Origin: an uncultured Kineothrix sp.
GTDB lineage: Bacteria > Bacillota > Clostridia > Lachnospirales > Lachnospiraceae
Direction: 5' to 3'
Assembly (NCBI GenBank): GCA_964519385.1
Contig: CAZFLR010000007.1
Coordinates: 16,045 to 80,044, forward strand
DNA length: 64,000 nt
Of the stretch, positions 1 through 64,000 are shown one piece after another. The notes beneath the pieces were generated by a model. That model saw nothing but the letters and a program-made list of their open reading frames with translations. It searched no databases and was not told where the DNA came from. The translations under genes and the position numbers were made by a program. Within the stretch, counting starts at the first letter, position 1. Every line of letters starts with the position of its first letter.

Positions 1-3000
1 GCACGGCACGTGCATCTGCGTCAGTCAGATTCGTAATCTTCGTATCGTTCTGATCATAATAACGCTTAGCAACCTTTATCAGATTCTGCGGTGTATTTTC
101 ATACAAATAACGAATTCCTGCCATCGCTACCGTTGTACCTGCCGGCAGAGAAGAAATCGGCGGTGCATTCACATCCGAAGCATTATGGACGAAAATTTTG
201 TATACCTTGCCCGACTTCGCATAACCATCCGGCGCATCCGTCTCTCTGATTTCATATATCTTATTTTGCTCTATTCTCACTGCCGAGGTCGGGTCTGACT
301 TCAGTCTGAAATCATCCAGACTGTTCAAAATACCACTTGCACCCGTAGTGGCCGAAAATACATTTCCGCTTTCGCTCCACGCACCCGTCGTCTGGTCATA
401 TACCCACTCTTTTGCCTCAAAGGTTGCCCCTTCAAGTCTCTGTGACGGCTTGTTCGCATTTACCTTGTCAATGTAAAAAACAATGTTTCCGTTCAAGCCT
501 GCGTTCGTACCGGCAATCTGTCTGTTCGTACTTGAACTCTGCTGTGATTCCTCCTCCACGTAAGGCTGCGGAATCACTACCGAATTGACATATGTATATT
601 GTTTTCCCTTTTGTCCAAGCGTGTATACCTCATATTTCATGGTGAGAGCCACTTCATCCGGAACCATGAGAATCAGTGTGTTTCCATCTATGCTGAATTC
701 ATAATGTGAAGAATCCACCACACCGTCCACATCTGCATCCTGTGAAAGAGCTACTCCCGTTTCTGTATTGATTACCTGCAGAGAATCTGCCACATAGAGC
801 AAATCATCCGGCAACAGGTCTTCTACCCGATAACATGTATTTGCACCCTTAGAGAGTTTAATTGCATCCGGATTGATGTCAATCGTATAGTGAAGTCTTC
901 TGCCATCAAGGGCATCTGCAATTCCCTGGGATTTGCTGATTACCTCCTGCTGCATCGTCGCGGTCGCATCTGCCGTATCCGTACACAGAATATTATTGTC
1001 CGTATCCTTACCCTCAAATTCGGCGCGATTGCTGTAGGTTGTCTCACAGTTGTGTTTCGCATAATCCTCTTCGTCCAGCACCGTCGTGTAATAAAGATTC
1101 ACTGTGTCTGTTTCTTTGATGGCTGTCAGATACTCCGGATAATCGTCTCCCCACGCCTGCATTTTCTTCGCCTTTGAAAAGTCAAAGGTTATGGTCGTGG
1201 TATAATCTCCGGCTGCATTCTTTGCTGATGTATTTACTGTAATTCCATCCGCATTCAGACGATAAGTATATGTATGTCCGTTTGTGATATAAACCGATCC
1301 CTGCCAGTCCTCAGAACCCGATTTATATCCGTAAAATTTCATATTTTCCACAACGTCTGTAATCTTCACTGCAGCCCAGTTTTTCTTGGTTGCGACTGTA
1401 TTCCATTCATTGCTGTTAAGCCGGACGCACCATGTCACACTGTGATTTTTCGCATCCACCTGCGAAACCTTTTTCTCCACATATGTCTCGTCCGTCTGAA
1501 CCGTGATTGTCCGCGTTGCAGAGGCCGACTCCTTCGCCTCTCCCATCGCAACACTGGCATGATTCGTAAAGGTTCTTGACTTCGAGCCGTCCATATTTCC
1601 GATTGTCTCGTAAATAAGCTCAATTTCCTTACCTGCATTGTTTTGCAAAAACGTATTATTAAATGTCACCTCAAACGTGTCGCCGTATGACTGAGAATCT
1701 GTTGTTATTGTATAATTGGACGGATCCACCAATGCATTGTTCACCCTGATTTCCACGTCCGCCTGAGTTCCGTTGAGCTTGAATTCATCCAGATTATCCG
1801 ACCACGGATTGAAGGAATCCTTGTATACGAGATTCTGTCCGGCCGGCACCAAAGCCGGGATTTTAATTACCGATTTCCAGCGCATCACAACATCCGCCTG
1901 TGTCTGGTCCGGCGGATTGGCTGGTCGAAACTTGAACTCATCTGCATCGTCATATGCAATTGCACTCTTTGAGAGGAAAGAGTTTGTGGCCGTAACCTTT
2001 CCCACCTCTTGATCAATCGGCGTGGTCTTCCCTTCTTCCGTTGCACTCACATTATTAATCAGTGTGATTTCTCCCGCGAAATCATTACCTATCTGCGTTG
2101 TATATGTAATTGTAAAAGAATCCGTAACGGCACTTCCCGTAGGAAACGTGTATTCAAAGCTGTCTCCCGTCAGAGCTGCCTTGGAAATCCTGTCAAGCTC
2201 CTCCGAGGTTCTGTCATTGACAATGACGATATCACTCGCAAACGTCTGTCCGACCGGAGTCTGCGCAAGTACATCCGATATCTTAAGTCCGCTGATGTCA
2301 TACGGGGTACTTCCCTGGTTTACCCGGATTGTCCACGTAATCGTTCCGTCACCGTTATTCACACCACCCTTTTGCAGCACATCCTTATTTACAGCCGCCA
2401 CCACCTCCGGTGTCTGCGTAGTTCCCGAATCCGTAATATAAATCGGACGGTCCTCACCGTTCTTTTTCACCGTTGCCGTCAGTTTATTCCCCAGATTTCC
2501 CGAATTGCCGTCATACGCCCCATCTGCAATCTTGGCATAATAAACGATTGTCTTCACATCTCCGGGTGCCAGCGAAGCAATTGTGAATTTCACGCCATCC
2601 GCCGCCGGTGTCGCGGTCACTCCCGTTATACTTCCGGTTTTCGTGGCATCATAAGAAAGATTGCTTCCCATAACGTCATGAATGGTAATATCATCCACTG
2701 CGTCCTTTCCGGTGTTTTTGACAGTAATTTCATACCGGGCAGTATGTTCATTTAAATCTACCGTTCCTCCGGTCTTTGCCACCTCAACATCCCTGTCCAG
2801 ATATTTCTTATCATCAACCGTAATGGTCGGATTTACGCCATCCTTTGTTGTGAACTTCAGCACGTAATCCGCCTGATCCTCTCCGAAAGCATCCTCATTC
2901 ATGGCACAACTAAATTGGAAATATCCCTGCATAGAGTAAACTGTCGCCAGTAAATTATTGTCAATTGCGTAGGTAAAGTCCATTTCGACAATACCGTTCG

Positions 3001-3499
3001 TACCAAGAACATAGGTGCCGACCTTTTGTCCGTCACGGTTTACCACGTCACCGGTCATCTTTGAACCGTTTGCCTGTGACAGTGATTCCAAATCCAGAGC
3101 TCCCTTTTCGCTTTCAGTACCTCCCTTTATTGCCACAACCTTTCCAAGATCATAGCGGAAGAAACAGTTATCTCTGGTCAGTGACAACTCGCTGGAAGGC
3201 GGGAGAACAAAATCTATCTCAATACCGACCTGTTTGGACTGGTCCAAAACAGTTCCTCCCTCCCAGTTCTCCGTAAAATTAGGATCCATAATTTTTACAT
3301 CCGTGAGATAATTTTCGAGCTGATTGTAAGTCACTGCGCCCTCTGCATACACAGTCTCCGCCGTATTCTGGCTAATCGCATTGTCCGCCAGAACAGATAC
3401 ACTCTCCGTTACCGTCTGTGACAGAAGAAGCAGTGCAAGCAAAGCTGCCGTCCATCTTTTTTTACCTCTTATATTTCTACTATTCCTCTTTGTTCTCAT
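1..3499 (-). CDS. Large secreted surface protein with Cna-B/SpaA-type fold repeats, probable sortase substrate (adhesin/pilin-like). Partial: the C-terminus lies off the left edge.
   Basis: Missing from the ORF track because it runs off the window. Reverse-complement reading from the ATG at 3499 gives MRTKRNSRNIRGKKRWTAALLALLLLSQTVTESVSVLADNA, a signal-peptide-like start. The same frame is open where I spot-checked it: DTFEVTFNNTFLQNNAGKEIELIYETIGN near 1600, and EQNKIYEIRETDAPDGYAKSGKVY at about 200-271, a Cna-B-like ET.AP.GY strand. The plus-strand ORFs listed here are Cys/Arg-rich shadows. Confidence 0.8.
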   Translation of the reverse strand, partial: MRTKRNSRNIRGKKRWTAALLALLLLSQTVTESVSVLADNAISQNTAETVYAEGAVTYNQLENYLTDVKIMDPNFTENWEGGTVLDQSKQVGIEIDFVLPPSSELSLTRDNCFFRYDLGKVVAIKGGTESEKGALDLESLSQANGSKMTGDVVNRDGQKVGTYVLGTNGIVEMDFTYAIDNNLLATVYSMQGYFQFSCAMNEDAFGEDQADYVLKFTTKDGVNPTITVDDKKYLDRDVEVAKTGGTVDLNEHTARYEITVKNTGKDAVDDITIHDVMGSNLSYDATKTGSITGVTATPAADGVKFTIASLAPGDVKTIVYYAKIADGAYDGNSGNLGNKLTATVKKNGEDRPIYITDSGTTQTPEVVAAVNKDVLQKGGVNNGDGTITWTIRVNQGSTPYDISGLKISDVLAQTPVGQTFASDIVIVNDRTSEELDRISKAALTGDSFEYTFPTGSAVTDSFTITYTTQIGNDFAGEITLINNVSATEEGKTTPIDQEVGKVTATNSFLSKSAIAYDDADEFKFRPANPPDQTQADVVMRWKSVIKIPALVPAGQNLVYKDSFNPWSDNLDEFKLNGTQADVEIRVNNALVDPSNYTITTDSQSYGDTFEVTFNNTFLQNNAGKEIELIYETIGNMDGSKSRTFTNHASVAMGEAKESASATRTITVQTDETYVEKKVSQVDAKNHSVTWCVRLNSNEWNTVATKKNWAAVKITDVVENMKFYGYKSGSEDWQGSVYITNGHTYTYRLNADGITVNTSAKNAAGDYTTTITFDFSKAKKMQAWGDDYPEYLTAIKETDTVNLYYTTVLDEEDYAKHNCETTYSNRAEFEGKDTDNNILCTDTADATATMQQEVISKSQGIADALDGRRLHYTIDINPDAIKLSKGANTCYRVEDLLPDDLLYVADSLQVINTETGVALSQDADVDGVVDSSHYEFSIDGNTLILMVPDEVALTMKYEVYTLGQKGKQYTYVNSVVIPQPYVEEESQQSSSTNRQIAGTNAGLNGNIVFYIDKVNANKPSQRLEGATFEAKEWVYDQTTGAWSESGNVFSATTGASGILNSLDDFRLKSDPTSAVRIEQNKIYEIRETDAPDGYAKSGKVYKIFVHNASDVNAPPISSLPAGTTVAMAGIRYLYENTPQNLIKVAKRYYDQNDTKITNLTDADARAV

Positions 3500-4292
3500 C
3501 CTTAGATTCCTCCTGCAATTCATCACTCACGGCTACCACTATCAATCTTTCATCCGCCGTTCCGTATTCACACGTGGACATTACAAGCATATGCGAGCCT
3601 TCAAGTCTCAATGCAGCCAATCCGTCCTCATCAAACCATATTGCATTTTTGCGAAGATCTTCCCGGTATTCCTCCAGTTCCTCTTCCGATTCCGGAGCCT
3701 TTTCATAGTGGAAAAAGTCCTCCTTTGTCAAATCAACCAAAGCAGTACAAACTGCTCTGTATTCCCTGCACGCCTGCAAAGTCTCAAAGAAAATACGTCC
3801 GTCCTTTTTCACGAAATCCTCTTTGCGATACTTCTTTAAATCCGCAAACATCGTTCCGTCTTTCATATTATGTGCATGCATCAGACAGTAAAAATCGTCT
3901 TCTCCGCAGCCTGCATCCAGAAAGACCACACCATGTCTGTCCTTTTCTCCGTAAAAATCATGTGTCAGGTAATAACTGTTATCCCTGTAAACAACCGGAT
4001 AGTCAATATCCGTTCCGCTTATTGCAATCCATCCGACACAGTCTTCATTTATTTCCCGCAATGCCTCCAATTTATCCGGCCGGGCCTTCAACGCCTTATC
4101 CGGGCTCTTCTCAAGCTGTTCCCGGCGTTCACTGCTGCCGTATAAATCCGCCAGCTCCTGCCTTTGCTTTTCCTGATGACAATATTGCAAATACCAGTTT
4201 GCCAACATTCCGCAACAAACTAAAAAAACCGCCAGAAAGAAAATAAATGCTGGCGGCAATAATTTATCCTTAAAACTTTTCATCTGTTTCAT
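3480..4292 (-). CDS. srtB: Class B sortase
   Basis: 270 aa. N-terminal membrane anchor (LLPPAFIFFLAVFLVCCGMLANWYL), the GWIAISGTDIDYPVV and HGVVFLD blocks, and catalytic-Cys motif LVMSTCEY. Its stop overlaps the start of the downstream surface-protein gene by 20 nt. Confidence 0.85.
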   Translation of the reverse strand: MKQMKSFKDKLLPPAFIFFLAVFLVCCGMLANWYLQYCHQEKQRQELADLYGSSERREQLEKSPDKALKARPDKLEALREINEDCVGWIAISGTDIDYPVVYRDNSYYLTHDFYGEKDRHGVVFLDAGCGEDDFYCLMHAHNMKDGTMFADLKKYRKEDFVKKDGRIFFETLQACREYRAVCTALVDLTKEDFFHYEKAPESEEELEEYREDLRKNAIWFDEDGLAALRLEGSHMLVMSTCEYGTADERLIVVAVSDELQEESKDENKEE

Positions 4293-4304
4293 TTTAATTT
4301 CCTA

Positions 4305-4331
4305 CAAAATAATGCCTTACCAAGCCGATTA
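4305..4331 (+). promoter_or_regulatory. Weak sigma-28/SigD-like promoter candidate upstream of the FliD-related gene
   Basis: CAAA-N15-GCCGATTA compared with the Bacillus SigD consensus TAAA-N15-GCCGATAT (3/4 and 6/8). It would give a leader of about 200 nt. Confidence 0.3.
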
Positions 4332-4340
4332 CTCTATGAT

Positions 4341-4368
4341 ATTCTACCATATATAGTAAAAAAGGCAA
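4341..4368 (-). promoter_or_regulatory. SigA-type promoter candidate for the sortase/surface-protein operon
   Basis: Minus strand reads TTGCCT-N16-TAGAAT with a TGG extension (TGGTAGAAT), about 50 nt upstream of the sortase ATG. Confidence 0.45.
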
Positions 4369-4399
4369 CAGTTAACATAAGGTTTTTTCATCACTTTTC

Positions 4400-4428
4400 T
4401 TGCATTTGCCATTCTTCCGTGTTATATT
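4400..4428 (+). promoter_or_regulatory. SigA-type promoter candidate upstream of the FliD-related gene
   Basis: TTGCAT-N17-TATATT, about 110 nt upstream of the ATG at 4536. The RBS is GAAAGGAGGG. Confidence 0.45.
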
Positions 4429-4535
4429 TAGTTTATGAAAACAGCTTTATTGTGCCCCAGCTGAGATTACGACACGGATTGTCAACTCTATAATCTCTCA
4501 AGCAGTGCAATTTCAAGGAAGAAAGGAGGGCTCTT

Positions 4536-5849
4536 ATGGCAGTAAATATCGGCGCATTGAATCAGGTTTACAATCATTACCTGACAGAATATGCACCTAA
4601 AACGAACTCGCCGCTCGACACTCACAAAAAAAGTGATCTGCGCAGCATCTACAATTCCATAATAAAAATAAATAAAGAGTCACCTCTCTACCTTCTTGAT
4701 AAAAGCGAGGCTTCTAAGGCTTATGCCGTGGGTTTAAAGGAAAGTGCACATATTTTCCGCAATTCAGTCATGGAGACGCGGAGCACGCTCGATGACGAAG
4801 ATGTGCTCAATCAGAAAAAAGCATATTCATCCCACCCCGAAATCGCCTCTGCGAAATACCTTGGGCCATCCGAGGAATCTACACAGGCACCAACCTTCCG
4901 TCTGGAGGTTGCCGAGCTTGCAAAAAATCAGGTTAATTTCGGAAACTCTCTTGTATCCGGGGATAAGATGGAACTGGCTGCTGGCACTTATTCCTTTGAT
5001 GTTTCCATCAAAGATGTGAGTTATGAATTCCAATTTGAACTGCACGGCGATGACACCAATGCCGATATTCAAAATCGGCTTCAGCGACTAATTTCCAATG
5101 CAGGCATCGGTCTTGAAGCATCACTTATAGAGGACGGCGAAGGGAACAGTGCCCTCAAGCTCGAATCCTCCGCCACAGGTCTTCCGGCAGGAAGGGAATC
5201 CCTGTTTGAAATCAGTGACGAGAACACGAGTAAATCCCGGGGTATTGTCGAATATCTCGGTTTAGATAAAATGTCGCAGGCACCTTCCAATGCTCTGTTT
5301 GAAATCAACGGCATCGAAAGAACCGCAGCCTCAAATACCTTCACAGTGGAAAAAGCTTACGAAATCACTTTAAATGCACCGGGCAATGAACCCGGAATCA
5401 CAACCGAAATCGGTTTAAAAAATGACATAGACAGCCTGTCCGAAAATGTTCACTCCTTTGTCGAAAGCTACAACCATTTTCTGGACGATGCTTCCGTCAG
5501 TCCGGGAAGCTATTCAAAAAATTCCCGGCTGCTCCACGAAATAAGCTATATCACCAAACACTATACAGACGATTTTGACAGTCTCGGATTAATCTTCTCA
5601 TCCGACGGTCATCTTTCCGTTAATGACGAGGCACTGAAAAATGCTGCTTCCGAATCCGGATATGATGACACCTTCGCTCCGGTCAGAAACTTTGCAAACT
5701 CCATGCTGCGGAAGAGCAGCCAGATTGCTCTCAATCCGATGCAATACGTCAATAAAACCATTGTCGCCTACAAAAATCCGGGGAAAAACTATCCTTCCCC
5801 TTATATCACAAGCGCGTACAGCGGAATGTTGTTCAACAATTACTGTTAA
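4536..5849 (+). CDS. FliD-related (flagellar cap-like) protein lacking the canonical FliD N-terminus
   Basis: 437 aa. The central block NALFEINGIERTAASNTFTVEKAYEITLNAPG and the later FVESYNHFLDD and GLIFSSDGHLSVNDEALKNA blocks follow the FliD pattern (xING..sN.f....G.t..L, FV..YN, G....dG.L..d...L). The N-terminus MAVNIGALNQVYNHY differs from the bona fide FliD in this window (MAIRITGMNSGLDTETII). Confidence 0.6.
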   Translation: MAVNIGALNQVYNHYLTEYAPKTNSPLDTHKKSDLRSIYNSIIKINKESPLYLLDKSEASKAYAVGLKESAHIFRNSVMETRSTLDDEDVLNQKKAYSSHPEIASAKYLGPSEESTQAPTFRLEVAELAKNQVNFGNSLVSGDKMELAAGTYSFDVSIKDVSYEFQFELHGDDTNADIQNRLQRLISNAGIGLEASLIEDGEGNSALKLESSATGLPAGRESLFEISDENTSKSRGIVEYLGLDKMSQAPSNALFEINGIERTAASNTFTVEKAYEITLNAPGNEPGITTEIGLKNDIDSLSENVHSFVESYNHFLDDASVSPGSYSKNSRLLHEISYITKHYTDDFDSLGLIFSSDGHLSVNDEALKNAASESGYDDTFAPVRNFANSMLRKSSQIALNPMQYVNKTIVAYKNPGKNYPSPYITSAYSGMLFNNYC

Positions 5850-5867
5850 ATGTTTTTCGCACATTAC

Positions 5868-5900
5868 AAAAAGGAGTGTTTTTACAACACTCCTTTTTTC
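5868..5900. terminator. Bidirectional rho-independent terminator between convergent genes
   Basis: AAAAAGGAGTGTT-tttac-AACACTCCTTTTTT: a perfect GC-containing stem flanked by an A-run and a T-run. Confidence 0.8.
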
Positions 5901-5926
5901 TGTCTGTTCATTCGTTCTTCCTGTTT

Positions 5927-6943
5927 CTATTTTCCAAACTCCCGGTACAAAAACTCAAGACTGAGCATCTTATCATCCACATAATAATCCGCGTTTGGTT
6001 TTCCCATATGGAGCTCGTGATACTTCACGCCCCAGTCTGCCATCTGTTTACCAGTCACCTCGCTCCAGTCAATTCCCGTCACATACCCTCTTGCAGTGAA
6101 AAGCACAATTCTGTTTCCCCAGTCATAAAGTTGGTTGATAATGCGAATCATCTTCTCATTCGGCTCTGCCTGCGCATAATCCAAATCTTCCCTCTTCATC
6201 GCAATCACACCGTCTATGTCGAACACAAACTGCTGACCGCCTCCCATAATCTTCATAAGATCTGCCACACGCGAGAAATCCGACTCTGTATCCACATCAT
6301 ACATTTCCTTCATTTCAAAGCCTTTAATTTTCTTCCCTGTCATGGAATGATACTGCGTCACCACACGCGGACGAAGGAGATCCACATTCCCGTTTTGAAT
6401 ATAAGTGGCCGGAAGTGCCTGACGAGGCATATTATATGCTTCCGGAATATCCTTCATCAAAGGATCCAGATCCCCGTTTTCCTTCAAATACCACATTTTA
6501 TGAGGAACCACCTCATTCTTCTTCACACTACGGACAGAGTCTACTGACTCGTCCTCCAACATCATCTCAATCATTGTGTCGATATCTGCCGGATCACGGT
6601 ACGGATAGGTCGGGCGAAGATGTACCACTATATCCGGAACATATCCCTCTTCCTTCTCCAAAAATCCGAGTGCATGTTCAAAAACCTCGATGTCAAGAGC
6701 CGTGTCCGTGGCATACTCAGCCGGGCGGATAAACGGTGTCTCCGCTCCGTACTCACGTGCAATCGCCGCATACTCCTCACTGTCGGTTGATACAACAATT
6801 CGATTAATATATTTTGAAGCCTGCGCGTGCTCGATGGAATATGCCATCATCGGTTTCCCGTTTATTTTTCGGATATTCTTATTTACCACGCTCTTAGAAC
6901 CGCTTCGCGCCGTAATCAAGGCCAAAATTTTTTTCTCTGCCAT
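5927..6943 (-). CDS. Acylneuraminate (CMP-ulosonic/nonulosonic acid) cytidylyltransferase-family domain fused to a C-terminal HAD-superfamily phosphatase-like domain
   Basis: 338 aa. N-terminus ALITARSGSKSVVNKNIRKINGKPMMAYSI is the NeuA/KdsB-type signature. The C-terminal part has FVFDIDGVIA (HAD motif I) and GKPNADYYVDDK (HAD motif IV-like). Confidence 0.75.
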   Translation of the reverse strand: MAEKKILALITARSGSKSVVNKNIRKINGKPMMAYSIEHAQASKYINRIVVSTDSEEYAAIAREYGAETPFIRPAEYATDTALDIEVFEHALGFLEKEEGYVPDIVVHLRPTYPYRDPADIDTMIEMMLEDESVDSVRSVKKNEVVPHKMWYLKENGDLDPLMKDIPEAYNMPRQALPATYIQNGNVDLLRPRVVTQYHSMTGKKIKGFEMKEMYDVDTESDFSRVADLMKIMGGGQQFVFDIDGVIAMKREDLDYAQAEPNEKMIRIINQLYDWGNRIVLFTARGYVTGIDWSEVTGKQMADWGVKYHELHMGKPNADYYVDDKMLSLEFLYREFGK

Positions 6944-7049
6944 GACAAATCCTCACTTTCGTTTTCGCTGCCCTCATCATAGCACACGTTGACTGCTTTG
7001 TGGAGATTTATTTTCTCGCACCCGCGAAAATCCCGGACAGCCGGTCGTC

Positions 7050-8666
7050 TTACAGCGGAATATTTCCATGCTTTTTACACAGCGACTCCGCTTCCTTGTT
7101 TTTCAGTCCTTTAAGGGCCTTAAGCAGGGCTCCGCGTGTCTCTTCCGGTTTTATCACCTCATTCACATATCCTCTGGCTGCTGCCACGTAGGGATTCAGA
7201 AAACGCTCATCATACTCTTTCATGCACTGTCTGCGCATAGCCTCCGGGTTCGATGATTCCTTAATTTTACGCCTGAAGGCAATATTGACTGCCCCCTCTG
7301 CCCCCATCACCGCTATCTCTGCAATCGGCCATGCATAAACAATATCTGCTCCCATCTCCTTGGAATTCATTGCAATATATGCTCCGCCGTAAGCTTTTCG
7401 CATAATCAGGGATATTTTGGGCACGGTCGCTTCTGAATATGCATAGAGAACCTTTGCACCATGACGGATGATTCCGTTATGCTCCTGCTCCTTTCCCGGC
7501 AAAAATGCCGGAACATCAATCAACGTCACAATCGGAATATTAAAACAGTCGCAGAACCGGATAAAACGTGCCATTTTATCCGAAGCATGGTAATCTATGG
7601 CTCCGGCCAGATAATTCGGCTGATTGCACACAAAGCCTGTCACCTCTCCATCCATCCTCGCGAAGCCGATAACAACATTTCTCGCAAAGTCCTTTTGCAC
7701 CTCAAAAAAGCTCCCCTTATCCACCACGCACTCAATAACATCCTTTACATTGTAAGCACGCCTTGAATTATCAGGCACAATATCCCGAATCTTCCAGGAA
7801 CGGTCCTCCCCTCCCGGAAGAACCTTCCTGCCAATCTCTTCTACCCGGCTTACCACACCGGCTGCCACTCCCATAGTCGCGCTAATCTCTTCCATTTGGG
7901 GAGGGTTTTGATTGCAATTAGAAGGGAGATAGGAGAGAAGCTTCCGCACTCCGAGCAGACAGTCTCTTTCATTTTTGTAAGTGAAATGAGATACACCGGA
8001 CTTAGAGGCATGTACCTGCGCGCCTCCCAGCTCCTCCACGGAAACCTCCTCGTTGATTACGGTTTTTACCACGTTTGGTCCGGTAATAAACATCTTCGAT
8101 GTTTCCTCCACCATGAAAATAAAATCACAGATTGCCGGCGCGTAGCACGCCCCTCCGGAACACGGTCCCAAAATCACGGCTATCTGTGGAATCATTCCGG
8201 AAGCCTTCGTGTGACGTAAAAACATTCCGCTGTATCCGCTCAGAGACGAAATTCCCTCTTCAATACGGGCTCCGCCACTGTCATTGATACAGATGAACGG
8301 TGCCTTCATCGCCATAGCCATGTCCTGAATACGGCAGATTTTAAACGAATGATATTCACCCAGCGTCCCTCCGATGACCGTAAAATCTTCTGAGGCCACA
8401 AATACCTGCCTTCCTCCAATCGTCCCATACCCCGTCACGACACCGTCACCGGGAACTCTTTTTTTATCCAGATCAAAATCATCAATTCTCGACTCTATCA
8501 TCCCGTCCACTTCCACAAAGCTGTCCGCATCCAGAAGAATTTCAATGCGCTCGCGCGCTGTCAGTTTTCCCTTCTTATGCTGTGCCTCTATCCTTGCTCT
8601 TCCGCCTCCGAGACTTACCCTTTTCCTTCTCTCATCCAAATCATTCACTGCTTCATTCCAATTCAT
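7050..8666 (-). CDS. Acyl-CoA carboxyltransferase (methylmalonyl-CoA decarboxylase alpha / propionyl-CoA carboxylase beta family)
   Basis: Strong family pattern: GKLTARERIEILLD, DGVVTGYGTIGGRQVFV, FTVIGGTLGE, GGARIEEG, GPCSGGACY, PRISLIMRKAYGGAYIAM-type blocks. I place the start at the ATG of MNWNEAV (8666) because AAAGGAG lies 7 nt upstream. The track start at 8702 has no RBS. Confidence 0.85.
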   Translation of the reverse strand: MNWNEAVNDLDERRKRVSLGGGRARIEAQHKKGKLTARERIEILLDADSFVEVDGMIESRIDDFDLDKKRVPGDGVVTGYGTIGGRQVFVASEDFTVIGGTLGEYHSFKICRIQDMAMAMKAPFICINDSGGARIEEGISSLSGYSGMFLRHTKASGMIPQIAVILGPCSGGACYAPAICDFIFMVEETSKMFITGPNVVKTVINEEVSVEELGGAQVHASKSGVSHFTYKNERDCLLGVRKLLSYLPSNCNQNPPQMEEISATMGVAAGVVSRVEEIGRKVLPGGEDRSWKIRDIVPDNSRRAYNVKDVIECVVDKGSFFEVQKDFARNVVIGFARMDGEVTGFVCNQPNYLAGAIDYHASDKMARFIRFCDCFNIPIVTLIDVPAFLPGKEQEHNGIIRHGAKVLYAYSEATVPKISLIMRKAYGGAYIAMNSKEMGADIVYAWPIAEIAVMGAEGAVNIAFRRKIKESSNPEAMRRQCMKEYDERFLNPYVAAARGYVNEVIKPEETRGALLKALKGLKNKEAESLCKKHGNIPL

Positions 8667-8701
8667 ATTTCTGCTCCTTTTACATTTTGCTTTGCCCTTC
8701 A

Positions 8702-8750
8702 AATACTTTGACTTTCAAAGTATTATACAAAAAAATATTCCCCATTGCAA
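8702..8750 (-). promoter_or_regulatory. SigA promoter (TTGCAA-N17-TATAAT) with a 9-bp inverted repeat overlapping the -10/+1 region (candidate operator)
   Basis: Minus strand: TTGCAA (8745..8750), 17-nt spacer, TATAAT (8722..8727). This is followed immediately by, and overlaps, AATACTTTG-N5-CAAAGTATT (8702..8724), 36 nt upstream of the carboxyltransferase ATG. Confidence 0.55.
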
Positions 8751-8787
8751 GTAGCAACAGGGATATTTCTTATTTTTCATTCTGTTT

Positions 8788-9906
8788 TCAGGCAAGTTCC
8801 TGTGCCGCCATATCCAGCGCGGCGCGGATTACCTTATCCATATCGTAGTATTTGTACTGTCCCAGGCGACCGCCAAAAATGACATTTTCCTGCTCACCGG
8901 CAAGTGCTTCATACTTTGCATAAAGAGCACTGTTCTTCTCATCATTCACGGGATAATACGGCTCGTCTCCCCTCTTCCATTCTACGGGATATTCTCTGGT
9001 AATCACCGTCCCGTCACCTTTTCCGAATTCAAAATGCTTATGCTCAATAATCCGGGTATACGGAATCTCTCTCTCTGTATAATTGACGACCGCATTTCCC
9101 TGATAGTTATCTGTATCCTTTATATACTCACTTTCAAAACGCAGCGAACGGTAAGCCAGCTCCCCATAGCAATATTCAAAAAACTCATCAATCATGCCGG
9201 TATAGAGTATCTTGTCATATGTCACCGGCTGTTCCTTGGCACGATTGTCTTCCAGAAACTCCTGATAGCTGATGCCTGTCCTCACCGGTGTATCTCCGAA
9301 CAGCTTCTCTACAATCTGTGTGTAGCCCCCGACAGGGATTCCCTGATAGCGGTCATTAAAATAATTGTTGTCATATACAAAGCGGAGCGGAAGACGGTTT
9401 ATGATAAACGAAGGGAGGTCTCTGCAGTCCCTTCCCCACTGTTTTTCGGTGTAACCCTTAACTAACTTCTCATAAACATCGGTTCCGACAAGCGAAATGG
9501 CCTTTTCCTCCAGATTATCCGCCTCTGTAATTCCCGCTTCTGCAATCTGCTCTGCGATTTTAGCTTTTGCCTCGGCCGGCGTTTTCACATTCCACATACG
9601 GCTGAAGGTGTTCATGTTAAACGGCAGATTATATATTTCATTCTTATAAACAGCGACCGGTGAATTTACATAATGATTAAAGTCCGCAAGTGCACTCACA
9701 TAGTCCCACACCTCTTTATCGGATGTATGAAAAATATGTGCCCCGTACTTATGGACAGAAATATGGTTCTGCTGCTCAGTGTAGATATTTCCTGCTATGT
9801 GGTCTCTTTTTTCAATCACATAGCAGCTCTTTCCCGCTTTTCTCATCTCGCAGGCAAACACGGCACCGAACAGACCTGCCCCTACAATTAAATAATCATA
9901 CTTCAT
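8788..9906 (-). CDS. glf: UDP-galactopyranose mutase
   Basis: 372 aa. FAD fold MKYDYLIVGAGLFGAVFA, then IAGNIYTE, HKYGAHIFHT, and the C-terminal GRLGQYKYYDMD block typical of Glf. Confidence 0.9.
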   Translation of the reverse strand: MKYDYLIVGAGLFGAVFACEMRKAGKSCYVIEKRDHIAGNIYTEQQNHISVHKYGAHIFHTSDKEVWDYVSALADFNHYVNSPVAVYKNEIYNLPFNMNTFSRMWNVKTPAEAKAKIAEQIAEAGITEADNLEEKAISLVGTDVYEKLVKGYTEKQWGRDCRDLPSFIINRLPLRFVYDNNYFNDRYQGIPVGGYTQIVEKLFGDTPVRTGISYQEFLEDNRAKEQPVTYDKILYTGMIDEFFEYCYGELAYRSLRFESEYIKDTDNYQGNAVVNYTEREIPYTRIIEHKHFEFGKGDGTVITREYPVEWKRGDEPYYPVNDEKNSALYAKYEALAGEQENVIFGGRLGQYKYYDMDKVIRAALDMAAQELA

Positions 9907-10280
9907 GCATTTTCCCTCTCCAGTATAATGGAGGATACCTGATAAAAAATATCCAGAAACGGAAGTATGCCCTCTTCAAGTGCCTGTGCTGTTTTCAGAT
10001 TGTCCTTTGCACTGAGTCCATCATTGAGAAGCTGTACTTTTTCTTCTATTCCGTCTTTGTTCAGAATCTCTTCTTTTTCATTAATCATACCCATCGTCGC
10101 GTTTACAATCTCAATGACAAAGTTAATTCCGTCGATAAGCTGATTCAAAAAATCTATCGTATCTTCTTTTTCTTCACCACGAAGCTCCGGTAAAATTTCT
10201 TTAATGGCAGGAACAAGTTTTTTCACATATTCCACTCCTGTTTCCAAAGCTTCCAACTGCTGCCTTCTGATATCTTCCAT
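9903..10280 (-). CDS. Small acidic all-helical protein of unknown function, translationally coupled to glf (ATGA overlap)
   Basis: 125 aa, no recognisable motif. The 4-nt start/stop overlap with glf argues that it is translated. Confidence 0.6.
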   Translation of the reverse strand: MEDIRRQQLEALETGVEYVKKLVPAIKEILPELRGEEKEDTIDFLNQLIDGINFVIEIVNATMGMINEKEEILNKDGIEEKVQLLNDGLSAKDNLKTAQALEEGILPFLDIFYQVSSIILERENA

Positions 10281-10354
10281 GATATACCCCGCTTTCCGTT
10301 CAATGTATCACATTTTCAAACAAATATTGTGCACACATGTACACTATATCATAT

Positions 10355-10381
10355 ATATCGACCTTTTGCGAAAAAAATATA
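10355..10381 (-). promoter_or_regulatory. SigD-like promoter candidate for the 125-aa gene/glf operon
   Basis: Minus strand TATA-N15-GTCGATAT (3/4 and 7/8 to TAAA-N15-GCCGATAT), about 70 nt upstream of the ATG at 10280. Confidence 0.3.
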
Positions 10382-10461
10382 AGAGGCATTTGTTGTTTTT
10401 TTTCACGGTGTCGATTATACTTAGTACATATTAAAAAAGCCGAAAATCAAGGAGAAATGGC

Positions 10462-11523
10462 GTGAATCCTTTTATTTCTGTCTGCCTGATTGGGAAAAAT
10501 GAAGAAAAATGCATAGAGCGTTGTCTGAAGGAGCTTCAAAAGCTTGCTCTTCCCGTGATTTATACAGACACCGGTTCTGCCGACCGCACTGTGGAGATTG
10601 CCCGTCAATATACCGGTCACATTTATCACTTTGAGTGGTGCAATGATTTTTCCAAAGCCAGAAATTTCTGTGCCATGCAGGCACCGACTGACTGGATATG
10701 GTTTCTGGATTGTGATGAATATGTTACAAAGGCAGACCTTTCACAGCTTTCTGCCTTCTGCCGTGATGAAAATGCCCCGCTTATCGGCACCATTCGTCAG
10801 AAGGATTTATATACGCTGAACGGCGAGCAGACATTTACCACGACCAGGCTTGGAAGAATCTACAACCGGCAGTATTACGAGTACAGCGGCAATGTGCACG
10901 AACATCTCACCTCTCACAGGCCGGATATTCCGTGCCACTATTTCGACTTAGAAATTTCCCTTGACCATGACGGTTACAGCGATCCCGATGTATTGGCAGA
11001 TAAATGCAGGCGCAACGCGGAGCTTCTTCTTGAAGCTCTTGCCCGCAAAGCGGATCCTTACTTATATTATCAGCTCGGCAAATGCTATTCCACTCTCAGT
11101 AAGCCGGAGCTTGCTGCCGAAGCTTTTTCCAAAGGTCTCTCCTTTGACCTTGATCCTACACTTTTCTATGTGCAATCGATGGTAGAAGCCTATGGCTACT
11201 GCCTTCTGGAGCTCAAACAATATGAAGCTGCCCTCTCTTTTGAAGGAATCTATGACAGCTTTGCCGTCAACGCAGATTTCGTTTTTTTAATGGGACTCAT
11301 CTATATGAATAACGCCCTTTTCGACCGGGCAATCGGAGAATTTAAGAAAGCTGCTTCTTTTTCCTCAAGTGTTGTTGACGGTGTGAACAGCTATCGCGCT
11401 TTTTATAATATCGGAGTTATATATGAATGCACGGGACATACCCGTGAAGCTGTTTTAAACTATCGCAAATGCAACAGCTATCCCCCGGCACTCAAACGAT
11501 TGGAGGTACTTACCGGTGGCTGA
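10462..11523 (+). CDS. GT2-family glycosyltransferase with C-terminal TPR-like repeats (paralog A)
   Basis: 353 aa. GTG start 7 nt after AAGGAG. GT-A N-terminus ISVCLIGKNEEKCIERCL and DxD-type LDCDEY. The helical-repeat C-terminus (YYQLGKCY, NIGVIYECTGH) is collinear with the ORFs at 16037 and 17119. Confidence 0.85.
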   Translation: MNPFISVCLIGKNEEKCIERCLKELQKLALPVIYTDTGSADRTVEIARQYTGHIYHFEWCNDFSKARNFCAMQAPTDWIWFLDCDEYVTKADLSQLSAFCRDENAPLIGTIRQKDLYTLNGEQTFTTTRLGRIYNRQYYEYSGNVHEHLTSHRPDIPCHYFDLEISLDHDGYSDPDVLADKCRRNAELLLEALARKADPYLYYQLGKCYSTLSKPELAAEAFSKGLSFDLDPTLFYVQSMVEAYGYCLLELKQYEAALSFEGIYDSFAVNADFVFLMGLIYMNNALFDRAIGEFKKAASFSSSVVDGVNSYRAFYNIGVIYECTGHTREAVLNYRKCNSYPPALKRLEVLTGG

Positions 11524-12556
11524 AATCAGTATCATTATTCCATGCCATAATGTTGAAAATTACATAATGCGCTGCTTTGAATCCCTGAAAAATCAGACCT
11601 TCGGACTTGACCGGCTGGAGCTGATTTTCGTGGATGATGCTTCCACGGACAGCACCTGGGAAAAATTACTTGTCATTGAACAATCTGCTCCGGACTCCGT
11701 GTGCATCATTCAGCTTCCGGAAAATCTGCGTCAGGGAGGAGCCAGAAACATCGGACTCTCTCATGCGACCTCTCTCTATATCGGCTTTGTCGATGCTGAT
11801 GACTGGGTTGAGCCGGATATGTATGAATGCCTTTACCGTGCTGTGACGGAAGATGACTCAGACCTTGCCTTCTGCCGTCATATACGTGACAACGGGAAGA
11901 AATCCCTTTACCTGAAAGAGGAAGAGAAAACAACGCGCAAGCAAAATCGAAAGCTCCGCATTCTCTCGGACGCACAGCGGACTGATTTCATCGTCTCCAA
12001 CGTCATCGGCTACGGTGTATGGGACAAACTGTTTCGCAAAGATTTCCTTCTGGAAAACGAAATTTTCTTTCCCGAACACCTCACCTATGAGGATATTTAT
12101 TTTGGTTCTCTGGTATATCTGTACGCAAAGCATGTCAGCCTTGTGGAACGCCGGCTTTATCACTACTATATTAACGAAGACTCTACCGTGCTCGGACGTA
12201 ATCAGGTACACCACAAGGATATTTTTCCGGTAAATTATCTGAAATGGGATGCATACGAAAAAAGAGGTTTTCTTTCAAAGTATCGTGAAGCACTCGAATT
12301 TGATTTTATTATGTCCTATTACATGGCAGGCTTCAAAATTCTCGCGCTCCGCTTTGACGAAATACCATACGAAGATTTCATGAAATTAAAAACCGGAACT
12401 CTCGAAAGAGTTCCGGATTATCAGCAAAATACATACTGTCATTCGCACATTCCCGAAATCTATAAATTACTCCTTAATCTTCTGAAATACTCTGTCGGCC
12501 CCTCCGAGCTCTCACAGGTTCAGAAGGTGTTCAAAAGCTATCACAGGCTGACCTGA
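11516..12556 (+). CDS. GT2-family glycosyltransferase
   Basis: 346 aa. ISIIIPCHNVENYI, FVDDASTDST, GGARNIGL, FVDADDW. GTG start overlaps the previous gene by 8 nt. Confidence 0.85.
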   Translation: MAEISIIIPCHNVENYIMRCFESLKNQTFGLDRLELIFVDDASTDSTWEKLLVIEQSAPDSVCIIQLPENLRQGGARNIGLSHATSLYIGFVDADDWVEPDMYECLYRAVTEDDSDLAFCRHIRDNGKKSLYLKEEEKTTRKQNRKLRILSDAQRTDFIVSNVIGYGVWDKLFRKDFLLENEIFFPEHLTYEDIYFGSLVYLYAKHVSLVERRLYHYYINEDSTVLGRNQVHHKDIFPVNYLKWDAYEKRGFLSKYREALEFDFIMSYYMAGFKILALRFDEIPYEDFMKLKTGTLERVPDYQQNTYCHSHIPEIYKLLLNLLKYSVGPSELSQVQKVFKSYHRLT

Positions 12557-13643
12557 GCAGTCCCTCGCATGGCTTCAGATTCGGATTTGTATTGACAATC
12601 ATCTGCAAAAGGCTTCCGGAAATCCGGGAGTCTTTGTAATATGAAAGTTCCTGCGCCGTCACATTACCCGCAGCTATCTTGCCCGCAATCATACAAATCA
12701 GCCTGTAGTGTCTGACAAGAAGATTTAAATCCTTTGCAATGGCAAGCAGCCCCTCAGTTCCCGCCGTCAGCTCCTGTTCACACACATAGAGCACACGGAA
12801 CATATCCGCAAGTTCGCCACTCAAATCAGAGGCTGAAAGCATAAGATCCGGCCGTTCTTTCATCGCACTCCGAAACAGCTCCAGTGCCTCTCTTACGTCA
12901 TCAATGTTCCCCCTTGCTAACTTCTTGCACAGTTCCTGCTTCAGTTCAATCGTTTCCGCCTTCTCCTGCGTCAGTCCCACCGGTGCCTCGTATATGCTCA
13001 GTCCCCGGCTTTTTACCCACACATATAACAGCTGTTCCGACAAAAAGCCGAATACCCGCCTGTGATATGCATCATAGTCATCCGGATGAATCCGTTTCTC
13101 CACCCGGTCAAACACAGAAAACAGCCACTGTTCGTAGTCGCAAAATTTCTCCCTGGAAGTGACAAACATATTTCCGCTGTAAACCTTTCGCCCTGCAATC
13201 ACTTCTTCAAACACCTTATAATCTTCCGGATACAATTCCTTTAAAACCTCTCCCGTTACCTGAAGGTCACGGATATTATGCGCCTGCGCGTAAATCTCAT
13301 AATACGAAACCGGATGATAGACGGCTTTGGCCAAAATCACATCATGCTCCTTCAAAATCCGCTCATAAGAGTCCCCATCCAAAAGCCTTCCCTCATCATT
13401 CAGAAAGAACCGTCTATAATGGCAAAGACCGAAATAATCACCCTCCGTCACATTATGCGCCGCCCAGTATAAGCCCGTCAGTTCGCTATAATAACAATTT
13501 TTCACGGAGATGTTATCTCCCGTGTTATCTCCTGTGTAACCGAGGTCTTCCCTACCTTCCCTGCCGACATGCAAGGGAATGTAAACAGGATCCTTTGGCA
13601 CATCAAACGCTTTGTGGGTCATAACAAAAATTTTCGTGCTCAT
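12531..13643 (-). CDS. DUF4422-family protein (putative glycosyltransferase, often found next to glf)
   Basis: MSTKIFVMTHKAFDVPKDPVYIPLHVG, YSELTGLYWAAHN and GLCHYRRFF match the DUF4422 pattern. Start set at the ATG of MSTKIF (GAGGTGG upstream), not the GTG at 13655. The 3' end overlaps the convergent GT2 gene by 26 nt. Confidence 0.8.
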   Translation of the reverse strand: MSTKIFVMTHKAFDVPKDPVYIPLHVGREGREDLGYTGDNTGDNISVKNCYYSELTGLYWAAHNVTEGDYFGLCHYRRFFLNDEGRLLDGDSYERILKEHDVILAKAVYHPVSYYEIYAQAHNIRDLQVTGEVLKELYPEDYKVFEEVIAGRKVYSGNMFVTSREKFCDYEQWLFSVFDRVEKRIHPDDYDAYHRRVFGFLSEQLLYVWVKSRGLSIYEAPVGLTQEKAETIELKQELCKKLARGNIDDVREALELFRSAMKERPDLMLSASDLSGELADMFRVLYVCEQELTAGTEGLLAIAKDLNLLVRHYRLICMIAGKIAAGNVTAQELSYYKDSRISGSLLQMIVNTNPNLKPCEGLLRSACDSF

Positions 13644-13739
13644 ATACTCTCCCACCTCATCTTATCGTGCATTTATACGATAAATATATTATAATTACTA
13701 TAATTATATCAATTATACCATATTACAGGAGTCAAAAAC

Positions 13740-15065
13740 ATGGATTTTGTCAGCCAATTTGAACACACTCTGGAACAGACCATAAACCGGGGACTTCTTA
13801 CAGAGGCAGAACAGTTGCTCTCCGCTTTTAAGACCACCGGTCTCGGATATACAAGGAAGCTCTATGCTCTGATTAACCTTCTCCGGCGCATGGAAGCTCC
13901 CTTTGATTTACCAATGACTCCGGCTGCGCCGGAACACCCTTACCGCATCGTTATATTCCGGACAGGAAACTACATTTTGGACTACATAGCCGAGCGTTTT
14001 TCTTCGTTTTTTAAAGGACAGGGCTGCTCCATTTTATTTTTCGACCCGGCCGATTATGCAGACAGCACCCAAAGGTTTTTTACTTTTACTAAAGACGGAA
14101 CGGATGCGGCTTTTTTCTTTAACAATGTCGGGCTGTCTCAGACCTTTGAGGACGGCTCTTCTCTCTGGGAATCCCTGAACATCCCGTGCTACGATTTTCT
14201 GGTGGACCACCCGATGTATTACGCTGACTCCCTCGACAACCCTCCGTGCAATACCACTCTTCTTTGTGCCGACCGGACACATACCGAATATGTACGACGT
14301 TTTTATACCAAAATTAAAAACGCCCTCTTCCTTCCTACCGGAGGATGTCAGGACTCCTCTCCTGTCACGGACTGGAACAAGCGCGATATCGATGTACTTT
14401 TTATCGGCAGCTACAAATATCATGCATCTTATACAGAGGATGAACTTGACCGACAGATTATTGCGTACCTGAGCAAAAACACGACACAGACCTTCGAGCA
14501 GGCAGTGGAATACTGTGCCGGCAAGCTTCACATTTCCGACACACCTCTCAAAACACTGATAGAGTTACACCGTTTTACCGAAACGAACCTGACTGCACTT
14601 TACCGGAAAGCTATTATGGAAGACCTTGTATCTGCAGGCATTATGGTTCACGTTTACGGAAATGGCTGGGAGCAATCCGGTCTGCAGAACCATAATAATT
14701 TTATTCTTCACAGTCCCGTCAGCTTTGAGGAAGGCATTCGGCTCATGTCTCATACCAAAATCCTCCTTAATCATATGGCGTGGTTCAAAGACGGTTCAAG
14801 TGAACGTATTTTTAATGCAATGATGCAGGGCGCGCTCTGTATCACTGACAGCAGCAGCTATCTGGACACCATTCTGTCCGATGGTATCAACTGCTGTATC
14901 TATCAGCTTAAGGACTGTCGTTCAGCCCCTCTTTCACGGACTGTAAAAATGCTTCTTTCATCCCCGGAAAAAGCAGAAAAAATCGCCTCAGACGGACAAA
15001 AAACCGCCATGGAGCATACTTGGGAGAAGCATCTGCTTTTGATGACAGAACCGCCGCCAGTATGA
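13740..15065 (+). CDS. CgeB-like GT-B fold glycosyltransferase-family protein (DUF3880/Glyco_trans_1_2-like)
   Basis: 441 aa. The C-terminal half (VHVYGNGWE, GSSERIFNAMMQGALCITD, PEKAEKIASDGQ) follows the CgeB/GT1-like C-domain pattern. Confidence 0.65.
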   Translation: MDFVSQFEHTLEQTINRGLLTEAEQLLSAFKTTGLGYTRKLYALINLLRRMEAPFDLPMTPAAPEHPYRIVIFRTGNYILDYIAERFSSFFKGQGCSILFFDPADYADSTQRFFTFTKDGTDAAFFFNNVGLSQTFEDGSSLWESLNIPCYDFLVDHPMYYADSLDNPPCNTTLLCADRTHTEYVRRFYTKIKNALFLPTGGCQDSSPVTDWNKRDIDVLFIGSYKYHASYTEDELDRQIIAYLSKNTTQTFEQAVEYCAGKLHISDTPLKTLIELHRFTETNLTALYRKAIMEDLVSAGIMVHVYGNGWEQSGLQNHNNFILHSPVSFEEGIRLMSHTKILLNHMAWFKDGSSERIFNAMMQGALCITDSSSYLDTILSDGINCCIYQLKDCRSAPLSRTVKMLLSSPEKAEKIASDGQKTAMEHTWEKHLLLMTEPPPV

Positions 15066-15117
15066 TATAATATCTATGGATTATTCCATCAGATTCTTGC
15101 ACAAAGGAGTACCTTGT

Positions 15118-16008
15118 ATGAAAATTCAGTATTTTAACGGCGGACTCGCCAATCAGGTATTTCAATATATATTTTACCGCTACGCACAGCTTTCCTGCGG
15201 CGAAAAGGACATCTGGCTTTTAGACGATTCCTTCTTTTTCTTTAAAGAAGAGCATAACGGATATGAGCTTGAAAAAGTATTCGGTCTCAAACCCAATCTC
15301 TTAAGCCGGCAGTTTTCGCCCGATGCATGGAAGGTTTTCGTGGACAACCGGAAAAACCGGATAGGAACTGCTCAGACAATGCTGAACATGGGATTCGATG
15401 TCCGGATGATTGCCGAGGCTGCAAACTATAAAACAGACAATCCTTTTCACGGAACGGTACATCAGATTCCCTGCAACGAATACCATCCGGAGATTCTACA
15501 GTTTCCGGGCGAGATTGTATACTACTTCGGCTACTGGATTAACAAAAGCTGGTTTGCTGCCTATAGGGAACAGTTTTTAAGCGAATTGTCCTTTCCGCCG
15601 ATTCTCGATGAAAAAAATATGCGATACGCTTCAAAGATTAAATCCTCTCTCTCCGTCGGCGTACACATCCGGCGCGGAGACTTCATCCGTCTCGGCTGGA
15701 ATATCGACACGAAAATTTATCACAACTATGCAAAGCTGCTCACTGATAGTTACCCTGAGCTGACTTTCTTTGTATTTTCCGATGATATTTCCTGGTGCCG
15801 TGACAATACGGAACAGCTCGGGCTTTCCCTTGCACACGAAACTGTTTTTGTAGAAGGAAACGTTGAAGGCTCTAATTATATTGACCTGCAACTGATGACC
15901 ATGTGCAAAGGATTGCTGATGTCAAACAGTTCCTTCAGCTACCTTTCTGCACTGTTGAATACCAATCTGCAGTTTTATATCAATCCGGTTCCTTCCCGTA
16001 AGATTTAG
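15118..16008 (+). CDS. GT11-family alpha-1,2-fucosyltransferase
   Basis: MKIQYFNGGLANQVFQY, VGVHIRRGDF and MSNSSFSYL are the GT11 signature motifs. Start moved to the ATG preceded by AAAGGAG. Confidence 0.85.
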   Translation: MKIQYFNGGLANQVFQYIFYRYAQLSCGEKDIWLLDDSFFFFKEEHNGYELEKVFGLKPNLLSRQFSPDAWKVFVDNRKNRIGTAQTMLNMGFDVRMIAEAANYKTDNPFHGTVHQIPCNEYHPEILQFPGEIVYYFGYWINKSWFAAYREQFLSELSFPPILDEKNMRYASKIKSSLSVGVHIRRGDFIRLGWNIDTKIYHNYAKLLTDSYPELTFFVFSDDISWCRDNTEQLGLSLAHETVFVEGNVEGSNYIDLQLMTMCKGLLMSNSSFSYLSALLNTNLQFYINPVPSRKI

Positions 16009-16036
16009 ACTTTTTCCGAAAGGAGTTCAGGCAGAC

Positions 16037-17095
16037 ATGATACCTGTTTCTGTATGTATAATTGCAAAAAACGAAGAAAAAAACATAGAAAAATGCCTCC
16101 GGGCTCTGAGCCGCTACCCTTTTGAAATCGTTGTGGCGGATACCGGCTCCACTGACCAAACGTGGGAAATCGCTTCCCGTTATGCCGATAAGGTACTTGA
16201 CTTTAAATGGGTCAATGATTTTTCTGCAGCGCGCAATTTTTCCATACAGGCTGCAACCCATGACTGGATTCTCGTCATCGACTGTGACGAATTCGTTGTG
16301 AATCTCAATTATGAGGAAATGCAAAGCCTCATGCAGAAATATCCTTATGCACTCGGGCAACTGACACGGGACAATATATGTTATGATAAAAATCACGATA
16401 TCCTTCACTCAACCGATCTGGTCGAACGGCTTTTTGACCGCAGGCTGTATGAATATGAGGGAACTATTCACGAACAGCCTGTACGCAGGGACAAAACTCC
16501 TGCCTGTGCTTTTACCTTCCCTTTGTACATAACTCACACAGGATACGGCGGAAGTGAAGAAGAAATTTTAGCCAAATCCGAGCGGAACATCCGTATGCTG
16601 ACAGAAGCACTGGAAAAAGATCCCGAAGACCCTTATCTGTTCTACCAGCTTGGCGAGAGCTATATGCTGAAAAATGATTACGAGAACGCATACAACTATT
16701 TCGACCGCGGTTTTTATCTCGATGTCGATGAAACACTCGAATATGTACAGCGCATGATGATTTCTTACGGATACAGCATGCTCTATACCGACCGGATTGA
16801 GAAAGCCTTGACGCTTGCCAATGTTTACGATTCATTTGCAAACAGTGCAGACTTTATCTTCCTCATGGGAAATATCTATCTGAAGGCGCGCATAAATGAC
16901 AGGGCCTTACAGGAATTTCTCCGTGCAACCACTGTTTCCAGACATTTCGATGAAGGAACCAATTCCTATCGCGCTTATCACAACATCGGCTGCATTTACG
17001 AGGCCTACGGTCATTATGAGGAGGCGCGCCGATACTACCTGAAGGCCGGCGATTTTTCCATGTCCGTAGAACGGCTGAAAAATCTGCCGCAATAA
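16037..17095 (+). CDS. GT2-TPR glycosyltransferase (paralog B)
   Basis: 352 aa. VSVCIIAKNEEKNIEKCL, ADTGSTDQT, NDFSAARNF, IDCDEF. Collinear with paralogs A and C along the whole length. Confidence 0.85.
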   Translation: MIPVSVCIIAKNEEKNIEKCLRALSRYPFEIVVADTGSTDQTWEIASRYADKVLDFKWVNDFSAARNFSIQAATHDWILVIDCDEFVVNLNYEEMQSLMQKYPYALGQLTRDNICYDKNHDILHSTDLVERLFDRRLYEYEGTIHEQPVRRDKTPACAFTFPLYITHTGYGGSEEEILAKSERNIRMLTEALEKDPEDPYLFYQLGESYMLKNDYENAYNYFDRGFYLDVDETLEYVQRMMISYGYSMLYTDRIEKALTLANVYDSFANSADFIFLMGNIYLKARINDRALQEFLRATTVSRHFDEGTNSYRAYHNIGCIYEAYGHYEEARRYYLKAGDFSMSVERLKNLPQ

Positions 17096-17118
17096 TCGTC
17101 ACAAGGAGGATTTTACCA

Positions 17119-18177
17119 ATGGTACCTATTTCCTTATGTATTATAACCAAAAACGAGGAGGCAAATTTGGAACGCTGCCTTTCCTGTATCAAGGACTATC
17201 CGTTTGAAATTATCATTGCAGATACAGGCTCCACCGACCGCACAGTCGATGTTGCACGAAAATACACTGACAAAATTTATCATTTTGACTGGATAAACGA
17301 TTTTGCTGCTGCAAGGAATTTTTCTATTTCCAAAGCATCCAACGACTGGATTCTTGTACTGGATGCCGACGAGTTTGTGTATGAGCTTGATCTGAATGAA
17401 ATTTATCGTCTGATTGAGCAGCATCCGGCCGGAATCGGCAGACTGCTGAGAAGCTCGGAAGATATTGCACAGACCACCTCCGTCGATCGCGTGGAACGGC
17501 TTTTCAACCGTAAAGTGTATCACTACGAACGTCCGATTCATGAACAGGTCCTTCCGATTGACAAGTCTACGCCTTTATACACATATCCCATACCACTCGC
17601 TGCGGAGCACTCCGGGTATCTCGGAACACGGGAAGATGTCAACCGAAAGGCCATGCGAAATCTTGAAATCCTGCTCGCATCCGAAAAAGATTACCCGGAT
17701 GCCTACACTTACTATCAGATAGGACAGTCCTACTATATTATGAGCAACTGGGAAAAAGCCTGCGCATACTTTGAAAAGGCCTTATCCTTCCCGTTAAATC
17801 CCGAAGCTGAATATGTGCGTGTCATGGTAGTCAACTACGGATATTCTCTTTTGCATGAGAATCGGCTCTCGGATACTGTAAAATTCTTTGAAGAATATTA
17901 TCAATATTTTGAAACCTATGCCGACTATGTTTTTCTTGTCGGATACATATATATGAAGACGGGTAATTACATGAAATCGGCTCTCAACCTTATCAAGGCC
18001 ACTACACTTACCGATTTTTTGGTGGAGGGTACCAACAGCTTTCTGGCCTATTACCACCTTGGAATTGTCTACGAAATGATTGGAAATTCAGAGATGGCCC
18101 TCATGTTCTACGAGAAGGCCGGCAATTACCCAAAAGCCCTTGAGCAAGTAGAAAGACTGAAAAAAACTCCGGAATAA
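17119..18177 (+). CDS. GT2-TPR glycosyltransferase (paralog C)
   Basis: 352 aa. ISLCIITKNEEANLERCL, ADTGSTDRT, NDFAAARNF, LDADEF. TPR-like C-terminus. Confidence 0.85.
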   Translation: MVPISLCIITKNEEANLERCLSCIKDYPFEIIIADTGSTDRTVDVARKYTDKIYHFDWINDFAAARNFSISKASNDWILVLDADEFVYELDLNEIYRLIEQHPAGIGRLLRSSEDIAQTTSVDRVERLFNRKVYHYERPIHEQVLPIDKSTPLYTYPIPLAAEHSGYLGTREDVNRKAMRNLEILLASEKDYPDAYTYYQIGQSYYIMSNWEKACAYFEKALSFPLNPEAEYVRVMVVNYGYSLLHENRLSDTVKFFEEYYQYFETYADYVFLVGYIYMKTGNYMKSALNLIKATTLTDFLVEGTNSFLAYYHLGIVYEMIGNSEMALMFYEKAGNYPKALEQVERLKKTPE

Positions 18178-18192
18178 AACCGGAGTTTTTTT
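18161..18192. terminator. Bidirectional terminator at a convergent gene junction
   Basis: AAAAAACTCCGG-aataaaa-CCGGAGTTTTTTT, overlapping the last codons of the plus-strand gene and abutting the minus-strand stop codon. Confidence 0.75.
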
Positions 18193-19360
18193 AAATAAGA
18201 TTCAGCATTTTTTCGATTTGCTTTTCATAAGAAAGACACTCTTTTACCTTTTGATATCCGTTAGCTGCGATTCTCCGGCGTTCTTCATCATGCTCCAGAT
18301 AATAAGCAGTCAGTCGTTCCAGGTCATCTATACTTTCATAGTACACAAAATCCACTCCCGGCTCAAAATATTCCAGGAAATCACTTTGGAAGTTCGTAAG
18401 AAGAAAACCTCCGCAGCCCAAAATATCAAGAGCCCTCAAAGGCATCCCCGTATGTATGCTCCTGAGCGAAATATTCAAATTGATTTTTGCACATTTCATC
18501 GCATATGGTGCCTGTGTATAGTAATCCAGCCTTCCCATATTTCTTACACGTTCCAGTCCCGGCGTTGCTTCCGGTGTAAACAGTTTAACCTCATGTGCTT
18601 TTGACAGACGGTCCAGTATCTCCCATCTTTCCATCGCCGTCACCTTACGCGCCAGAAAATAGTTGGCAAAAACCCATTCCACAGTCTCAATACCATCGCC
18701 GTGTTCCGTCACCGGGCACACCTTTCGCATCGCCTCAATAATCTCGGGAGTCAGTGCATCCTGAAGAATATCCATTCCGTATATATTTTTCTGCGCTCCC
18801 ATCAGTCCGAACAAATATCCTCTTGTATAATCGTCAAGCTTCTCCAGATGCCGGAACATATGCTGCTTTGTCTCGCTGTACATGGAGCCGATAAATGTAA
18901 TGTCACTATCATATTCTTTCTTCTGTTTTTGAGAAGGTATCATACGATCATAATCCTCCACTGCAGATGCCATCGGAAGATAGTACACATGTTTTACACC
19001 CATGCCCTGAAAATTTAACGCCTCAGCACTGTCAAACAGAAAAATCCGGTTCGTCTCATAGAATACCGACTGAGAATACAGCAAAATATATGGGCTGTCA
19101 TAAACCCATGACACATATTTTACTCGACATGCCTTACAGGCAATTGCCGCCACCGGAAAATAGTTAAAGGAAAAAACAAACGCAGGTTTTTTCTGCATAA
19201 TCTCAAGTGTCAGCTTCTCCGTCAGTTCTCTGCCATTGCGGACATCCTCCGTCTCTCTCGGAAACGGAACACATTGCACCTGATATCCCTGCTTTTCAAA
19301 TTCTTTTATAATATAGTCATTTCCAAAACTTTTCCATTCTAAAAAAAGTATATTATCCAT
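18191..19360 (-). CDS. CgeB-like GT-B glycosyltransferase-family protein (DUF3880 N-domain)
   Basis: 389 aa. INLNISLRSIHTGMPLRALDILGCGGFLLTNFQ and YYLEHDEERRRIAANGY match the CgeB-family C-terminus. Confidence 0.7.
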   Translation of the reverse strand: MDNILFLEWKSFGNDYIIKEFEKQGYQVQCVPFPRETEDVRNGRELTEKLTLEIMQKKPAFVFSFNYFPVAAIACKACRVKYVSWVYDSPYILLYSQSVFYETNRIFLFDSAEALNFQGMGVKHVYYLPMASAVEDYDRMIPSQKQKKEYDSDITFIGSMYSETKQHMFRHLEKLDDYTRGYLFGLMGAQKNIYGMDILQDALTPEIIEAMRKVCPVTEHGDGIETVEWVFANYFLARKVTAMERWEILDRLSKAHEVKLFTPEATPGLERVRNMGRLDYYTQAPYAMKCAKINLNISLRSIHTGMPLRALDILGCGGFLLTNFQSDFLEYFEPGVDFVYYESIDDLERLTAYYLEHDEERRRIAANGYQKVKECLSYEKQIEKMLNLI

Positions 19361-19376
19361 AAGAAATCATCCTATC

Positions 19377-19409
19377 AAAAAAGGGTTACCGTACAAACGA
19401 TAACCCCTT
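19377..19409 (-). terminator. Rho-independent terminator after flagellin copy 1
   Basis: Minus strand AAAGGGGTTATCG-tttgta-CGGTAACCCTTTTTT. The stem is imperfect and is followed by a U-run. Confidence 0.6.
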
Positions 19410-19433
19410 TTAAATCCTGCTTTAAGAGTGTGC

Positions 19434-20252
19434 TTAGCCAAGTAATGATAATACACCCTGGTTACTCTGGTTAGCCTGTGCCAACATTGACTGTCCTGCC
19501 TGAGCAAGGATATTGTTGTTGGAGAATCTAACCATTTCAGAAGCCATATCTGTATCACGAATCTGTGATTCAGCAGATGTTGTATTTTCTACAACGTTGT
19601 CAAGGTTCTTAATTGTGTGCTCTAATCTGTTCTGGATTGCACCAAGGTCAGATCTCTGCTGTGAAACAACCTTCAGAGCTGCTTTAATCATTGTGATTGC
19701 TTTCTGTGCATTGACATCTGATGTACCTCCTACGGAAATACCTGTGATACCAATACCTGCTGCACTCATACCTGCGATAGAGAATGAGATAATCTGATTA
19801 GCTTCTGCACCAACCTGAAGACCTTTTTTAGTAAATGTTCCATCAAGAAGATTCTGCTCGTTGAATGTAGTTGTTGAAGCTACACGGTCGATTTCAGATG
19901 TAAGAGCCTGAATCTCTGAGTTGATGTAAGAACGGTCTGCAGATGTCTGTGTACCGTTAGCTGCCTGAACTGCCAGCTCTGTCATACGCTGCAACATGTC
20001 ATGCACTTCTGCAAGTGCACCTTCTGCTGTCTGCACACAAGAGATACCATCCTGTGCATTGGCACTGGCCTGTGTAAGACCTCTAATCTGACGTCTCATC
20101 TTCTCTGAAATAGCAAGACCTGCTGCATCATCTGCTGCACGGTTGATTCTGTAACCTGAAGATAATTTCTCTGTCGATTTTGCCTGTACGTCTGTTGTGA
20201 TACCTAACATTCTGTTTGAGTTCATCGCTGTAAGATTGTGCTGTACTACCAT
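19434..20252 (-). CDS. fliC: Flagellin (short, 272 aa), copy 1
   Basis: MVVQHNLTAMNSNRMLGITT, LSSGYRINRAADDAAGLAISEKMRRQIRGL, and C-terminal ILAQAGQSMLAQANQSNQGVLSLLG. SD AAGGAGG. Confidence 0.95.
   Translation of the reverse strand: MVVQHNLTAMNSNRMLGITTDVQAKSTEKLSSGYRINRAADDAAGLAISEKMRRQIRGLTQASANAQDGISCVQTAEGALAEVHDMLQRMTELAVQAANGTQTSADRSYINSEIQALTSEIDRVASTTTFNEQNLLDGTFTKKGLQVGAEANQIISFSIAGMSAAGIGITGISVGGTSDVNAQKAITMIKAALKVVSQQRSDLGAIQNRLEHTIKNLDNVVENTTSAESQIRDTDMASEMVRFSNNNILAQAGQSMLAQANQSNQGVLSLLG
19529..20174 (-). repeat. Copy 1 of a 646-bp block identical base for base between the two flagellin genes
   Basis: Line-by-line comparison at an offset of 1060 nt: 19529..20174 equals 20589..21234 with no mismatch found. 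Both coding ends and both leaders differ at many positions. Confidence 0.9.
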
Positions 20253-20260
20253 ATTTTTTT

Positions 20261-20289
20261 CCTCCTTGATTTACGGAATTCCTTTCCGT
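20261..20289 (-). promoter_or_regulatory. Candidate CsrA binding sites in the flagellin-1 leader (GGA in a hairpin loop, plus a GGA in the SD)
   Basis: mRNA sense: ACGGAA-AGGAA-UUCCGU (6-bp stem, GGA in the loop) followed by AAAUCAAGGAGGAAAAAAAUAUG. csrA and fliW are encoded in the same window. Confidence 0.55.
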
Positions 20290-20368
20290 TTTCTTTCCAT
20301 TGAATTCTATGTAATAGTTGCTTGCCAGGAATGCCATCCCTGACACCCACTTGACTTACTTGTATTAT

Positions 20369-20395
20369 ATATCGGAGAATTTGAAAATAACTTAA
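20369..20395 (-). promoter_or_regulatory. Sigma-28/SigD-type promoter of flagellin copy 1
   Basis: Minus strand TTAAG-N15-CCGATAT (TTAA-N15-TCCGATAT against TAAA-N15-GCCGATAT), about 115 nt upstream of the ATG. Confidence 0.75.
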
Positions 20396-20427
20396 CACCT
20401 TTTTTTCAATTTTTTCATTTTTTCGGC

Positions 20428-20457
20428 AAAAAAAAGGGAACCGAATATCCGGTTCCC
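20428..20457 (-). terminator. Rho-independent terminator after flagellin copy 2
   Basis: Minus strand GGGAACCGG-atatt-CGGTTCCC followed by TTTTTTTT. Confidence 0.85.
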
Positions 20458-20493
20458 TTTTGGTAGTTCTTACTACGAATCCCGTGCTGACAA

Positions 20494-21312
20494 TTAGCCA
20501 AGGATTGATAATACACCCTGATTTGTCTGGTTAGCCTGTGCCAACATCGCCTGTCCTGCCTGAGCAAGGATATTGTTGTTGGAGAACTTAACCATTTCAG
20601 AAGCCATATCTGTATCACGAATCTGTGATTCAGCAGATGTTGTATTTTCTACAACGTTGTCAAGGTTCTTAATTGTGTGCTCTAATCTGTTCTGGATTGC
20701 ACCAAGGTCAGATCTCTGCTGTGAAACAACCTTCAGAGCTGCTTTAATCATTGTGATTGCTTTCTGTGCATTGACATCTGATGTACCTCCTACGGAAATA
20801 CCTGTGATACCAATACCTGCTGCACTCATACCTGCGATAGAGAATGAGATAATCTGATTAGCTTCTGCACCAACCTGAAGACCTTTTTTAGTAAATGTTC
20901 CATCAAGAAGATTCTGCTCGTTGAATGTAGTTGTTGAAGCTACACGGTCGATTTCAGATGTAAGAGCCTGAATCTCTGAGTTGATGTAAGAACGGTCTGC
21001 AGATGTCTGTGTACCGTTAGCTGCCTGAACTGCCAGCTCTGTCATACGCTGCAACATGTCATGCACTTCTGCAAGTGCACCTTCTGCTGTCTGCACACAA
21101 GAGATACCATCCTGTGCATTGGCACTGGCCTGTGTAAGACCTCTAATCTGACGTCTCATCTTCTCTGAAATAGCAAGACCTGCTGCATCATCTGCTGCAC
21201 GGTTGATTCTGTAACCTGAAGATAATTTCTCTGTTGATTTTGCCTGAACACCTGTTGTAATTCCTAACATTCTGTTAGAGTTCATTGCTGTAAGATTGTG
21301 CTGTACTACCAT
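20494..21312 (-). CDS. fliC: Flagellin (272 aa), copy 2
   Basis: The same protein as copy 1 except for a few residues at both ends (ITTGVQ vs ITTDVQ; MVKFS..GQAML..NQTNQGVLSILG). Start set at the ATG of MVVQHNL, preceded by CAAGGAGGAA. The track's N-terminal extension from 21360 has no support. Confidence 0.95.
   Translation of the reverse strand: MVVQHNLTAMNSNRMLGITTGVQAKSTEKLSSGYRINRAADDAAGLAISEKMRRQIRGLTQASANAQDGISCVQTAEGALAEVHDMLQRMTELAVQAANGTQTSADRSYINSEIQALTSEIDRVASTTTFNEQNLLDGTFTKKGLQVGAEANQIISFSIAGMSAAGIGITGISVGGTSDVNAQKAITMIKAALKVVSQQRSDLGAIQNRLEHTIKNLDNVVENTTSAESQIRDTDMASEMVKFSNNNILAQAGQAMLAQANQTNQGVLSILG
20589..21234 (-). repeat. Copy 2 of the 646-bp identical flagellin core
   Basis: See 19529..20174. 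Confidence 0.9.
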
Positions 21313-21319
21313 ATAATTT

Positions 21320-21352
21320 CCTCCTTGAATTTGCATGTCGTCATCCTTGACG
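21320..21352 (-). promoter_or_regulatory. Candidate CsrA binding sites in the flagellin-2 leader
   Basis: mRNA sense: UCGUC-AAGGAU-GACGA (GGA in a hexaloop) followed by AAAUUCAAGGAGGAAAUUAUAUG. Confidence 0.6.
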
Positions 21353-21439
21353 ATCATCAATCGAAAAAGATTTGTCCCGGCCGTACGCTCCGTTTCATTC
21401 TTTTTCTTAGGTTAATAAGTATTTGTTTACTTGTATTAT

Positions 21440-21466
21440 ATATCGGAGAAACTCCAAAAATATTAA
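21440..21466 (-). promoter_or_regulatory. Sigma-28/SigD-type promoter of flagellin copy 2
   Basis: Minus strand TTAAT-N15-CCGATAT, with the same geometry as the copy-1 promoter. Confidence 0.7.
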
Positions 21467-21500
21467 TACCAAAATTTGATTTTTTCAAAAAATTTGAAAA

Positions 21501-21983
21501 TTATTTTTTATTGTCCAGAAAATGCGCCTGTGTAAAGGAAGCCTGGCTCATACTCTTATAGTAGTCCAGAGCTGCCTTGGAGGAAGTCCGTCCCTTGCGG
21601 ATTTTCTCCCGGCTCTGCCGGAAATACTGTTCGACAAGTGTCTTGTTTCTTGCTTCCTGAGCCTGAATCGATACACTTCTCTCCGTAATCTGCGAAATCA
21701 TTTCCTGCATACGGGAAATATTCTGTGCATATTTCTCTTTCCCGTCCGGAGCCTGAATCTCTTCTTTCACATGCCGGAACAAATCTTCAAAGCCTTCATC
21801 CAGCTTTTCCATTTCTACGATAAGCTCCATCTTCCGGTTTGCATTGTCATCAAAATCCTCCCACTTCATGTTCGGATCATTTAAAATGACTGTCTGCTCA
21901 TTGTTTTTGACTATTATCTCGTCCAAAATCCCAATCTTTTTAGCGAGACTTTCTTCCATAATAGAAAGGTACTGTTTTTCCAT
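21501..21983 (-). CDS. Coiled-coil protein in the position of fliT (putative flagellar export chaperone)
   Basis: 160 aa, helical, charged, located directly downstream of fliS as in the Bacillus flaG-fliD-fliS-fliT operon. The assignment rests on position, not on a motif. Confidence 0.55.
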   Translation of the reverse strand: MEKQYLSIMEESLAKKIGILDEIIVKNNEQTVILNDPNMKWEDFDDNANRKMELIVEMEKLDEGFEDLFRHVKEEIQAPDGKEKYAQNISRMQEMISQITERSVSIQAQEARNKTLVEQYFRQSREKIRKGRTSSKAALDYYKSMSQASFTQAHFLDNKK

Positions 21984-21992
21984 TACATTCTC

Positions 21993-22373
21993 CTATTTCG
22001 CTCTCTTCATGACCTCTTTCCACGTGTCCCTCATAGAATGGAGATGTCCGTTAACTTCTTCCAATATCTCTTTATCCTTTTTAATATTCGCTTCAATCAA
22101 GCGTTCAAGCAGATATTTGTAAACTCTCTCAAAATCCTCTGCCACAGGATATTTCATATCAAGTGTAGCACGAAATTCTTCAATGATACGCTGTACCTTT
22201 TTAATATTGTCATTCGCCTTCTGTATATCCTTCTGCTCAATTCCCATAATTGCAATATTGCAGAATTTAATCGCTCCGTCATAAAGCATAAGTGTAAGCT
22301 CTGCCGGCGAAGCAGTCATTATTTTATTGGTATTATACTGCGCATATTGCGCATATGCATTAGGTAATGCCAT
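21993..22373 (-). CDS. fliS: Flagellin-specific chaperone FliS
   Basis: 126 aa. YNTNKIMTASPAELTLMLYDGAIKF and the four-helix pattern typical of FliS. Confidence 0.9.
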   Translation of the reverse strand: MALPNAYAQYAQYNTNKIMTASPAELTLMLYDGAIKFCNIAIMGIEQKDIQKANDNIKKVQRIIEEFRATLDMKYPVAEDFERVYKYLLERLIEANIKKDKEILEEVNGHLHSMRDTWKEVMKRAK

Positions 22374-22381
22374 GTCCCTCT

Positions 22382-23986
22382 TTATCCTCCTAACAGCCCG
22401 GATATCGCGCTGGTCTTAGAATTTAATTTCGCTAATGCCGTCTCCATCGCACTGAATTTCTGATACCACTTATCCTCAAAAGCGGTAATTCTCTCTTCCT
22501 GTGCTGCGATTTCTTTGGTGTAAGCATCATACTCCTTCTGCATCTGCTTATCGTTGTATGCCTTGTAAATGCTTCGCATCTCTGTCGCTGACATCTTATC
22601 GGACAATGTCGTATACAGATTGTTGCTGAGCTTCTGGAAAAACGCCATTACCGTTTCCGGATCATTCGTAATCATGGATTTCAGTTTATCTGTTTTTCCG
22701 GAAGTAGACTCATCATCCTTATCTCCGTCGATATGATATGCGTGCTTTTCATTGTCAGCCGCCGTAAAATATCCGAGTGTATTGATACCGAAGTTGGAAA
22801 GATAGTATGTCTCTCCGCCAATCTCAATCCCGCCTGACATTACACTCTGCATTGCATTGGAAAGCGTTCCGAGTGTTGCGTCTCTGCGAAGCAGGGAATC
22901 TTTAATCTTTTTCTCCCAATCTTCAATTTCGCTTTCGGAAAGGGATTCCTTCTCCTCGGATGTCAATGGCTCATAGCCCTTTGACGAATCCGCATTATAC
23001 AGCTTATCCATCTCGTTGATAAGCTCATTATATCCCTTCAGGAAATTTTTAATTGTATCATAAATTCCGTCGTAGTCATTGGCCGTTGTCAAAGTCAGTT
23101 CTTCTGCCGACTCCTTCAGTGCCGTGATTGTCAGACCGTTGATATTGAATACATTTTCCGTTGACTCAAACAGTGCACCGTTTAAGAGAATCTGTGCATT
23201 CTGCGCCTGAATACGCGTTGCTGCGCCATCTCCCTTTTCCGTGGAAAGCGTCAGTCCGAGGCGGTCAAGCTGTGCCTGAAAATCTGCACTCACCTTTCCG
23301 TCCGGCGATGCGTTCTCATCTGCCTCTGCCGTCAAAATTCCGAGGGAAGAAAGAAGCTTCAGTCCGCTGTCTGTCGTATTCCCCTCTGCATCCTGTGCAG
23401 TAAGGGAAAACTCTGATTCCGTTCCAGTCTCCTTCGCACTGATAAAAAACCGCTGGTTCTTTTCATCAAAGCTTGCATTTACACCTGCTTCTTTTAACTT
23501 TGAAACCACGTCGCTGACCTTACTCGCACCTGACAGTGAAATATCAGTCTCCGTTCCGTCACCGAGCTTCATCTTCAAATTAACCGTCTCATCCTCAGCG
23601 ATTCCTGCTACCTCTGCAAGAGTAGAGGATGCCTTCACTCCACTGAGGGTTGCGCCCGTCAGATAGCCCGACTTTGCAAGCGATTTTACCTGTAAGGTCT
23701 GAACTCCGTCCGTCGCATTCGCCCCTGCAATGACAGTTGCTATCGAGCTGTTCGATACATTTGTCTTTTTCTGCGTATATGCGGAAGAAAAACGCATATT
23801 GCTGATTGTAGAAGAATACAGGCTGTAAAGCTTGCTGTTTAATGTCTTCCACGCATCCATCTTCCACGATAACTTCGTCTGCGCCTTTTCAAGGCTGCTT
23901 TTCTTTTCACTCTTGGCAGATACGAGTTCCGAAATAATAGTTTCTGTATCAAGGCCAGAGTTCATACCTGTAATACGAATCGCCAT
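22382..23986 (-). CDS. fliD: Flagellar filament cap protein FliD
   Basis: 534 aa. MAIRITGMNSGLDTETIISELV, LQVKSLAKSGY, ILLNGALFESTENVFNINGLTITAL, and a C-terminal coiled coil. Confidence 0.9.
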   Translation of the reverse strand: MAIRITGMNSGLDTETIISELVSAKSEKKSSLEKAQTKLSWKMDAWKTLNSKLYSLYSSTISNMRFSSAYTQKKTNVSNSSIATVIAGANATDGVQTLQVKSLAKSGYLTGATLSGVKASSTLAEVAGIAEDETVNLKMKLGDGTETDISLSGASKVSDVVSKLKEAGVNASFDEKNQRFFISAKETGTESEFSLTAQDAEGNTTDSGLKLLSSLGILTAEADENASPDGKVSADFQAQLDRLGLTLSTEKGDGAATRIQAQNAQILLNGALFESTENVFNINGLTITALKESAEELTLTTANDYDGIYDTIKNFLKGYNELINEMDKLYNADSSKGYEPLTSEEKESLSESEIEDWEKKIKDSLLRRDATLGTLSNAMQSVMSGGIEIGGETYYLSNFGINTLGYFTAADNEKHAYHIDGDKDDESTSGKTDKLKSMITNDPETVMAFFQKLSNNLYTTLSDKMSATEMRSIYKAYNDKQMQKEYDAYTKEIAAQEERITAFEDKWYQKFSAMETALAKLNSKTSAISGLLGG

Positions 23987-23998
23987 ACGTTCTGCCTC

Positions 23999-24427
23999 CT
24001 ATCTCTTTTCATCAACAAGAATACCTGCCATTTCCCATACCTTCGCTATCATGTCAAGCGTTTTCTCCGGTGGCAGTTCTTTAATTACCTTTTTCGTGTC
24101 TTTGTCTACAATTTTAATGGTTACTCTGTTCGTATCCTCATGAAAACCGAAGACAGCTTCCGAATTTTCCATCTTCTTATTCATCTGATCAACCGCTTTT
24201 TTTATCTGTTCCTTTGACGGCTGACTCTGATTACCGAACGTGCCCTGTTCCTGAGAATCCCGGTCGAATTCCTTCGTTCTTGCAACTCCCTGTGTCATCG
24301 CGTCTAACTTGGCACCTGATTCCAGTGCGATTGCTTCCGTGCTCTCCGCAACAGGTCTGACCGGTTCCACAGGTGTCGTATTCTGTGCCTGCAGGGTCAT
24401 GATACTTCCAATTGGTTCAATTGCCAT
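23999..24427 (-). CDS. flaG: FlaG-family protein
   Basis: C-terminus FGFHEDTNRVTIKIVDKDTKKVIKELPPEKTLDM is the FlaG signature. Start set at the ATG of MAIEPIG, preceded by GGAGGTGG. Confidence 0.85.
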   Translation of the reverse strand: MAIEPIGSIMTLQAQNTTPVEPVRPVAESTEAIALESGAKLDAMTQGVARTKEFDRDSQEQGTFGNQSQPSKEQIKKAVDQMNKKMENSEAVFGFHEDTNRVTIKIVDKDTKKVIKELPPEKTLDMIAKVWEMAGILVDEKR

Positions 24428-24479
24428 AATATCCACCTCCATGTGAAAAATAAAGTTAGCTACTTATACTTTAACTTAT

Positions 24480-24506
24480 TTATCGTCAAAAATAAATAAA
24501 AAGTTA
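24480..24506 (-). promoter_or_regulatory. SigD-like promoter candidate for flaG-fliD-fliS-(fliT)
   Basis: Minus strand TAAC-N15-GACGATAA (3/4 and 6/8), located between csrA and flaG. Confidence 0.4.
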
Positions 24507-24536
24507 ACCATTTTTCACAAGAAAAATACAAAATTA

Positions 24537-24752
24537 CTAGAAGAGGTCTTTCAGTGCCTCAAGTCCTGAAACCTGCATTGCCTCTTTATTTGCTTCCTGA
24601 ATCTGAAGATAAACCTCTTTACGGTATACCGGCACTTCCTTCGGAGCTGCTATACCAATCTTTACCTGATCACCCTTTACTTCAAGAATTGTAATCTCTA
24701 CATTGTTATTGATGACGAGTGCTTCGCCTTTTCTTCTTGTCAGTGCCAGCAT
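24537..24752 (-). CDS. csrA: Carbon storage regulator CsrA (flagellar type)
   Basis: MLALTRRKGEALVINNNVEITILEVKGDQVKIGIAAPKEVPVYRKEVY. ATG start at 24752, directly after the fliW stop. Confidence 0.9.
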   Translation of the reverse strand: MLALTRRKGEALVINNNVEITILEVKGDQVKIGIAAPKEVPVYRKEVYLQIQEANKEAMQVSGLEALKDLF

Positions 24753-24753
24753 A

Positions 24754-25206
24754 TTATACACCCGCCTTTCTGTTTTTTAAAATCTCGTAAATCGGAAATT
24801 TTATCTGATATTCTTCACCTTCCGTAATCACCTGGCAGGCTTTTCTGTTATCGGCATTGATTACAATCGGTCCGCGAAGATTTACACTCATCTTTGTCAG
24901 ATCGCTCGGAACAGTCACTGTCACCAGCACAAGCATATTCTCCGGATCCAGTCCGCCGATTGGTTTTAACAGCTCGTCCTCCACCTGAGGATTGTAATCT
25001 TCCAAAATATCAAGCGGATTCATGACAGGAATTGCAAACTGCGGTTCCTGCATGGACTGCAGCCACTGGATGCCTCCGTTCTTTTCATTGTCATGAATCA
25101 GTGTAAATGTTGTCAACTGCGGAAATCCCACGATACCGTTTACGAAATGAATCAGTTTATCGTCCTCTATATCGATTGTCCCAAAGATTCTTGTATTAAC
25201 CTCCAT
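24754..25206 (-). CDS. fliW: Flagellar assembly factor FliW (CsrA antagonist)
   Basis: 150 aa. IHFVNGIVGFPQLTTFTLI, FAIPVMNP, and NLRGPIVINADNRKACQV. Confidence 0.9.
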   Translation of the reverse strand: MEVNTRIFGTIDIEDDKLIHFVNGIVGFPQLTTFTLIHDNEKNGGIQWLQSMQEPQFAIPVMNPLDILEDYNPQVEDELLKPIGGLDPENMLVLVTVTVPSDLTKMSVNLRGPIVINADNRKACQVITEGEEYQIKFPIYEILKNRKAGV

Positions 25207-25235
25207 ACTCTCTTCTCCTCTTCTATGTATCTGTA

Positions 25236-26759
25236 TTATAAGTAATTCAACAATGTTGTCTGCGAAATCTTACCGGTTGCCATCAACGCTGCCTGATAAG
25301 CGAGCTCTACGCTTCCCAAATTAACTGCAACCTCTGTCAGATCCACATCTTCATTCTGTGAAGATAATGTCTTGAAGTTTGTCTGCTGCTTTGCAAGACG
25401 ATTTGAGACAAGCTCAACTCTCGCTCCCCGGTTACCTGTCGCCGTAAGTGCTGTATTGGCCAAATCCAGATGTCCCTGCATATTTGCCACATTTGCCTCA
25501 AACAGTTTCTGCATTTTATCAGTTAAAAACGTGTTTGCTTTTTGAGCCGCCGCAAGACGGTTTTTAAGCTCCTGATTGTTCGGATCAGCCTTCAGCATTT
25601 CTTCCAGTGTGGAAATATTTTTTTCCATCGCTTCTACATCTTCTATAGATGCAATCAAATCGTCCACATCTCTGCTCAGGTCCGTTGAAAACAATTCATT
25701 TGCCAGTGTATTTACTCTGACATTCTGATTGAAACCAACATCATATGAAATAAACTGATTTGAATTATCATCTGTTGCTCCCGTCAGATAACCTTCATTA
25801 TATTTTATGCCGTCAGATTCACAATAGAAGTAATGCTCCGGCCGGATGTCACTCTTTGCAAACTCCTTCTTTTCGTAGGTTACACGGATTTCACCCTCGT
25901 CTTTATCAAGCGTAGCAGGATTATCTCTGACTGCAGTCAACGCATCATAATTAGTTTTATTTAAAATCAGTTCTCCCGTTTCCGGAATAAACACAGCTCC
26001 TGACGCTGACGTTTCAGCACTCAGATAAGGATCCTTTGTGGTGTCATTGACCGAAACCACTTCCGCCGTAATAGTCTGCAGGATTCCGTTCGTGTCATAG
26101 TAAGAAACCACAGGTGCCATATCCGGCGAACAGTTTTCATATGCCAGACGCAGTCTGTATACCTGATTGGTGCTGATTGCATCCTCCATGGTTCCGAGAG
26201 CTTCCGCATTTGCTTCCGTCATCTTATCAAGATCGGAAACATCCACATAAGTCAGTTCATCGAGGCTGTCGCTTCCGAGCTGTTCCGTAATCGTGTATTT
26301 CCTGTCTGAGTCCGTTCCGAATGTCAGCGGTGTATCTGTTCTGTATCCTGTAAACACATATCTTCCCGCATAATCCGCATCTCCCGTGGCATAAACTTCC
26401 TGCTGCAGTGCTTTCAGATTCTCAAGCACCTTGCTCCGGTCATCCGCAGTGTTAAATCCCGCTGCCCCCTGGGTACAGTTGGAGTACATATCCGTCACAA
26501 TCTCAATTACCGTACTTATCGCACTCTCCGTAACATCCAGCCATGATTCCGCATCCGGAATGTTCTTCGTGTAATACTGGCTGACCTGATTTAAATTCGT
26601 GCGAAGTCGGAGAGCACGGATAGCCACAACCGGATCATCCGAAGGGCGGTTAATCTTGGAACCCGTCGCAAGCTGCGTATTCAGCTTATTCTCGAGCACC
26701 TTGTTATTGTTAATATTCGTTATGGAATTTTGGGAAATAATCTTATTCGTAATTCTCAT
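25236..26759 (-). CDS. flgL: Hook-associated protein 3, FlgL
   Basis: 507 aa. MRITNKIISQN, LATGSKINRPSDDPVVAIRAL, and a flagellin-like C-terminus. Confidence 0.85.
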   Translation of the reverse strand: MRITNKIISQNSITNINNNKVLENKLNTQLATGSKINRPSDDPVVAIRALRLRTNLNQVSQYYTKNIPDAESWLDVTESAISTVIEIVTDMYSNCTQGAAGFNTADDRSKVLENLKALQQEVYATGDADYAGRYVFTGYRTDTPLTFGTDSDRKYTITEQLGSDSLDELTYVDVSDLDKMTEANAEALGTMEDAISTNQVYRLRLAYENCSPDMAPVVSYYDTNGILQTITAEVVSVNDTTKDPYLSAETSASGAVFIPETGELILNKTNYDALTAVRDNPATLDKDEGEIRVTYEKKEFAKSDIRPEHYFYCESDGIKYNEGYLTGATDDNSNQFISYDVGFNQNVRVNTLANELFSTDLSRDVDDLIASIEDVEAMEKNISTLEEMLKADPNNQELKNRLAAAQKANTFLTDKMQKLFEANVANMQGHLDLANTALTATGNRGARVELVSNRLAKQQTNFKTLSSQNEDVDLTEVAVNLGSVELAYQAALMATGKISQTTLLNYL

Positions 26760-26814
26760 AGGTAACCTCCGGTTTTCAAAACTCTCAACCTATATATCGG
26801 CTTGTTTTCCCTTT

Positions 26815-28698
26815 TTAAACACCCGTTTGAAGAATTAATCTGTCATAAACTTCCGTCAGCACCTGTATCATCTGTGAAGCCAGATTATACGCATGCTGGA
26901 ATTGTACCAGATTCAGGGATTCCTCATCGGTATCAACACCGCTGATAGAAAGCCGCTGCGTATCTATTGTCGCTTCAATGTTCTGATAACTTGCATAGAA
27001 AGCATTCGCGCTACTGGCATTCAGGGATACATCCGAAAGAATGCACTGCAGAAAATCTCCTGCATTACATCCGCGGAAGCTCATCACTTCCTTATTGGTG
27101 CGCAAATCGGTCAAATCTTCAATGACATCATACGCTTCCTGTCCCGTTCCTTTTCCTGTATGTGTGGCAAAAAGTCCGGAATCCTCAAGCATTTCTTTGT
27201 TTACGGCAAAGTTTGCAGCCGTGAGATAATAATATGTATCGTCCGTGCTGGCAATCGGTGTTCCTGCAACCTTATTGCGTGAATCCAAAAACTTGCGCTG
27301 TGTCACATCCGTTGCCTCATTCGCCACAAAAAGCACATCTGCTGCGTTTCCGTAAGAGTCCACCGAGCCGTCCTGTGTCAGAATGCGGTTAAAAGCCTCT
27401 GCAAAGGTACGTACCCACTCATTGAGCTGCTCCTGATAATAAGGAATGCCCTGATAATCAATGGCCGCACCGATTGTAACGTCTTTACCTATACGGCTGG
27501 AATTCGGCTGGTAGCTGTTCTTTGCAAGGTCATCACTGATTTCAAAGATGTACTGGCTGATATCCCCGTTTGCATCATAGACTACCTTAAATGTATCGTA
27601 GTAAAACTCCTGATTTCCAATCTGCATTACACCTCCGTCGTCGGAAAGTGTACATTTATTCAAATCCTTCAGATAATCCGCGGTCACATCCACGGTCACC
27701 TCATTCTTGCCCGTCGTCTGATTTTTTTCTATACTTGAAAGCGTTCCTTTAAACTGTTCTGCATTGTTTCCGTCTCTCATGGCAATGAGTCCCTGAAGCT
27801 GTCCGCCGATTAAGGTGCTTGACATATAGAAATCATTTCCGTTTTTCCACTTGATATCAAACAATCCGAGTGCATCTGACTGATTGTTTGCCTCGTATTT
27901 AGCTTTTGCAACGCATTCCAGTTCATAATATTCTCCGGAATCCACAAGCATCTGCCCGCCGGCAATCTGAACCACGTAACGTTTCGCTCCGGTGTCGCGT
28001 CCGTTATTGACATCATATATCGGTGTCTCTGTCACCTCTACATTGGTAACCAGAGACAGCTTGTCAATCAGCAGATCTCTCTGATCCCGAAGCTCATTTG
28101 CCGTTGTTCCTGTCAGTTCAATTACATTAATCTGTTCATTTAAAGAAGCAATCTCACGGGCATAAGAATTGATTTCATCTACCTTATTCTTAATTTCGGC
28201 ATTGATATCAAGCTGCATATTAGAAAGATTCTCTGCCACTGTATTGAAATAATAAGCCAAATTGTTTGCAAATCCGATAAACTGGGATTTTGTGGTTGCA
28301 TCACCTGCATTTTTCTGAACCTCTGCCAATGCACTGTACATTTCATTAAAAATGGTGGTGAAGCCCTTGATTGTCTTGTCATCCGAAAACAAATCTTCTA
28401 TCTGCTGCATATAATACTGCTTTTCTTCGTACTCGCCGACTTTATTGTTATTATTCCAATATTTAAAATCATAGAAGGCATCACGGTTACGATCTATGGA
28501 AATCGTGTCAACACCGGAACCAGCACACCCGTAAGTAGTATATGTCCGGAGTGCATCGCTTGCCTTCTGTGTGACCGTCTGTCTGGAATATCCCTTAGTC
28601 TCAACATTCGCAATGTTGTTACCTGTCGTATTGAGTGCGGCGTTCGCCGCCGTCAGTCCGGTATATGCAATATTTAAACCAAAAAATGTGGAAGCCAT
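26815..28698 (-). CDS. flgK: Hook-associated protein 1, FlgK (paralog 1)
   Basis: 627 aa. FFGLNIAYTGLTAANAALNTTGNNIANVETKGYSRQ and C-terminal LVQFQHAYNLASQMIQV. Confidence 0.9.
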   Translation of the reverse strand: MASTFFGLNIAYTGLTAANAALNTTGNNIANVETKGYSRQTVTQKASDALRTYTTYGCAGSGVDTISIDRNRDAFYDFKYWNNNNKVGEYEEKQYYMQQIEDLFSDDKTIKGFTTIFNEMYSALAEVQKNAGDATTKSQFIGFANNLAYYFNTVAENLSNMQLDINAEIKNKVDEINSYAREIASLNEQINVIELTGTTANELRDQRDLLIDKLSLVTNVEVTETPIYDVNNGRDTGAKRYVVQIAGGQMLVDSGEYYELECVAKAKYEANNQSDALGLFDIKWKNGNDFYMSSTLIGGQLQGLIAMRDGNNAEQFKGTLSSIEKNQTTGKNEVTVDVTADYLKDLNKCTLSDDGGVMQIGNQEFYYDTFKVVYDANGDISQYIFEISDDLAKNSYQPNSSRIGKDVTIGAAIDYQGIPYYQEQLNEWVRTFAEAFNRILTQDGSVDSYGNAADVLFVANEATDVTQRKFLDSRNKVAGTPIASTDDTYYYLTAANFAVNKEMLEDSGLFATHTGKGTGQEAYDVIEDLTDLRTNKEVMSFRGCNAGDFLQCILSDVSLNASSANAFYASYQNIEATIDTQRLSISGVDTDEESLNLVQFQHAYNLASQMIQVLTEVYDRLILQTGV

Positions 28699-28713
28699 AT
28701 CATTTCCCCCTTA

Positions 28714-30366
28714 TTACGCTCCGAGCGTGTTTAAAATATGCTCAAGCATTTCGTCAATCACATTAATATAACGGCTGGATGCATTATAAGCATTCTGGAA
28801 TTTAATCATGTTGTTCAATTCTTCATCATCGGACACTCCGACAATCTGCTGGCGTGCATACTCCGTTGAATCCACCGTTGCCTGTTCGTTTGAATATATA
28901 CTGTAAAAAACAGCCCCCGTATTTGCTACCTGACTCACAATGTTAGAATAGTAGTCAACCAGATTGGTCTTTGTAGTCACATTCGGATTTAATGTATATT
29001 CTGCCGTCTCAAAAACAAGCTGAAGATTCTGCGCCGTCTCATAATCTTCCTTTGCATCCATTTTTATAAATCCAAGCTTTGTCGGCTCTTTTACAAGATC
29101 GGGATTTACCACCAGATTTGAGATGGTAAACAGGGTATTCTCGCGCCCCTGTGTGTAATCTTCACGAATCAGGTTTCCGGCTGCATCATATTCATCCGAT
29201 CCGATTCGTTCAAAGAGCTGCATGATTGAGCCGTCTTCATTGCGAAGGTATGTACCGCCCTCCTTGACTGCTGCGTTCTCAAGAACCTTGTTCATCTCGG
29301 TCACAATATTGTGAATGAGATTATCAAACTCAGCCATGACATTCATAAGAATGGAGGAAGCTACATCTTCGTTATACTTTTGTGCATCCTTAAGGTCCGT
29401 ATAGTCAGCTCTGTGTGTTCCTCTCGCAAGCATCATACCCTTTAAACTTCCGATATCCGTATTGGCCTCCGTCGAAATCACACGTGACATATCATAAACC
29501 TTGCAATTATCGATAAGATACTTGAAGGTTCCGTCCTGTTGCTGCACCTTCTTGGCATCTGTCAGCCAGAACGGTGTGTAAAAGCCTGTCTCCGGATCGG
29601 TATCCATTCCGATTTTAAAAGTCATTGCACGGTTCACCAGAACATGCCCTTCAAACTTAACCGAAACGCCGCCTTCCTGATCCTCCGTATAGTCAATATT
29701 TCCAAGCTTACCGAGTTCATCAAGGAGCTTGTTTCGCTCATCACGAAGGTCGTTGGCTCTCTCGATACCTCCGGCTTCAATGCGGATAATGTCATTGTTA
29801 AGTGCAAACAGGCGGTCTGCATAATTGTTAATCTTATCCACTTCGCCCTTAATCTGTACATTCAGATTATCCTGATAATTGCAGAGGGCATCATACACAT
29901 TGGATGCCTGCTCCACAAACTGGCTTGATCTCTGAATCAGCAATCCCTGTGTCACGGAGCTCGCCGGTTGCTTTGCAAGTTCCTGTACAGCTTCCCAGAG
30001 ATTGTTCAATGAATTACTAAAAGACTCTCCTTCTAATTCACCAAGAAGAGTCTCTATTTCACTCAACGTATTGTATGATACTTCATAAAAAGCACTGCGG
30101 CCGGACTCTCTCCTATAGGTCTGATCCAGAAAATAATCTCTCACCTGTCTTACATCCGCATAAGTAACTCCGAGACCAATCTGCTGATTTGCAACTGCTT
30201 TCGGATTCACCGATAAAGTATTATACTGTCTATCATTCAATAAAGTCTGCTGTCTGGTGTAACCTACGGTATCTGCATTGGATAAGTTGTGGGCAACTGT
30301 ATTCAATGCATTTTGTCCCGTCTGCAAACCGGACGCGCCGACATATAAACTTCCAAATAATGACAT
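28714..30366 (-). CDS. flgK: FlgK-family hook-associated protein (paralog 2)
   Basis: 550 aa. LFGSLYVGASGLQTGQNALNTVAHNLSNADTVGYTRQ and C-terminal MIKFQNAYNASSRYINV. Both conserved termini are intact. Confidence 0.85.
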   Translation of the reverse strand: MSLFGSLYVGASGLQTGQNALNTVAHNLSNADTVGYTRQQTLLNDRQYNTLSVNPKAVANQQIGLGVTYADVRQVRDYFLDQTYRRESGRSAFYEVSYNTLSEIETLLGELEGESFSNSLNNLWEAVQELAKQPASSVTQGLLIQRSSQFVEQASNVYDALCNYQDNLNVQIKGEVDKINNYADRLFALNNDIIRIEAGGIERANDLRDERNKLLDELGKLGNIDYTEDQEGGVSVKFEGHVLVNRAMTFKIGMDTDPETGFYTPFWLTDAKKVQQQDGTFKYLIDNCKVYDMSRVISTEANTDIGSLKGMMLARGTHRADYTDLKDAQKYNEDVASSILMNVMAEFDNLIHNIVTEMNKVLENAAVKEGGTYLRNEDGSIMQLFERIGSDEYDAAGNLIREDYTQGRENTLFTISNLVVNPDLVKEPTKLGFIKMDAKEDYETAQNLQLVFETAEYTLNPNVTTKTNLVDYYSNIVSQVANTGAVFYSIYSNEQATVDSTEYARQQIVGVSDDEELNNMIKFQNAYNASSRYINVIDEMLEHILNTLGA

Positions 30367-30381
30367 GTCATCACCTCATAA

Positions 30382-30900
30382 CTATTGTTTGGCATCAAAT
30401 CTTCCGGATGAAACACCCATCAGATTCCCGGCATTGACGGCACCTCTGTTATACTCCGCAGTTTCCGGAGCCGCCTTTAAGCCCCGAACGATATTTAAGT
30501 CAAATTCCACAAGTTCCAACGCGCTCTCCAGCAATTCTTTGTTTTGTGCATTGATTCTGATCATATTCTGCGTCGTCTCATGAAGTGCATCCTTCACCGC
30601 TGTCAGTCGCCTCTGCTCTGCAGGTCTTCCCGCAAGCATTTCAACGAGTCTGCCAAGCTTTAATGTATTCACATCCATGTTCATTACATTGGCAATATCC
30701 TGCATCGCAACCTCTCTTTGTCTGTCGAGTGCGTTGATGCAATCCACCTGTTTCTGCTCCTCCTCCGTGATGGCAGATAACTGCGCAATATCATTTGAAA
30801 CTATAATGCGTGTCTTTTTCATGGATAAATCCAACAGCACTTTGTACTCTCTATTCTCTTGTTCCAGAATATCCATCAGATTTTCCATTAAACTTGCCAC
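30382..30900 (-). CDS. flgN: FlgN-family flagellar chaperone
   Basis: 172 aa helical protein (LMDILEQENREYKVLLDLS) located between flgM and flgK, as in Bacillus. Confidence 0.7.
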   Translation of the reverse strand: MASLMENLMDILEQENREYKVLLDLSMKKTRIIVSNDIAQLSAITEEEQKQVDCINALDRQREVAMQDIANVMNMDVNTLKLGRLVEMLAGRPAEQRRLTAVKDALHETTQNMIRINAQNKELLESALELVEFDLNIVRGLKAAPETAEYNRGAVNAGNLMGVSSGRFDAKQ

Positions 30901-30969
30901 TGGTTTGTCCTCATTTCTTAATATCTCCCGGTTTTATTCGGGAAGCATGATTAATTACCATGCTCCCCC

Positions 30970-31248
30970 TCATCCAAGAATTGAACTGTACTTTTCTAAC
31001 AGTTTATCTGCAAAATCACTGTCCGAAACATCATACGTTCCATCCTGTACTGCTGTTTTGATTGAACCGACCAAGTCTTCTCTCATATCCGGTGCCGAAG
31101 CCACTGCTTTCTTAGCCACCTGATAATCCTTACCGAAGCTTGAAATCTGTACAGCATCTGAAAAACCGGTTTTGGCTGGCTTAGCAGCATTTTTTACCTT
31201 TGAATTATTATAAAGCTGCGTCACCTGAGTATAAGCATCTATACGCAT
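30970..31248 (-). CDS. flgM: Anti-sigma-28 factor FlgM
   Basis: MRIDAY... with C-terminus LVGSIKTAVQDGTYDVSDSDFADKLLEKY (FlgM pattern). Start at the ATG preceded by GGAGGAG. Confidence 0.85.
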   Translation of the reverse strand: MRIDAYTQVTQLYNNSKVKNAAKPAKTGFSDAVQISSFGKDYQVAKKAVASAPDMREDLVGSIKTAVQDGTYDVSDSDFADKLLEKYSSILG

Positions 31249-31280
31249 AAATACTCCTCCTTCCATGGTTTTATACTTAA

Positions 31281-31307
31281 TTTATCGGTATTTTCCCGGG
31301 GAACTTT
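31281..31307 (-). promoter_or_regulatory. Sigma-28/SigD-type promoter of the flgM operon
   Basis: Minus strand TAAA-N15-ACCGATAA (4/4 and 6/8, CCGATA core intact), between the tarJ stop codon and flgM. Confidence 0.7.
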
Positions 31308-31315
31308 AGGCTTTC

Positions 31316-32365
31316 TTACGAAAATACTCCCATTATTTTGATGTAATCTTCTGTTTTGTCACGCATGATTTGAAATCCCTGTTCCAATTCCTCCATGGAA
31401 AATCTATGGGTTATCATCTGTTCCGGAATTATCTTTTTTTGTGCAAGTAAATCCAGTACATAATGCCAGTCATCCTCTGCCTCTCCGGTAAAAGATGAAT
31501 TCCACGTTCCCTTCACTGTAAGCTGGTTGCGCAGAATCTTCCAGTAGACTGTTTTTTCTAACGTCATATCCGAATGCGGATTTCCAACCAGCATCACCCT
31601 TCCGGCCGGTGCCGTGAGATTGACAGCCCGGGCAAATGTCTCATTTTTTCCAACGCACTCAAAAAAGAGGTCCGCGCCTCTTCCTTCTGTGCGTGCAAAA
31701 ATCCATTCTTCCACATTCTGCGCGCGCATATCACAATAGTTTTCCTCAGATATTCCGAGCGAAAACACTCTTTCCCTCTGAAAATCTTTATTCCCGATAA
31801 CAAGTATATGTTCTGCTCCGGTCTCTCTCAGAAACATAGTAAGAAAAAGCCCGATGGTTCCAAGTCCGCATACCACAATATAATCATCTTTTTCTGCTCT
31901 GAATCCGCGCATGGCATGCGTGGCAACCGCCATAGGCTCCAGCATCGCTGCCGCTTCATACGAAACACCCTCGGGAAGCTCAATCAGACACTCCTTCGGA
32001 ACAGCAACATACTCGGCAAAAGCTCCATCCCTTCTCGATCCGAGGTAGTCATAATTTCTGCACATTTCATACTGCCTGTTCCTGCAAGGCCCGCACGCTC
32101 TGCATGGAATCAGCGGAAATACACCGACTGCCTTATCCAGCCATTTATCTTCCCCGTCTGCTGCCACCTCAACTACCTTCCCTGAAAATTCGTGCCCAAT
32201 TACAATCGGATGCCTGTGCGCTCCGGTCTGATAGGCTCTTGGAATATCCGAGCCGCAAATACCCGCCGCCATCACCTTTACGAGCACCTCTCCTTTTTGC
32301 AACGACGGTTTTTCTATCTCTTCCATCTGAAATTGATTGACTCCGCGTAATACATATGCTTTCAT
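31316..32365 (-). CDS. tarJ: Zn-dependent medium-chain dehydrogenase, TarJ-like ribulose-5-phosphate reductase
   Basis: 349 aa. GICGSDIPR and GHEFSG zinc-ADH motifs. ATGA-coupled to the upstream cytidylyltransferase in tarI-tarJ order. Confidence 0.7.
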   Translation of the reverse strand: MKAYVLRGVNQFQMEEIEKPSLQKGEVLVKVMAAGICGSDIPRAYQTGAHRHPIVIGHEFSGKVVEVAADGEDKWLDKAVGVFPLIPCRACGPCRNRQYEMCRNYDYLGSRRDGAFAEYVAVPKECLIELPEGVSYEAAAMLEPMAVATHAMRGFRAEKDDYIVVCGLGTIGLFLTMFLRETGAEHILVIGNKDFQRERVFSLGISEENYCDMRAQNVEEWIFARTEGRGADLFFECVGKNETFARAVNLTAPAGRVMLVGNPHSDMTLEKTVYWKILRNQLTVKGTWNSSFTGEAEDDWHYVLDLLAQKKIIPEQMITHRFSMEELEQGFQIMRDKTEDYIKIMGVFS

Positions 32366-33048
32366 TTATCTTTCTCCACTAATTGACGAAAACGCTCCAA
32401 ATCCGCCTGTGTTGTGATTTTAAAATTTTGTTCTTCCCCGAAAACAACAGCTATCTCCATGCCGGCCAGAACCGCCGGTTCGCTTGAGCCATTGATTTTC
32501 ATAATTTCATCCGGCAAAAGTCTCTCGTTTGCCCTGTAATATTTTTCATAATGAAACACTTCCGGAGCTTGCCCGGCCACCACCCGGCTCCGATCAAGTA
32601 AAGCTGTAATTGTTGTTCCGTCTGCACTCAGATACACCGTATCTTTCATCGGCAGTACCGGAAGAACTCCGTCATGCTCTTTCGCCTTTGCGAGATACTC
32701 TGTAACCATCCCGGCCGTCAAAACCGGTCTTGCCGCATCATGAATAAACACCCTGGTGTCGGGTTCTGCCAAAAAACGAACATCACAAAGTGCATTCCAA
32801 ACAGAAAGCTGTCGGTTAGCTCCAGGTAACGAAAATCCTCTTACCTTCTTCATGCATACACTCTTCTTTATGTAGTCACGCCAAACCTCATCTGCCACAA
32901 TCCATATAACATCAATCTGAGGATGTCTGTCCAGAACCTCTATGCTGTATCCGATAATCGGCTTTCCATTCACTTCGATATACTGTTTCGGCATATCACC
33001 GCCGAGGCGGGTTCCGGTTCCCCCGGCTAAAATAATTGCTATGTTCAT
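32362..33048 (-). CDS. tarI: IspD/TarI-family cytidylyltransferase (ribitol-5-phosphate cytidylyltransferase)
   Basis: 228 aa. AIILAGGTGTRLGGDMPKQYIEVNGKPII. Paired with the TarJ-like reductase. Confidence 0.75.
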   Translation of the reverse strand: MNIAIILAGGTGTRLGGDMPKQYIEVNGKPIIGYSIEVLDRHPQIDVIWIVADEVWRDYIKKSVCMKKVRGFSLPGANRQLSVWNALCDVRFLAEPDTRVFIHDAARPVLTAGMVTEYLAKAKEHDGVLPVLPMKDTVYLSADGTTITALLDRSRVVAGQAPEVFHYEKYYRANERLLPDEIMKINGSSEPAVLAGMEIAVVFGEEQNFKITTQADLERFRQLVEKDK

Positions 33049-33104
33049 AGGTACTCCTGTTGATTAAGCCCGCTCCCCGCTATGTCTTCGGGCAATAACG
33101 AAAA

Positions 33105-33767
33105 CTAAAATTTCAACTTATGTATGTCTGCCAGCACTTCCCCATAGGTCTTTTCTTTTCCAAACAATAGTGTTGTACCGAGAACGAAACCATTCACACC
33201 TTTTGGCGCATATTCCATGATTTTTTCTGCACTGCATGCGCCGTCCCAATAAATATCAAAATCCATTTCTTCCCGCAGCTCCAGCAACTGATCGATTTTC
33301 TTTCCGACATACGGAAGATACATCTGCCCGGCGTTTCCCGGATTCACTGACATAACAAGCACTCTTTTAACAATTGTGAGCATCATCATCACCGTCTCTA
33401 CACTGGTCCCCGGATTGATTGCAATCCCCGGAACCATGCCTGCATCAATAATCTTCTGCAATGTCGTAGAAGGATGATATTCCGCTTCCGGATGAATATA
33501 TACCGTGTCTCCCGGACGCAGTTTATTCAAAAACAAATGAATATTATTATTCGGATGCTCAATCATCAGATGTACATCAAGCGGCTTCTTCGTCGCGCCT
33601 GCAATAAATGCCATATCGTTCAGTGACATGGCAAAATTCGGGACATATCGTCCGTCCATAATATCTATATGAAACGAATCTATCCCACCTTTGTCCAACT
33701 CCTGTACTTCCTTTTCCAGATTACCGTAATTAGCACACATCATAGATGCTGTCAATTCAAAATTCAC
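33105..33767 (-). CDS. Ribulose-phosphate 3-epimerase family protein (Rpe/AlsE-like)
   Basis: SFHIDIMDGRYVPNF and VMSVNPGNAGQ motifs. The start is ambiguous: GTG at 33809, ATG at 33794, or GTG at 33767. I prefer 33767 because AGGGGGAA lies 5 nt upstream. Confidence 0.75.
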   Translation of the reverse strand: MNFELTASMMCANYGNLEKEVQELDKGGIDSFHIDIMDGRYVPNFAMSLNDMAFIAGATKKPLDVHLMIEHPNNNIHLFLNKLRPGDTVYIHPEAEYHPSTTLQKIIDAGMVPGIAINPGTSVETVMMMLTIVKRVLVMSVNPGNAGQMYLPYVGKKIDQLLELREEMDFDIYWDGACSAEKIMEYAPKGVNGFVLGTTLLFGKEKTYGEVLADIHKLKF

Positions 33768-33863
33768 ACAATTCCCCCTATTCTCTTTTGCCATATCGCC
33801 TACCGGCACTTTTCCATCTCCGACTCAAACGCAGCCATATCCATTCCAACTTCTTTCGCTGCT

Positions 33864-34124
33864 TCACTCACTTTCTTTTACTCTTTCTGTGTATGAATTC
33901 CTATACCTTTCATCTTTTGTAAACACGGACAGAGAATCCAGCACCGCCTCTATGTGGCGTACTCTTGCCGCCTGATTCGTCCTCAAGGTATCTACACCAA
34001 GCCTTCTATCTTTAAAAAAACGAGCAACAAACTTAAAATCACTTGTAAACTGCTCTATTATATTATCGCTCAAAAAGGCGATATCGTAAACCCGTATTTT
34101 ATAATCTTCCACATACTTTTTCAT
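33864..34124 (-). pseudogene. Possible C-terminal remnant of an Rpn/PD-(D/E)XK-type putative transposase (low confidence)
   Basis: An isolated 86-aa ORF (YKIRVYDIAFLSDNIIEQFTSDFKFVARFF) in an AT-rich gap with no N-terminal nuclease part. The family call comes from memory of similar C-termini only. Confidence 0.25.
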
Positions 34125-34214
34125 TTAAACCCTTTTATATTTCATTGTAAATTGGAAAATAAATGATGTTAAATAATGATTGAAATAGAATTGTAATTTG
34201 AAATTAAATATGAT

Positions 34215-34244
34215 TTTCGCATCCGCACAATCGCGGATGCGAAA
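34215..34244 (-). terminator. Strong hairpin downstream of the LRR surface-protein gene
   Basis: TTTCGCATCCGC-acaatc-GCGGATGCGAAA: a 12-bp perfect stem whose A/T ends could serve as U-tracts in either direction. Confidence 0.55.
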
Positions 34245-34323
34245 TAGTTATGTCTATGATTATAACTTAATTTCATATAGTGTCAAGTGACTATTGTCAG
34301 GAATCTGTAATGAAAGGCCCCTC

Positions 34324-37300
34324 TTATTTTTTCACTTTCGCTTTGGACGATAGTCCCTTATTCTTAAACAGCTTCTTATATGCTGCCAGCTTCTTCTTAG
34401 GCACTTTGATGGTCAGCTTAGAATAATTTTTACCTCCGGCTCCCTTCCATGCCCCTGCTCCCACATTTTTCGCTGTCAGCTTCGTGGTATTGACTGTAAC
34501 CGTTTTCAGTGATTTACAGTTAAAAAAAGCTTTTTTTCCGATTTTTCCGACATTTTTCCCAATCACTACCGAAGTTAACTTTTTATTATTTGCAAACGCA
34601 TTATTGGCAATAGAGGTTACCTTATAGGTAACTCCATCCACTTTTATTGTCGCAGGTATGACTATTTTTTTGGCTTTTTTATCTGCAGGTGTCTTAAATT
34701 CCACCTCTGACCCCTGTTTCGTAACTCTGTAAAAAGCCTTTCCATCCGGTGATTTGAATGTCGTTCCCTTTTTCGGTAACGGCAATATAGCGATTTCTTC
34801 TGTCTTCTTCTCACCACAAATCTTACAGGTATAGGTTTTCACACCTGCTGCAGTCGTCGTTGCTTTGCGGGTAACAACACCGCCGTCCCACGTATGCGAC
34901 GTTAATTTCGGAATGTCAGCCACGTCCTTCAACGATTTATCGTTTCCGTAAACAGCCGTATAAGTAGTAATTCCCATTGACTTACACGTTGCCGGTACCT
35001 TTATTTTACCGGTTACCTCACAGCTTGTTTCTGCTGTATGAGAACTGTCTCTCTTGCATATCAACTGTGCCACACAGCCTTTTCCATCTGCAGACCACAC
35101 AAATAATGCTTTGTATTCATGTCCAAGTGCTCCGGCTGATACCTGTTTTTTTATCGTCTTATGACATATGTCACAATCGACATGTCCCCTTCCGCCTTCC
35201 TCACAGGTCGGCATCACATCATCTGCAGCATCAAAGAGCAGTTCTCCCTCTGTATGGGCAGCTCTGTAAATCCGAATCTGTATACTTTCGTTTTGATAAT
35301 TCCCTGCATCATCGCCAATATATTCTGCCGTGTCCATCACTCCACTGCCTGCAACAAGCACATCATCCCTCGCAGCAACCGGCCACTGCCAGCCTGTAGG
35401 AAGGGACACATCACCTACATACTCTGTACCACACGACACATGGAGTTCTGCCTTAGGCATATCAGGTGCATTCTCCGCTTTGTTTACACGGATAACGATT
35501 GTTTTATGTGCAGAAGAATAATTTTCGGTCTCCGTTGCCGAAATCTTCACCGTGGCACTTCCTGCTGCCAAAATCGTAATTGCCCCGCTTGCTTTATTCA
35601 CGGAAATTACATCTTCACCCTCTAAAATTTCATACGATAAAGTTCCGTCCCCGTTCGTCTGCGCTTCAATCTGCTTATTTACATCTCCATAAGTGAATTC
35701 GAGATTCTCAGCAGTGATACTCTGTGAATACTTTTCTGCGACCGTCAATGTACCATTCTTATATGTAAAAGTATAATTATCTGACTCCGCCGGTCCGGTA
35801 ATTTCAATAGGGTAGGTTCCGATTGTCATATCTGTTGCGCAGGAAATAATCGGAACAAAATCAATGGTTTCGCCATTGACAAGACCGCTAATCTTATAGG
35901 TGTATTCCGGACGTTGCTCCATATCTTTTACATATTTATCATCCGCAGTAATCGTCACCGGTGCCTTTGTAATGGAATAAATATAAACCGGAAGCTGCCC
36001 GGACCACTCTGTATTATCCGGATCTGTAAGCGTCACTATCGCATCATAAGTTCCGACTGCTGTTTTCGTCACATTTGTCACCTGATAATCATCCGTTCCT
36101 GCCAGCACATAGGTCTGTGGCACTCCTTTATAAACAAATACATTCTCCTGATTCACCCGCGGAGGCACAATCTTTTTCTTGTTTACATTCACCGATATCG
36201 TCTTATCCTTAGACATATAATTCGCCGTTCCCGCAAGTACAATTTTCACACTGGCACTTCCGGCCTTTAAAATGGTGATTTTCCCTGTTGTTTCATCCAC
36301 CGAAATCACATCCGTGCCTTCCGTCACCGCATACGAAAATTTTCCTCCGCTTACCGCCGATGCCACAACAGCCCCATCCGTATCTCCGTATGTCAACTCG
36401 ATATCCGAAGCCTCAATATCATAATATAATTTTTTGTCAATGGTAGCCTTTGCAATATATGTATTTGTTTGTAACGAATAATTTTCATTTAACAGATTTA
36501 CCTTAACCGTTACATCCTTATCAACCCCTGCATTGGCATCTGAAAACTCTGCAGTCGCCGTATAATCCTTCCCCATGGTAAATGTATCCTGTGCATCGTC
36601 AAAAGTTACCGAAGTCACTTCCGCATTCCCGGTTCCATCATACTCTTTCGGCAAAACCCGTGCACCGGAGATGGTAATTGGCTTTGGAAGCACCGTAACA
36701 GATACCGTTACCGGATCTGCATAGTAAGTATAGGTGTTATCCGGAACAAACTGCGCGGTAAAAGCTTTTGTTCCCACTGTTCCTACAGACAAGGTGTCAT
36801 CCTCCCACACCCATCTTCCGCCACTCACAGTCGAAAGCTGTACATCCGCAAGGGTTTCACCATAAACCGCAGCTTCTGCCACAGGAGCTTTTGCATGGTT
36901 CACAAATTGTCCGAGAATTCCATAAAAGAAATAATCCTTTTCTTCCTCTCCCACCTTCACATGATTCACATCTTCGATGGAAAGATAAGCATATATCTCC
37001 TTCTCCGTTCCGTGTTTTTTCGGATAAGCTTTTCCGTTAATCAGGACCTCTGATTCTCCATCCGTTGCAATCATCAACGGCATAACTCCTTCTCCGTCGG
37101 AATTTACGGCAACGGTACTTTCATGCAGACCTGTCTTGAGAGAACCTCCGTCAATCACCAGTCTTGATATCGTATATCCCGGCATTGCCCTTGATACGCC
37201 GATACCATCTGCATATTCCGTTGGCAAAGCCGTAATCACACCATCTTTAATCTTTATATTCTCCGTACTGCTTACATCGTCTGCTCCGATTCCTGCTGCC

Positions 37301-37803
37301 AGATTACCTCCGACTGCTTTCAAACTACCAGTTCCTTTAAGAACCAGCATTCCGATTTCCTCTCCGGTTCCGTTTTTTTGCAAAGCCGCTGCGTAAGGAG
37401 AAGCTTTCAGAACATTATCTCCCTCCAGCGTAATCGTTACATTCCCCGCACTTCCATCCGCAATCTCAACCGCGGCCAAATACTCCGTACTCTGCCCCGA
37501 CAAGTCAATCGACACATCGGAAAGGGTAAGATTCACCGACACTCCGTCCGCTACTAAAATCTGATGCTCCGTCGTAGTTCCCGTAACCTTCACATTCTGA
37601 TTTTCCGTATAGGAATAGGTTTCCTCCCCGTACTGAATCGTATCTCTGCCAATTATAACGCTGCCCTGCGCAATATTCATTGCTGTTCCTTCATAAGAAA
37701 CCGCCCCCTGTGTTTCCGTCGCATTGCTGCTGACAGGAAAATTCCCCACGACTAACATCGCGCACAAAAGCACAGACAACATCCTCTTCATACAAGTTTT
37801 CAT
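34324..37803 (-). CDS. Large secreted surface protein: Ig-like/MBG-type repeats, a Cys-rich segment, and C-terminal BspA-type leucine-rich repeats
   Basis: 1159 aa. Signal peptide MKRMLSVLLCAMLVVGNFPVSSNA. Two internal repeats of about 85 aa (..DIELTYGDTDGAVV..GKITILKAGSASVKI.. and ..NLEFTYGDVNKQIE..GAITILAAGSATVKI..). C-terminal LRR (VTSIANNAFANNKKLTSVVIGKNVGKIGKKAFFNCKSLKTV). No LPXTG motif seen. Confidence 0.8.
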   Translation of the reverse strand: MKTCMKRMLSVLLCAMLVVGNFPVSSNATETQGAVSYEGTAMNIAQGSVIIGRDTIQYGEETYSYTENQNVKVTGTTTEHQILVADGVSVNLTLSDVSIDLSGQSTEYLAAVEIADGSAGNVTITLEGDNVLKASPYAAALQKNGTGEEIGMLVLKGTGSLKAVGGNLAAGIGADDVSSTENIKIKDGVITALPTEYADGIGVSRAMPGYTISRLVIDGGSLKTGLHESTVAVNSDGEGVMPLMIATDGESEVLINGKAYPKKHGTEKEIYAYLSIEDVNHVKVGEEEKDYFFYGILGQFVNHAKAPVAEAAVYGETLADVQLSTVSGGRWVWEDDTLSVGTVGTKAFTAQFVPDNTYTYYADPVTVSVTVLPKPITISGARVLPKEYDGTGNAEVTSVTFDDAQDTFTMGKDYTATAEFSDANAGVDKDVTVKVNLLNENYSLQTNTYIAKATIDKKLYYDIEASDIELTYGDTDGAVVASAVSGGKFSYAVTEGTDVISVDETTGKITILKAGSASVKIVLAGTANYMSKDKTISVNVNKKKIVPPRVNQENVFVYKGVPQTYVLAGTDDYQVTNVTKTAVGTYDAIVTLTDPDNTEWSGQLPVYIYSITKAPVTITADDKYVKDMEQRPEYTYKISGLVNGETIDFVPIISCATDMTIGTYPIEITGPAESDNYTFTYKNGTLTVAEKYSQSITAENLEFTYGDVNKQIEAQTNGDGTLSYEILEGEDVISVNKASGAITILAAGSATVKISATETENYSSAHKTIVIRVNKAENAPDMPKAELHVSCGTEYVGDVSLPTGWQWPVAARDDVLVAGSGVMDTAEYIGDDAGNYQNESIQIRIYRAAHTEGELLFDAADDVMPTCEEGGRGHVDCDICHKTIKKQVSAGALGHEYKALFVWSADGKGCVAQLICKRDSSHTAETSCEVTGKIKVPATCKSMGITTYTAVYGNDKSLKDVADIPKLTSHTWDGGVVTRKATTTAAGVKTYTCKICGEKKTEEIAILPLPKKGTTFKSPDGKAFYRVTKQGSEVEFKTPADKKAKKIVIPATIKVDGVTYKVTSIANNAFANNKKLTSVVIGKNVGKIGKKAFFNCKSLKTVTVNTTKLTAKNVGAGAWKGAGGKNYSKLTIKVPKKKLAAYKKLFKNKGLSSKAKVKK

Positions 37804-37872
37804 GTCCGAATCCTCTCATCTCATTCATAAATATAGTAGTTATTCTTGTAACGCAGAAATCAACCGACAACT

Positions 37873-39945
37873 TTATTCCATCACGTCTCTGATATCCGTC
37901 ATGCGATTAAAAAAGGGGTCTTCCACTGTCAGAGCCAAAAAATCCCTGTCTTTAATCTCCACATTTGTAATCAGTGCCAGCAAGGTCTCATCGAGTTTCT
38001 TGTTTACCCCTCTCGCCTTTCCCGGAAGAATAGATATGTATGTTTTAAAATAATCCAGAATTCCTTCCTGTGCCCTTCCGAAACAACGAATATCTTTCTC
38101 ACTTCTGGTCTCCTCCGCATAAACAGCCTCTCCTTCAGGCGTAAACTCCGATATCGACGGATGTGGTGCCGTCAGTATTGTCTCTAATATGTAGTAATGT
38201 TCAAAAATTGCACTCTCATTCTTTTCCGTTTCCCCATAAAACGGTTCTATATCGATACCTTTATCCCTCATAAACTCAGGTTCCGGCTGCAGGAAATATA
38301 ATCCCTTCAAAGGATTGTCCAAAAGCTTTTGCAGGTATAACTGCGTCGTTCCCTTCGCTACGAAATCAAAAATTGCAACCTCGCCTTGCGGATATCCCAG
38401 TTTCTCAATATACTTCCTGTAATTTTTCTTCTGTCGCGATGCCTTTTCCAATATCGCATCCCTATATTGCATCAAACCGCTTTCCTCATCCGGCGCACCA
38501 TCCCCGCACGGCTCTAGTCCGAACCGCACTTTCAGACATTCCTGTGATGTCCCGGAAAATTTCATACTGTTCACATACAGAATATCCTCTTCTGTCTCCA
38601 TACCGGCACGAATCGCCGCCGTTCGCGAGGTTAGAAAATAACGGACTCTTTTCCCCTCCGGCTCCAGTGCATCATACATTTTTTTTATTACATAACCGTC
38701 GCGGGCACAAAGCCAGATATCCCCGATTCCTCTTTTGGTCGTAATTTCATCCATCCATAATACAAAATCGGTAATCATCGCTCCACAGAGTAAATATCCG
38801 ATATCATATGTGTCCTCTATCTCAAGACTTCTGTTTTCCGTTTCAAAACAAAACGGATTATTCATCATTCGGGAGACAAACATGCCTATCTTTGTTCTGT
38901 CCGCCAACGTATTGGTCATATCCTCAGTTCCGAGACTTCCCAGTGCCTCAAACAATTCCATTCCGCTATGCAACCGGAATGTCTGAATTCTGCATTTTTC
39001 TGCCGGGAGAATATCTGCCGAGATATCATCGCCAATATGCAGATACACATCTGCTTTCACACGTTCCTTATACCGCTGAAACAGTTCCTGCGTTTTTCCC
39101 GTCTTTTCTTCGCTTGAAACAAGCAGACTGCTATAACCGGAAATTCCGCACAATTCCAAAAGCGTTTCAATCTGTTCCCGACTATAATAAGTATCAGTGA
39201 TAATATAAACCGGTTTGCCGAGCCTGACAATTCTCTTCAGGATTTCGACCGTTTCCCGTCGCGGAAGAACTACCTGCTGTTCTATCTCCCACTCTGTTTC
39301 TGCTGCCTTTTCCGGAGAAACATCCACATTGCCGTCCAACATCTGTATTGCTCGTTCATATATTTGTTCCAGTGTCGGTGCTTCTGTCTTGGACAATTCC
39401 TTTTCTGCTGCCAGCCTTGCATTCTCCAGCTCTCCCGGATGAAATCCTTTCTCCTCAAGGGAAAGCTTAACCAGCTCAAAAATATCCGTATACGAATATA
39501 AGCATCTGGTAACCAGCGTATCAAACAAATCAAAGCTCACCACGTCCGCACTGTGTATTTTTTCCAAAAGCTGTTTCTTCGTCGATGCTTCAAAGTCACG
39601 GAAATTATAAATTATGCGATTAGAAATAAGCAAATCTTTTCCCCTGACATCAAACAAAGCAATTCCTTGCTCGGTACACATTTCTCCGATACGCCTTTTA
39701 ATCGCTTTACAGGATCCCGGACGCGCCACTACAATAATCAGCTTCACCCGCGCTTTTACCGCATCATCAAAAGACACTATCTTCTTTCCGTACAACATTC
39801 CCGAATCCGTGAACCCATCCAGCAGACCAAAGATGTCAAATTCGTTATCCAAAGCTGCAATGACTTTTTCCGTCTCGGTTCCCAGACCGTACAGGGCAAT
39901 TCTTTCCTTCCTGTATGCACTTAATACTTCCAGTAGTTTTTCCAT
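37873..39945 (-). CDS. Multidomain protein: N-terminal small Rossmann-like module, COG5610-type HAD-superfamily hydrolase domain, and an uncharacterised C-terminal half
   Basis: 690 aa. RIALYGLGTETEKVI at the N-terminus. VVSFDLFDTLVTR (HAD motif I variant) and HIGDDISADI (motif IV-like). Confidence 0.65.
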   Translation of the reverse strand: MEKLLEVLSAYRKERIALYGLGTETEKVIAALDNEFDIFGLLDGFTDSGMLYGKKIVSFDDAVKARVKLIIVVARPGSCKAIKRRIGEMCTEQGIALFDVRGKDLLISNRIIYNFRDFEASTKKQLLEKIHSADVVSFDLFDTLVTRCLYSYTDIFELVKLSLEEKGFHPGELENARLAAEKELSKTEAPTLEQIYERAIQMLDGNVDVSPEKAAETEWEIEQQVVLPRRETVEILKRIVRLGKPVYIITDTYYSREQIETLLELCGISGYSSLLVSSEEKTGKTQELFQRYKERVKADVYLHIGDDISADILPAEKCRIQTFRLHSGMELFEALGSLGTEDMTNTLADRTKIGMFVSRMMNNPFCFETENRSLEIEDTYDIGYLLCGAMITDFVLWMDEITTKRGIGDIWLCARDGYVIKKMYDALEPEGKRVRYFLTSRTAAIRAGMETEEDILYVNSMKFSGTSQECLKVRFGLEPCGDGAPDEESGLMQYRDAILEKASRQKKNYRKYIEKLGYPQGEVAIFDFVAKGTTQLYLQKLLDNPLKGLYFLQPEPEFMRDKGIDIEPFYGETEKNESAIFEHYYILETILTAPHPSISEFTPEGEAVYAEETRSEKDIRCFGRAQEGILDYFKTYISILPGKARGVNKKLDETLLALITNVEIKDRDFLALTVEDPFFNRMTDIRDVME

Positions 39946-39959
39946 AGTCTCCCCTTCCG

Positions 39960-40973
39960 TTATTTTTCAAACGAAGACTTTTGAGGAAAACGCTTTTCTA
40001 AAGCCGCATTAATGGCAGCCTTCATCTTTTCAAATTCCTCAGGTGTACAATTCTCATTAAAGCTTATCATCTGATAATTCGCACTTTCTATCGCATCTAC
40101 GACTTCCTGATATGTGTCAATATTCGGAAAAAACACCTTTCCCTGCGTTCTGCGCGGATAAAAATCGCCTTCACAAAGCTGCCAGTAGCGCACAAGATAC
40201 TGGGTCACATCCGTATGTCCGCGAAAACGGTTTTGAGAGCCTGCGTCCAGTGCTTCCGGCTCGAGCTCCCAAAGCTTTTTCAACGTGGATTTCTTAAACG
40301 CATTCGCCATATGCGGGTCATAAAAACCCGGAAAATCATACCAGTATTCTAACGACCTCGTCCGCTCCAGCCGGTCGCCGTACTCCTCACAGAACCACTG
40401 CTCCGGATGCTCTGCCTGCACTTTTCTCTTTTTAAAATACTTATTGATGATAAACATGTGATTCACCTGAGCATAACGGGTTGCATGAGAAACCGCGCCA
40501 AACGAAGTAGTCGTAATGATATTTTCTACTGCTTCATCACATACCTTATCATTTTTAAAGTAGTAAGTCTCCTCTATCGTTTGCAGCGGAAAAAGGTCAT
40601 CATTAAACAAAATGTAATTCTCAGACAACGATTCTATCCTGTGCAAATTCATTTCTATTGTTCCGGCATTAAAAGTCGGCAAATATTTTTCCGGTATGTA
40701 GTCAGAATGCTTTACACACACAAGTTTCGGATGTTCCTTTACCAAAAAATCCGGCAGATGTCCGCACGTAATCAGATAAATCCTGTGTACCCACGGCATA
40801 TATTTTTCTATCGCCCGAAACCAGTAATGCAGATTGTCCCAGCTTTGAAAACGGACATTGGATGACTCAAATGCCTCATATCCTCCCTCAAGTGCATACT
40901 TCCTTCTCTCTTCATTCCAAACGGGATCCTTTTCATTCACCCATGGTATCACGATATCAATCGGCTGATTCAT
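39960..40973 (-). CDS. Stealth-family hexose-1-phosphate transferase (capsule phosphotransferase-like)
   Basis: IDIVIPWVNEKDPVW (CR1), LHYWFRAIEKYMPWVHRIYLITCGHLPDFL (CR2), ILFNDDLFP (CR3). Start at the ATG preceded by AGAGGGAA. Confidence 0.8.
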   Translation of the reverse strand: MNQPIDIVIPWVNEKDPVWNEERRKYALEGGYEAFESSNVRFQSWDNLHYWFRAIEKYMPWVHRIYLITCGHLPDFLVKEHPKLVCVKHSDYIPEKYLPTFNAGTIEMNLHRIESLSENYILFNDDLFPLQTIEETYYFKNDKVCDEAVENIITTTSFGAVSHATRYAQVNHMFIINKYFKKRKVQAEHPEQWFCEEYGDRLERTRSLEYWYDFPGFYDPHMANAFKKSTLKKLWELEPEALDAGSQNRFRGHTDVTQYLVRYWQLCEGDFYPRRTQGKVFFPNIDTYQEVVDAIESANYQMISFNENCTPEEFEKMKAAINAALEKRFPQKSSFEK

Positions 40974-41002
40974 AAACAATTCCCTCTTTTCTTTCTCCGG
41001 TG

Positions 41003-42172
41003 CTAATATATGTGTCTAAATTCCTTCCGGATAATTTTCTCTTCCTCTATTCCTTTTTCCACAAGACCTTTTTTAATGCTGTCTGCCAGCATCCTATTTC
41101 CGACAGCTATCAAAATCACATCTGCATCTGTCTTTGTCAGTGTTTCCGGCGATTGCACCTCAAATCCCTGCCGCCTGTATATATCATAATCCCGGTCCAC
41201 CCACCCGGCAATATTATAATGAAAACAGGAAAGCTGACGATGTATATCCTGTCCGCATTTTCCGGCCCCGTAGATAACAATTTTCTTATCTCTCAGTTCT
41301 CCACAGTCAGTCTGGAACTCCGGAAGATATACGATTTCATTATCAAACCCCATATACTCATTCAACGCGTTGCACGTAAGCTGCGCAATCCATCGCTGAA
41401 GCTGGGCAGTCAGCACATTTTTTAAATAGTGTTCCGAAAATATACTTTCTAATTCCAGATATAATTTATTAATATCAATCAACATTTCTTTATTAGTTGA
41501 ATGAACTGCTGAATCTTCCCTATACCGATAATAATAAAGCGGCTCGTGCACGATTTTGACTGATTTACATTTCAATATGTACTCATACAAAAACAATGCA
41601 TCCTCTGCATACCGGATATCGCACTCTAATCCGTGCACCAGCTTCTCCACCAGACTTCGCCGAAATAATTTCCCCGGCAGACCCGAAATCAGTCGATGTA
41701 TCTTAAAACTTTCCAAATCATATATCATGGTACCGACTAACTGCTCATAATCATCTCCCTCATATATGTTTTCCTCATAAGCATTGCTGTATACTGTCTC
41801 CTTTATATTTGCATACTGCCTATACATATCAAAGCAGAGCAATTCGGTTTTACCTATGTTTCCAACCATCTGTTCAATCATATCACATGTCACATAATCA
41901 TCACTATCAACGAAGCTTATAAATTCGCCGGATGCCTGTTCGATCCCCGCCTTTCTGGCCGAAACTACTCCGCCGTTCTCTTTTGCCACAACATGGACAC
42001 GCACATCTCTTTTCTCATAATCCCTAAGCACGGAAAGCGAGTCATCCGTTGAACCGTCATCTACACAGATGACTTCTATATCCCGAAACGTCTGGGCAAG
42101 TACGCTGTCTATACACTCTTTCAAATAACATTCTGTGTTATACACCGGTATAACAATTGAAACAAGCGGCAT
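41003..42172 (-). CDS. GT2-family glycosyltransferase with a C-terminal small Rossmann-like module
   Basis: VSIVIPVYNTECYL, VDDGSTDDS, FVDSDDY. The C-terminus has KKIVIYGAGKCGQDI. Start at the ATG preceded by GGGGGGAG. Confidence 0.8.
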   Translation of the reverse strand: MPLVSIVIPVYNTECYLKECIDSVLAQTFRDIEVICVDDGSTDDSLSVLRDYEKRDVRVHVVAKENGGVVSARKAGIEQASGEFISFVDSDDYVTCDMIEQMVGNIGKTELLCFDMYRQYANIKETVYSNAYEENIYEGDDYEQLVGTMIYDLESFKIHRLISGLPGKLFRRSLVEKLVHGLECDIRYAEDALFLYEYILKCKSVKIVHEPLYYYRYREDSAVHSTNKEMLIDINKLYLELESIFSEHYLKNVLTAQLQRWIAQLTCNALNEYMGFDNEIVYLPEFQTDCGELRDKKIVIYGAGKCGQDIHRQLSCFHYNIAGWVDRDYDIYRRQGFEVQSPETLTKTDADVILIAVGNRMLADSIKKGLVEKGIEEEKIIRKEFRHIY

Positions 42173-42184
42173 TTTCACTCCCCC

Positions 42185-42658
42185 CTATTCTTCAGTAAAT
42201 ATATCAAAGCTAAAAATCGCACTTGTCACCGAGACCAAATCCTCCTGTCTGACTCCCTGATTCATAAAATCTTCAAACACGGCATTTTCGTGAAACAAGC
42301 TGCAAATCATTATCTTTTCTATCTCGCCGGATTGATATCGCCTCAAAACCTCATTTGGCGACACCACTTCTGTCTGACATACCCCCTGCGGAAAGCGGGT
42401 GAAATTCCTGTCACCGATACACCTTACCTCCACCGGAGAATCGGACCCGTGCAAATCGCGCAGTATATATTCCGTAAATTCCGTGACCGCATACAAGGCA
42501 ATTTTTTCTGTCTGTATTTGTTCAAAAAAAACACCTATATTCCAGCCACGCAATTTATTTTCCAGATAGCGCATGACTACCGGGCACTGATAACGATATC
42601 TCTCATTGCGCTCAGCCGAATTATATTTTGTTACGATTTTTTTTACCTTAGGAAACAT
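42185..42658 (-). CDS. Stand-alone copy of the small Rossmann-like module (function unknown)
   Basis: 157 aa. EKIALYAVTEFTEYILRDL ... EKIMICSLFHENAVFEDFMNQGV is collinear with the modules fused to three neighbouring enzymes. Tightly packed in the operon, with 2-6 nt gaps. Confidence 0.6.
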   Translation of the reverse strand: MFPKVKKIVTKYNSAERNERYRYQCPVVMRYLENKLRGWNIGVFFEQIQTEKIALYAVTEFTEYILRDLHGSDSPVEVRCIGDRNFTRFPQGVCQTEVVSPNEVLRRYQSGEIEKIMICSLFHENAVFEDFMNQGVRQEDLVSVTSAIFSFDIFTEE

Positions 42659-42660
42659 AG

Positions 42661-43734
42661 CTATCTCCCTTCTTTTACGTCCAGCATCTCCTTTAAAAAC
42701 TCAACGGACTTTTCTCTTTCACGCTGTATCTTCGCGCTGATATCGGAAAAATCCATAGACCCTGAAACCTGTGTGACATCCATATATGTATCCACTATCC
42801 TGTTTCCGATTTCCATTTTTTCCGTCAGCATGTCAAATCTGCTTCTCATAGAATCCACAACAAACAAATAAAACGGCGTTTTAAACTGCACGGAAAACAG
42901 CGTGGCATGATAAGAATTCGTCACTACCATCCGGGCATTTTGAATATACCACAGAAAATTTTCTACCCCTTCATACATCATGCAGCCGTCATCTTTGCTG
43001 AACATATATGGCGGAGCACCCGGAATAGAATGCACCACCGCAAGGTTATATTTTCTGGAGAGCATATTTACAAACTCTACCCCTTTCATAAGCTCATGGT
43101 CATGTTCCAGCCAGAAAAAGAACAGAAAAGGCTTATCCCTCAGCGTCTCTTTTGCAATGATATCTTTATATTCCTCCGGTTCCAGAAGCAAAGTCGGATC
43201 CACAACCGTTCTGCATTCCATTCCGCTCGCTGCAGTCATAAAGGAAAGCTGATCTTTTTCCCTTAGGGAAATCCCCTTGAACTTAGACGCATACTTCACA
43301 AATATATCCTCATACGCCTTAGCTCTCTCAGCCGACATACCAACACTGACGGCATAGGAAAATCGCGGTGAGGAATCAGCCAGATATGCGAATAAATAAT
43401 TCTCATTCACCGTCGCAAATTCAAAATTCCACACCTGATCGCTTCCGACGCAGTAATAATCATAAGAAGCATCCGTCACTTCATGAATCATAGGCTGATT
43501 CAATCCGCATTTTTCCCGCAAAAAACTTTCAAAATGCGCTCTCTTTTCCATCATATGTACATAGGATTCCTCTGTGTTGGCAGGTGTCGCATACGCATAC
43601 CCTTCCGGTACATAATTAATAAGCTCCGCCTGATATCCTTCCAGCGAATTTATACGTCTGCGCAGCGCATATGCCTGTAAAACCGCCCCATAATTATTGG
43701 CATATTGGAATGTTAAAATACCGACTTTTTTCAT
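42661..43734 (-). CDS. Polysaccharide pyruvyl transferase family protein
   Basis: 357 aa. KVGILTFQYANNYGAVLQAYAL and TNSYHATLFS are typical of the family. Confidence 0.8.
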   Translation of the reverse strand: MKKVGILTFQYANNYGAVLQAYALRRRINSLEGYQAELINYVPEGYAYATPANTEESYVHMMEKRAHFESFLREKCGLNQPMIHEVTDASYDYYCVGSDQVWNFEFATVNENYLFAYLADSSPRFSYAVSVGMSAERAKAYEDIFVKYASKFKGISLREKDQLSFMTAASGMECRTVVDPTLLLEPEEYKDIIAKETLRDKPFLFFFWLEHDHELMKGVEFVNMLSRKYNLAVVHSIPGAPPYMFSKDDGCMMYEGVENFLWYIQNARMVVTNSYHATLFSVQFKTPFYLFVVDSMRSRFDMLTEKMEIGNRIVDTYMDVTQVSGSMDFSDISAKIQREREKSVEFLKEMLDVKEGR

Positions 43735-43746
43735 ATTGCTCCTCTT

Positions 43747-45849
43747 CTACACCTCTACAGAATATATTGTGGCATTCGGATATTTTTTTCGTATGTCCTT
43801 TTTTACCTCAGCCATAAATTGTCCGGCCGCAACCACCCATATACAATCCGTTCTCTCCTCAGGATTTTGCGCCACGAACTCATCAAATGTGCAAATACCC
43901 TGCTTCTTTACATGATTGTCAATAATACACTCTATCTGCTTCTCATATTTGCGGGCAAACATCCGTCCCAGTATACCATAGCCATATAATATAATCTTTG
44001 ATGACTGAAATACATCCTCATGTGTGGATGCCTTTTGTCTCTTCCAGTTAACCTCATCCCTTATGCATGCTCCATTCGCTTTTCCTGCCACAATTGCATG
44101 CTCCGGCATATTTTTATTTACCACCGTCTGCGCCGTAATCAGACTGTCCTGCCCGATTCGCACACCCTTTAACACTGTCACGTTCGAGGTCAGCCATACA
44201 TGATTTTCGATGACAACTTCCTTCGCCGGATTTACCGAAGCTCCGCAGTCGTTCTGCAGTTGATGAAAATCGCTGTCATAAATCATAATATTTCTACCCA
44301 GCATCACATCTTCACCCAGAACCACTTTTTTTGCAACAATAATGACACTTCCGCCGTTTGCCGTAAAAAATCCGGTATCCAACAAAGCATTTTCCTTAAC
44401 CTCGACTACCGTATTATAAAACAACGCGCCTCCGTGATGCATATTCCATAAAGCCTTATCATTCATTCTGACATGTGTTTCAGATTTTGAGCCTCTCAAT
44501 TTATTAATTCCGATTTCAAAATCTTTGTCTCCATGTACATAAATTCTCGCCGTCTTATCAAGATCCAGTATCGCATTTTTATACGGAATCAGCTTCGCAG
44601 TTCCTAAGCGCACCACATTCTTTGAACAGTAATTGTAAAAAAGATACTTTAAAACAGATATTTCTCCATGATTTTTATATTTCTTTTTATCTTTTTTCAA
44701 TTCTCTGCAGATATATAATGGTCCGTGTTTTTTCTTTGTACTTTTCTCTTCACCTATACATTGCCGTACAGCTTCGCTGAATGTTTTTTCTTTTATCAGC
44801 TCTGCAAACTTTTCTGTCTTCCCGGAGTTTGCCGGATTCTGTAATAATGCTTTATTTCCCGGCAAAACATCCTCTATCATCTTTTCCCTGATATACAGGC
44901 TTCCTTTTGCTCTTTCAAATAACCGCTTCCCTTTTTCCGTATTCAGCATCAGAACCGAAATCCCCTGAAACATATCATACTCGGACTCTCCGGCTATCCC
45001 CCAAAAATCACCGATTGTGATATCTGAAACCTTTCTCGGCAATGTTCTGTACCGGCATTCAAAACAGGATTCTCTCGTGTATAAATCATTTCCCACAAAT
45101 CCTTTTACCCACAAATCCTCATTTTTATCCTTATGGTATTCTGCTCCGTTTTCAAAACAAACCCGGGTCGCAAGACTCCGCCATCCGGTTTTCTTGTTTT
45201 TAAGGTGCACCATAGTTGCCTTCGCCCCATATTCCTTCTCAAGGTCGGAAATGTATTCTCTGAATGCGAGCGGTGAATTGATACTCCTGCAAATAAAGTC
45301 CATATAATATATTTCTGCTTTGGTATCGCCCAGATACATGGACATTGCTGCATTCTGGCACGGAGTTCCGCAGAACAAAACCTCTTTGCCCTTTTTCAGT
45401 TCTTCTTTTACCGCCTTATAAATTCCTTCCGTATCGCTTTGGAAATATTTTGAGCCACACAGACATTCCAATTCTTCCATTGTACGTGCCAGAAAATGAT
45501 TGGCACTTTTATAGTTCTCGCCATAACGACAACCGGCTACTGCACCTCCGTTTTCTATAATCTTTCTTGCAAGCTCATAGAAAACGCCTCCAGAGGTACT
45601 CTGATTTCTAAGGGTAGAATCCTTACTCCAGGCTGCCCAGACCACCGGCTCATTCCCCTCCGGCACTTGTTCCGCTTGAAGCGAAGGGCATTTTTTCTCA
45701 CACAAACCACAATCCGTACACTTCTCTTTATCAATGTGAGGATACCAAAATCCTTTCTCGTCTGTCTCAAACGTAATCGCACCGTGCGGGCAGACATCTG
45801 CGCACATCTTGCACCCGGTACATTGACCTTTTGTCATATCACCTATCAT
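43747..45849 (-). CDS. Tri-domain fusion: 2x[4Fe-4S] ferredoxin plus FrhB-like (coenzyme F420 hydrogenase/dehydrogenase beta-like) domain, a left-handed beta-helix acyltransferase, and a small Rossmann-like module
   Basis: 700 aa. CTGCKMCADVCP and CTDCGLCEKKCP; SGGVFYE and LFCGTPCQ (FrhB-like). Hexapeptide region VVLGEDVMLGRNIMIYDSDFH..VVIENHVWLTSNVTVLKGVRIGQDSLITAQTVV. C-terminus KIILYGYGILGRMF. Confidence 0.75.
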   Translation of the reverse strand: MIGDMTKGQCTGCKMCADVCPHGAITFETDEKGFWYPHIDKEKCTDCGLCEKKCPSLQAEQVPEGNEPVVWAAWSKDSTLRNQSTSGGVFYELARKIIENGGAVAGCRYGENYKSANHFLARTMEELECLCGSKYFQSDTEGIYKAVKEELKKGKEVLFCGTPCQNAAMSMYLGDTKAEIYYMDFICRSINSPLAFREYISDLEKEYGAKATMVHLKNKKTGWRSLATRVCFENGAEYHKDKNEDLWVKGFVGNDLYTRESCFECRYRTLPRKVSDITIGDFWGIAGESEYDMFQGISVLMLNTEKGKRLFERAKGSLYIREKMIEDVLPGNKALLQNPANSGKTEKFAELIKEKTFSEAVRQCIGEEKSTKKKHGPLYICRELKKDKKKYKNHGEISVLKYLFYNYCSKNVVRLGTAKLIPYKNAILDLDKTARIYVHGDKDFEIGINKLRGSKSETHVRMNDKALWNMHHGGALFYNTVVEVKENALLDTGFFTANGGSVIIVAKKVVLGEDVMLGRNIMIYDSDFHQLQNDCGASVNPAKEVVIENHVWLTSNVTVLKGVRIGQDSLITAQTVVNKNMPEHAIVAGKANGACIRDEVNWKRQKASTHEDVFQSSKIILYGYGILGRMFARKYEKQIECIIDNHVKKQGICTFDEFVAQNPEERTDCIWVVAAGQFMAEVKKDIRKKYPNATIYSVEV

Positions 45850-48332
45850 TCTGTCACCCCTTTAATCTCATCCCATACAGTCTTACCGACATTTATCTCC
45901 CCTCGCGTCTCTTCCTCTGAAAATCCCGGGTCTAATACCTTACAAAAACGACGCAGGTCAAACAGATTACTTTCTACGCCTCTGTGCTCCCTAAGCTCAG
46001 CCCGGATATTCTTCTCATATCGATTCAAATAAAGCTCCAGTTCCTTCTCTTCCGGCTGATTATCGTATATTCGTTCCGCACCCGATTCGTCTCTGATAAG
46101 AACCTTTCCGTCGGTCATCTGGCATATCCTTCTCTTATTCTCCAATACCCTGTAACAGGTATACTGTTCGTCCAAAATCTGCATCTCTTTTTCTGAATCT
46201 TTTGAGAGTATCATCGTTTTGGACTTATATGTACCCGGAAATACAATCTCTCTTCCTGTGTCCACAACTCCCAAAAAGAGTCCGCCCGGAGCTGTTGCTC
46301 CCTTGGGCAAATCAATCTCCAGCACTTCTTTTTTTCCGTCCCAGCGCACAATAGAGGTATTATCTCTCGGAGAAAGCCAAAAATATCTGCCGTCCCATGT
46401 CATTCCCGAATAACAGTTCTTCGCCTTTCCGATTTCAATCCACTCAAAATTTCCTGTCTTCAAATCAAATTTTAAAACATGATTTCCCATACAGGATGCC
46501 AAATATACTATTTGACCGCATCGTGCATAATCATTTCTGAAAAAAGCATTCTGATTTTTCGCCTCGGAATCCGGTATGTTTTCAAATATCTCATCATAAT
46601 AAGTGACATTGCCATTCTCTAAATCAACCTTCAGAATAGAAGGGTAACAGGTTCCGATTAAATACAGCTTCTCTTCGTAAAAAAGAGTTTGGAAAAATTT
46701 TAATTGCACATTCTTGTCTTGTACATGAATTTCTTTCCACTGCTTCGTATCACAATTGAATATAAGTATCTTCTTTGCGGCAAGAGGTGTAAAAACAAGG
46801 AAATTCTTCCATATATCAATTTTGGAAGCCAGTCGGTCCTCCATGATTTTTTCATCCGGTATGTTTCCCAGTATCTTTGTCTTACCGCTTTCCGTATCCA
46901 GTTCACAAATCATATTGATATCGCGTGCCACGAAAATCAATTTACCGTCTTTTTCACAAAAGTCTTCAAATATCACGGCATTTTCTTCCGCACATCTGAA
47001 GCTCTGCAACAGCATTGGTTTTCCTGCCTCTTCGCAGAGCTTTACCACGCTGCTTCCGTCCCCATAATATCCGTCACAAACTGCTATCGCCCTGTCCAGT
47101 TCCGGCGAATCATCATAAATCCCGAATCTGCGGGCTTTATACTCTTCCACCAGCTTACTGTATTTTTCCCACAGGTCCGGTTTCATAGACTCAATCGTTG
47201 CCTTCATCAGCGGGTGCGGTCGCCATAAAAGCACTACTTCCTCACTGTTTTCGGCAAAAAAAGTAAAAACGGATTTCATTTTTTCAATCATATCTTCACT
47301 ATGCTGTAAAAAAGCACTCACGCTTGTATTGTAAAAAACAACCTTTTTCCTTTTTTCACCCGGTCGCTCTATCAGCTCAAGCCACTCTTTAGGCAATCTG
47401 ATGTTCTCTTTTTTTATATTGCGCACCTTGTCCACTTTCGGTGAACCGGTGCCAAGAATTTTATTCTCCCAATACTTCCGCGTCTTTTCTCCTGCCCACT
47501 GCGTCATGACATCGACATAAATCTGTCGCATTGCCTCCGACTGTACCACTACTCTGTCCGCATGCAAAACTCCGGGCACCATTATAAAGTGTTCCATATA
47601 TTTTACACTCACCTTATCCTGCGGATTTATTTCATTCAGTACAAAGTAAGGAACATAGACCAGACAATCCGTGTATTCCTTTATCCGCTTAGAATAAAAT
47701 GCCGGATGGATGGTTGTCACATAGTTCGCCTCATCATAGGGATTATGGATAAAAATTACATCCGGACGTCTTTCTTCTAGGCGATATGCATCATAGTGTG
47801 TAATCGGAACATATTCGGGGAATAACTCTCCCTCATAATGCATTTCCTTTACCGAGCCGTCCGGCTTCTTATCAAAGTACGGTATCGGAACCACATATGC
47901 GTCGCACGACGGATCTGCATCCGCTGCAAGCCAGATGCTTTCAAGCGAATCCCACATAGAGGCCTTATACGGCAGAAAAAGAACTTCTTTTTTTTCTTTT
48001 ATATCTTCGCTGATACTATTTCGTATACGCTCTAAAATTACGGACAGAGTTTCCCGAACCTCAGCTCTGGAAATGAACTCCTTCTTTGTAAGCGATACAT
48101 GAATTTGATAAATAGCTTCACAATATTCTTCCAGCATTGCAACGGTGACAAACCCCTGACCTTCCGAATCCTCTATCACCGTCCCGATTATAATCGCGCT
48201 CTCCTGGCACTGCTGTAAAAGAAGCATTGCATCCTGTACTCTGCATTCCTCTATCACCCCTGCCAAAAGTTCATGCGCTTTTTCAATTGTTTCAACACTT
48301 TTTATAATCTGTTCTTTTTGCTGTTTTCTCAT
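45846..48332 (-). CDS. TagB/TagF-like CDP-alditol phosphotransferase domain fused to a C-terminal beta-propeller-like repeat region
   Basis: 828 aa. KKVVFYNTSVSAF, VLLWRPHPL and AVCDGYYGDGSSVV parallel the TagF-family blocks (ILYAPT.R, .HP., .D.liTDYSS). The last ~350 aa carry repeated beta-strand blades (..LIFVARD.., ..FLVFTPL.., ..LYLIGTC.., ..IVYLASC.., ..YFWLSPR..). Confidence 0.6.
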   Translation of the reverse strand: MRKQQKEQIIKSVETIEKAHELLAGVIEECRVQDAMLLLQQCQESAIIIGTVIEDSEGQGFVTVAMLEEYCEAIYQIHVSLTKKEFISRAEVRETLSVILERIRNSISEDIKEKKEVLFLPYKASMWDSLESIWLAADADPSCDAYVVPIPYFDKKPDGSVKEMHYEGELFPEYVPITHYDAYRLEERRPDVIFIHNPYDEANYVTTIHPAFYSKRIKEYTDCLVYVPYFVLNEINPQDKVSVKYMEHFIMVPGVLHADRVVVQSEAMRQIYVDVMTQWAGEKTRKYWENKILGTGSPKVDKVRNIKKENIRLPKEWLELIERPGEKRKKVVFYNTSVSAFLQHSEDMIEKMKSVFTFFAENSEEVVLLWRPHPLMKATIESMKPDLWEKYSKLVEEYKARRFGIYDDSPELDRAIAVCDGYYGDGSSVVKLCEEAGKPMLLQSFRCAEENAVIFEDFCEKDGKLIFVARDINMICELDTESGKTKILGNIPDEKIMEDRLASKIDIWKNFLVFTPLAAKKILIFNCDTKQWKEIHVQDKNVQLKFFQTLFYEEKLYLIGTCYPSILKVDLENGNVTYYDEIFENIPDSEAKNQNAFFRNDYARCGQIVYLASCMGNHVLKFDLKTGNFEWIEIGKAKNCYSGMTWDGRYFWLSPRDNTSIVRWDGKKEVLEIDLPKGATAPGGLFLGVVDTGREIVFPGTYKSKTMILSKDSEKEMQILDEQYTCYRVLENKRRICQMTDGKVLIRDESGAERIYDNQPEEKELELYLNRYEKNIRAELREHRGVESNLFDLRRFCKVLDPGFSEEETRGEINVGKTVWDEIKGVTE

Positions 48333-48344
48333 TTCATCCCACTT

Positions 48345-49214
48345 TTATAATCTTGAAAAATCACAGGTATCCGGATTATAACGCAGCCTTATATTTTCAT
48401 TCAGACTGCTGATCCGGGCTATTTCTTTTGGTGTCATTTCAAAATTTTCCACATCAAATATATCATCAAAATGTTCCTTATTCAGCGTTCTTGGTATCGC
48501 TGTTCTTCCCAACTGATAATGCCATCTTAAAATAATCTGAACCGCTGATTTTTGATACTTTTGCGAAAGTTCGTAAATCGGTCTTGATTTAATCAGAACA
48601 TCATGCATTCTTCCGATTGGTGAGTATGCAATCGGCTGAATGTCATTTGCGTAGCAGTAATTTATCAGAGCCTCCTGCGTAAACAGCGGATGAATTTCAA
48701 ACTGGTTTACCGCCGGTACAACCGTTGCTTCCTGCATAAGCTCCTCTAGATGATGCTTATGAAAATTGCAGACTCCTATCGAGCGTATCAAACCTTCCTC
48801 GTACAATTTCTCCATCTCTTTGTAGGTTTGTACAAAAGTTCCGGTCTGCGGCCAGTGAATCAGATAAAAATCAACATAATCCACCCCCAGCGCGGAAAGC
48901 GTCTTTTCCAGTGCCAGTCTTACATTTCCTTCCCACTGCTGCTTATTGCTGATTTTAGACATTAATAAGATGTCCTTTCGCTCAATGCCCGAATCCTTCA
49001 CTGCCTTACCCAGCATCTCCTCATTATGACCGTATGCCCCTGAGGTATCAAACAATTTACATTTCCCCGACATCAGTGCATGGCAGTATATATGATATTG
49101 TCTGTCCATCAATTCCGCGACGGATGCATCTTCTTTTTTCCCCCATATTCCGGTAGCTCCAAGACCCAGTCTCGGCAGACATTTCCCATTGTTTAATATA
49201 ATCTGGTCTTTCAT
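48345..49214 (-). CDS. Aldo/keto reductase family oxidoreductase
   Basis: 289 aa. LFDTSGAYGHNEE, VDYVDFYLIHWP, IGVCNF, NQFEIHP. Confidence 0.85.
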   Translation of the reverse strand: MKDQIILNNGKCLPRLGLGATGIWGKKEDASVAELMDRQYHIYCHALMSGKCKLFDTSGAYGHNEEMLGKAVKDSGIERKDILLMSKISNKQQWEGNVRLALEKTLSALGVDYVDFYLIHWPQTGTFVQTYKEMEKLYEEGLIRSIGVCNFHKHHLEELMQEATVVPAVNQFEIHPLFTQEALINYCYANDIQPIAYSPIGRMHDVLIKSRPIYELSQKYQKSAVQIILRWHYQLGRTAIPRTLNKEHFDDIFDVENFEMTPKEIARISSLNENIRLRYNPDTCDFSRL

Positions 49215-49239
49215 ATCTCACCCGTTTTATCTGCTAATG

Positions 49240-49271
49240 AAAAGGAACTACGCCCAAACGGGCGCAGTTCC
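49240..49271 (-). terminator. Rho-independent terminator after the 338-aa secreted-protein gene
   Basis: Minus strand GGAACTGCGCCC-gttt-GGGCGTAGTTCC (12 bp, one A.C mismatch) followed by TTTTC. Only about 25 nt separate it from the AKR start codon, so partial read-through would feed the downstream operon. Confidence 0.7.
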
Positions 49272-49299
49272 GGCTGTTAAAACTTATTATTTCTCAGTA

Positions 49300-50316
49300 T
49301 TAATTTGCAATTGTTAATGTAAATGTAGCAGTTGTATTTACTTTATCAGCAAAAGTTACCTTTACTGTTCTTGTCTGTCCGACTGCAAGATCCTTTACAG
49401 ATGCTGTTGCAGGAATCTTTACAGAAGAACCGCTTAAAGTATAATCAGATGTTGCCCATGCATAGGCTTTTCCGCTCACGATTGTTGCAATGGATTTAAT
49501 TCCTGTTGCTCCGAGGTCACCACCGCCAAGATCAACCGGGATTGTAGCACCGCTTGCTTTAGAGAATGTAACTGCTGTAGTTCCAAGAGAAGGAGCTGCA
49601 TTATCTTTGTGCTCTTTGATTTCCCATGTAACTTCTACTGATGGTGCAACGCTCTCTAATTCAGACCAGTCACCTGCTGAATTGCAGGCACCTGTAAGAT
49701 TGAAAGAGTAGTCTTCAAAATCCATGTCATTTGCAGAAACTGATAATTCATATTTATATCCATCCTGCTCTGACCATGAGTATTCATAAGCACCTTCAGG
49801 AGCTTTTGCAATTTTTGATTTCAGTGAAGCACCATCGGCTGTGATAGCTACTTCGTTATCGCCGTCAACGAGTGCAAGATATACGCTTGCATTTTTGTCA
49901 TCTGCGAATGTCTTGTCATCTGTCAATGTAATGCCATCTGCACCTGTAATAGTAGCTGAAACAGCAACATCTACATCAAATGTACTCTTATTTACAACTG
50001 TGAGGTCATCACTCTTTGAGCTGTATGTAGCATTGCCTGAAACTCCGTTTGCAAAGAATAATGTTGCGCCGTCTTCAAAATCAGCACCGTTGTATTTAGC
50101 TGCATCTGTGTTAGCGATAAGCTCTTCCGGGTCGAGGATAAAGTCAAGGTTTGCTACCTGTGCTGCCTCTGTAGGAAGAATTACAGAATATACATCTGTA
50201 TCTACTGTTCCTTCTAACTCACCTTCACCTGTGATTCCTGCCAAAGCCATCACTGATGTGCTGAGTGTTAATACTGTTGCCAATGTAATTGCTATATACT
50301 TTTTGAAATTATTCAT
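49300..50316 (-). CDS. Secreted Thr/Ala/Asp-rich protein of unknown function
   Basis: 338 aa. Signal peptide MNNFKKYIAITLATVLTLSTSVMALA. SD context AAATTCAAGGAGGAA is identical to that of flagellin copy 2. Codon choices (GTA, ACA, GCA, TCT, AGA) resemble the flagellin genes more than the neighbouring enzyme genes. Confidence 0.8.
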   Translation of the reverse strand: MNNFKKYIAITLATVLTLSTSVMALAGITGEGELEGTVDTDVYSVILPTEAAQVANLDFILDPEELIANTDAAKYNGADFEDGATLFFANGVSGNATYSSKSDDLTVVNKSTFDVDVAVSATITGADGITLTDDKTFADDKNASVYLALVDGDNEVAITADGASLKSKIAKAPEGAYEYSWSEQDGYKYELSVSANDMDFEDYSFNLTGACNSAGDWSELESVAPSVEVTWEIKEHKDNAAPSLGTTAVTFSKASGATIPVDLGGGDLGATGIKSIATIVSGKAYAWATSDYTLSGSSVKIPATASVKDLAVGQTRTVKVTFADKVNTTATFTLTIAN

Positions 50317-50344
50317 CGATTATTCCTCCTTGAATTTTTTTCGA

Positions 50345-50881
50345 CTAATTATTAATCACAATTGTGATGCCAACTCTTACCGTACTAATGCTTTTCCCTT
50401 CATCATCCAGAAGATGGTATGTAACCACCGCGTCATATGTTCCTGCATCAAGATTCTTGTCAAGAACAATATTTTCAAGGTGAGAACCCACCGGAAGAAT
50501 TGGCGATTCGTAAAGAATCTCCTCCGTATCGGATTTGGTGACATCAAAGTAAACGGAATTGGTGTTCGTTTCAATGTTCTCAACATAAGCATTTGAGGAT
50601 GCGGATTTACCGTCCTCAAATTTCCACGTAGGATTCATCGTTACCTGATAAGAACCGGACGGAACCTTCTGCTGCTCTGAAAGCTGTGCAACGAGCTCGT
50701 CCACATTTTCTTCTGTTACGACAACATTTCTCTTCTCTTTTCCGTCTTCTTTCCCCATTAACAAGAAGATAACGACTCCAAGCAAAATAAGAATCAAGAG
50801 AATACACACTACGAGAACTATTTTTCCTCCTTTCCCTTTTTTCACATCCTTCACTTTTTCATTTTCTGTTTCCTTTGACAT
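50345..50881 (-). CDS. Single-pass membrane-anchored protein of unknown function
   Basis: 178 aa. A charged N-terminus, then KIVLVVCILLILILLGVVIFLLM, then a beta-rich ectodomain of about 130 aa. Confidence 0.75.
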   Translation of the reverse strand: MSKETENEKVKDVKKGKGGKIVLVVCILLILILLGVVIFLLMGKEDGKEKRNVVVTEENVDELVAQLSEQQKVPSGSYQVTMNPTWKFEDGKSASSNAYVENIETNTNSVYFDVTKSDTEEILYESPILPVGSHLENIVLDKNLDAGTYDAVVTYHLLDDEGKSISTVRVGITIVINN

Positions 50882-50960
50882 TCATTGTCCCTCCTCAACA
50901 GTCAATATATTTAATTTGCTCCAGTGCAAAATAAATACCATCCGTCACTATTATACTATA

Positions 50961-50987
50961 ATATCGGCATTTATTCCAATAACTTAA
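50961..50987 (-). promoter_or_regulatory. Sigma-28/SigD-type promoter (perfect -10) upstream of the two unknown envelope-protein genes
   Basis: Minus strand TTAAG-N15-CCGATAT with the full 8-mer GCCGATAT, the same geometry as the flagellin promoters, about 80 nt upstream of the ATG at 50881. An overlapping SigA-like reading (TTGGAA-N18-TATAAT) is also possible. Confidence 0.6.
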
Positions 50988-51038
50988 GACCTTTTTTGCA
51001 TTTTTTTCATGTTGTGAAAGATGGCTGTACTCCTCTCA

Positions 51039-51761
51039 TCAGACCACCTTCTTCAACTGACATATCTTATCCTTACAATTCGCACATTGAAGATTTTTAT
51101 TTGAGCCATAGAAGAAACGTTCCGGATGACGGGCATAAATCACTTCCCATTTGATGAGCACGATACACGACGTAAAAAACAGACTCCAACTGTAAAAATT
51201 GCGGATGAAGAGCATCGGCGTAAACATCATAAAATGTCCCCAGTCATAAATTCTGCAATTGACACAGCACCTGTTTTTCATAATAAAACTCTGGAACGGG
51301 CAGAAAAATAAAATGCATATGTAATCGCTTAAAAAATAAAAAACGGAGAGCATCAGCAGGTCGGCCTCATCCATGATTCCGTTCAGATACAGAATGCCGA
51401 AAATCGCATTGAATACAAGCCATATCAGCATCACAATCCAGCCTCTGGCATTTTGGTCCTTGACAAATTCCAGCAATTCTCCGGGCGGATAATCCGTCAC
51501 CTCATCATACTTCTTTTTTTCTGCCTTGCGAAATGCCATGGAGAGCGTTTCGGTCGGGAAAATGTGTCGTATCATCATTACCATAAAGATAAACCACAGC
51601 ACATGAATGGGCGTGATTCCCATCATAACCGGCTGTGTCATCAGGTCGTACATCAGTGGCTTATCCACAAGATACAGCGTGAAAACGCCGACAAAGATTA
51701 CAACGCGGATTGCAAATTTTAAGAGATAACGGCGAAGTGTTTTCGTCTTTTTAATACATGC
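51039..51761 (-). CDS. Polytopic membrane protein with Cys-rich motifs, function unknown
   Basis: About 240 aa from MACIKKTK. Several hydrophobic helices, plus CCVNCRIYDWGHF and CANCKDKIC. The track's upstream start (51806) sits in the loop of the terminator hairpin and is rejected. Confidence 0.7.
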   Translation of the reverse strand, partial: ACIKKTKTLRRYLLKFAIRVVIFVGVFTLYLVDKPLMYDLMTQPVMMGITPIHVLWFIFMVMMIRHIFPTETLSMAFRKAEKKKYDEVTDYPPGELLEFVKDQNARGWIVMLIWLVFNAIFGILYLNGIMDEADLLMLSVFYFLSDYICILFFCPFQSFIMKNRCCVNCRIYDWGHFMMFTPMLFIRNFYSWSLFFTSCIVLIKWEVIYARHPERFFYGSNKNLQCANCKDKICQLKKVV

Positions 51762-51781
51762 CATATCATTCCTGTCCTTCC

Positions 51782-51815
51782 AAAAACCCTCTGCATGAAA
51801 ACTCATACAGAGGGT
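51782..51815 (-). terminator. Rho-independent terminator after the radical SAM gene
   Basis: Minus strand ACCCTCTG-(14-nt loop)-CAGAGGGT followed by TTTTT. Confidence 0.6.
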
Positions 51816-51836
51816 AGTTATTTTTGCCTGCAGTCA

Positions 51837-52901
51837 TCAGACAATCTTATAGCAGTCGCCCATCAGCTTCATGTCACATTCCCCGACACATTTAATTTTA
51901 TCCTTTGCGAACAAATGCTGATAACGAAACTTCTTGTACGGCTCGCCCTCCCAGATTTCCTTAAGGCTCTGGGTGTTGGTGTCTCCGAATACGATTTCAT
52001 TGTTGAAATCTTCCATACACATAGTCGCTTCGCCATTTGACTTAATTGTCATCGTCATCCACGGATGCTTGCAGATTTCTGACCAGTGGATGGAATTCGT
52101 GCCATGGAAATCTTTACGATACCACTGACAGTCCTCACTCTTAAGATAGATATAAACATCAAGATCCTTAAATGCATCCAGAAGCTTGTCAAAATCTTCC
52201 TTCTGATGCGTTCTGTTCAGGTCAAGCATTGTAATGACAATCGTTGTTTTAAGACCATTCTCTTCCTTGTACTTGAGAACCTGCTTGATTTTTTCATAGC
52301 TCTCCGTAAAGTTGGAAGCCTGTCCGCGAACCTGCTTGTGCAGCTCATCATCCACGCTTTCAATGGAGTATTTAATATAATCCAGTCCGTTGTCAAGCAT
52401 CTCATAGGTTCTTTCCAGATTGATGTTTGCCGGATTGCAACTAAAGTAGGAATAAAAGCCTTTTTCATGAAGAATCTTCACATACTCTCCCATGTGTACA
52501 TCGAGAAGCGGATCGCCGTAGCCGTGAAGCTGGATTACCTTCGGAATAATATAAAGGAAGAAGTGGTTTTCGCTCATCTCATCCTCGTAAATTCCGTAGG
52601 TCTTCTCACAGAATGCCTTCCATTTGGCCCATTCCTCATCTGTGTGCGGACGAATCTGATCCACAACATTTAAAAATGTCTCGCGGTCAATATCCTCATT
52701 GCAGCGTGTCATCATTGTCGTTCTCGGACACATTTTGCAGCGCATATTGCATCGATTGGTTGTCTCAATATTGTAAACAACCGGTTCGCTGCTCCGGATT
52801 TCCTCAAGCTTGGCAAACATCTCATCTGCCGTGTATTCTTTATCCTGATCAAGCTGCCCGATCAGTTCGTGAAATCTCATATAAAATCCAATATCTAACA
52901 T
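51837..52901 (-). CDS. Radical SAM enzyme with a C-terminal SPASM/twitch-like Cys cluster
   Basis: 354 aa. TTNRCNMRCKMCPR (CxxxCxxC) and C-terminal CKHPW...CMEDF...CVGECD cysteines. Confidence 0.8.
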   Translation of the reverse strand: MLDIGFYMRFHELIGQLDQDKEYTADEMFAKLEEIRSSEPVVYNIETTNRCNMRCKMCPRTTMMTRCNEDIDRETFLNVVDQIRPHTDEEWAKWKAFCEKTYGIYEDEMSENHFFLYIIPKVIQLHGYGDPLLDVHMGEYVKILHEKGFYSYFSCNPANINLERTYEMLDNGLDYIKYSIESVDDELHKQVRGQASNFTESYEKIKQVLKYKEENGLKTTIVITMLDLNRTHQKEDFDKLLDAFKDLDVYIYLKSEDCQWYRKDFHGTNSIHWSEICKHPWMTMTIKSNGEATMCMEDFNNEIVFGDTNTQSLKEIWEGEPYKKFRYQHLFAKDKIKCVGECDMKLMGDCYKIV

Positions 52902-52937
52902 GCCTGTTCTCCTTTTTATAAATATACATTTCTATAT

Positions 52938-52946
52938 ATTATAGCA
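52938..52946 (-). promoter_or_regulatory. Extended -10 element (TGCTATAAT) upstream of the radical SAM gene
   Basis: Minus strand ATGCTATAATAT, about 40 nt upstream of the ATG. No clear -35. Confidence 0.4.
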
Positions 52947-52993
52947 TAACATTTCAGAAAAGAAATATCCATATTTTCTTTTCATAACAAACA

Positions 52994-53025
52994 GGAGCCT
53001 GCACGCACTTGAACGCACAGGCTCC
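52994..53025 (-). terminator. Rho-independent terminator of the feo operon
   Basis: Minus strand GGAGCCTGTGCG-ttcaag-TGCGTGCAGGCTCC followed by TGTTTGTT. Confidence 0.7.
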
Positions 53026-53063
53026 CATTTTATCCATTTGTCCCCTATTTGAGTAATTCCGGG

Positions 53064-53243
53064 CTATTCTTTTTCCGAAGGATGACATTCACAGCATATT
53101 CCTCCGCACTTTTCCGAGCATGTTCCGCCCGCCGGACATCCGATACATTTTACCCCGGCTTTTTTGGCTTTTATCATATATGTAACAGAGGTACCGATAA
53201 TCAATACAAGTATTCCGATAACAATCAGATTTGTCATATCCAT
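53064..53243 (-). CDS. FeoB-associated Cys-rich small membrane protein
   Basis: A 59-aa ORF below the track's size cut-off, read by hand: MDMTNLIVIGILVLIIGTSVTYMIKAKKAGVKCIGCPAGGTCSEKCGGICCECHPSEKE. One TM helix plus a Cys-rich tail, 20 nt downstream of feoB. Confidence 0.75.
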   Translation of the reverse strand: MDMTNLIVIGILVLIIGTSVTYMIKAKKAGVKCIGCPAGGTCSEKCGGICCECHPSEKE

Positions 53244-53263
53244 GCTCCTTTTGCTAAAAACTT

Positions 53264-55264
53264 TTATTTTGCTAATTTATACTCTGCGTTGAATTTCTTA
53301 TCCGTTCTGACAATCAGTGCCACTACGATTGCCACCATAACAAGCACTGCAATCAGTCCTCCCACAAATCCTGCGCCGAACGCGCCTGTTGTGATAAGTG
53401 TTCCGATCTGGTATACCAAAAATCCAATTGTGTAACCTGTTCCGAGCTGAAGGGCGATACCTCCCCAGAGCCATTTCGCGCTCTGCATCTCTGAGTTCAT
53501 GGCACCGAGTGCTGCAAAACAAGGAGGTGCGAAAAGGTTAAACATAAGGTATGCAAGTGCTGCAACCTTAGTGATACCCATAACTGCTGCTACTTCATTA
53601 CCTGCTCCAACCAGTGCAAGTTCATCCGTATCGATAAAGTTCGTCAATGCGTAGCAGACTGCAATCGTACCAACTACATTTTCTTTTGCAATAAATCCTG
53701 TCACTGCTGCTGCTGCGAGCTGCCATGCTGCCACTCCTACAATCGGAACTAAAAGGACTGCAACCGGTGATGCGATGGAAGCCAGAATTGATGTGTTTTC
53801 CATTCCTTCTTCCACAACCTGTAACTGCCAGTTAAATGTCTGCATAATCTGTACCACCGCATTACATACCAGAATGACGGTACCGGCTTTGATGATATAT
53901 GCTTTACCACGTGAGAGCATGGAGAGGGTTGCTCTCTTTAAGCTGGGAATCTTATATTCCGGAAGCTCCATAATAAAGAATGATTTTCTGTATTTGTGTC
54001 CTGTAATTTTATTTACAAGCAATGCACCAAGGAGAATTAAAAGAATACCCACAAAGTACATTACCGTACCAATCCACGGTGCCTCCGAGAAGAAAGCTCC
54101 CACAAAAAGTGCAATTACCGGAAGTTTCGCGCCACACGGCATAAACGGTGTAAGCATTGCTGTCGCTCTGCGCTCTCTTTCGTTACGGATTGTACGGGCT
54201 GCCATAATTCCCGGAATCGCACAGCCTGTACCGATTACCATAGGAATAACGGACTTTCCTGAAAGACCTACTTTTTTGAAGATAGGATCAAGCACTACCG
54301 TCGCACGTGCCATATAACCGCAATCCTCCAACAGTGCAATGAGGAAATACATTACCATTACCAGCGGAAGGAATCCGACTACGGCTCCGACACCGCCGAT
54401 GATACCGTCAACAAGGAGAGACTGTAAAAACGGATTGGCATTTTCAACCAGCCCTGCAACCCATTCCTGGAAGATTTCAATCCAGCCTACAAGCCAGTCG
54501 GCAATCCATGTACCGAGTGTCGTCTGTGAAATGTAGAACACAAGGAACATCACAAATGCAAAAATCGGGATTCCGAGCCACGGATTAGTAAGCACCTTGT
54601 CGATGTTATCCTGCTTGTTAACATCCTTCGTGAGAACCTTACGCTGCTCAACCGTTTTTACAATATCGTTTACAAACGCAAAACGTTTTCTGTCTGCTGC
54701 CTCTACCGCAGCCTTATCATGAAGGTCAACGTTTCCCTGAGAATACGGAGCCTTCTGTCCTGCACCCTTTAAAGAAACCGCTTTTTCAACCAGGGCCTTA
54801 AGTCCGTTGTCTCCGGATACTGTGGAAACGGTAGATACGATAGGGCATCCAAGCTTTGAAGCCAGTGCATCCACATCAATCTTCGTCTCTTTCTTTTCAT
54901 TAATGTCGCTCTTATTGAGTGCAACCACCACCGGAATACCAAGCTCAAGAAGCTGGGTTGTAAAGAATAAGCTTCGGCTCAGGTTCGTTGCATCCACGAT
55001 ATTGATGATAACATCCGGATTTTCATTTTTTACATATCCGCTTGTGATGCTCTCCTCTGATGTAAACGGCGACATGGAATATGCACCCGGCAGATCGACT
55101 GCTATCAATTCCTGCGAGCCGTCATAGAAGCTCTTTCTGATCGGGCTTTCTTTCTTTTCGACGGTTACGCCGGCCCAGTTACCAACGCGCTCGTTTCTTC
55201 CTGTCAGCGCATTGTACATTGTTGTTTTTCCGCTGTTGGGATTACCCGTTAATGCGATTCTCAT
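53264..55264 (-). CDS. feoB: Ferrous iron transporter FeoB
   Basis: 666 aa. G-domain IALTGNPNSGKTT, DLPGAY, NKSD, then a polytopic membrane domain. Confidence 0.95.
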   Translation of the reverse strand: MRIALTGNPNSGKTTMYNALTGRNERVGNWAGVTVEKKESPIRKSFYDGSQELIAVDLPGAYSMSPFTSEESITSGYVKNENPDVIINIVDATNLSRSLFFTTQLLELGIPVVVALNKSDINEKKETKIDVDALASKLGCPIVSTVSTVSGDNGLKALVEKAVSLKGAGQKAPYSQGNVDLHDKAAVEAADRKRFAFVNDIVKTVEQRKVLTKDVNKQDNIDKVLTNPWLGIPIFAFVMFLVFYISQTTLGTWIADWLVGWIEIFQEWVAGLVENANPFLQSLLVDGIIGGVGAVVGFLPLVMVMYFLIALLEDCGYMARATVVLDPIFKKVGLSGKSVIPMVIGTGCAIPGIMAARTIRNERERRATAMLTPFMPCGAKLPVIALFVGAFFSEAPWIGTVMYFVGILLILLGALLVNKITGHKYRKSFFIMELPEYKIPSLKRATLSMLSRGKAYIIKAGTVILVCNAVVQIMQTFNWQLQVVEEGMENTSILASIASPVAVLLVPIVGVAAWQLAAAAVTGFIAKENVVGTIAVCYALTNFIDTDELALVGAGNEVAAVMGITKVAALAYLMFNLFAPPCFAALGAMNSEMQSAKWLWGGIALQLGTGYTIGFLVYQIGTLITTGAFGAGFVGGLIAVLVMVAIVVALIVRTDKKFNAEYKLAK

Positions 55265-55284
55265 AATTTTCCTCCTTTTTGAGC

Positions 55285-55300
55285 TCTAACACATGTTAGA
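55285..55300. promoter_or_regulatory. Palindrome TCTAACA-CA-TGTTAGA just upstream of the feoB RBS
   Basis: 7-bp arms. The same hexamers (GTTAGA/TCTAAC) recur in the feoA leader hairpin at 55641..55668. Confidence 0.35.
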
Positions 55301-55319
55301 CTCAACTAACTCACACTTA

Positions 55320-55346
55320 TAAAAAAAGTGATTATATAAAATCACT
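55320..55346 (-). terminator. Weak AT-rich terminator-like hairpin between feoA and feoB
   Basis: Minus strand AGTGATT-ttatat-AATCACT followed by TTTTTT. Confidence 0.35.
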
Positions 55347-55376
55347 ATTTTATTCTTATCTTATGTAAGACATTCA

Positions 55377-55592
55377 TCAAATAGAAATAGCTGAAGCTAA
55401 TTCATTATCAATATTATATCTTGCATCCTTTACAGAAATCACACATCCGCTCTTCAGATGTGAAACCACCGTAATCGGCTCCCCGCTATAGCAACCGAGA
55501 GAAAACAGAAAAGCATTCAGCTCTTCATCATCCGTCACAATATCTTTAATAATATATTCTTCGCCCGCATTTGCTTCTGTCAAATTCATCAT
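55377..55592 (-). CDS. feoA: FeoA-family protein
   Basis: 71 aa, SH3-like FeoA pattern (EEYIIKDI...GEPITVVSHLKSGCVISVKDARYNI). Confidence 0.85.
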   Translation of the reverse strand: MMNLTEANAGEEYIIKDIVTDDEELNAFLFSLGCYSGEPITVVSHLKSGCVISVKDARYNIDNELASAISI

Positions 55593-55640
55593 ATCAGCCT
55601 CTGTTTCAACTTAATCACATTTGGTGTTTTACGCCAAAAA

Positions 55641-55697
55641 CAAGAGTTAGAACTCTCTAACCGTCTTGAGTTTATTACAATTTCAAATATTTGTCAA
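55641..55697 (-). promoter_or_regulatory. feoA promoter candidate (TTGACA-N17-TAAACT) followed immediately by an 11-bp hairpin/palindrome and a U-run
   Basis: Minus strand TTGACA (55692..55697), TAAACT (55669..55674), then CAAGA-cg-GTTAGA-gagt-TCTAAC-TCTTG and TTTTT (55636..55668). Confidence 0.4.
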
Positions 55698-55781
55698 TAT
55701 GTTTTTTATTGATTTTTAAATATTTCACTTTTATAATTGATACTATGATTCTTTGTATCGAAAGGAGTTTGATATAACCAG

Positions 55782-56888
55782 ATGAAATATTGTATCGATA
55801 AAGAAGGCAGTCTGCCCGCGTATCATCAGCTTTACCGACAGATTAGAGAGGACATTCTTCAGAATGTATATCCGTTCGGCAGCAAATTGCCGTCCAAGAG
55901 GCTTCTGGCAGATGAAACAGGTGTCAGTCTTATTACCGTGGAACATGCCTACGCTTTGTTGTGCGAGGAGGGGTACACAGAGGCAAAAGAAAGAAGCGGT
56001 TATTTTGTCATTTTCCGCTCAAATGAGGGTTTTGCCGCAACAACAGAGACCAAAATCAGTCCTTCTCTCTCTCCTTCACTGTCTCCTGCCCCGGCAGAGG
56101 ATTCCCAAAGCCATACGTTTTCCTATTCACTGCTCGCAAGAACCATGCGCCGGGTTCTAACTGATTACGGGGACACTCTTTTGGAAAAATCCCCGAACGA
56201 GGGCTGTGTTGCTCTCCGGCAGGAAATTCGCAAATATCTTTTTCGAAGCCGCGGAATCAGCGCAGATATCTCTCAGATTATCATAGGCTCGGGTTCCGAA
56301 TATTTATATGGACTGATTGCCTCTCTGCTCGGAAGGGATTGTATCTATGCGATTGAATCGCCCTCTTATCATAAAATCCAGCAGGTTTATCGCGCATGCG
56401 GAGTCGCTATCGAAATGCTTCCCCTTGACCGGGACGGAATCGAAAGTCGCGCGCTTCAAAATACAAACGCGGACATTTTGCACATTACACCCTACCGGAG
56501 CTTCCCCAGCGGAGTCAGCGCATCTGCTTCCAAACGTCACGAATATCTGCGCTGGGCGCAAAGTGAGGGACGCTATATTATCGAGGATGACTACGAATCT
56601 GAATTTTCTGTTTCGCGAAAAGCGGAGGAAACTCTGTTTGCGCATGCAGACAAAAGCAACGTCATCTATATGAACAGTTTTTCGCAAACCATCTCACCTG
56701 CTCTGCGTGTAGCTTACATGGTACTCCCGAAGCATCTGACAGAAGAATTTGATAAAAAGCTGGGCTTCTATTCCTGCACGGTACCTACCTTTGAGCAATA
56801 TGTCCTCGCGCAGCTTCTGGCAAACGGCGACTTCGAGAGACATATAAACAGAGTACGACGCGAAAAAAGAAAGAAACAGCGGGCCTGA
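55782..56888 (+). CDS. MocR/GabR-type regulator (GntR wHTH plus aminotransferase-like domain), shortened and lacking the PLP lysine
   Basis: 368 aa. wHTH LPSKRLLADETGVSLITVEHAYALLCEEGY. AT-like domain with YMNSFSQTISPALRVAYMVLP where the family has ..FSK..PGLR..Y. Confidence 0.8.
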   Translation: MKYCIDKEGSLPAYHQLYRQIREDILQNVYPFGSKLPSKRLLADETGVSLITVEHAYALLCEEGYTEAKERSGYFVIFRSNEGFAATTETKISPSLSPSLSPAPAEDSQSHTFSYSLLARTMRRVLTDYGDTLLEKSPNEGCVALRQEIRKYLFRSRGISADISQIIIGSGSEYLYGLIASLLGRDCIYAIESPSYHKIQQVYRACGVAIEMLPLDRDGIESRALQNTNADILHITPYRSFPSGVSASASKRHEYLRWAQSEGRYIIEDDYESEFSVSRKAEETLFAHADKSNVIYMNSFSQTISPALRVAYMVLPKHLTEEFDKKLGFYSCTVPTFEQYVLAQLLANGDFERHINRVRREKRKKQRA

Positions 56889-56907
56889 ATGGCTCGCTGT
56901 TTCTTTC

Positions 56908-57618
56908 TTATGAAAGGACAGAATCTAATTTATCCTGTATTCTTTGTTTCACCATCTCTGCAATCTCAACCGTTTTCATTCCCTTAAATTCTTCATAAGG
57001 AATCGGCTCTAAAATATGTACCTGCGTTTTCACCGGTCCGAGATAGGAAATATCCATTGCCCTATATGTATCCACAATAACCATGGGTACGATCGGAGTA
57101 CGGGATTTGAGAGAAGCCTTAAAGCATCCCGGTTTGAAATCCCACAAGGTGTTCTTTTTCTCCCGGTCATATCCGCCCTCCGGAAAAATCATATACCTTC
57201 TGCCCTGCGCCACCTCTGCAGCTACATCGTTGATGACGGTCAGTGACTGGCGCAAATTGTCAAGCTCCATACGCTTTCCCCGCACCATATCAATCACTTC
57301 CCTGACGAACGGGAAATTGGAACGTTTTTTATCCATGACAACGCTGCAAGGAGTCTCATGTGCACACACGACCGCATAGCCGTCGTATTTTCCCTGGTGG
57401 TTGGAATACATAATATAACCGCCTTTCTCCGGCAGATTTTCCTGTCCGAATACCCGGGTTCTGATACGTCCGGTGCGGTTCATAATTCTGACAAGCTTTC
57501 TCAAATATTCGTATGCCCTTTTTTCATCAAAGGGCTCTGCATCCGCCAATTTGCGCATCACAGGCAGGATACGCAGAAGGCGGAAAAAGTTTTTGATTAT
57601 AATATAATAAAATCTCAA
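56908..57618 (-). CDS. plsC: 1-acyl-sn-glycerol-3-phosphate acyltransferase family
   Basis: NHQGKYD (HX4D) and IFPEGGY motifs. Confidence 0.8.
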   Translation of the reverse strand: MRFYYIIIKNFFRLLRILPVMRKLADAEPFDEKRAYEYLRKLVRIMNRTGRIRTRVFGQENLPEKGGYIMYSNHQGKYDGYAVVCAHETPCSVVMDKKRSNFPFVREVIDMVRGKRMELDNLRQSLTVINDVAAEVAQGRRYMIFPEGGYDREKKNTLWDFKPGCFKASLKSRTPIVPMVIVDTYRAMDISYLGPVKTQVHILEPIPYEEFKGMKTVEIAEMVKQRIQDKLDSVLS

Positions 57619-57665
57619 TGTGTTTCACTGCTTTCTTTTGCCGTACTGATTCCCTCTGTACGAAA

Positions 57666-58277
57666 TTACCACTGTGCTACATTTTCATCTGCAAGAACCA
57701 CTGCATAATCTCCATGGACGCTCATGAACTTTTCCATAAACAAAGGTAAAATGTCCATCTGTCCGAATGCCATTACCACATATTCCTCATTGACAGAATA
57801 TATTACATACCGGTCCGGTGCTCCGCACATCCAGTGGTTATTCAGAATATTATTTTTCATTGCCTCTGCAAACAGCTCTACATTCGCCGGATCTGTCACA
57901 TGAAATGCTGCTCCGGTGAACACATTCAGATTCATGGCATGCACAAGTGAAGCTGCCTCGTCAATCATAGGTGACATCTCTTCATTCACAAGCAATGTAG
58001 CAGCCAGCGCATCCTTCTCCTCCAGGTCAAAGATTCCCGGCGCGTTTTCCACGGAATGATTCACATCTCCGCCCAGACCATAAAACTTCTCATCCTCGCC
58101 ATAAGCTGCCCAGACATCATTCATAATGGAAAGTGCATCCATGTCTGTCGTTTCTTCTGTATTTTCATCCGACACATTCTCCTCAGTCATATTCTCCGCA
58201 TTGTCTTTTCCTGCACATGCCGAAAGGACAAATGCGAGCATAAGCATCGCCAATAAGATTATACTTCTTTTCTTCAT
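57666..58277 (-). CDS. Lipoprotein of unknown function
   Basis: Signal peptide with lipobox MLMLAFVLSAC. Confidence 0.75.
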   Translation of the reverse strand: MKKRSIILLAMLMLAFVLSACAGKDNAENMTEENVSDENTEETTDMDALSIMNDVWAAYGEDEKFYGLGGDVNHSVENAPGIFDLEEKDALAATLLVNEEMSPMIDEAASLVHAMNLNVFTGAAFHVTDPANVELFAEAMKNNILNNHWMCGAPDRYVIYSVNEEYVVMAFGQMDILPLFMEKFMSVHGDYAVVLADENVAQW

Positions 58278-58318
58278 AATTTATTCTCCTCTTAAATTAA
58301 CTCCTTCCCCGGGATTCC

Positions 58319-59719
58319 TTAGACTGCAAACAGTCCGAGTGCCTGCAAAAGCAGGAAGAAAAGCATCACCGGTACCACATATTTTACCATGACTATATAG
58401 AGTTTCTTTCTTCCGAATTTCACTCCGCCGCTTGTGACTTCATCCACGACAGTCTTAGGTTTTACAATCCAGCCGATAAGTATACATGTTGCAATTGCAA
58501 CTATCGGCATGAGCAGATAGTTACTCAGATAGTCAAGCACATCAAGAAGCTGTCCTACAGTTCCGTTCGGAAGTGTCAGCTCAAAGTACCAGGTATTATA
58601 TCCGAAGCAGACAGCCAGACCGATTATCAGTGCATATAAAGCGACCAGAACGGTACTCTTTTTTCTGCTGACATGAAATCTGTCCATGACACTCGAAACG
58701 ATTGCTTCCATAATGGAAACCGAAGATGTCAGGGCAGCAAATGCAACCATGACGAAAAATACCGCTCCGACAATCATCCCTACAAAGCCCATGCTTTCAA
58801 ACACCTTCGGCAGAGAAACAAACATGAGACTCGGACCTGCCGACATACCCTCCGTCCCCATAAAGGTGTAAACAGCAGGAACAATCATAAGTCCTGCAAG
58901 AAATGCCACAGCCGTATCAAAAATTTCAATCTGATTTACACTTTTTACAAGGTTCGTTTCCTTCTTTACATAAGAGCCATAGGTAATCATGATTCCCATT
59001 GCCACGCTGACTGAATAAAAAAGCTGTCCCATCGCATCCATTAGAATATGAATAAACTTCTTCCATGTCATTTCGCCAAAATCCGGAACAACGTAAACTA
59101 AAAATCCTTCGATACCTGTCCGCGTTACTCCGCCTGCATCTGTATGCTTCAGTGTCAGGGAAAAAACTGAAATTCCTATAATCATCACAAGAAGAATCGG
59201 CATAAGAATGGTAGAGAATTTTTCGATACCGTTTCCAACCCCTTTGTATACAACAAAGACTGTCAGCAGCAGATAAATCAAAAAGAAAATTACCGGCTCT
59301 GCATGTGCGCTGATAAAAGAGCCAAAATATCCGTTTTCCACTGCTGCCGATGCATTTCCCGTCACATAAACGGTCATATACTTTAATACCCATCCGCCGA
59401 TTACACAGTAATACGGAAGAATCATTGCCGGAACAATACACGCAATCACTCCCAGCCATCCCATCTTCGGATGAAGGGCTTTATATGCCGTCAAAGGACT
59501 TTGTCCCGTCTTACGTCCAATCGCAATCTCAGTTGTCAGCAGTGCGAAGCCAAAGGTCAGTGCAAGCACAAGGTAACACAGCAGAAACACCCCTCCGCCG
59601 TCCTTTGCCGCAAGGTATGGGAAACGCCATATGTTTCCGAGTCCGACTGCACTTCCGGCGGCTGCAAGAACAAATCCTATCGTTCCGCTGAAATTGCCCC
59701 TCTTTTGTTTATTTTCCAT
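58319..59719 (-). CDS. Sodium:neurotransmitter symporter (NSS/SNF) family transporter
   Basis: AAAGSAVGLGNIWRFPYLAAKDGGG. Start placed at the ATG of MENKQKRG, preceded by GGAGGAA. The longer track ORF would overlap fruK. Confidence 0.85.
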   Translation of the reverse strand: MENKQKRGNFSGTIGFVLAAAGSAVGLGNIWRFPYLAAKDGGGVFLLCYLVLALTFGFALLTTEIAIGRKTGQSPLTAYKALHPKMGWLGVIACIVPAMILPYYCVIGGWVLKYMTVYVTGNASAAVENGYFGSFISAHAEPVIFFLIYLLLTVFVVYKGVGNGIEKFSTILMPILLVMIIGISVFSLTLKHTDAGGVTRTGIEGFLVYVVPDFGEMTWKKFIHILMDAMGQLFYSVSVAMGIMITYGSYVKKETNLVKSVNQIEIFDTAVAFLAGLMIVPAVYTFMGTEGMSAGPSLMFVSLPKVFESMGFVGMIVGAVFFVMVAFAALTSSVSIMEAIVSSVMDRFHVSRKKSTVLVALYALIIGLAVCFGYNTWYFELTLPNGTVGQLLDVLDYLSNYLLMPIVAIATCILIGWIVKPKTVVDEVTSGGVKFGRKKLYIVMVKYVVPVMLFFLLLQALGLFAV

Positions 59720-59808
59720 ACCAGTTCCTCCAAATATCTTTTCGTGGTAAAACCACTCGTTTTTCAGAATAACATAATTTGTTTCCGGTGGCAACAAGGT
59801 TACCTTAT

Positions 59809-60714
59809 TCAAGCCATCCTTTTTAACAATGCCTCCACTTCCTCTGAACTCGCAAGCTGCTCAGAAAATGCGCTGGCACTTCCGGCGGCCAGTCCCTTGC
59901 GAAAAGCATACTCATAGTTCTTCGTTTCCAGATAACCTGCCACAAAGCCTGCCACCATGGAATCTCCTGCTCCGACAGAATTTATAACCCTGCCCTTTGG
60001 TGCCTTTCTAATATATTCATGTCCGTTCTCATCAACCAGCACGGCTCCTTCCCCCGCCATTGACACCAGTACATTCCTCGCTCCCATTTCCCGGAGCTTT
60101 ACCGCATAGGGAAGCACAGCCTCTCCCGTCATAAGCTCTTTTCCGAAAATTTCGCCAAGCTCCTGATTGTTCGGCTTAATCAAAAACGGCCGGTAAGCAA
60201 GTACATTCATCAGCAAATCCTTCGTGGCATCCACAACAATATCGACTCCTTTTCCCTGCAAATCCGCCATAATATCCATATAAATGGTCTCAGGCACAGA
60301 CTGCGGAATACTGCCTGCCAGAATCAAAATATCTCCCGCCTTTAAACAGCGGATTTTCTCCCGCAGCTTTTTCACTTCCTCTTCCGCTATCGCCGGTCCC
60401 CGTCCGTTAATCTCCGTTCCGTCACTGTCCCTGAATTTGATGTTAATACGGGATTCGCCGTCCGAAAGCATCTGAAAATCGGTCCGGATACCGTCCCTGT
60501 CCAATCTCCGCTTCAGTTCCTCCCCGACAAATCCGGCCAAAAATCCAAGTGCCGTACTCTCGAACCCCAGATGTCTTAGCACATAAGAGACATTAATCCC
60601 TTTGCCGCCCGCCAACATCTGCTCGTAGGATGTCCGGTTTGTCATGCCCGGTCTGAAATTGTCAACGCCGACTATATAATCCAGCGAAGGATTAAAGGTT
60701 ACTGTATATATCAT
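59809..60714 (-). CDS. fruK: 1-phosphofructokinase (PfkB family)
   Basis: MIYTVTFNPSLDY, AGGKGINVS, GAGDSMVAGF. Confidence 0.85.
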   Translation of the reverse strand: MIYTVTFNPSLDYIVGVDNFRPGMTNRTSYEQMLAGGKGINVSYVLRHLGFESTALGFLAGFVGEELKRRLDRDGIRTDFQMLSDGESRINIKFRDSDGTEINGRGPAIAEEEVKKLREKIRCLKAGDILILAGSIPQSVPETIYMDIMADLQGKGVDIVVDATKDLLMNVLAYRPFLIKPNNQELGEIFGKELMTGEAVLPYAVKLREMGARNVLVSMAGEGAVLVDENGHEYIRKAPKGRVINSVGAGDSMVAGFVAGYLETKNYEYAFRKGLAAGSASAFSEQLASSEEVEALLKRMA

Positions 60715-60847
60715 CTGCCATGCTCCTCTCTACCCGGCAATTTTATCACTCCCGCCCAATATAAACAAGTCACATAAAAAAACACCCATACACTCACTGT
60801 ATGGATGTCCTTTTAATTTGTTTATGTTTAATAATTAATTTTCCCCT

Positions 60848-60967
60848 TTACCTGCGCCCCTGGTAAAAACCGCATGTACACACACCGTCTTTCTTTTTCT
60901 CTCCTGTAATACAGCATTTATTTTTTTGCCAGTATATACAGGTTTTACAGGTTTCTTTTTTCTCCAT
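60848..60967 (-). CDS. Candidate 39-aa Cys-rich small protein (hand-called, unverified)
   Basis: MEKKETCKTCIYWQKNKCCITGEKKKDGVCTCGFYQGRR, with GAAGGAAGG 8 nt upstream of the ATG. Below the track's size cut-off. Confidence 0.3.
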   Translation of the reverse strand: MEKKETCKTCIYWQKNKCCITGEKKKDGVCTCGFYQGRR

Positions 60968-61075
60968 ATGCAAGCCTTCCTTCTGTTTTTCTTGGTCTTT
61001 TCCCATTCTTTCATAAGATGTTTTATGTTACAATCGGCATTACATTCTTATACATTTTTTTCGCATTTTTGACAC

Positions 61076-61100
61076 AAAAAAGGAACCTTACGGTTCCTTT
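61076..61100 (-). terminator. Rho-independent terminator after the LytTR regulator gene
   Basis: Minus strand AAAGGAACC-gtaa-GGTTCCTTTTTTGTG. Confidence 0.8.
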
Positions 61101-61116
61101 CCAAAATAGTTTCTCT

Positions 61117-61833
61117 TTACATGTTTTCCAGATGATCAAGAAATCCTTCTTTCGCTTTTTTATAACGGCTCCGGCTGACCGAAAGTTCTTTTCCGTTTCT
61201 CAAAATCACATTCATTGCTCCGAATTTTTGTATGTAATTTGCATTGACTGCAAAGCTTTGGTGAATACGCAGAAAACCATCAGGAAGCCGGGACATCATC
61301 TCTTCCAGTTTCATCCAGACATGCTGTTCCCCGTCATTCATATATAAAATCAGTTCATGTTTATTACTTTCCAGATAGATAATGTCACTCACTCTCACAT
61401 TGACAATTCCGCCCGCACACTGCAGCGACAAAACATCACTTTTTTCTGTTCGGATTTCCTCCATCAGCTTGTCAATGGTTTCATAAAGCTTGATTTTATT
61501 CACCGGTTTTACCAGAAATGCACTCGGTCTGGCCTCGAAAATATCTGTCGCATAATGCATAAAGCCTGTAAGAAAAATAATCTTTATCCTCGGGCACAAT
61601 GTCTGTAATTTGACCGACATCCTGATTCCGTCCGAATTTCCGTCATCATCCTCATCCCACCGGATATCCATAATCACAATATCCGGTATCTGTGTCTTTT
61701 TTGTTTTTAATTTTTCATAATAATCATTGATATCATCTGTTATATCAATTGTAATCCTCGAATACTTCTCCTGAACAGTCTCCTTTATCTCCCTGCAAAC
61801 CTGCAAATCATCATCACACACTAATATATGCAT
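61117..61833 (-). CDS. LytTR-family response regulator
   Basis: Receiver domain (MHILVCDDD, IVIMDIRW) and LytTR DNA-binding C-terminus. Confidence 0.85.
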   Translation of the reverse strand: MHILVCDDDLQVCREIKETVQEKYSRITIDITDDINDYYEKLKTKKTQIPDIVIMDIRWDEDDDGNSDGIRMSVKLQTLCPRIKIIFLTGFMHYATDIFEARPSAFLVKPVNKIKLYETIDKLMEEIRTEKSDVLSLQCAGGIVNVRVSDIIYLESNKHELILYMNDGEQHVWMKLEEMMSRLPDGFLRIHQSFAVNANYIQKFGAMNVILRNGKELSVSRSRYKKAKEGFLDHLENM

Positions 61834-61863
61834 TTCCCGTAATCATCCTTCTCGTATATATTT

Positions 61864-63123
61864 TCACACCTGCATTAGTGCAACCACACGCATCTTTCCG
61901 CCCTCATCATGATATGTAATACGTCCGTCGTGCATTTCTACAATATCACGTATAATTTTGCTTCCGATACCGTGATTCTTTTTATCCTTTTTGGTCGTCC
62001 TAAAGCCTTCCTCAACCGGCTTTCTTTCCGGGAGCTTACTGTTGCTCACGGTTAACTTCATATATCCCTGCTGTTTTTCCAGAGAAAGTGTCACTTCCTT
62101 TTCTTCCGTCTCTTTTGCCGCCTCAATGGCATTGTCCAGAAGATTGGCAAACAGGCTGACTAATTCATATTCCGTAATCGATGTCTCCCCGATGGCTCCG
62201 CCTTCTCTCTTAAATGCAATTCCTTCCTTTTCACACACAGAGGCCTTTTCGCGAATCAGGCAGTCAAGTACAGGAATGCCCGTCATGCTCCGGTTTGCCT
62301 TGTCAAGCTTCTTTAACAGTTCCTGTCCGCCTTCATCCTTTCGCATCTCCTCCATTACATTCATGTGATTGGCAATGTCATGACGAATGACCGATATTTC
62401 TTTCTCACGTTTTGACTGCTTCTCTGCCAGGTCCTGATAGAATGCAAACTGTTCGCGGAGCTGCTTTTCACTGCGGTTATTCTGGGCAATCGAAGAAATG
62501 ATAATATAAACTGCTGCCAGAAATGCAGCGGTAATAATTCTCCAGCCGCCGAACGCAACGGCTCCGATATCCAGCACACAGAAGATAATCAGTATAATTT
62601 TAAAATTCTTACGGCGATGTTTGTATACAAAGTCCCATACCACCTTTGCAACCAGCGCAATAATTAAGTACACAATCAGCACATAAAAATAGTTAAACCA
62701 TGTCGGTGCATTCATGAAGTCCGATGCTTTGGTCATATCAAACTTACAGACAATCATATATGCCGGAAATGTTAAAATCATACCGAAAATCTGATACACC
62801 CATTCCATCGCAAAGATATGGCAGAAATTATATAGTGCGTCTCCGATAAAGAAACGGCGCATGACAAAATAGACCGCCAGGCACATAACCAATAGTTCAA
62901 CTGCAAGCATAAGCTCATTTTTTTCCGCGCTGTAACCGAACAGGCTCCAAAAGGTATCATGTACTGCAAACAGCGTCAGCAGAAAAGCATAGTACCACTT
63001 TTTGCCGCCCCTCGGTTTAATATGCTTATATCCCATAAGAAGAACACTGACCGCCTGCATAATCCCGATATGCAGAAGATAAAAAATGAAAATAACTCCG
63101 TACTGATAGTATAAATCGTGCAT
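61864..63123 (-). CDS. AgrC/GHKL-type membrane sensor histidine kinase
   Basis: Multi-pass N-terminus, H-box VIRHDIANHM, N-box FANLLDNAIEA, G-box KNHGIGSKII. Confidence 0.85.
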   Translation of the reverse strand: MHDLYYQYGVIFIFYLLHIGIMQAVSVLLMGYKHIKPRGGKKWYYAFLLTLFAVHDTFWSLFGYSAEKNELMLAVELLVMCLAVYFVMRRFFIGDALYNFCHIFAMEWVYQIFGMILTFPAYMIVCKFDMTKASDFMNAPTWFNYFYVLIVYLIIALVAKVVWDFVYKHRRKNFKIILIIFCVLDIGAVAFGGWRIITAAFLAAVYIIISSIAQNNRSEKQLREQFAFYQDLAEKQSKREKEISVIRHDIANHMNVMEEMRKDEGGQELLKKLDKANRSMTGIPVLDCLIREKASVCEKEGIAFKREGGAIGETSITEYELVSLFANLLDNAIEAAKETEEKEVTLSLEKQQGYMKLTVSNSKLPERKPVEEGFRTTKKDKKNHGIGSKIIRDIVEMHDGRITYHDEGGKMRVVALMQV

Positions 63124-63133
63124 AATAACCCTC

Positions 63134-63940
63134 CTATTTTAACCTCTTTACCTCATCTATTTTTTGTAATAACTGCTCTGAATAATGCTCTTCTTCGTTT
63201 GCCTGCCTATAGAACTTCTCGACTTCTTTTCTTATTTCTTCCAGCTCCTTGTCCGTTTCCTCTACCTGCTGCTCAAGCTGCTTATAGTAACCGAGCTTGT
63301 GCTCCCTTACGTTCAGGTATTCGATACGCCATATATTTACCAGCGTAAACAACAGAAGAACCGATGGCATGGTCGTAAGAATTTGCACCCATTCACTCAA
63401 AAAGTCCGTTGCAAAGAAAATGGCAAGCATTATTAATCCCGTGATTTTCAGCAGTTCCTGACCGGCCAGACAAAACTGACCCCAAATATATCTGGCCGCA
63501 AAAAATCCCGGTATGCAGAACAAAATATAGAACACTAAAATCACCGGTGTCATATTTTCCATGTAATAGCTCACCAGCTTCATATCTATCTTACAGTATA
63601 TGGTTAGAAAAATGAATTTAAATAATTGACATACGGAACGAAACATCAGGATATTACAGAAAAACCATGCTAATCCCCATATTTCTTTTCCCTTTGAAAA
63701 AATCAAATACAGCAGACAGGTCGAAATAAGCAAAACAATCTTAACATTTCCGCTGCCTATATGCGTGAAAATAGTCAGAACATCACACACCCCATACAGC
63801 AGACCGCTGCAGAAAAAAACCACTTTTCTCCAGCCCTTAAATGAAATGCCGTTTCTGTTTAACAAATAGATTGCAGTTATTTCTGCACATGCCAGAATTA
63901 TACTTAAAACCAGAATTGTATTCACAACTTTTTCCCTCAT
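63134..63940 (-). CDS. Polytopic membrane protein paralogous to the kinase sensor domain, with a C-terminal coiled coil and no kinase core
   Basis: 268 aa. IYCKIDMKLVSYYMENMTPVILVFYILF parallels IVCKFDMTKASDFMNAPTWFNYFYVLIV in the kinase. It ends in a charged helix (EQQVEETDKELEEIRKEVEKF) with no H, N or G boxes. Confidence 0.7.
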   Translation of the reverse strand: MREKVVNTILVLSIILACAEITAIYLLNRNGISFKGWRKVVFFCSGLLYGVCDVLTIFTHIGSGNVKIVLLISTCLLYLIFSKGKEIWGLAWFFCNILMFRSVCQLFKFIFLTIYCKIDMKLVSYYMENMTPVILVFYILFCIPGFFAARYIWGQFCLAGQELLKITGLIMLAIFFATDFLSEWVQILTTMPSVLLLFTLVNIWRIEYLNVREHKLGYYKQLEQQVEETDKELEEIRKEVEKFYRQANEEEHYSEQLLQKIDEVKRLK

Positions 63941-64000
63941 TTATAAGAATTCAGGATAATAATATCAAATTTCTTTCTATTATTCCATATAATTCCATAT

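Follow-up and report, generated by a model that had tools for sequence, protein, structure and literature searches.

Three GT2-TPR glycosyltransferase paralogs in a flagellin glycosylation island of an uncultured Kineothrix sp.

Genes of the island

The window, a 64,000-nucleotide stretch of DNA from an uncultured Kineothrix sp. (GCA_964519385.1, CAZFLR010000007.1:16045-80044), contains three genes for GT2-TPR transferases, named here W1 (10462..11523, plus strand; 353 aa, GTG start), W2 (16037..17095, plus strand; 352 aa, ATG start) and W3 (17119..18177, plus strand; 352 aa, ATG start), the last being the copy closest to the flagellin genes; a profile search across the whole window found no fourth full-length copy. 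Their setting is a flagellin glycosylation island, with glycosyltransferase (GT) and sugar-activation genes inside a late flagellar region beside the flagellins: eight GTs, the UDP-galactopyranose mutase Glf and a CTP_transf_3 protein are flanked by a FliD-like gene on one side and two flagellins on the other. The ORFs scanned with Pfam (2.0-6.9 and 8.8-31.3 kb) encode glycosyltransferases, Glf, a cytidylyltransferase, a sortase and flagellar proteins.

The FliD-like protein (4536..5849, plus strand; 437 aa; Pfam FliD_C, E 3e-9), a recurrent neighbour of Glf and GT2-TPR genes, delimits the island on its far side. It is followed by the CTP_transf_3 cytidylyltransferase with a HAD-like tail (5927..6943, minus strand), which possibly activates a sugar or a substituent, by an ORF at 7050-8702, recognised by eye and through carboxyl-transferase orthologs in loci L011 and L088, by Glf (8788..9906, minus strand; Pfam GLF, E 8e-79), for UDP-Galf supply, and by a DUF8042 protein of 125 aa (9903..10280, minus strand), whose place between Glf and genes of the W1 type is conserved. 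The W1 GTG at 10462 is preceded, at a distance of 6 nt, by an AAGGAG ribosome-binding site, and the 3' end of W1 overlaps by 8 nt the next gene, a translationally coupled GT2 glycosyltransferase (11516..12556, plus strand; Pfam Glycos_transf_2, E 5e-35) whose product has no TPR match in Pfam. The DUF4422 protein (12531..13655, minus strand; Pfam DUF4422, E 2e-75) has the GT111-type fold of UDP-galactofuranose transferases, DUF4422 being a GT111 Galf transferase (PMC12269835), and it probably uses the Glf product.

A CgeB-related Glyco_trans_1_2 GT (13740..15065, plus strand; Pfam) heads the operon that ends in W2 and W3; the next gene encodes a GT11-family, fucosyltransferase-type GT (15076..16008, plus strand; Pfam Glyco_transf_11, E 2e-19), which gene callers start at 15118, giving 296 aa. 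Between W3 and the flagellins, a CgeB-like GT with DUF3880 and Glyco_trans_1_2 domains (18191..19360, minus strand; Pfam) is a recurrent partner of GT2-TPR arrays.

Regarding the flagellins, the first (19434..20252, minus strand; 272 aa) matches the NCBIfam flagellin Hag model with E 5e-83, its 279 bits lying under the curated cut-off of 352, and the second (20494..21312, minus strand) likewise has 272 aa when read from its ATG at 21312. A preliminary description of this DNA had listed two adjacent, nearly identical flagellins, and 267 of the 272 residues (98%) are indeed the same; the gap between W3 and the closer of the two is 1.26 kb. Flagellin 1, the presumed substrate of the GT2-TPR enzymes, has ten Ser/Thr in its central segment, residues 139-187. 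The flagellar side of the island continues with FliS (21993-22373, minus strand) and FliD (22382-23986, minus strand), and then FlaG, FliW, FlgL, two FlgK, FlgN and FlgM. A wall-polymer cluster is found 13 kb from the GT2-TPR genes.

Architecture and conservation of the three paralogs

The three ORFs at 10462, 16037 and 17119, described beforehand as equal in length and collinear, are so: they align collinearly over the full length, with an identity of 41% between W1 and W2, 39% between W1 and W3 and 43% between W2 and W3 (BLASTP E 5e-105 for this last pair), a resemblance that, judged from the sequences, is far above chance. In all three proteins, Pfam finds Glycos_transf_2 in the N-terminal part (residues ~5-130/158; E 1e-17 to 1e-25) and, above the gathering score, TPR_1/2/8/12 in two further stretches (~195-230 and ~275-340). 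The AlphaFold2 models of W1 and W2 (mean pLDDT 95.2 and 95.3) have a GT-A beta/alpha core to residue ~170, one long helix and nine more, the ten helices running from residue 174 to the end; Pfam and models thus agree with the GT-A domain and TPR-like tail of the preliminary description, whose DxD contexts in W1, W2 and W3 (LDCDEY, IDCDEF, LDADEF) match exactly. Its statement that divergence peaks from the catalytic to the TPR part is approximately correct: the consensus sequences of the paralogs agree least over residues 101-126 (8%) and 152-201 (20-24%), stretches that belong to the second half of the GT-A domain and to the linker helix. Across the three ortholog groups (124 sequences), 57 columns are invariant, including the motifs KNEE, DTGSxD, WxxDFxxARN, DxDE, HEQ and HxGY; 21 of them fall in the TPR domain, which is consistent with a partner common to all paralogs.

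The orthologs fall into a separate series for each paralog, with no sequence misassigned among the 124. In a neighbour-joining tree with bootstrap, the ortholog clade of W1 (36 orthologs, 55-91% identity) reaches 100, that of W2 (42 orthologs, 63-81%) 98 and that of W3 (46 orthologs, 54-96%) 100; dN/dS is 0.14, 0.05 and 0.06, respectively, as under purifying selection, and the gene order is kept in at least five other genomes (L001, L043, L054, L085 and L088). Separate ortholog series, shared gene order and dN/dS of 0.05-0.14 argue that the copies are ancient and non-redundant and, together with a predicted catalytic competence, this forms part of the explanation tentatively preferred below. 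Tandem arrays of changing copy number suggest gene birth and death, and the three copies might then be redundant or decaying duplicates with one functional member; this is disfavoured and highly improbable, given catalytic motifs intact in W1, W2 and W3, the low dN/dS values, and dozens of orthologs for each at 54-96% identity against ~40% between paralogs.

Three copies had been considered noteworthy. In related Lachnospiraceae loci, arrays of two to five GT2-TPR copies are the norm (46 of 80), mostly abutting flagellin, so that the three-copy finding is real but not exceptional. The gene content of such islands differs among related genomes, with one to five GT2-TPR copies and varied sets of accessory GTs; that of the Clostridium difficile flagellin glycosylation island also differs between lineages (PMC5207246, PMC4441256). 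Among the papers searched, none dealt with flagellin GTs of Lachnospiraceae.

Comparison with known polypeptide glycosyltransferases

The preliminary description had assigned the paralogs of this gut Lachnospiraceae bacterium the architecture of protein-directed O-glycosyltransferases, an enzyme type with which other Firmicutes glycosylate flagellin, a view supported by the sequence match to GmaR, the fold match to SunS/ThuS and the island itself. As for GmaR, its glycosyltransferase domain is the top PDB sequence match to a profile of the three proteins (E 1.4e-38; SunS, E 8e-32). This protein of Listeria monocytogenes is both a flagellin beta-O-GlcNAc transferase and the MogR antirepressor; it comprises GT, TPR, linker and antirepressor parts, and its TPR was proposed to recognise flagellin (PMC9638930). 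W1-W3 share with it a homologous N-terminal GT2 domain (35-38% identity over ~190 aa, E 1e-29 to 4e-37), the motifs KNEE, DTGSTD, NDFxxARN, DxD, HEQ and HxGY, a TPR domain placed directly after the GT domain in collinear alignment, and, presumably, a short flagellin as substrate. The profile also matches the GmaR TPR region collinearly (7x9r, E 1.9e-9), and Foldseek aligns the AlphaFold2 model with it at an rmsd of 2.8 Å over 172 columns. Unlike W1-W3, GmaR has 637 aa, with a linker and a C-terminal antirepressor domain (PMC9638930); a GmaR-type antirepressor function was rejected for W1-W3, which end at 352-353 aa without the MogR-binding part at residues ~400-637. Moreover, GmaR acts alone and with one sugar, whereas three diverged copies and five other GTs occur here.

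The neighbour-joining tree resolved the paralog clades (98-100), but bootstrap fell below 30 at the deep branches and GmaR was about equidistant from W1, W2 and W3 (profile scores 133-153 bits); for these two reasons, no paralog can be named as the initiator.

The best full-length fold matches of the W2 model are SunS and ThuS (Foldseek E 1e-20, TM 0.66-0.69), which likewise join GT-A to a helical TPR-like domain and act on a polypeptide acceptor; in their case, however, the acceptor is a Cys in a small secreted peptide that belongs to a RiPP cluster, while the context here is flagellar. The SunS TPR-like domain serves dimerisation, and the TPR of W1-W3 could have that role instead of substrate docking, which counts against the explanation preferred below. 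Membership of the SunS family (TIGR04195) was rejected at 60.7, 95.5 and 65.1 bits for W1, W2 and W3 against a cut-off of 350. A non-flagellar role, in which the enzymes would glycosylate a secreted peptide of glycocin type, a spore or cell-wall component or another protein, draws on the same fold matches, on CgeB-like partners that take their name from a spore-maturation protein, on the wall-polymer cluster, and on distant homologs in non-flagellar contexts. Yet the SunS family-model scores are low (61-95 bits), and the Pfam-scanned neighbours include no glycocin precursor peptide, no C39-ABC exporter and no thiol-disulfide oxidoreductase; of the 80 related loci, 56 have a flagellar marker and 30 a flagellin within 2.5 kb, and arrays typically finish within 60-430 bp of a flagellin gene, which makes a non-flagellar role distinctly unlikely. 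The distant relatives, single-copy and 32-34% identical, that occupy non-flagellar neighbourhoods are also counted against the preferred explanation.

Maf and FlmG also join a catalytic domain to a TPR that confers flagellin and site specificity (PMC7591256); their catalytic domains, however, are unrelated to those of W1-W3, and so are their donors, CMP-Pse/Leg, of nonulosonic-acid systems. No Maf domain was matched in W1-W3 or among the Pfam-scanned island ORFs, and no nonulosonic-acid pathway gene among the Pfam-scanned ORFs at 4536-6943 and 8788-19360 (the 7050-8702 ORF apart). Finally, C. difficile RT027 has three PF00535 GTs, GT1-GT3, beside fliC, acting sequentially on one O-glycan (PMC5207246). 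The likeness, PF00535 GTs adjoining a flagellin gene, was drawn from the description of C. difficile only, and on the same basis CD0240 is likened to the GmaR-type enzyme as its functional counterpart. Published ClosTron insertion positions suggest that the GT2 and GT3 proteins of C. difficile are longer, and GT2 has a methyltransferase domain, whereas W1-W3 are equal-sized minimal GT plus TPR units.

Candidate division of labour on flagellin

The explanation tentatively preferred, although held at somewhat less than even confidence, is that W1-W3 are GmaR-type cytoplasmic flagellin GTs forming a protein-directed core, with division of labour on one glycan. Each paralog would be an inverting GT2 enzyme in which a TPR domain is joined to the GT-A domain; it would bind a UDP-sugar via the DxD/Mn site while its TPR arm holds unexported flagellin, and the acceptors would be Ser/Thr in the short, exposed middle part of flagellin (about residues 139-187) or a glycan already there. 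One paralog would initiate, the remaining pair would extend the protein-bound glycan with different sugars, and the five TPR-less GTs, that is the plain GT2 coupled to W1, the Glf-fed GT111/DUF4422 Galf transferase, the GT11 enzyme and the two CgeB-like GTs, would complete the glycan. The choice of flagellin as substrate, TPR-mediated docking, the order in which the enzymes act and the sugars they transfer are all inferred.

Several observations point to stepwise assembly: the three sequential PF00535 GTs beside fliC in C. difficile RT027; minimal islands such as L053, with four contiguous GT2-TPR genes, one CgeB-like GT and no further GT; natural fusions of two GT2-TPR units and of GT2-TPR with a CgeB-like GT (L031, L076); and paralog divergence centred on the acceptor/donor-sugar half of the GT-A domain. 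By analogy with C. difficile type B, sequential on-protein assembly would fit at least as well as parallel initiation.

In parallel initiation, the model of the preliminary description, two or all three paralogs would act on the flagellin polypeptide, with their own donor sugars or Ser/Thr sites, and the TPR-less GTs would elongate; this is possible, at roughly one chance in three in our judgement. GT2 plus TPR is the accepted signature of a polypeptide-directed flagellin GT (PMC9638930, PMC13317340), used for candidates in Clostridium (PMC13317340), and a working rule in the field is that TPR marks a polypeptide-acting enzyme (PMC13317340); this rule and the five TPR-less GTs available for elongation favour more than one initiator. 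The operons pair W1 with the plain GT2, and W2/W3 with the GT11 and CgeB-related GTs, which could mean two glycans, and the 21 invariant TPR positions suggest a common protein partner. Maf-1/Maf-2, paralogous flagellin GTs of another family with distinct site specificities, as cited in PMC13317340, are a precedent, counted also against the sequential model. Against parallel initiation, candidate Ser/Thr in the exposed segment of the 272-aa flagellin number only about ten, the loci show no correlation of copy number (1-5) with the length of the flagellin (Spearman -0.12, p 0.53), the GT2 set next to flagellin that was studied by experiment, in C. difficile, acts sequentially, and islands with four or five copies and little more would need four or five different primers.

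Flagellin may not be the target of all three enzymes. About 20 loci share a module made up of a FliD-like gene, Glf (with or without DUF8042) and one or two GT2-TPR genes; in one genome the module and the flagellin locus are ~50 kb apart on a single contig (L011 and L036). The conservation of this module hints weakly at substrates beyond flagellin. At least one paralog, most plausibly W1, would then target the FliD-like protein, FliD, FlgK or FlgL, and the sugar could be galactofuranose; such a target is improbable. Of the copies to which the W1 profile gives the highest score, 23 of 26 are close to Glf, versus 11 of 37 for the others, but the margins between profile scores behind this count are small, and the W1-type grouping has a bootstrap of only 24%. 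Moreover, the island has its own candidate Galf transferase, the GT111/DUF4422 protein, and adjacency of genes defines no substrate. The closest non-orthologous relatives of W1 (L018, L019 and L022; 65% bootstrap) adjoin short flagellins, without Glf; these flagellins are 74-77% identical to the window flagellin.

Sequence, fold and relatives of W1-W3

The three GT2-TPR glycosyltransferase genes, W1 (10462-11523), W2 (16037-17095) and W3 (17119-18177), are all on the plus strand and encode proteins of 353, 352 and 352 aa, respectively; W1 starts with GTG, preceded at a gap of 6 nt by an AAGGAG ribosome-binding site. The proteins align end to end, with identities of 41% for the pair W1/W2, 39% for W1/W3 and 43% for W2/W3 (BLASTP E 5e-105), which confirms the preliminary description of three collinear full-length paralogs; the DxD contexts quoted there (LDCDEY, IDCDEF and LDADEF) agree with the alignment, and a search of the window with a profile built from W1-W3 turned up no further full-length copy. 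In each protein, Pfam assigns the first ~130-160 residues to Glycos_transf_2, while TPR_1/2/8/12 matches at ~195-230 and ~275-340 are above the gathering score.

As for relatives of known structure, the top PDB sequence match of the W1-W3 profile was the glycosyltransferase domain of GmaR (22ao; E 1.4e-38, query 1-194), followed by the glycocin S-glycosyltransferases SunS (E 8e-32, query 4-262) and then ThuS; the TPR part of GmaR (7x9r) was matched by query 142-338 with an E of 1.9e-9. The AlphaFold2 models of W1 and W2 (mean pLDDT 95.2 and 95.3) have the same order of elements, namely a GT-A core, a long helix (174-194) and nine further helices. In the Foldseek search against the PDB, SunS and ThuS rank first across the full length (E 1e-20, TM 0.66-0.69), and the GmaR TPR superposes at 2.8 Å over 172 columns. 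The GT-A plus TPR architecture proposed at the outset stands by Pfam, by the PDB profile search and by AlphaFold2/Foldseek alike.

GmaR is the flagellin O-GlcNAc transferase of Listeria, built of GT, TPR, linker and antirepressor in this order, and its authors proposed the TPR as the flagellin recogniser (PMC9638930). W1-W3 share the GT and TPR type of this protein but are devoid of its antirepressor domain; profiles and models together identify them as predicted minimal GT plus TPR versions of the GmaR/SunS type. By sequence, they are assigned as new members of the GmaR-type flagellin glycosyltransferase family, and would be functionally akin to CD0240 of C. difficile. A glycocin reading was rejected on the gene context and on the NCBIfam SunS family score of W1-W3, 61-95 bits, far under the cut-off of 350.

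The flagellin glycosylation island

W1-W3 are set within a flagellin glycosylation island, with a CTP_transf_3 cytidylyltransferase gene (5927-6943, minus strand) that has a weak HAD/PNKP-phosphatase-like tail at its edge. This gene may point to CMP activation of a sugar or substituent, and a Pfam scan of its neighbours showed no nonulosonic-acid genes. On one side of it lies a FliD-like protein (4536-5849, plus); on the other, a carboxyl transferase of the methylmalonyl/propionyl-CoA type (7050-8702, minus) separates it from Glf (8788-9906, minus), upstream of which, in the same operon, is a 125-aa DUF8042 protein (9903-10280, minus). The carboxyl-transferase gene is kept at the same spot in the related loci L088 and L011 and is missing from the close strain L085; the DUF8042 protein is conserved beside W1-type genes in several loci.

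Downstream, W1 overlaps by 8 nt with a plain GT2 (11516-12556, plus), followed by a DUF4422 protein (12531-13655, minus), a Glyco_trans_1_2 protein (13740-15065, plus) and a GT11 (15076-16008, plus); W2 and W3 come next, then a CgeB-like GT (18191-19360, minus). DUF4422 has the GT111 fold of UDP-galactofuranose transferases (PMC12269835), so the product of Glf has a likely user inside the island.

The two flagellin genes (19434-20252 and 20494-21312, both minus) encode short proteins that are indeed nearly identical, as first described (267 of 272 residues), with ten Ser/Thr at residues 139-187, the candidate sites of glycosylation. Upstream of both there is a TCCGATAT box (CCGATAT -10-like, a sigma-28-like -10 element; 20369-20376 and 21440-21447, minus), which sits inside a longer conserved stretch; when the GT operons were inspected, no convincing sigma-28-like promoter was found upstream of W1 or of the operon starting at 13740. 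Beyond the flagellins follow, in order, a FlgN-like gene, FliS, FliD, FlaG, FliW, FlgL, two FlgK paralogs, FlgN and FlgM; the FlgK paralogs, of 627 and 550 aa, adjoin each other upstream of FlgL (26815-28698 and 28714-30366, minus).

Arrays in related loci and age of the paralogs

The comparison set consisted of 80 related loci from species-representative genomes, nearly all of them Lachnospiraceae. One full-length copy was found in 33 loci, two in 20, three in 14, four in seven and five in five; a triplet of GT2-TPR genes is not very unusual, and the point made earlier of three copies beside two flagellins is weakened, this triplet being a single case of a multi-copy pattern that is widespread. 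Copy number did not correlate with flagellin length across the loci. A flagellar marker occurs in 56 of the 80 loci, with a flagellin at most 2.5 kb away in 30. Two layouts recur. In the first, a CgeB-like gene is followed by a run of n GT2-TPR genes that converge on flagellin-FliS-FliD; in the second, a FliD-like gene, carboxyl transferase and Glf (with DUF8042 optional) form a group from which one or two GT2-TPR genes diverge. Both layouts are united in the window. They are found apart in one genome, since L011 and L036 are on one contig and the FliD-like/Glf module (L011:2920-11050) is ~50 kb from the flagellin locus.

The distant single-copy relatives, from Oscillospirales and 32-34% identical, are among unrelated genes: that of L071, from Acutalibacteraceae (9986-11059, ~34% identical), sits amid NAD-biosynthesis, NUDIX and sugar-metabolism genes, and the 10 kb to either side hold no flagellar gene. 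Therefore, the architecture alone is no proof of a flagellar role; the context is. A non-flagellar role of W1-W3, or their redundancy, is unlikely, and takes up the small share of probability left by the readings weighed in the next section.

Regarding their age, database searches returned 36 orthologs of W1 (identity 55-91%), 42 of W2 (63-81%) and 46 of W3 (54-96%), and none of these 124 sequences was nearer to the wrong paralog in a joint alignment. In a neighbour-joining tree of 165 copies from the 80 genome loci plus GmaR and SunS, W1, W2 and W3 each cluster with their own orthologs from L001, L043 and L054 (W2 and W3 also from L002), with bootstraps of 100, 98 and 100; the deeper nodes are all at or below 65, mostly below 30. 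For this reason, a placement of W1 inside a clade of single-copy clostridial enzymes, seen in a first midpoint-rooted tree, was dropped. Gene order is identical in L001, L043, L054, L085 and L088, and dN/dS against the close strain L085 is 0.14 for W1, 0.05 for W2 and 0.06 for W3, much as in neighbouring genes; W1 is faster-evolving than the other island genes (0.05-0.08). The 124-sequence alignment has 57 columns invariant in all three groups, among them those of the motifs KNEE, DTGSxD, WxxDFxxARN, DxDE, HEQ and HxGY; 21 of the 57 are in the TPR domain, where the invariant residues include D198, Q204, Y244-G-Y246, D272 and N309-S310. Taken together, the separate ortholog series, clade bootstraps, shared gene order, low dN/dS and invariant motifs show W1-W3 to be ancient and intact, with selection maintaining every one of them. 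A further 18 columns are conserved within groups and different between them, most singling out W1 and lying in the GT domain. Agreement among the paralogs is lowest at residues 101-126 and 152-201, which map in the model to the β-hairpin 106-134, the region of strand 158-167 and the linker helix.

Proposed division of labour among the paralogs

GT2 enzymes invert the anomeric configuration. The products of GmaR and CD0240 are β-O-GlcNAc on flagellin Ser/Thr (PMC9638930, PMC4441256); by analogy, the DxD site of W1-W3 would accommodate UDP-sugars, and their TPR would hold flagellin before export. The reading tentatively favoured is that a single paralog initiates, and that the glycan, already on the protein, is lengthened by the others. 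It has a precedent in GT1, GT2 and GT3 of C. difficile RT027, all PF00535, which are encoded downstream of fliC and act in succession (PMC5207246). It is also favoured by minimal islands consisting almost entirely of GT2-TPR units, as in L053:8736-15522, where a single CgeB-like GT accompanies four GT2-TPR genes in an unbroken row and the set abuts flagellin, flanked by AddB, a methionine ABC transporter and cysteine synthase, with no sugar-nucleotide genes. Natural fusions argue in the same direction: L063:14418-16556 encodes a 713-aa fusion of two GT2-TPR units, and L031:4313-6571 and L076:7401-10079 join GT2-TPR to a C-terminal CgeB-like Glyco_trans_1_2 domain. The choice of an initiator by similarity to GmaR was dropped, because GmaR is about equally distant from the group profiles (153, 140 and 133 bits for W3, W1 and W2; 35-38% identity to all three).

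The parallel initiation proposed in the preliminary description, with two or three paralogs acting on the flagellin polypeptide itself, is a realistic competitor of this sequential scheme. By the rule of the field, TPR is the mark of a polypeptide-directed enzyme (PMC13317340); five TPR-less GTs of the island (plain GT2, DUF4422/GT111, GT11 and two CgeB-like/Glyco_trans_1_2) are free for elongation, and Maf-1/Maf-2 offer a precedent for site-specific paralogs (cited in PMC13317340).

That one paralog has a different flagellar substrate is improbable. The idea comes from the FliD-like/Glf module, and W1-type copies are associated with Glf (Fisher p 3e-6, from profile-based assignments with small score margins and from non-independent genomes); against it, besides those margins, are a bootstrap of 24% and the nearest other relatives of W1, which abut short flagellins. 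W1 as a Galf transferase, suggested by its place beside Glf, was demoted to a minor rival on the weak margins and the GT111/DUF4422 candidate in the same island.

Among the antigens of the gut microbiota, the flagellins of Lachnospiraceae are dominant, and they are ligands of TLR5. Gram-positive flagellin glycosylation is reported in seven genera only, of which Butyrivibrio is the sole one within Lachnospiraceae (PMC13317340); the literature searched yielded nothing on flagellin GTs of this family, and the glycosylation machinery appears unstudied in the lineage of W1-W3. The triplet itself is real and well supported, and the island and similar arrays are a compact system in which to study how substrate, site and sugar specificity is divided among paralogous GTs that share one docking domain. 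A broader idea, speculative and on balance doubtful, is that gut Lachnospiraceae build strain-specific flagellin glycans via modular arrays of TPR-tethered GT2 enzymes, a protein-templated assembly line in which every ~350-aa unit, docked on flagellin, would contribute a single sugar, and in which gain, loss and fusion of units (one to five copies, double units, GT2-TPR-CgeB) would diversify an immunodominant antigen surface; as a variant of this idea, Glf-linked units might decorate a FliD-like protein instead of flagellin. If the units do work as such an assembly line, they would be attractive parts for cytoplasmic glyco-engineering; if W1-W3 are ordinary initiators and elongators, the GmaR/CD0240 paradigm merely reaches another family. 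The enzymes themselves would not surprise a specialist; the arrays and fusions render the specificity question directly testable, in bacteria with immunologically relevant flagellins.

Finally, in the genome of L011 and L036 the FliD-like/Glf module adjoins TarJ/TarI, the genes that follow FlgM in the window. Here they are part of a separate wall-polymer cluster (31316-50316) with TarJ/TarI-like CDP-ribitol genes, a ribulose-phosphate epimerase, a 1159-aa BspA-type LRR surface protein, a Stealth protein, a GT2, a pyruvyl transferase and an FrhB-like/hexapeptide protein.

Follow-up and report, generated by a model that had tools for sequence, protein, structure and literature searches.

Concerted evolution of a tandem flagellin gene pair with diverged ends and leaders in an uncultured gut Lachnospiraceae bacterium

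In an uncultured gut bacterium of the Lachnospiraceae, two tandem flagellin genes evolve in concert in their core, whereas their tails and leaders follow the position of each copy in the pair, and comparison with related genomes indicates that the pair is an ancient tandem duplicate, not a fresh one. This is real but ordinary concerted evolution, of the kind already known from Campylobacter flaA/flaB, and represents no new kind of system. As its cause we favour a recent gene conversion of the RecA type (or unequal crossover in an equivalent cycle) that operates within the old pair and is limited at the gene edges; we put the probability of this reading at about 0.75. The locus thereby documents that tandem flagellin genes continue to evolve in concert in gut and rumen members of the Lachnospiraceae, whose flagellins are major microbiota antigens recognised by the immune system. 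All positions refer to the window, the whole stretch of 64,000 nt of DNA that was analysed.

The gene pair and its identical core

Both genes lie on the minus strand and possess a CDS of 819 nt each; they are adjacent direct repeats with a period of 1060 nt and 241 nt between them.

20494–21312, minus strand: upstream flagellin gene (up), an open reading frame for 272 aa that adjoins the flgN-like, fliS and fliD genes; tail residues K242/A255/T263/I270 in the alignment
19434–20252, minus strand: downstream flagellin gene (dn), an open reading frame for 272 aa with Pfam matches that adjoins a DUF3880/GT-like gene; tail residues R242/S255/S263/L270
20589–21234, minus strand: identical 646-nt core of up (CDS nt 79–724), the longest identical run
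19529–20174, minus strand: identical 646-nt core of dn (CDS nt 79–724), a likely conversion tract with a weakly indicated role as recipient
20175–20252, minus strand: putatively unconverted 5' margin of dn (counterpart in up, 21235–21312), with 8 differences at CDS nt 27–78, one of them non-synonymous (D/G21)
19434–19528, minus strand: putatively unconverted 3' margin of dn (counterpart in up, 20494–20588), with 9 differences; codes for the C-terminal D0 helix

The dn protein matches the Pfam families Flagellin_N (PF00669, 2e-44, residues 3–141) and Flagellin_C (PF00700, 7e-28, residues 186–271), so that both the N- and the C-terminal D0/D1 regions are present, and up is near-identical to it. 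Its best match in the PDB, 9hpz_A, is a 270-aa filament flagellin with a solved structure, aligned over the full length (E 1e-103).

A reading of the letters of this DNA alone (the sequence-only reading) had reported a central 646 bp identical base for base, flanked by ends of ~78 and ~95 nt that differ mostly synonymously and in a few residues. Our comparison of the two CDSs recovered exactly the same run at the same coordinates, and 17 base differences in total: eight in the first 78 nt, none in the core, and nine in the last 95 nt (CDS nt 725, 726, 763, 765, 788, 789, 792, 808 and 810). Five residues change (G/D21, K/R242, A/S255, T/S263 and I/L270) and the remaining base changes are synonymous; in the tail, four of the five changed codons are non-synonymous. 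The confinement of all 17 differences to 173 end positions is not due to chance, since its probability is 3e-12 under uniform placement and 1e-13 when the differences are drawn from sites variable among relatives, and the 646-nt run is likewise longer than expected by chance given 17 differences outside it. The 5' and 3' margins show synonymous divergences of 0.41 and 0.195, respectively, and the core, with 152.7 synonymous sites, one of 0; pN/pS is 0.35 in the tail vs 0.04 in the 5' margin.

The base-for-base identity of the core as assembled could partly reflect short-read smoothing. A short-read or metagenome assembler may have popped the bubbles between two similar cores and so reduced them to one graph edge, or a gap-filler may have copied one core into the other, the edge then being threaded twice, so that only the ends stayed separate because their close-set differences link them to unique flanks. 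Such a process is conceivable in a draft genome of 78 contigs and 94% completeness whose relatives are MAGs: the margin differences lie no more than 37 nt apart and would form separate k-mer paths, lone core SNPs would form poppable bubbles, and a short-read graph would hold both cores as a single edge traversed twice, with sparse real differences smoothed off. Moreover, a close relative's contig (L047) carries a single hybrid gene with up leader and dn tail at 2.8x coverage, which resembles a collapse, and the contigs of many relatives end within flagellin genes, while that of G003 begins inside a 119-nt identical run. However, cores as diverged as those of the sister species (52–85 of 646 nt) or as the margins (~10%) could not have merged, and the genome holds no alternative core contig. 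The assembly could therefore conceal a few scattered core differences at most, and the core does differ from the margins in divergence. That two copies exist follows from the intergenic region, which has a promoter, a leader and a terminator of its own and is orthologous to its counterpart in relatives. We consequently regard an assembly artefact as unlikely, albeit the least unlikely of the alternatives that we weighed. Metagenome assemblies fragment or collapse tandem pairs of this kind, which makes the copy numbers and sequences of flagellins in MAG catalogues unreliable at such loci. The near-identical pairs found in relatives all derive from MAGs; the tandem pairs of five isolate genomes differ at 39–167 sites, and seven further pairs from metagenome contigs are all diverged. 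One or three copies may also occur in relatives (L047, L054).

Age of the duplication and homogenisation of the core

The same tandem pair occurs in three genomes of the genus (G001, G002 and G008), in which the copies differ at 68–102 sites distributed over the whole gene and densest in its centre. Leaders are 83–87% identical between species for up and 59–78% for dn, vs ~50% between up and dn, and flanks and tails are likewise orthologous by position, the pattern of a duplication older than the species split. A tree of the last 95 nt separates up from dn copies by one branch (support 83/76; recovered in 86% of the bootstrap trees); it was computed within the genus, after a version with the pairs L052 and L053 from outside it, in which one sequence is a codon shorter, was left unresolved. 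K242 in up vs R242 in dn holds in all seven up and in all dn copies seen, and the pairs of two other species (L048 and L049) differ at the same nine tail sites as that of the window. These position-specific leaders and tails indicate a duplication older than the genus.

Had a single flagellin gene been duplicated in tandem only lately and had its ends diverged since then, the presence of two adjacent, nearly identical genes would be accounted for. We reject this scenario as virtually impossible, because leaders and intergenic regions are unrelated between the copies, while each is orthologous to the leader at the same position in three other species, because the tail differences are common to other species site for site, and because a synonymous divergence of 0.2–0.4 in the margins vs 0 in the core cannot follow from one duplication.

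In the core, paralogs within a species differ at 52–85 sites (8–13% divergence in sister species) vs 71–127 between orthologs; the copies within a genome are thus closer to each other than to their orthologs in other species. A core tree pairs the paralogs by species with a support of 95–100 (G001, G008, L052 and L053), which signifies concerted evolution; in this tree, the two copies from the window's genome (G000) enter as identical rows, and for G002 the pairing is not resolved. A fixed difference between up and dn in the three other species exists at nt 725/726 alone and at none of the core sites, and the boundary at codon 242 is sharp in G002 and G008 as well, with 3% divergence before and 14–17% after it. 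The positional leaders and tails, the sister copies that are diverged along the entire gene, and the species-wise core tree hence support the proposal of the sequence-only reading that conversion was recent and affected only the middle of the genes.

At discriminating core sites, the window's genome matches the up copy of G002 at 29 and its dn copy at 11, which weakly indicates that up was probably the donor and dn the recipient; the call rests on one sister species, whose own pair undergoes conversion. For strains of the same species, we found no exact match to the protein, exact 25-mer scans of metagenome and genome collections were without match, and a protein-guided metagenome scan for DNA of this species reached an identity of 82% at best. 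The closest proteins (95% aa identity) are encoded on contigs that are only 82–91% identical in DNA and consequently belong to other species.

Proposed edge-limited recombination and the fate of the gene ends

We propose that the direct repeats recombine homologously (RecA-type) and that the interior of one gene is thereby copied onto the other from time to time, either through intrachromosomal or sister-chromosome gene conversion or through an equivalent cycle of unequal crossover. The latest event in the window's lineage would have replaced at most CDS nt 79–724, with up as the probable donor, and would be recent enough that no core difference has arisen since. Homology between the copies extends only from ~17–20 nt before the ATG through the stop codon. 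A conversion tract should need matched sequence past both of its ends; with too short a stretch of homology on their far side, the outer ~80–95 nt would seldom be included. The margins would in this way retain old copy-specific substitutions, and their mismatches would make exchange there rarer still, thereby stabilising a boundary that is marked by codon 242 throughout the genus. The homology does not include the promoters, leaders and terminators, which evolve independently, and the two products have identical D1 and surface parts and five conservative residue differences in D0. If so, the locus provides a clean natural case of a conversion tract bounded ~80–95 nt inside the limits of homology.

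Other recently homogenised Lachnospiraceae pairs retain their leftover differences at the extreme ends as well, and these are mostly synonymous: one pair (L091) differs at ten sites, at nt 10–12 and 750–804, another (L093) at five, all beyond nt 725, and a third (L090) at three, within the last 12 nt. In each of them, homology stops 20–40 nt beyond the CDS.

According to the sequence-only reading, termini and regulatory regions are 'kept distinct'. Their distinctness is confirmed; the selection implied by this wording is not, since a mechanical edge effect fits the data at least as well. Under selection, two functional D0 C-termini (K/A/T/I vs R/S/S/L), and maybe the N-termini and leaders too, would be maintained because the tails differ in FliS binding, export order, filament placement or host TLR5 signalling, and homogenised convertants would be removed. 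In five or more species-level lineages, copy-specific residues have indeed been kept during repeated homogenisation of the core; the high share of non-synonymous tail codons, the conservation of the four tail replacements in several species at a pN/pS well above that of the 5' margin, and the recurrence of the sharp codon 242 boundary in G002 and G008 point in the same direction, and a crude MK-type table for a subset leans to more fixed replacements than expected (p = 0.07). Yet all five residue changes are conservative, the MK-type test over the whole genus, with its crude site classification, gives p = 1, and the up tail of G001 is partly of the dn type. In other genera, some pairs encode identical proteins (L054, L120, L090 and L093) and others have their tail differences elsewhere (L052 and L053), so that two tails are not needed across the family. 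The 5' margin, in which nearly all changes are synonymous, escapes conversion equally, which speaks for position in the gene rather than for protein function. It was the end-located synonymous leftovers, the identical-protein pairs elsewhere and the non-significant MK-type test against which the 'kept distinct' wording was weighed. We consider selection improbable, somewhat more so than an assembly artefact.

A specific form of this idea, which we rate a little lower still, holds that two ancient versions of the D0 helix (K242/A255/T263/I270 and R242/S255/S263/L270) are selected on otherwise homogenised subunits and are discriminated by FliS, the export gate or the TLR5 site in D0. Were this true, conversion would be free to renew the middle part, glycosylated or antigenic, in the two genes together and be barred from the tails, and the pair would constitute a modular flagellin system with a shared, jointly variable surface and copy-specific secretion or signalling ends. 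The termini had also been said to hold the D0 export signal and a C-terminus that binds both FliS and FliW. The C-terminal D0 helix expected to bind FliS does differ between the copies; the FliW site is probably misplaced in this claim. The residue that we align as the likely equivalent of the FliW-binding Asn of Bacillus subtilis falls into the identical core.

Leaders, putative regulation and known systems

The elements that surround the two genes, and the candidate regulatory genes nearby, are as follows.

21440–21466, minus strand: sigma-28 (SigD/FliA)-type promoter of up, TTAAT-N15-CCGATAT
20369–20395, minus strand: sigma-28-type promoter of dn, TTAAG-N15-CCGATAT
21338–21353, minus strand: hairpin of the up leader, TCGTCA-AGGA-TGACGA, with GGA in the loop (MFE fold); putative CsrA site 1
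20273–20289, minus strand: hairpin of the dn leader, ACGGAA-AGGAA-TTCCGT, with GGA in the loop (MFE fold); putative CsrA site 1
21317–21327, minus strand: SD region of up, CAAGGAGGAAA (counterpart in dn, 20258–20268); putative CsrA site 2
20428–20461, minus strand: intrinsic terminator after up, a 13-pair stem with a U run behind it (z -3.3)
19377–19411, minus strand: intrinsic terminator after dn (z -3.9; 0 of 200 shuffles as stable)
24537–24761, minus strand: csrA, 74 aa (Pfam CsrA, E 1.7e-25)
24754–25206, minus strand: fliW (Pfam FliW, E 3e-40)
21993–22373, minus strand: fliS, encoding the chaperone whose expected target is the C-terminal D0 helix of flagellin (Pfam FliS, E 1.6e-42)

The promoter motif upstream of both genes is that of sigma-28-dependent late flagellar genes, for which TAAA-N15-CCGATAT is quoted as the consensus (PMC3720852), and its elements are invariant in four species. 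GGA hairpins are recognised by CsrA (PMC13443453). The up hairpin is kept in 5/6 up leaders, in G002 with two compensatory pairs, and 6/7 dn leaders present GGA in a hairpin loop; the up and dn hairpins are unrelated to each other in sequence. Both genes possess the SD sequence AAGGAGG, and on the 5' side the copies cease to be homologous at the SD region. Beyond the sigma-28-type promoter, a hairpin with GGA in its loop but with a different sequence, and ~17 nt around the SD, the two leaders have nothing in common; this agrees with the earlier description of 5' UTRs unrelated save for promoter, CsrA hairpin and SD. An Rfam scan of the locus returned only a sub-threshold chance match (SraG, E 0.73).

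Judged by these motifs, the two genes are presumably transcribed separately from sigma-28-driven promoters and controlled by CsrA/FliW. In B. subtilis, hag reportedly is subject to a Hag–FliW–CsrA partner switch (Yakhnin 2007; Mukherjee 2011). The parts of such a regulon are present here: csrA and fliW are found with late flagellar genes, and both leaders combine a GGA hairpin loop with a GGA overlapping the SD. As with hag, the promoter is of the sigma-D type, fliW-csrA adjoin the late flagellar genes, and fliS is present. Unlike B. subtilis with its one flagellin gene, the window holds two, with leaders that are unrelated in sequence and follow the same design, so far as this putative regulation can be read from the DNA.

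The closest precedent is Campylobacter, where FlaA and FlaB are 95% identical, differ mainly in their termini, and are subject to documented intragenomic recombination (PMC5126078; concerted evolution and recombination of flaA-flaB in C. jejuni/coli: Wassenaar 1995; Harrington 1997; Meinersmann & Hiett 2000, as cited therein). Both systems consist of head-to-tail genes with a promoter each, whose products are ~95% or more identical and differ mainly in the terminal regions; in both, paralogs are closer within a strain than orthologs are between strains, and a flagellin glycosylation island lies nearby. The view that the window reverses the usual flagellin layout of conserved termini and a variable centre consequently cannot be upheld: Campylobacter FlaA/FlaB already differ mainly terminally (PMC5126078), and between species the window's flagellin keeps the usual variable centre. 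In contrast to Campylobacter with its sigma-28 and sigma-54 promoters, both genes of the window have sigma-28-type promoters and CsrA-type leaders, and their flagellin is of the minimal 272-aa D0-D1 type; recombination is documented there and inferred from comparison here.

The gene fla of Alteromonadales is listed among long-lasting, concertedly evolving prokaryotic genes (PMC6053082). As in tufA/tufB and similar paralogs (PMC6053082), recurrent conversion would keep the coding sequences of old duplicates near-identical while their flanks diverge. Unlike tufA/tufB, the copies in the window are adjacent and direct, 241 nt apart, and unequal crossover with a change in copy number is therefore also possible.

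Within the Lachnospiraceae, the flagellar loci of Roseburia and Eubacterium rectale (Neville et al. 2013, PMC3720852) are described with neither tandem near-identical fliC pairs nor conversion, and the word 'tandem' is absent from that account. The window resembles these loci in the gene order flgM...csrA / flaG-fliD-fliS-flgN-fliC, in fliC with predicted sigma-28 promoters, and in two consecutive flgK genes.

The tandem genes and the distribution of their differences

The two flagellin genes, referred to here as up (upstream) and dn (downstream), are repeated with a period of 1060 nt:

19434-20252, minus strand: flagellin dn, 819-nt ORF
20494-21312, minus strand: flagellin up, 819-nt ORF

Both products are complete minimal flagellins with Pfam Flagellin_N and Flagellin_C domains, and they match the solved filament flagellin 9hpz_A (270 aa) over their full length (E 1e-103). 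The mechanical up ORF (20494-21360, minus strand) begins at a TTG 16 codons further upstream and spans the putative CsrA hairpin and the SD; the true start is likely the ATG at 21312, which has AAGGAGG in front of it. JGI homologues annotated at 287 aa probably carry the same wrong start.

Our base-by-base comparison of the 819-nt CDSs found 17 differences, eight at CDS nt 27-78 and nine at nt 725-810, and reproduced, for the assembled sequence, the identical run of 646 nt (19529-20174 = 20589-21234) reported by the sequence-only reading; no longer run without a difference exists. Five codons change the residue (G/D21 and, in the order up/dn, K/R242, A/S255, T/S263, I/L270). The chance that all 17 differences miss this core is 3e-12 under uniform placement, and 1e-13 when differences are drawn from sites variable among relatives. 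Proportional synonymous divergence (pS) is 0.41 in the 5' margin (the first 78 CDS nt), 0.195 in the 3' margin (the last 95 CDS nt, or tail) and 0 over the 152.7 synonymous sites of the assembled core. Since zero events were seen there, core pS lies below about 0.02 at 95%, a bound by which the core would be at least 10 times younger than the margins. Homology between the copies begins about 17-20 nt 5' of the ATG and stops at the stop codon. The residue that probably corresponds to N255 of B. subtilis Hag, needed for FliW binding, falls in the identical core, so residue 21 and the FliS-binding C-terminal D0 helix would be the only places where the copies differ.

An old pair with a core that was probably homogenized recently

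The tandem pair is also present in three same-genus genomes (G001, G002 and G008). In this set of four species, between-species identity is 83-87% for up leaders and 59-78% for dn leaders, whereas up and dn leaders share about 50% identity, the background level. The leaders are orthologous by position, and the duplication is therefore older than the genus, which rules out a fresh duplication. The copies mismatch at 68 aligned sites in G002, 99 in G001 and 102 in G008 (the latter two have 9 gap columns each besides), and these differences run along the whole gene, with the centre densest. Consequently, the identical core in the window reflects a lineage-specific, recent event.

Core distances amount to 52-85 sites for within-species paralogs and 71-127 for between-species orthologs. 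The core ML tree pairs both copies within G001, G008 and the related loci L052 and L053 (support 95-100); the copies of G000, the window's own genome, entered it as identical rows, and the G002 pair was left unresolved. No core position separates up from dn consistently in the three other species; in the whole gene only nt 725/726, in codon 242, do so. Of the core sites that tell the two G002 copies apart, G000 agrees with up at 29 and with dn at 11, which weakly points to up as the donor of the conversion.

The ends group by position. In the within-genus tree of the last 95 nt, up and dn tails part on one branch (support 83/76), a split found in 86% of bootstrap trees and equalled by 0-2 of 500 label shuffles. 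Residue 242 is K in every up copy seen and R in every dn copy seen, and the pairs L048 and L049, from other species-level lineages, differ in the tail at exactly the nine sites of the window. Divergence between the G002 and G008 copies rises from about 3-4% at nt 601-724 to 14-17% at nt 725-819. The 5' margin gives a weaker positional signal than the tail, with a copy-specific site at nt 36 and three changes private to the window's dn copy.

These comparative data (an old pair, core paralogs grouping by species as in concerted evolution, ends by position) support the gene conversion in the middle that the sequence-only reading had proposed; its further suggestion that the ends are kept distinct is explained better by an edge effect. 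Homologous recombination between the tandem repeats, either as gene conversion or as an unequal-crossover cycle, is the reading with the most support. A conversion tract would need matched sequence on both flanks. With none available beyond the SD on one side and the stop codon on the other, conversion would seldom reach the outer 80-95 nt. The margins would then gather copy-specific changes, lowering exchange in them further. The underlying MEPS concept has been reviewed (PMC3924818); we infer its application to this locus. Selection maintaining two tail types is a possible addition to these mechanics, but it is not supported: the residue changes are conservative, identical proteins are encoded in other genera, the tail of the G001 up copy is partly dn-type, and conversion spares the 5' margin just as much, although nearly all changes there are synonymous. 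An MK-type test, with a crude classification, was not significant (p = 1 for the genus, 0.07 for a subset).

In a close relative, a single flagellin gene lies between flgN-like and DUF3880 genes at L047:3039-3857 (ERZ25021399 NODE_16475, 2.8x coverage). It is a hybrid whose leader is of the up type and whose tail is of the dn type (R/S/S/L); two copies are present on L046, a sister-sample contig 98.8% identical to it. L047 has either lost a copy naturally by unequal crossover or been collapsed during metagenome assembly; relatives may display one-copy hybrid (L047) and three-copy (L054) states.

Assembly and comparable flagellin pairs

A graph assembly would walk the core twice as one edge and could thereby have smoothed away a few sparse true differences. 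Margin differences, at most 37 nt apart, remain linked to unique flanks. In addition to the possible collapse at L047, contigs of relatives start or end within flagellin genes (G003:C8, G004:C14, G006:C31, G007:C75, G013:C29 and C32), the G003 contig start falling in a 119-nt run identical to the adjacent copy. Assemblies in this group thus seem to break as a matter of routine at near-identical flagellin repeats. However, a core diverged like that of sister species (8-13%) or like the margins (about 10%) could not merge, and the G000 assembly, a draft of 2.16 Mb in 78 contigs (94% complete), holds no alternative core contig. Hence, the qualitative contrast between a highly similar core and much less similar ends is robust, and exact identity holds for the assembled sequence. 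Same-species DNA was looked for in searchable collections and not found.

Tandem pairs occur in 24 of the best 80 species-representative loci (26 adjacent comparisons). Most are diverged, with 39-206 differences; five are near-identical:

L054 (CAYQZB010000004.1, L054:2501-5398): three tandem flagellin CDSs, 100% identical over 819 nt, unrelated leaders between
L120: two CDSs, 100% identical over 837 nt
L090: 3 differences, in the last 12 nt
L093: 5 differences, every one past nt 725
L091: 10 differences, at nt 10-12 and 750-804

None of the five has related leaders, and in each the homology extends just 20-40 nt beyond the CDS. Most of the differences that remain are synonymous. The full identity of L054 and L120 may reflect whole-CDS conversion or a MAG assembly artefact. 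The closest known system is flaA/flaB of Campylobacter: FlaA and FlaB of C. jejuni are 95% identical with most differences in the terminal regions, intragenomic recombination is documented (PMC5126078), and a list of prokaryotic genes with long-lasting concerted evolution includes fla (PMC6053082). The window pair is a new example of this known phenomenon, and unlike flaA/flaB it has two sigma-28/CsrA-type control regions.

Control regions and genomic setting

Each gene has its own promoter, leader of about 100 nt, hairpin, SD region (CAAGGAGGAAA in both) and terminator:

21440-21466, minus strand: sigma-28-type promoter of up, TTAAT-N15-CCGATAT
20369-20395, minus strand: sigma-28-type promoter of dn, TTAAG-N15-CCGATAT
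21338-21353, minus strand: GGA-loop hairpin in the up leader, 6-bp stem, AGGA in the loop
20273-20289, minus strand: GGA-loop hairpin in the dn leader, 6-bp stem, AGGAA in the loop
20428-20461, minus strand: intrinsic terminator after up
19377-19411, minus strand: intrinsic terminator after dn

The stems of the two hairpins are unrelated in sequence. The up hairpin is kept in five of six up leaders, G002 having two compensatory pair changes, and the loop GGA in six of seven dn leaders. In their layout, and with csrA and fliW close by, the two leaders follow the design of B. subtilis hag. GGA hairpin loops are recognized by CsrA (PMC13443453), and both promoters match the Lachnospiraceae fliC consensus TAAA-N15-CCGATAT (PMC3720852).

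Upstream neighbours, in gene direction, are two flgK genes, flgL, fliW, csrA, flaG, fliD, fliS and a flgN-like gene; downstream of dn follow a DUF3880/GT-like gene and a glycosyltransferase island.

26815-28698 and 28714-30366, minus strand: consecutive, diverged flgK paralogs (627 and 550 aa), Pfam FlgK_D1 in both
21501-21983 and 30382-30900, minus strand: two FlgN-family genes, Pfam FlgN

Consecutive flgK genes occur in five of six Roseburia/Eubacterium genomes (Neville et al. 2013, PMC3720852). The FlgN match is clear for the gene adjoining flgK (75 bits) and weak, below threshold, for that adjoining the flagellin pair (23 bits vs a cutoff of 30.5). The named relatives of G000 are uncultured Lachnospiraceae MAGs from animal and human guts and, farther away, Butyrivibrio, Waltera, Kineothrix and Roseburia. 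A third, diverged flagellin gene of G000 (C3:95654-96772, outside the window; L003/L004) has a 382-codon open frame and is about 42% identical to the tandem pair. If csrA starts at the GTG at 24761, as called mechanically, its first 8 nt (24754-24761) are shared with the 3' end of fliW, an arrangement compatible with translational coupling; the csrA Pfam match begins at residue 4, and the real start may be an ATG a few codons further in.

Follow-up and report, generated by a model that had tools for sequence, protein, structure and literature searches.

Relatives of a ribitol-phosphate gene block beside flgM in a gut Lachnospiraceae genome suggest that it decorates the sugar coat of flagellin and does not build a wall polymer

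Does a gene block whose TagF-like, CriT/CrpP and Stealth enzymes otherwise belong to capsule or teichoic-acid polymerases build a wall polymer when it adjoins flagellar genes, or does it decorate flagellin? The question is raised by a gut Lachnospiraceae genome, in which a co-directional run of 13 minus-strand genes (31316–49214, 18 kb) terminates 49 nt short of flgM. Coordinates refer to the window, i.e., the whole 64-kb stretch of DNA analysed, and the features are as follows.

50961–50987, minus strand: sigma-28-type promoter upstream of the p178TM-p338TM pair, TTAAGTTATTGGAATAAATGCCGATAT
49300–50881, minus strand: envelope proteins p178TM (N-terminal anchor) and p338TM (secreted, Ig-like), by hydropathy
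49244–49271, minus strand: strong hairpin (12-bp stem, 8 GC pairs) and then TTTTCATT, between p338TM and AKR
48345–49214, minus strand: aldo-keto reductase (AKR), 289 aa, first block gene (Pfam Aldo_ket_red, 141 bits)
45846–48332, minus strand: p828, TagF-like, 828 aa, three-domain (AF2 model, pLDDT 88)
43747–45849, minus strand: FrhB-AT, 700 aa, two 4Fe-4S clusters, FrhB-like flavoprotein and left-handed beta-helix acetyltransferase (Pfam Fer4, FrhB_FdhB_N/C, Hexapep)
42661–43734, minus strand: polysaccharide pyruvyl transferase, 357 aa (PS_pyruv_trans, 91 bits)
42185–42658, minus strand: 157-aa protein conserved in related islands (no Pfam match)
41003–42178, minus strand: GT2 glycosyltransferase with C-terminal Rossmann-like (C2185-like_N-type) domain (Glycos_transf_2, 124 bits)
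39960–40979, minus strand: Stealth-family hexose-1-phosphate transferase, 339 aa (CR1–CR3 above cutoffs, CR4 below)
37873–39945, minus strand: CrpP-like HAD phosphatase and CriT-like PRPP-dependent ribofuranosyl-5-phosphate transferase, 690 aa (family profile)
34324–37803, minus strand: secreted MBG/YDG/BspA-LRR surface protein with signal peptide and lysine-rich C-terminus (Pfam, sequence)
33864–34124, minus strand: 86-aa ORF downstream of a sigma-70 promoter (ORF list; 71% homologue in L087)
33105–33809, minus strand: Rpe, ribulose-phosphate 3-epimerase (Ribul_P_3_epim, 159 bits)
32362–33048, minus strand: TarI-type alditol-phosphate cytidylyltransferase (IspD family, 128 bits)
31316–32365, minus strand: TarJ-type polyol-phosphate dehydrogenase, Zn-dependent MDR (ADH_N/ADH_zinc_N)
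31282–31308, minus strand: sigma-28-type promoter of flgM, in the tarJ-flgM gap, TAAAGTTCCCCGGGAAAATACCGATAA, conserved in L093
10462–21360, no strand assigned: left-hand island of three GT2-TPR genes, GT2, DUF4422, GT1-like, GT11 and DUF3880-GT (Pfam)

The tight co-directional packing beside flgM described in a first-pass annotation is borne out from AKR down to 37873, where genes lie 2–23 nt apart or overlap by 4 nt: AKR is followed after 12 nt by p828, p828 and FrhB-AT overlap by 4 nt, and FrhB-AT, the pyruvyl transferase, the 157-aa gene, the GT2, the Stealth gene and the CrpP/CriT-like gene succeed one another at 12, 2, 6, 23 and 14 nt. Further on, 69 nt separate the CrpP/CriT-like gene from the surface-protein gene and 199 nt the latter from the 86-aa ORF, rpe starts (GTG) after another 54 nt and tarI 56 nt beyond rpe; tarI and tarJ overlap by 4 nt, and 49 nt lead to flgM. 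Most of the families listed by that annotation are supported by Pfam, but it overlooked two ORFs, the 157-aa (42185–42658) and the 86-aa one. Among its proposed profiles, Aldo_ket_red, FrhB, hexapeptide, PS_pyruv_trans, Stealth CR1–CR3 and HAD matched, whereas Glyphos_transf and Stealth CR4 stayed below cutoff.

Beyond tarJ, Pfam identifies FlgM, FlgN, two FlgK, FlgL, FliW, FliD and two flagellins (flgM-flgN-flgK-flgK-flgL-fliW-...-fliD-...-fliC-fliC), and the flagellin genes abut the left-hand island, which is presumed to assemble the core glycan on flagellin and whose GT2-TPR genes we take to be comparable to Listeria GmaR-type GT2-TPR enzymes. Hydropathy revealed no membrane segments in the island proteins and, in the enzymes encoded at 37873–49214, no 19-residue stretch with a mean of 1.6 or more; Rpe and TarJ, both soluble Rossmann-type enzymes, have one borderline stretch each, so that the claimed lack of long hydrophobic segments holds. 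Equally, the 64-kb window, left-hand island included, contains no flippase, ABC exporter, priming transferase, ligase or LCP gene; FeoB, an SNF symporter, a histidine kinase and its partners, and p255TM account for its multi-TM proteins. Directly upstream of the start of the AKR block, however, positions 49300–51806 encode three proteins that are membrane-bound or secreted.

What the block might make can be approached through its enzyme families. The TarI-type protein scores 125 bits against NF001183 (ribitol-5-P cytidylyltransferase), under the cutoff of 166, and the best PDB relative of the TarJ-type protein is galactitol-1-phosphate 5-dehydrogenase (E 9e-56). The protein previously called simply HAD does belong to that family, but the label was incomplete: it has an N-terminal Rossmann-like domain, and its CrpP/CriT-like family profile aligns to residues 382–837 of Bcs3, the Haemophilus influenzae b capsule polymerase (E 1e-14), with equivalents of the catalytic residues kept at D139, R415-D416, S440-R441, R446, D527 and T534 (Bcs3 domain limits and residues from PMC10299916). 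In company with this gene, rpe occurs even where tarIJ are absent (L090–L092). Judged by these families, rpe-tarI-tarJ, the TagF-like gene and the CrpP/CriT-like gene together encode all activities predicted for ribosyl-ribitol-phosphate units.

For p828, the earlier assignment as a TagF-like CDP-alditol phosphotransferase stands at the family level, because 16 of 34 sampled relatives match Glyphos_transf (best E 1.8e-7) and the fold is GT-B, although p828 itself reaches 15.5 bits, below the Pfam cutoff of 22.1. The AF2 model comprises an N-terminal helical bundle (1–110), a divergent TagF-like GT-B domain (about 114–443), a variable beta-propeller (about 459–757) and terminal helices (about 762–827), and Foldseek with residues 1–450 retrieved GT-B enzymes, among which the TagF-like capsule polymerase 8qoy ranked second. 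The family counts at least 5,998 homologues, with the invariant motifs HNPYD, FYNT, WRPHP and YYGDxSS. It remains 53–63% identical in islands that carry nonulosonic-acid genes instead of tarIJ, and therefore the p828 donor may not be CDP-ribitol.

As for the other enzymes, residues 478–600 of FrhB-AT match WbbJ/EpsC-type acetyltransferases, the L085 orthologue of the GT2 bears a PF22674 annotation, and homologues of the 157-aa protein occur in L001, L087 and L093 (42–74% identity). The Stealth enzyme shares the CR1–CR3 motifs of CpsY, capsule polymerases and human GNPTAB, differing in its sub-cutoff CR4, and its best matches in the PDB are CpsY (E 1e-22) and the human GlcNAc-1-phosphotransferase. 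GNPTAB shows that a Stealth enzyme can act on a glycan attached to protein; to our knowledge, the bacterial members characterised so far all act on polysaccharides.

Among the nearest known systems, that of H. influenzae b (Bcs1 and the CroT-CrpP-CriT protein Bcs3) has the same set of activities: synthesis of CDP-ribitol, transfer of ribitol-phosphate by a TagF-like enzyme, a HAD phosphatase and PRPP-dependent transfer of ribose-5-phosphate. The CrpP/CriT part is homologous, whereas between the TagF-like part of p828 and CroT no sequence similarity could be detected. In that Gram-negative bacterium the capsule locus is of the ABC-transporter (group 2) type, and Bcs3 unites its activities in one 1,215-aa polymerase that also has membrane-associating helices and an SH3b domain for polymer binding. 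Here the activities are divided between two proteins, a helical bundle and a beta-propeller stand where Bcs3 has SH3b, there is no transporter, and the neighbourhood is flagellar. Escherichia coli K18 has a split version, with CroT a separate polypeptide as in this block. The wall teichoic acid (WTA) pathway of Staphylococcus and Bacillus (TarO/A/B/F/I/J/L/G/H, LCP) shares the TarI/TarJ-type CDP-ribitol supply, a TagF-superfamily transferase and mostly soluble or peripheral enzymes, but TagO/TarO, TagA, TagB, TagGH and LCP occur neither in the window nor, with few exceptions, in the related loci that were examined.

Related loci link these enzymes to flagella in several lineages. In the sister species L093, the same block order is maintained right through flgM; flagellar proteins are 81–88% identical between the two genomes and block enzymes 46–92%, a range that fits a surface-variable determinant, which is expected to diverge. 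The surface-protein gene, regarded earlier as inserted, occupies the same position in L093, so a recent insertion is contradicted; it is also kept in L085, and its product probably lies outside the pathway's enzymes. On the L104 metagenome contig, FliD-FliS-FlgN-like-TarI-TarJ-flagellin are encoded on one strand, which places tarI-tarJ within the fliS-fliC interval; in L089, Rpe-TarI-TarJ precede fliC by about 120 nt, and in L134 tarIJ adjoin fliC. Members of the p828 family are found 0–3 genes from fliC and/or GT2-TPR genes in L009, L034, L056, L083 and L109, beside FliB_C/GT2-TPR in Kineothrix, where AKR, FrhB-AT and pyruvyl-transferase genes accompany them as in this block, and directly after an FlhB-C-like gene in the che/flg region of L047, L064 and L066, while CriT-like, Rpe, TarI and TarJ are linked to DUF3880-GT and GT2-TPR genes in L127, L128 and L130. 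Flagellar or GT2-TPR genes lie within 10 kb in only about 10 of 80 loci around p828-family members.

Transcription signals are mixed. Only five intergenic sigma-28-type matches occur in the window, before fliC1, fliC2, flgL, flgM and the p178TM-p338TM pair. The last pair directly precedes the block, separated from it only by the hairpin and the 30 nt from there to the AKR start codon. A near-perfect sigma-70 promoter (34286–34259) precedes the 86-aa ORF and rpe. Since flgM has its own sigma-28-type promoter and rpe this sigma-70 promoter, co-transcription with flagellar genes is not required, and a sigma-28 motif was not enriched upstream of p828-family members (2 of 80 loci).

Taken together, we consider it somewhat better than an even bet that the block supplies the decorating half of a system for flagellin glycosylation and does not build a wall polymer. 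This is favoured because the block ends next to flgM in a flagellar string that abuts an island with three GT2-TPR genes, and because of the synteny in L093, the adjacency of tarIJ and fliC, the p828-family and CriT-like links to fliC, FliB_C and GT2-TPR genes, the membrane-segment-free enzymes in 64 kb devoid of exporter and primer, as in most relatives, and the sigma-28-type promoter that would drive p178TM-p338TM just ahead of AKR. Gene content, the family of each enzyme, the retained catalytic residues of the CrpP/CriT-like protein and the linkage to flagellar genes in several lineages are observed directly. We infer a flagellin glycan as the acceptor; the p828 donor and step order are likewise putative, and the addition may amount to one unit or to a short chain of them. 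Soluble glycosyltransferases encoded next to the flagellin genes, GT2-TPR enzymes among them, would build an O-glycan on flagellin in the cytoplasm, and Rpe, TarJ and TarI would provide a CDP-alditol, most likely CDP-ribitol, from which p828 would move alditol-phosphate to a sugar hydroxyl. The CriT-like domain would then add ribofuranose-5-phosphate from PRPP and the fused CrpP-like HAD domain strip the 5-phosphate, giving a ribosyl-ribitol-phosphate unit resembling the H. influenzae b capsule. The Stealth enzyme may contribute hexose-1-phosphate, the GT2 a sugar, the pyruvyl transferase pyruvate, perhaps reduced by the FrhB-like domain, and the hexapeptide domain acetyl groups. The finished flagellin would exit via the flagellar export channel, and therefore a lipid carrier, flippase and ligase would not be needed.

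A precedent further favours flagellin decoration. In Clostridioides difficile, the TagF-like FtaD transfers a phospho-group from a CDP donor to flagellin O-GlcNAc (bioRxiv 10.64898/2026.02.12.704994). That Type A system (FgtA and FtaABCD; FtaD is CD0244), to which the b-type system of Pseudomonas aeruginosa (PA1091) is related, also has soluble enzymes encoded beside flagellar filament genes, a CDP donor made by a cytidylyltransferase, a TagF-like phosphotransferase acting on a flagellin-attached sugar, and no lipid carrier or exporter (see also PMC4441256). However, its donor is CDP-(N-methyl)threonine and its product one substituent on one GlcNAc, whereas the donor here is of the CDP-ribitol type, and the PRPP-dependent ribofuranosyltransferase/phosphatase, Stealth enzyme, pyruvyl transferase, acetyltransferase and AKR are additional; p828, three-domain and far larger than FtaD, is likened to it by description, not by sequence. 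Flagellin glycosylation islands such as enterobacterial flag-2 VR1 also hold variable strings of soluble sugar-modifying genes beside fliC, among which WcaK-type pyruvyl transferase and WbbJ-type acetyltransferase genes have been catalogued (PMC6993521).

The same enzymes could instead make an anionic polymer of teichoic-acid or capsule type, whose repeats of ribosyl-ribitol-phosphate and/or hexose-1-phosphate would carry pyruvate and acetyl groups and be assembled on a lipid or on a wall-linkage unit. The genes for priming (TagO/TagA), export (TagGH or Wzx) and ligation (LCP) would then lie elsewhere in the genome, with the basic-tailed surface protein and p338TM/p178TM as possible partners and a flagellar vicinity that is coincidental or due to a shared variable region. 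All three Bcs3 activities (TagF-like, CrpP, CriT) and Stealth are polymerase-type families, in the WTA pathway all enzymes but TagO and TagG are in any case soluble, a caveat that the first-pass annotation itself raised, and the block retains a secreted protein whose tail is rich in lysine. In L093, the gene of a PAP2 membrane protein of the lipid-phosphate-phosphatase type overlaps the tarJ stop and is translationally coupled to it; a Wzy_C protein lies inside the L089 island, Bac_transf and a Wzx-like gene 1–8 kb downstream of the p828-family member in L047, and YfhO downstream in five TarJ loci. Some genomes carry two or three such islands, often behind an integrase and a TnpB-like gene, recalling phase-variable capsule loci. 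These points, together with the separate promoters, the scarcity of flagellar links and the family's persistence in tarIJ-less islands, weigh against flagellin decoration. Gram-positive polysaccharide loci, however, normally hold exporter, primer and LCP genes together, and hardly any of about 130 related 20-kb loci contain them; around the 80 p828-family members, multi-TM neighbours tested were mostly unrelated transporters, and ABC pairs were rare and never adjoined the enzyme strings. Moreover, the pyruvyl transferase, which scores 18.7 bits for CsaB (cutoff 213), is not orthologous to it, and tarIJ and p828-family genes repeatedly occur at fliC, as described above. We regard a polymer as the less likely reading but still a serious alternative. 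The earlier claim of cytoplasmic flagellin decoration accordingly gains comparative support (L093, L104, L089, p828-family genes at fliC) but is tempered by the separate flgM and rpe promoters and by the polymer-type genes of some relatives.

Modification of another exported protein or a glycolipid appears very improbable. The candidates, p338TM-like protein and the MBG/LRR surface protein, are encoded directly before and within the block, and p338TM/p178TM homologues adjoin TagF-like, CriT-like or rpe genes in eight loci, some lying between TagF-like/CriT-like genes and rpe (L112, L090, L091) or beside p828-family members (L006, L020, L036, L063), the eighth being L089. Both, however, have Sec-type signal peptides and neither has serine-rich repeats, whereas cytoplasmically glycosylated proteins normally require a dedicated accessory Sec system, of which the window has none; the p338TM family is also small (47 homologues against at least 1,261 and at least 5,998 for enzyme families), and the flagellin linkage is stronger and spans more lineages. 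It is quite improbable that unrelated carbohydrate genes simply gathered here as a mosaic in a variable region and yield no common product. The hairpin before AKR, the 69-nt gap and the sigma-70 promoter before rpe imply at least two or three likely transcription units, and L087 has very different gene content at the same chromosomal site; yet AKR to the CriT-like gene is tightly spaced or overlapping, the entire order is conserved in L093, and the same sub-modules recur in distant genomes (TagF-like, CriT-like, Rpe, TarI and TarJ in L017; CriT-like, TagF-like, Rpe and TarI in L057; TagF-like, AKR, FrhB-AT and pyruvyl transferase in Kineothrix, L001, and L073).

The first-pass view that such chemistry is undescribed for flagellins was too broad as regards phosphotransfer, known from FtaD, and pyruvyl and acetyl genes, but it agrees with our literature search as regards ribitol-phosphate, ribofuranose and hexose-1-phosphate, for which that search found no report on flagellin, nor any described flagellin island with Stealth enzymes, CriT/CrpP or the synthesis of CDP-ribitol. 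Phosphotransfer to a flagellin glycan by a TagF-like enzyme is thus already known, and the ribitol, ribofuranose and Stealth set is what this block would newly bring to flagellin.

The enzyme gene run upstream of flgM comprises 13 co-directional ORFs on the minus strand, from 49214 down to 31316, with an aldo-keto reductase (AKR) gene first and tarJ last. The first-pass annotation had described it as a tightly packed run of soluble enzymes, and this observation was confirmed as a whole and sharpened. From the first gene down to 37873 the gaps are 2–23 nt or 4-nt overlaps, and past this point they are 69, 199, 54 and 56 nt, followed by a 4-nt overlap of tarI and tarJ and by 49 nt to flgM. Pfam and NCBIfam profile searches returned the families originally named, i.e., AKR, an FrhB/acetyltransferase fusion (FrhB-AT; ferredoxin, FrhB-like domain and hexapeptide acetyltransferase in one protein), pyruvyl transferase, GT2, Stealth and Rpe, together with a HAD-containing 690-aa protein, an IspD/TarI-type cytidylyltransferase and a Zn-dependent polyol-phosphate dehydrogenase. 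The pyruvyl transferase is a member of PF04230 (91 bits vs. a gathering threshold of 25.3, profile positions 1–279 of 280), and the Stealth protein exceeds the cutoffs for CR2 (128.7 vs. 39.4 bits), CR1 (32.6 vs. 27.2) and CR3 (28.2 vs. 24.2), with CR4 at 20.3 bits, under its cutoff of 27.4. A secreted MBG/YDG/LRR surface protein (Pfam) is also encoded inside the block. Downstream of the block lie flgM, flgN, two flgK paralogues, flgL, fliW, fliD and two short flagellins, and beyond the flagellins an island of soluble glycosyltransferases, including three TPR-type flagellin glycosyltransferases (GT2-TPR). The features discussed below are as follows.

61117–63940, minus strand: three ORFs of a signalling module
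51039–52901, minus strand: radical-SAM/SPASM enzyme and Cys-rich multi-TM protein p255TM
50987–50961, minus strand: sigma-28-type promoter, TTAAGTTATTGGAATAAATGCCGATAT, upstream of p178TM
49300–50881, minus strand: envelope proteins p178TM and p338TM
45846–48332, minus strand: p828, 828-aa TagF-like protein
42185–42658: p157, 157-aa ORF
41003–42178, minus strand: GT2
37873–39945, minus strand: 690-aa CriT-like protein
34215–34286, minus strand: sigma-70 promoter and hairpin
26815–30366: two tandem FlgK paralogues, 550 and 627 aa
5927–19360: left-hand glycosyltransferase island
4536–5849, opposite strand: second, divergent FliD-like gene, adjoining a sortase gene
3480–4292: sortase gene

The most informative member of the block is the 690-aa protein, for which the earlier label "HAD protein" was correct but incomplete, since it also matches the CrpP and CriT parts of the Hib capsule polymerase Bcs3 (CroT-CrpP-CriT). 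In Bcs3, CrpP is a phosphatase, and CriT, consisting of helical bundles and a catalytic domain, is a PRPP-dependent ribose-5-phosphate transferase (PMC10299916). The single sequence matches Bcs3 with an E value of 2e-5 and the family profile with 1e-14, aligning query residues 134–544 with Bcs3 382–837, which covers CrpP and, within CriT, HB-1, HB-2 and part of CAT; the alignment does not extend into the C-terminal region of CriT (838–1036). The HAD motif I nucleophile is kept (invariant D139 in SFDLFDT, aligned with D386 in Bcs3 FDIFDT), as is the CriT acidic pair (invariant D416 = D680; invariant D527 = E818, an E to D change). Ligands of the PRPP phosphates are likewise kept (invariant R415 = R679; invariant S440/R441 = S707/R708; R446 = R712 in at least 90% of sequences; T534 = T825), with the exception of Bcs3 S678, which is replaced by Ala. 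By homology, we assign this protein as a CrpP phosphatase joined to a homologue of the CriT PRPP-dependent ribofuranosyltransferase. With p828 and the CDP-alditol genes, the predicted activities of the block (CDP-alditol supply, TagF-like transferase, ribofuranosyltransferase and phosphatase) would make up the full set for the Hib ribosyl-ribitol-phosphate unit. Hib Bcs1/Bcs3 is thus its closest enzymatic relative, with the CrpP/CriT-like and TagF-like parts on separate polypeptides, an arrangement shared with E. coli K18 (PMC10299916).

A small Rossmann-like domain (Pfam C2185-like_N, "KIALYGxG") forms residues 1–130 of the CriT-like protein and also the C-terminus of the GT2 (residues ~290–385), and is found on many glycosyltransferases of related islands (loci L089–L092). 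It perhaps also occurs free-standing as p157, which aligns in register with the GT2 C-terminal domain, but without significant pairwise similarity (E 1.8). This domain may be a shared docking module.

The description of p828 as TagF-like holds in the sense of a divergent relative, with a GT-B fold and family-level Glyphos_transf matches, rather than of full membership. Against Pfam Glyphos_transf (PF04464), p828 scores 15.5 bits (gathering cutoff 22.1, E 0.0084), over residues 257–382 only, and it has no Pfam match above threshold; PDB sequence searches with the single sequence and the profile found no relative of its catalytic domain. It has at least 5,998 homologues, mostly from Lachnospiraceae, which are either ~830 aa long or ~455 aa long and then span the N-terminal part only. 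The AlphaFold model (pLDDT 88) comprises a helical bundle (1–110), a two-Rossmann domain (114–443), a beta-propeller (459–757) and C-terminal helices. Because the beta-propeller swamped the Foldseek search with the full-length model, residues 1–450 were modelled apart (AF2, pLDDT 81), and this model retrieved UDP-GlcNAc 2-epimerases (GT-B) and, at rank 2, the TagF-like capsule polymerase 8qoy (E 1e-7). The domain therefore has the GT-B two-Rossmann fold of solved TagF-like enzymes, a fold that by itself cannot separate these from other GT-B proteins. The top Foldseek matches and Pse/Leg-type neighbours in relatives had suggested a UDP-GlcNAc 2-epimerase or a PseG/NeuC-like hydrolase, which we rejected as the primary call since none of the 34 family members scanned singly match Epimerase_2, whereas 16 match Glyphos_transf at E ≤ 0.1 (best E 1.8e-7).

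TagF-like enzymes have a catalytic His in the N-domain and a pyrophosphate-binding His in the C-domain, and Pro or Gly at H+3 distinguishes glycerol from ribitol (PMC10299916). Two His are invariant in the p828 family, H196 (HNPYD, after strand 192–195) and H373 (WRPHP, after strand 366–370). Their places in the model are plausible for candidate counterparts of TagF H444/H584 and CroT H96/H233. The H+3 rule maps poorly onto p828, in which the motif is H-N-P-Y.

For the CDP-alditol supply, the complete route from pentose phosphate to CDP-ribitol read from the sequence stands as far as the enzyme pair and Rpe are concerned, with ribitol as the probable alditol. TarI is an IspD-family cytidylyltransferase (128 bits) and TarJ an MDR dehydrogenase (ADH_N/ADH_zinc_N), with galactitol-1-P 5-dehydrogenase as its best PDB relative. 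TarI falls under the NCBIfam cutoffs for both ribitol-5-phosphate cytidylyltransferase (NF001183, 125.5 bits vs. 166) and IspD (TIGR00453, 162 vs. 181), and the identity of the alditol, ribitol vs. arabinitol or another, is therefore suggested by context. An Rpe gene follows the CriT-like gene even in loci without tarIJ (L090–L092), so Rpe may feed PRPP as much as ribitol.

The modules of the block recur in other genomes. TagF-like, CriT-like, Rpe, TarI and TarJ genes are contiguous in L017, as are CriT-like, TagF-like, Rpe and TarI genes in L057, and p828 family genes also adjoin tarIJ/rpe in L112, L126, L109 and L045. In Kineothrix alysoides, the TagF-like, AKR, FrhB-AT and pyruvyl transferase genes are contiguous, and the same four co-occur in L073; in L025 a Stealth gene follows the p828 family member. 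Cultured carriers of related islands include K. alysoides KNHs209 and Lacrimispora aerotolerans DSM 5434. However, tarIJ is missing within 10 kb of most p828 family members, and L104 and L128 have tarIJ and no p828 homologue. Moreover, islands headed by short family members with 53–63% identity to p828 contain PseB/PseC/NeuB-type genes and lack tarIJ, so the conserved domain may not be CDP-ribitol-specific. The ribitol-phosphate transfer assigned to p828 is therefore the weakest link of the proposed scheme. L089 (4028–9989, a Roseburia-like MAG) carries KdsA-, KdsB- and KpsF-type Kdo-synthesis genes and a GT2, then a CriT-like gene, a combination that recalls the E. coli ribose-Kdo capsules noted in the Bcs3 study (PMC10299916).

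In the sister species (L093), the whole gene order is kept down to flgM-flgN-flgK, including the surface-protein gene, which had been thought inserted but is not a recent insertion. Flagellar proteins are 81–88% identical between the two, and island enzymes 46% (TagF-like) to 92% (Rpe); thus evolution is faster in the island than in the flagellar core. On the other side of the block, the radical-SAM/SPASM enzyme and p255TM are conserved in L006 and L087 (94–96% and 86–89%, respectively), where the glycan island beside them is wholly different, so a hypervariable region has its left edge at this pair. Of the two envelope proteins between this pair and the block, p338TM has a signal peptide and is Ig-like, a few relatives carrying CBM_X2, and p178TM has an N-terminal anchor. 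The p338TM family is small (47 homologues). Both proteins recur beside or within such enzyme strings in other genomes, e.g., at L089 12112–13830, in the order TagF-like, p338TM-like (~7713–8560), Rpe, TarI, TarJ in L112, and in the order CriT-like, p338TM-like, Rpe in L090/L091 (12193–13239).

The immediate upstream neighbour of the p828 family gene, on the same strand, is a TnpB-like gene (matched in Pfam by Cas12f1-like_TNB only) in 35 of 80 related loci (e.g., L007 8258–10003, L008 8414–10003, L080 8359–10003 and L063 3787–5556; alignment A4), in 11 loci preceded by a tyrosine integrase. A spacer of 250–450 nt in 25 loci contains a conserved element whose stem shows compensatory changes and which ends 20–200 nt before the start codon; it has no Rfam match, and resembles an omega-RNA scaffold. 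At the RuvC-III position, eight of the 26 scorable proteins have Asp and 18 have another residue, mostly Glu. By analogy with TldR proteins, which are fliC-associated, the TnpB-like protein may be an exapted RNA-guided regulator of glycan islands.

Transcription signals in the window point both ways. Only five intergenic sites have a sigma-28-type motif, namely those before fliC1, fliC2, flgL, flgM and the p178TM-p338TM pair; the fifth has the same −35 element as that of fliC2 and is kept in the same-species contigs L003, L085 and L086. A hairpin closes the pair, and from there to the start codon of the AKR gene, the first of the block, there are only 30 nt, too few for a further promoter; read-through from a flagellar-class promoter into the block is therefore plausible. 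Against a flagellar link, however, the gap between tarJ and flgM contains a separate promoter for flgM, kept in the sister species, a perfect TTGACA-16-TATAAT sigma-70 promoter precedes an 86-aa ORF and rpe, and sigma-28 motifs are not enriched upstream of p828 family genes in 80 loci (2 matches vs. ~1.3 expected). In the interval from the surface-protein gene to this ORF, the sigma-70 promoter is followed at once by a 13-bp GC-rich hairpin, which may either end the surface-protein gene or form a 5' stem of the rpe-tarIJ transcript. An Rfam search of the window and three related loci gave no match.

Cytoplasmic decoration of flagellin, as proposed in the first-pass annotation, is partly supported by flagellar linkage in several lineages, by soluble enzymes and by the lack of an exporter in the window, and the target itself is suggested by gene context. 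Linkage to flagellin or flagellar late genes is kept in L093, L089, L104, L009, L034, L056 and L083, besides the window. The gut-metagenome contig L104 has FliD-FliS-FlgN-like-TarI-TarJ-flagellin on one strand (Pfam-verified), Rpe-TarI-TarJ is followed by fliC after ~120 nt in L089, and tarIJ adjoins fliC in L134. CriT-like, Rpe, TarI and TarJ genes are linked with DUF3880-type and GT2-TPR glycosyltransferases in L127, L128 and L130, and TarJ and TagF-like genes with GT2-TPR in L109. Genes of the p828 family lie no more than three genes from fliC and/or GT2-TPR in L009, L034, L056 and L083, and beside FliB_C and GT2-TPR in Kineothrix; in L047, L064 and L066 they come next after an FlhB-C-like gene within a che/flg region. 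We thus lean modestly toward the block being a flagellin-glycan decoration island. The main rival, to which we give a low but appreciable probability, is that it makes a polymer of the wall or capsule, with the genes for priming and export located elsewhere in the genome; indeed, the authors of the Bcs3 study noted uncharacterised Gram-positive homologues and suggested possible wall teichoic acid synthesis (PMC10299916). As the first-pass annotation had stated, a hydropathy scan found no membrane-like segment in any block enzyme, and the 64-kb window contains no gene for lipid-carrier priming, flippase, polymerase or ligase; TagO/TagA priming, TagGH export and an LCP ligase, as in a wall teichoic acid gene set, are absent from it. 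Its multi-TM proteins are FeoB, a symporter, a histidine-kinase system and a small Cys-rich membrane protein.

The same holds for most relatives: around 80 p828-family and 50 TarJ-homologue loci, multi-TM neighbours are few and mostly unrelated transporters, and ABC pairs never adjoin the enzyme strings, although L047, L064, L066, L057, L089 and L093 are exceptions to the soluble-only rule. Several of these weigh against the flagellar link. In L093 (18795–19373), a 192-aa membrane PAP2-family phosphatase with canonical PSGH/SRx5Hx3D motifs, absent from the window, overlaps the tarJ stop and precedes flgM; L089 has a Wzy_C protein inside the island on the opposite strand; and in L047 the family member is followed downstream by Bac_transf and a Wzx-like gene. 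Furthermore, several genomes carry two or three such islands (two in Schaedlerella), and flagellar or GT2-TPR genes lie within 10 kb in only ~10 of 80 family loci, a flank that would also miss the flagellins of this window, ~25 kb away. Another protein target, or a mosaic of unrelated genes, shares the small remainder of the probability.

Candidate exporters were examined individually. Among ten multi-TM neighbours of p828 family members, eight are unrelated transporters or a membrane signalling protein; the exceptions are L047, with Bac_transf and Wzx, and L057, with a MATE/MOP protein. In metagenome loci, the membrane proteins encoded beyond tarJ were checked as signs of a wall pathway and proved to be a P-type ATPase, YitT and BlaR1, with only YfhO as possibly wall-related. 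The ORFs considered as an ABC exporter in the window (61117–63940) encode a LytTR response regulator, a GHKL histidine kinase (~6 TM) and a 268-aa membrane protein, an Agr-like signalling module unrelated to the block.

The left-hand island encodes a CMP-sugar-type cytidylyltransferase fused to a HAD/PNKP-like phosphatase, a carboxyltransferase, UDP-galactopyranose mutase, three GT2-TPR, a GT2, a DUF4422 protein, a GT11 and two GT1-like proteins, all soluble. This gene content suggests that the core glycan on flagellin is complex and includes galactofuranose and a CMP-activated sugar.

The closest functional precedent of the block is the Type A system of C. difficile, in which the TagF-like FtaD takes the phospho-amino acid from CDP-(N-methyl)threonine, the product of a cytidylyltransferase, and attaches it to flagellin O-GlcNAc; the b-type flagellin modification of P. 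aeruginosa is analogous (bioRxiv 10.64898/2026.02.12.704994). Pyruvyl- and acetyltransferase genes have been catalogued in enterobacterial flagellin islands (PMC6993521). The chemistry had been thought undescribed for flagellins; given FtaD, teichoic-acid-type enzymes acting on flagellin glycans are already known. Our literature search found no link between flagellin and ribitol, CDP-ribitol, PRPP-derived ribofuranose or Stealth enzymes.

Taken jointly, these observations allow a bolder reading, which we regard as unlikely in its entirety: filaments of Lachnospiraceae would be coated with short teichoic-acid-like chains of Hib-type ribosyl-ribitol-phosphate repeats with hexose-1-phosphate, pyruvate and acetate. 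A split Bcs3-like machine would build these chains in the cytoplasm, directly onto flagellin, and the largely unannotated family of its TagF-like subunit would head variable flagellin-glycan islands across Lachnospiraceae, in many genomes possibly under a TnpB-derived RNA-guided regulator. The Gram-positive split homologues of Bcs3 identified here may also serve the enzymatic synthesis of PRP-type antigens. Flagellins of Lachnospiraceae are dominant antigens of the gut microbiota, including the CBir1-type antigens of Crohn's disease, and how the immune system views them may depend on their covering. If flagellin does carry ribitol-phosphate, ribofuranose, sugar-phosphate and pyruvate, this would make the filaments polyanionic, protein glycosylation would have borrowed the full capsule and teichoic-acid toolkit, and the very large p828 family would gain a role.
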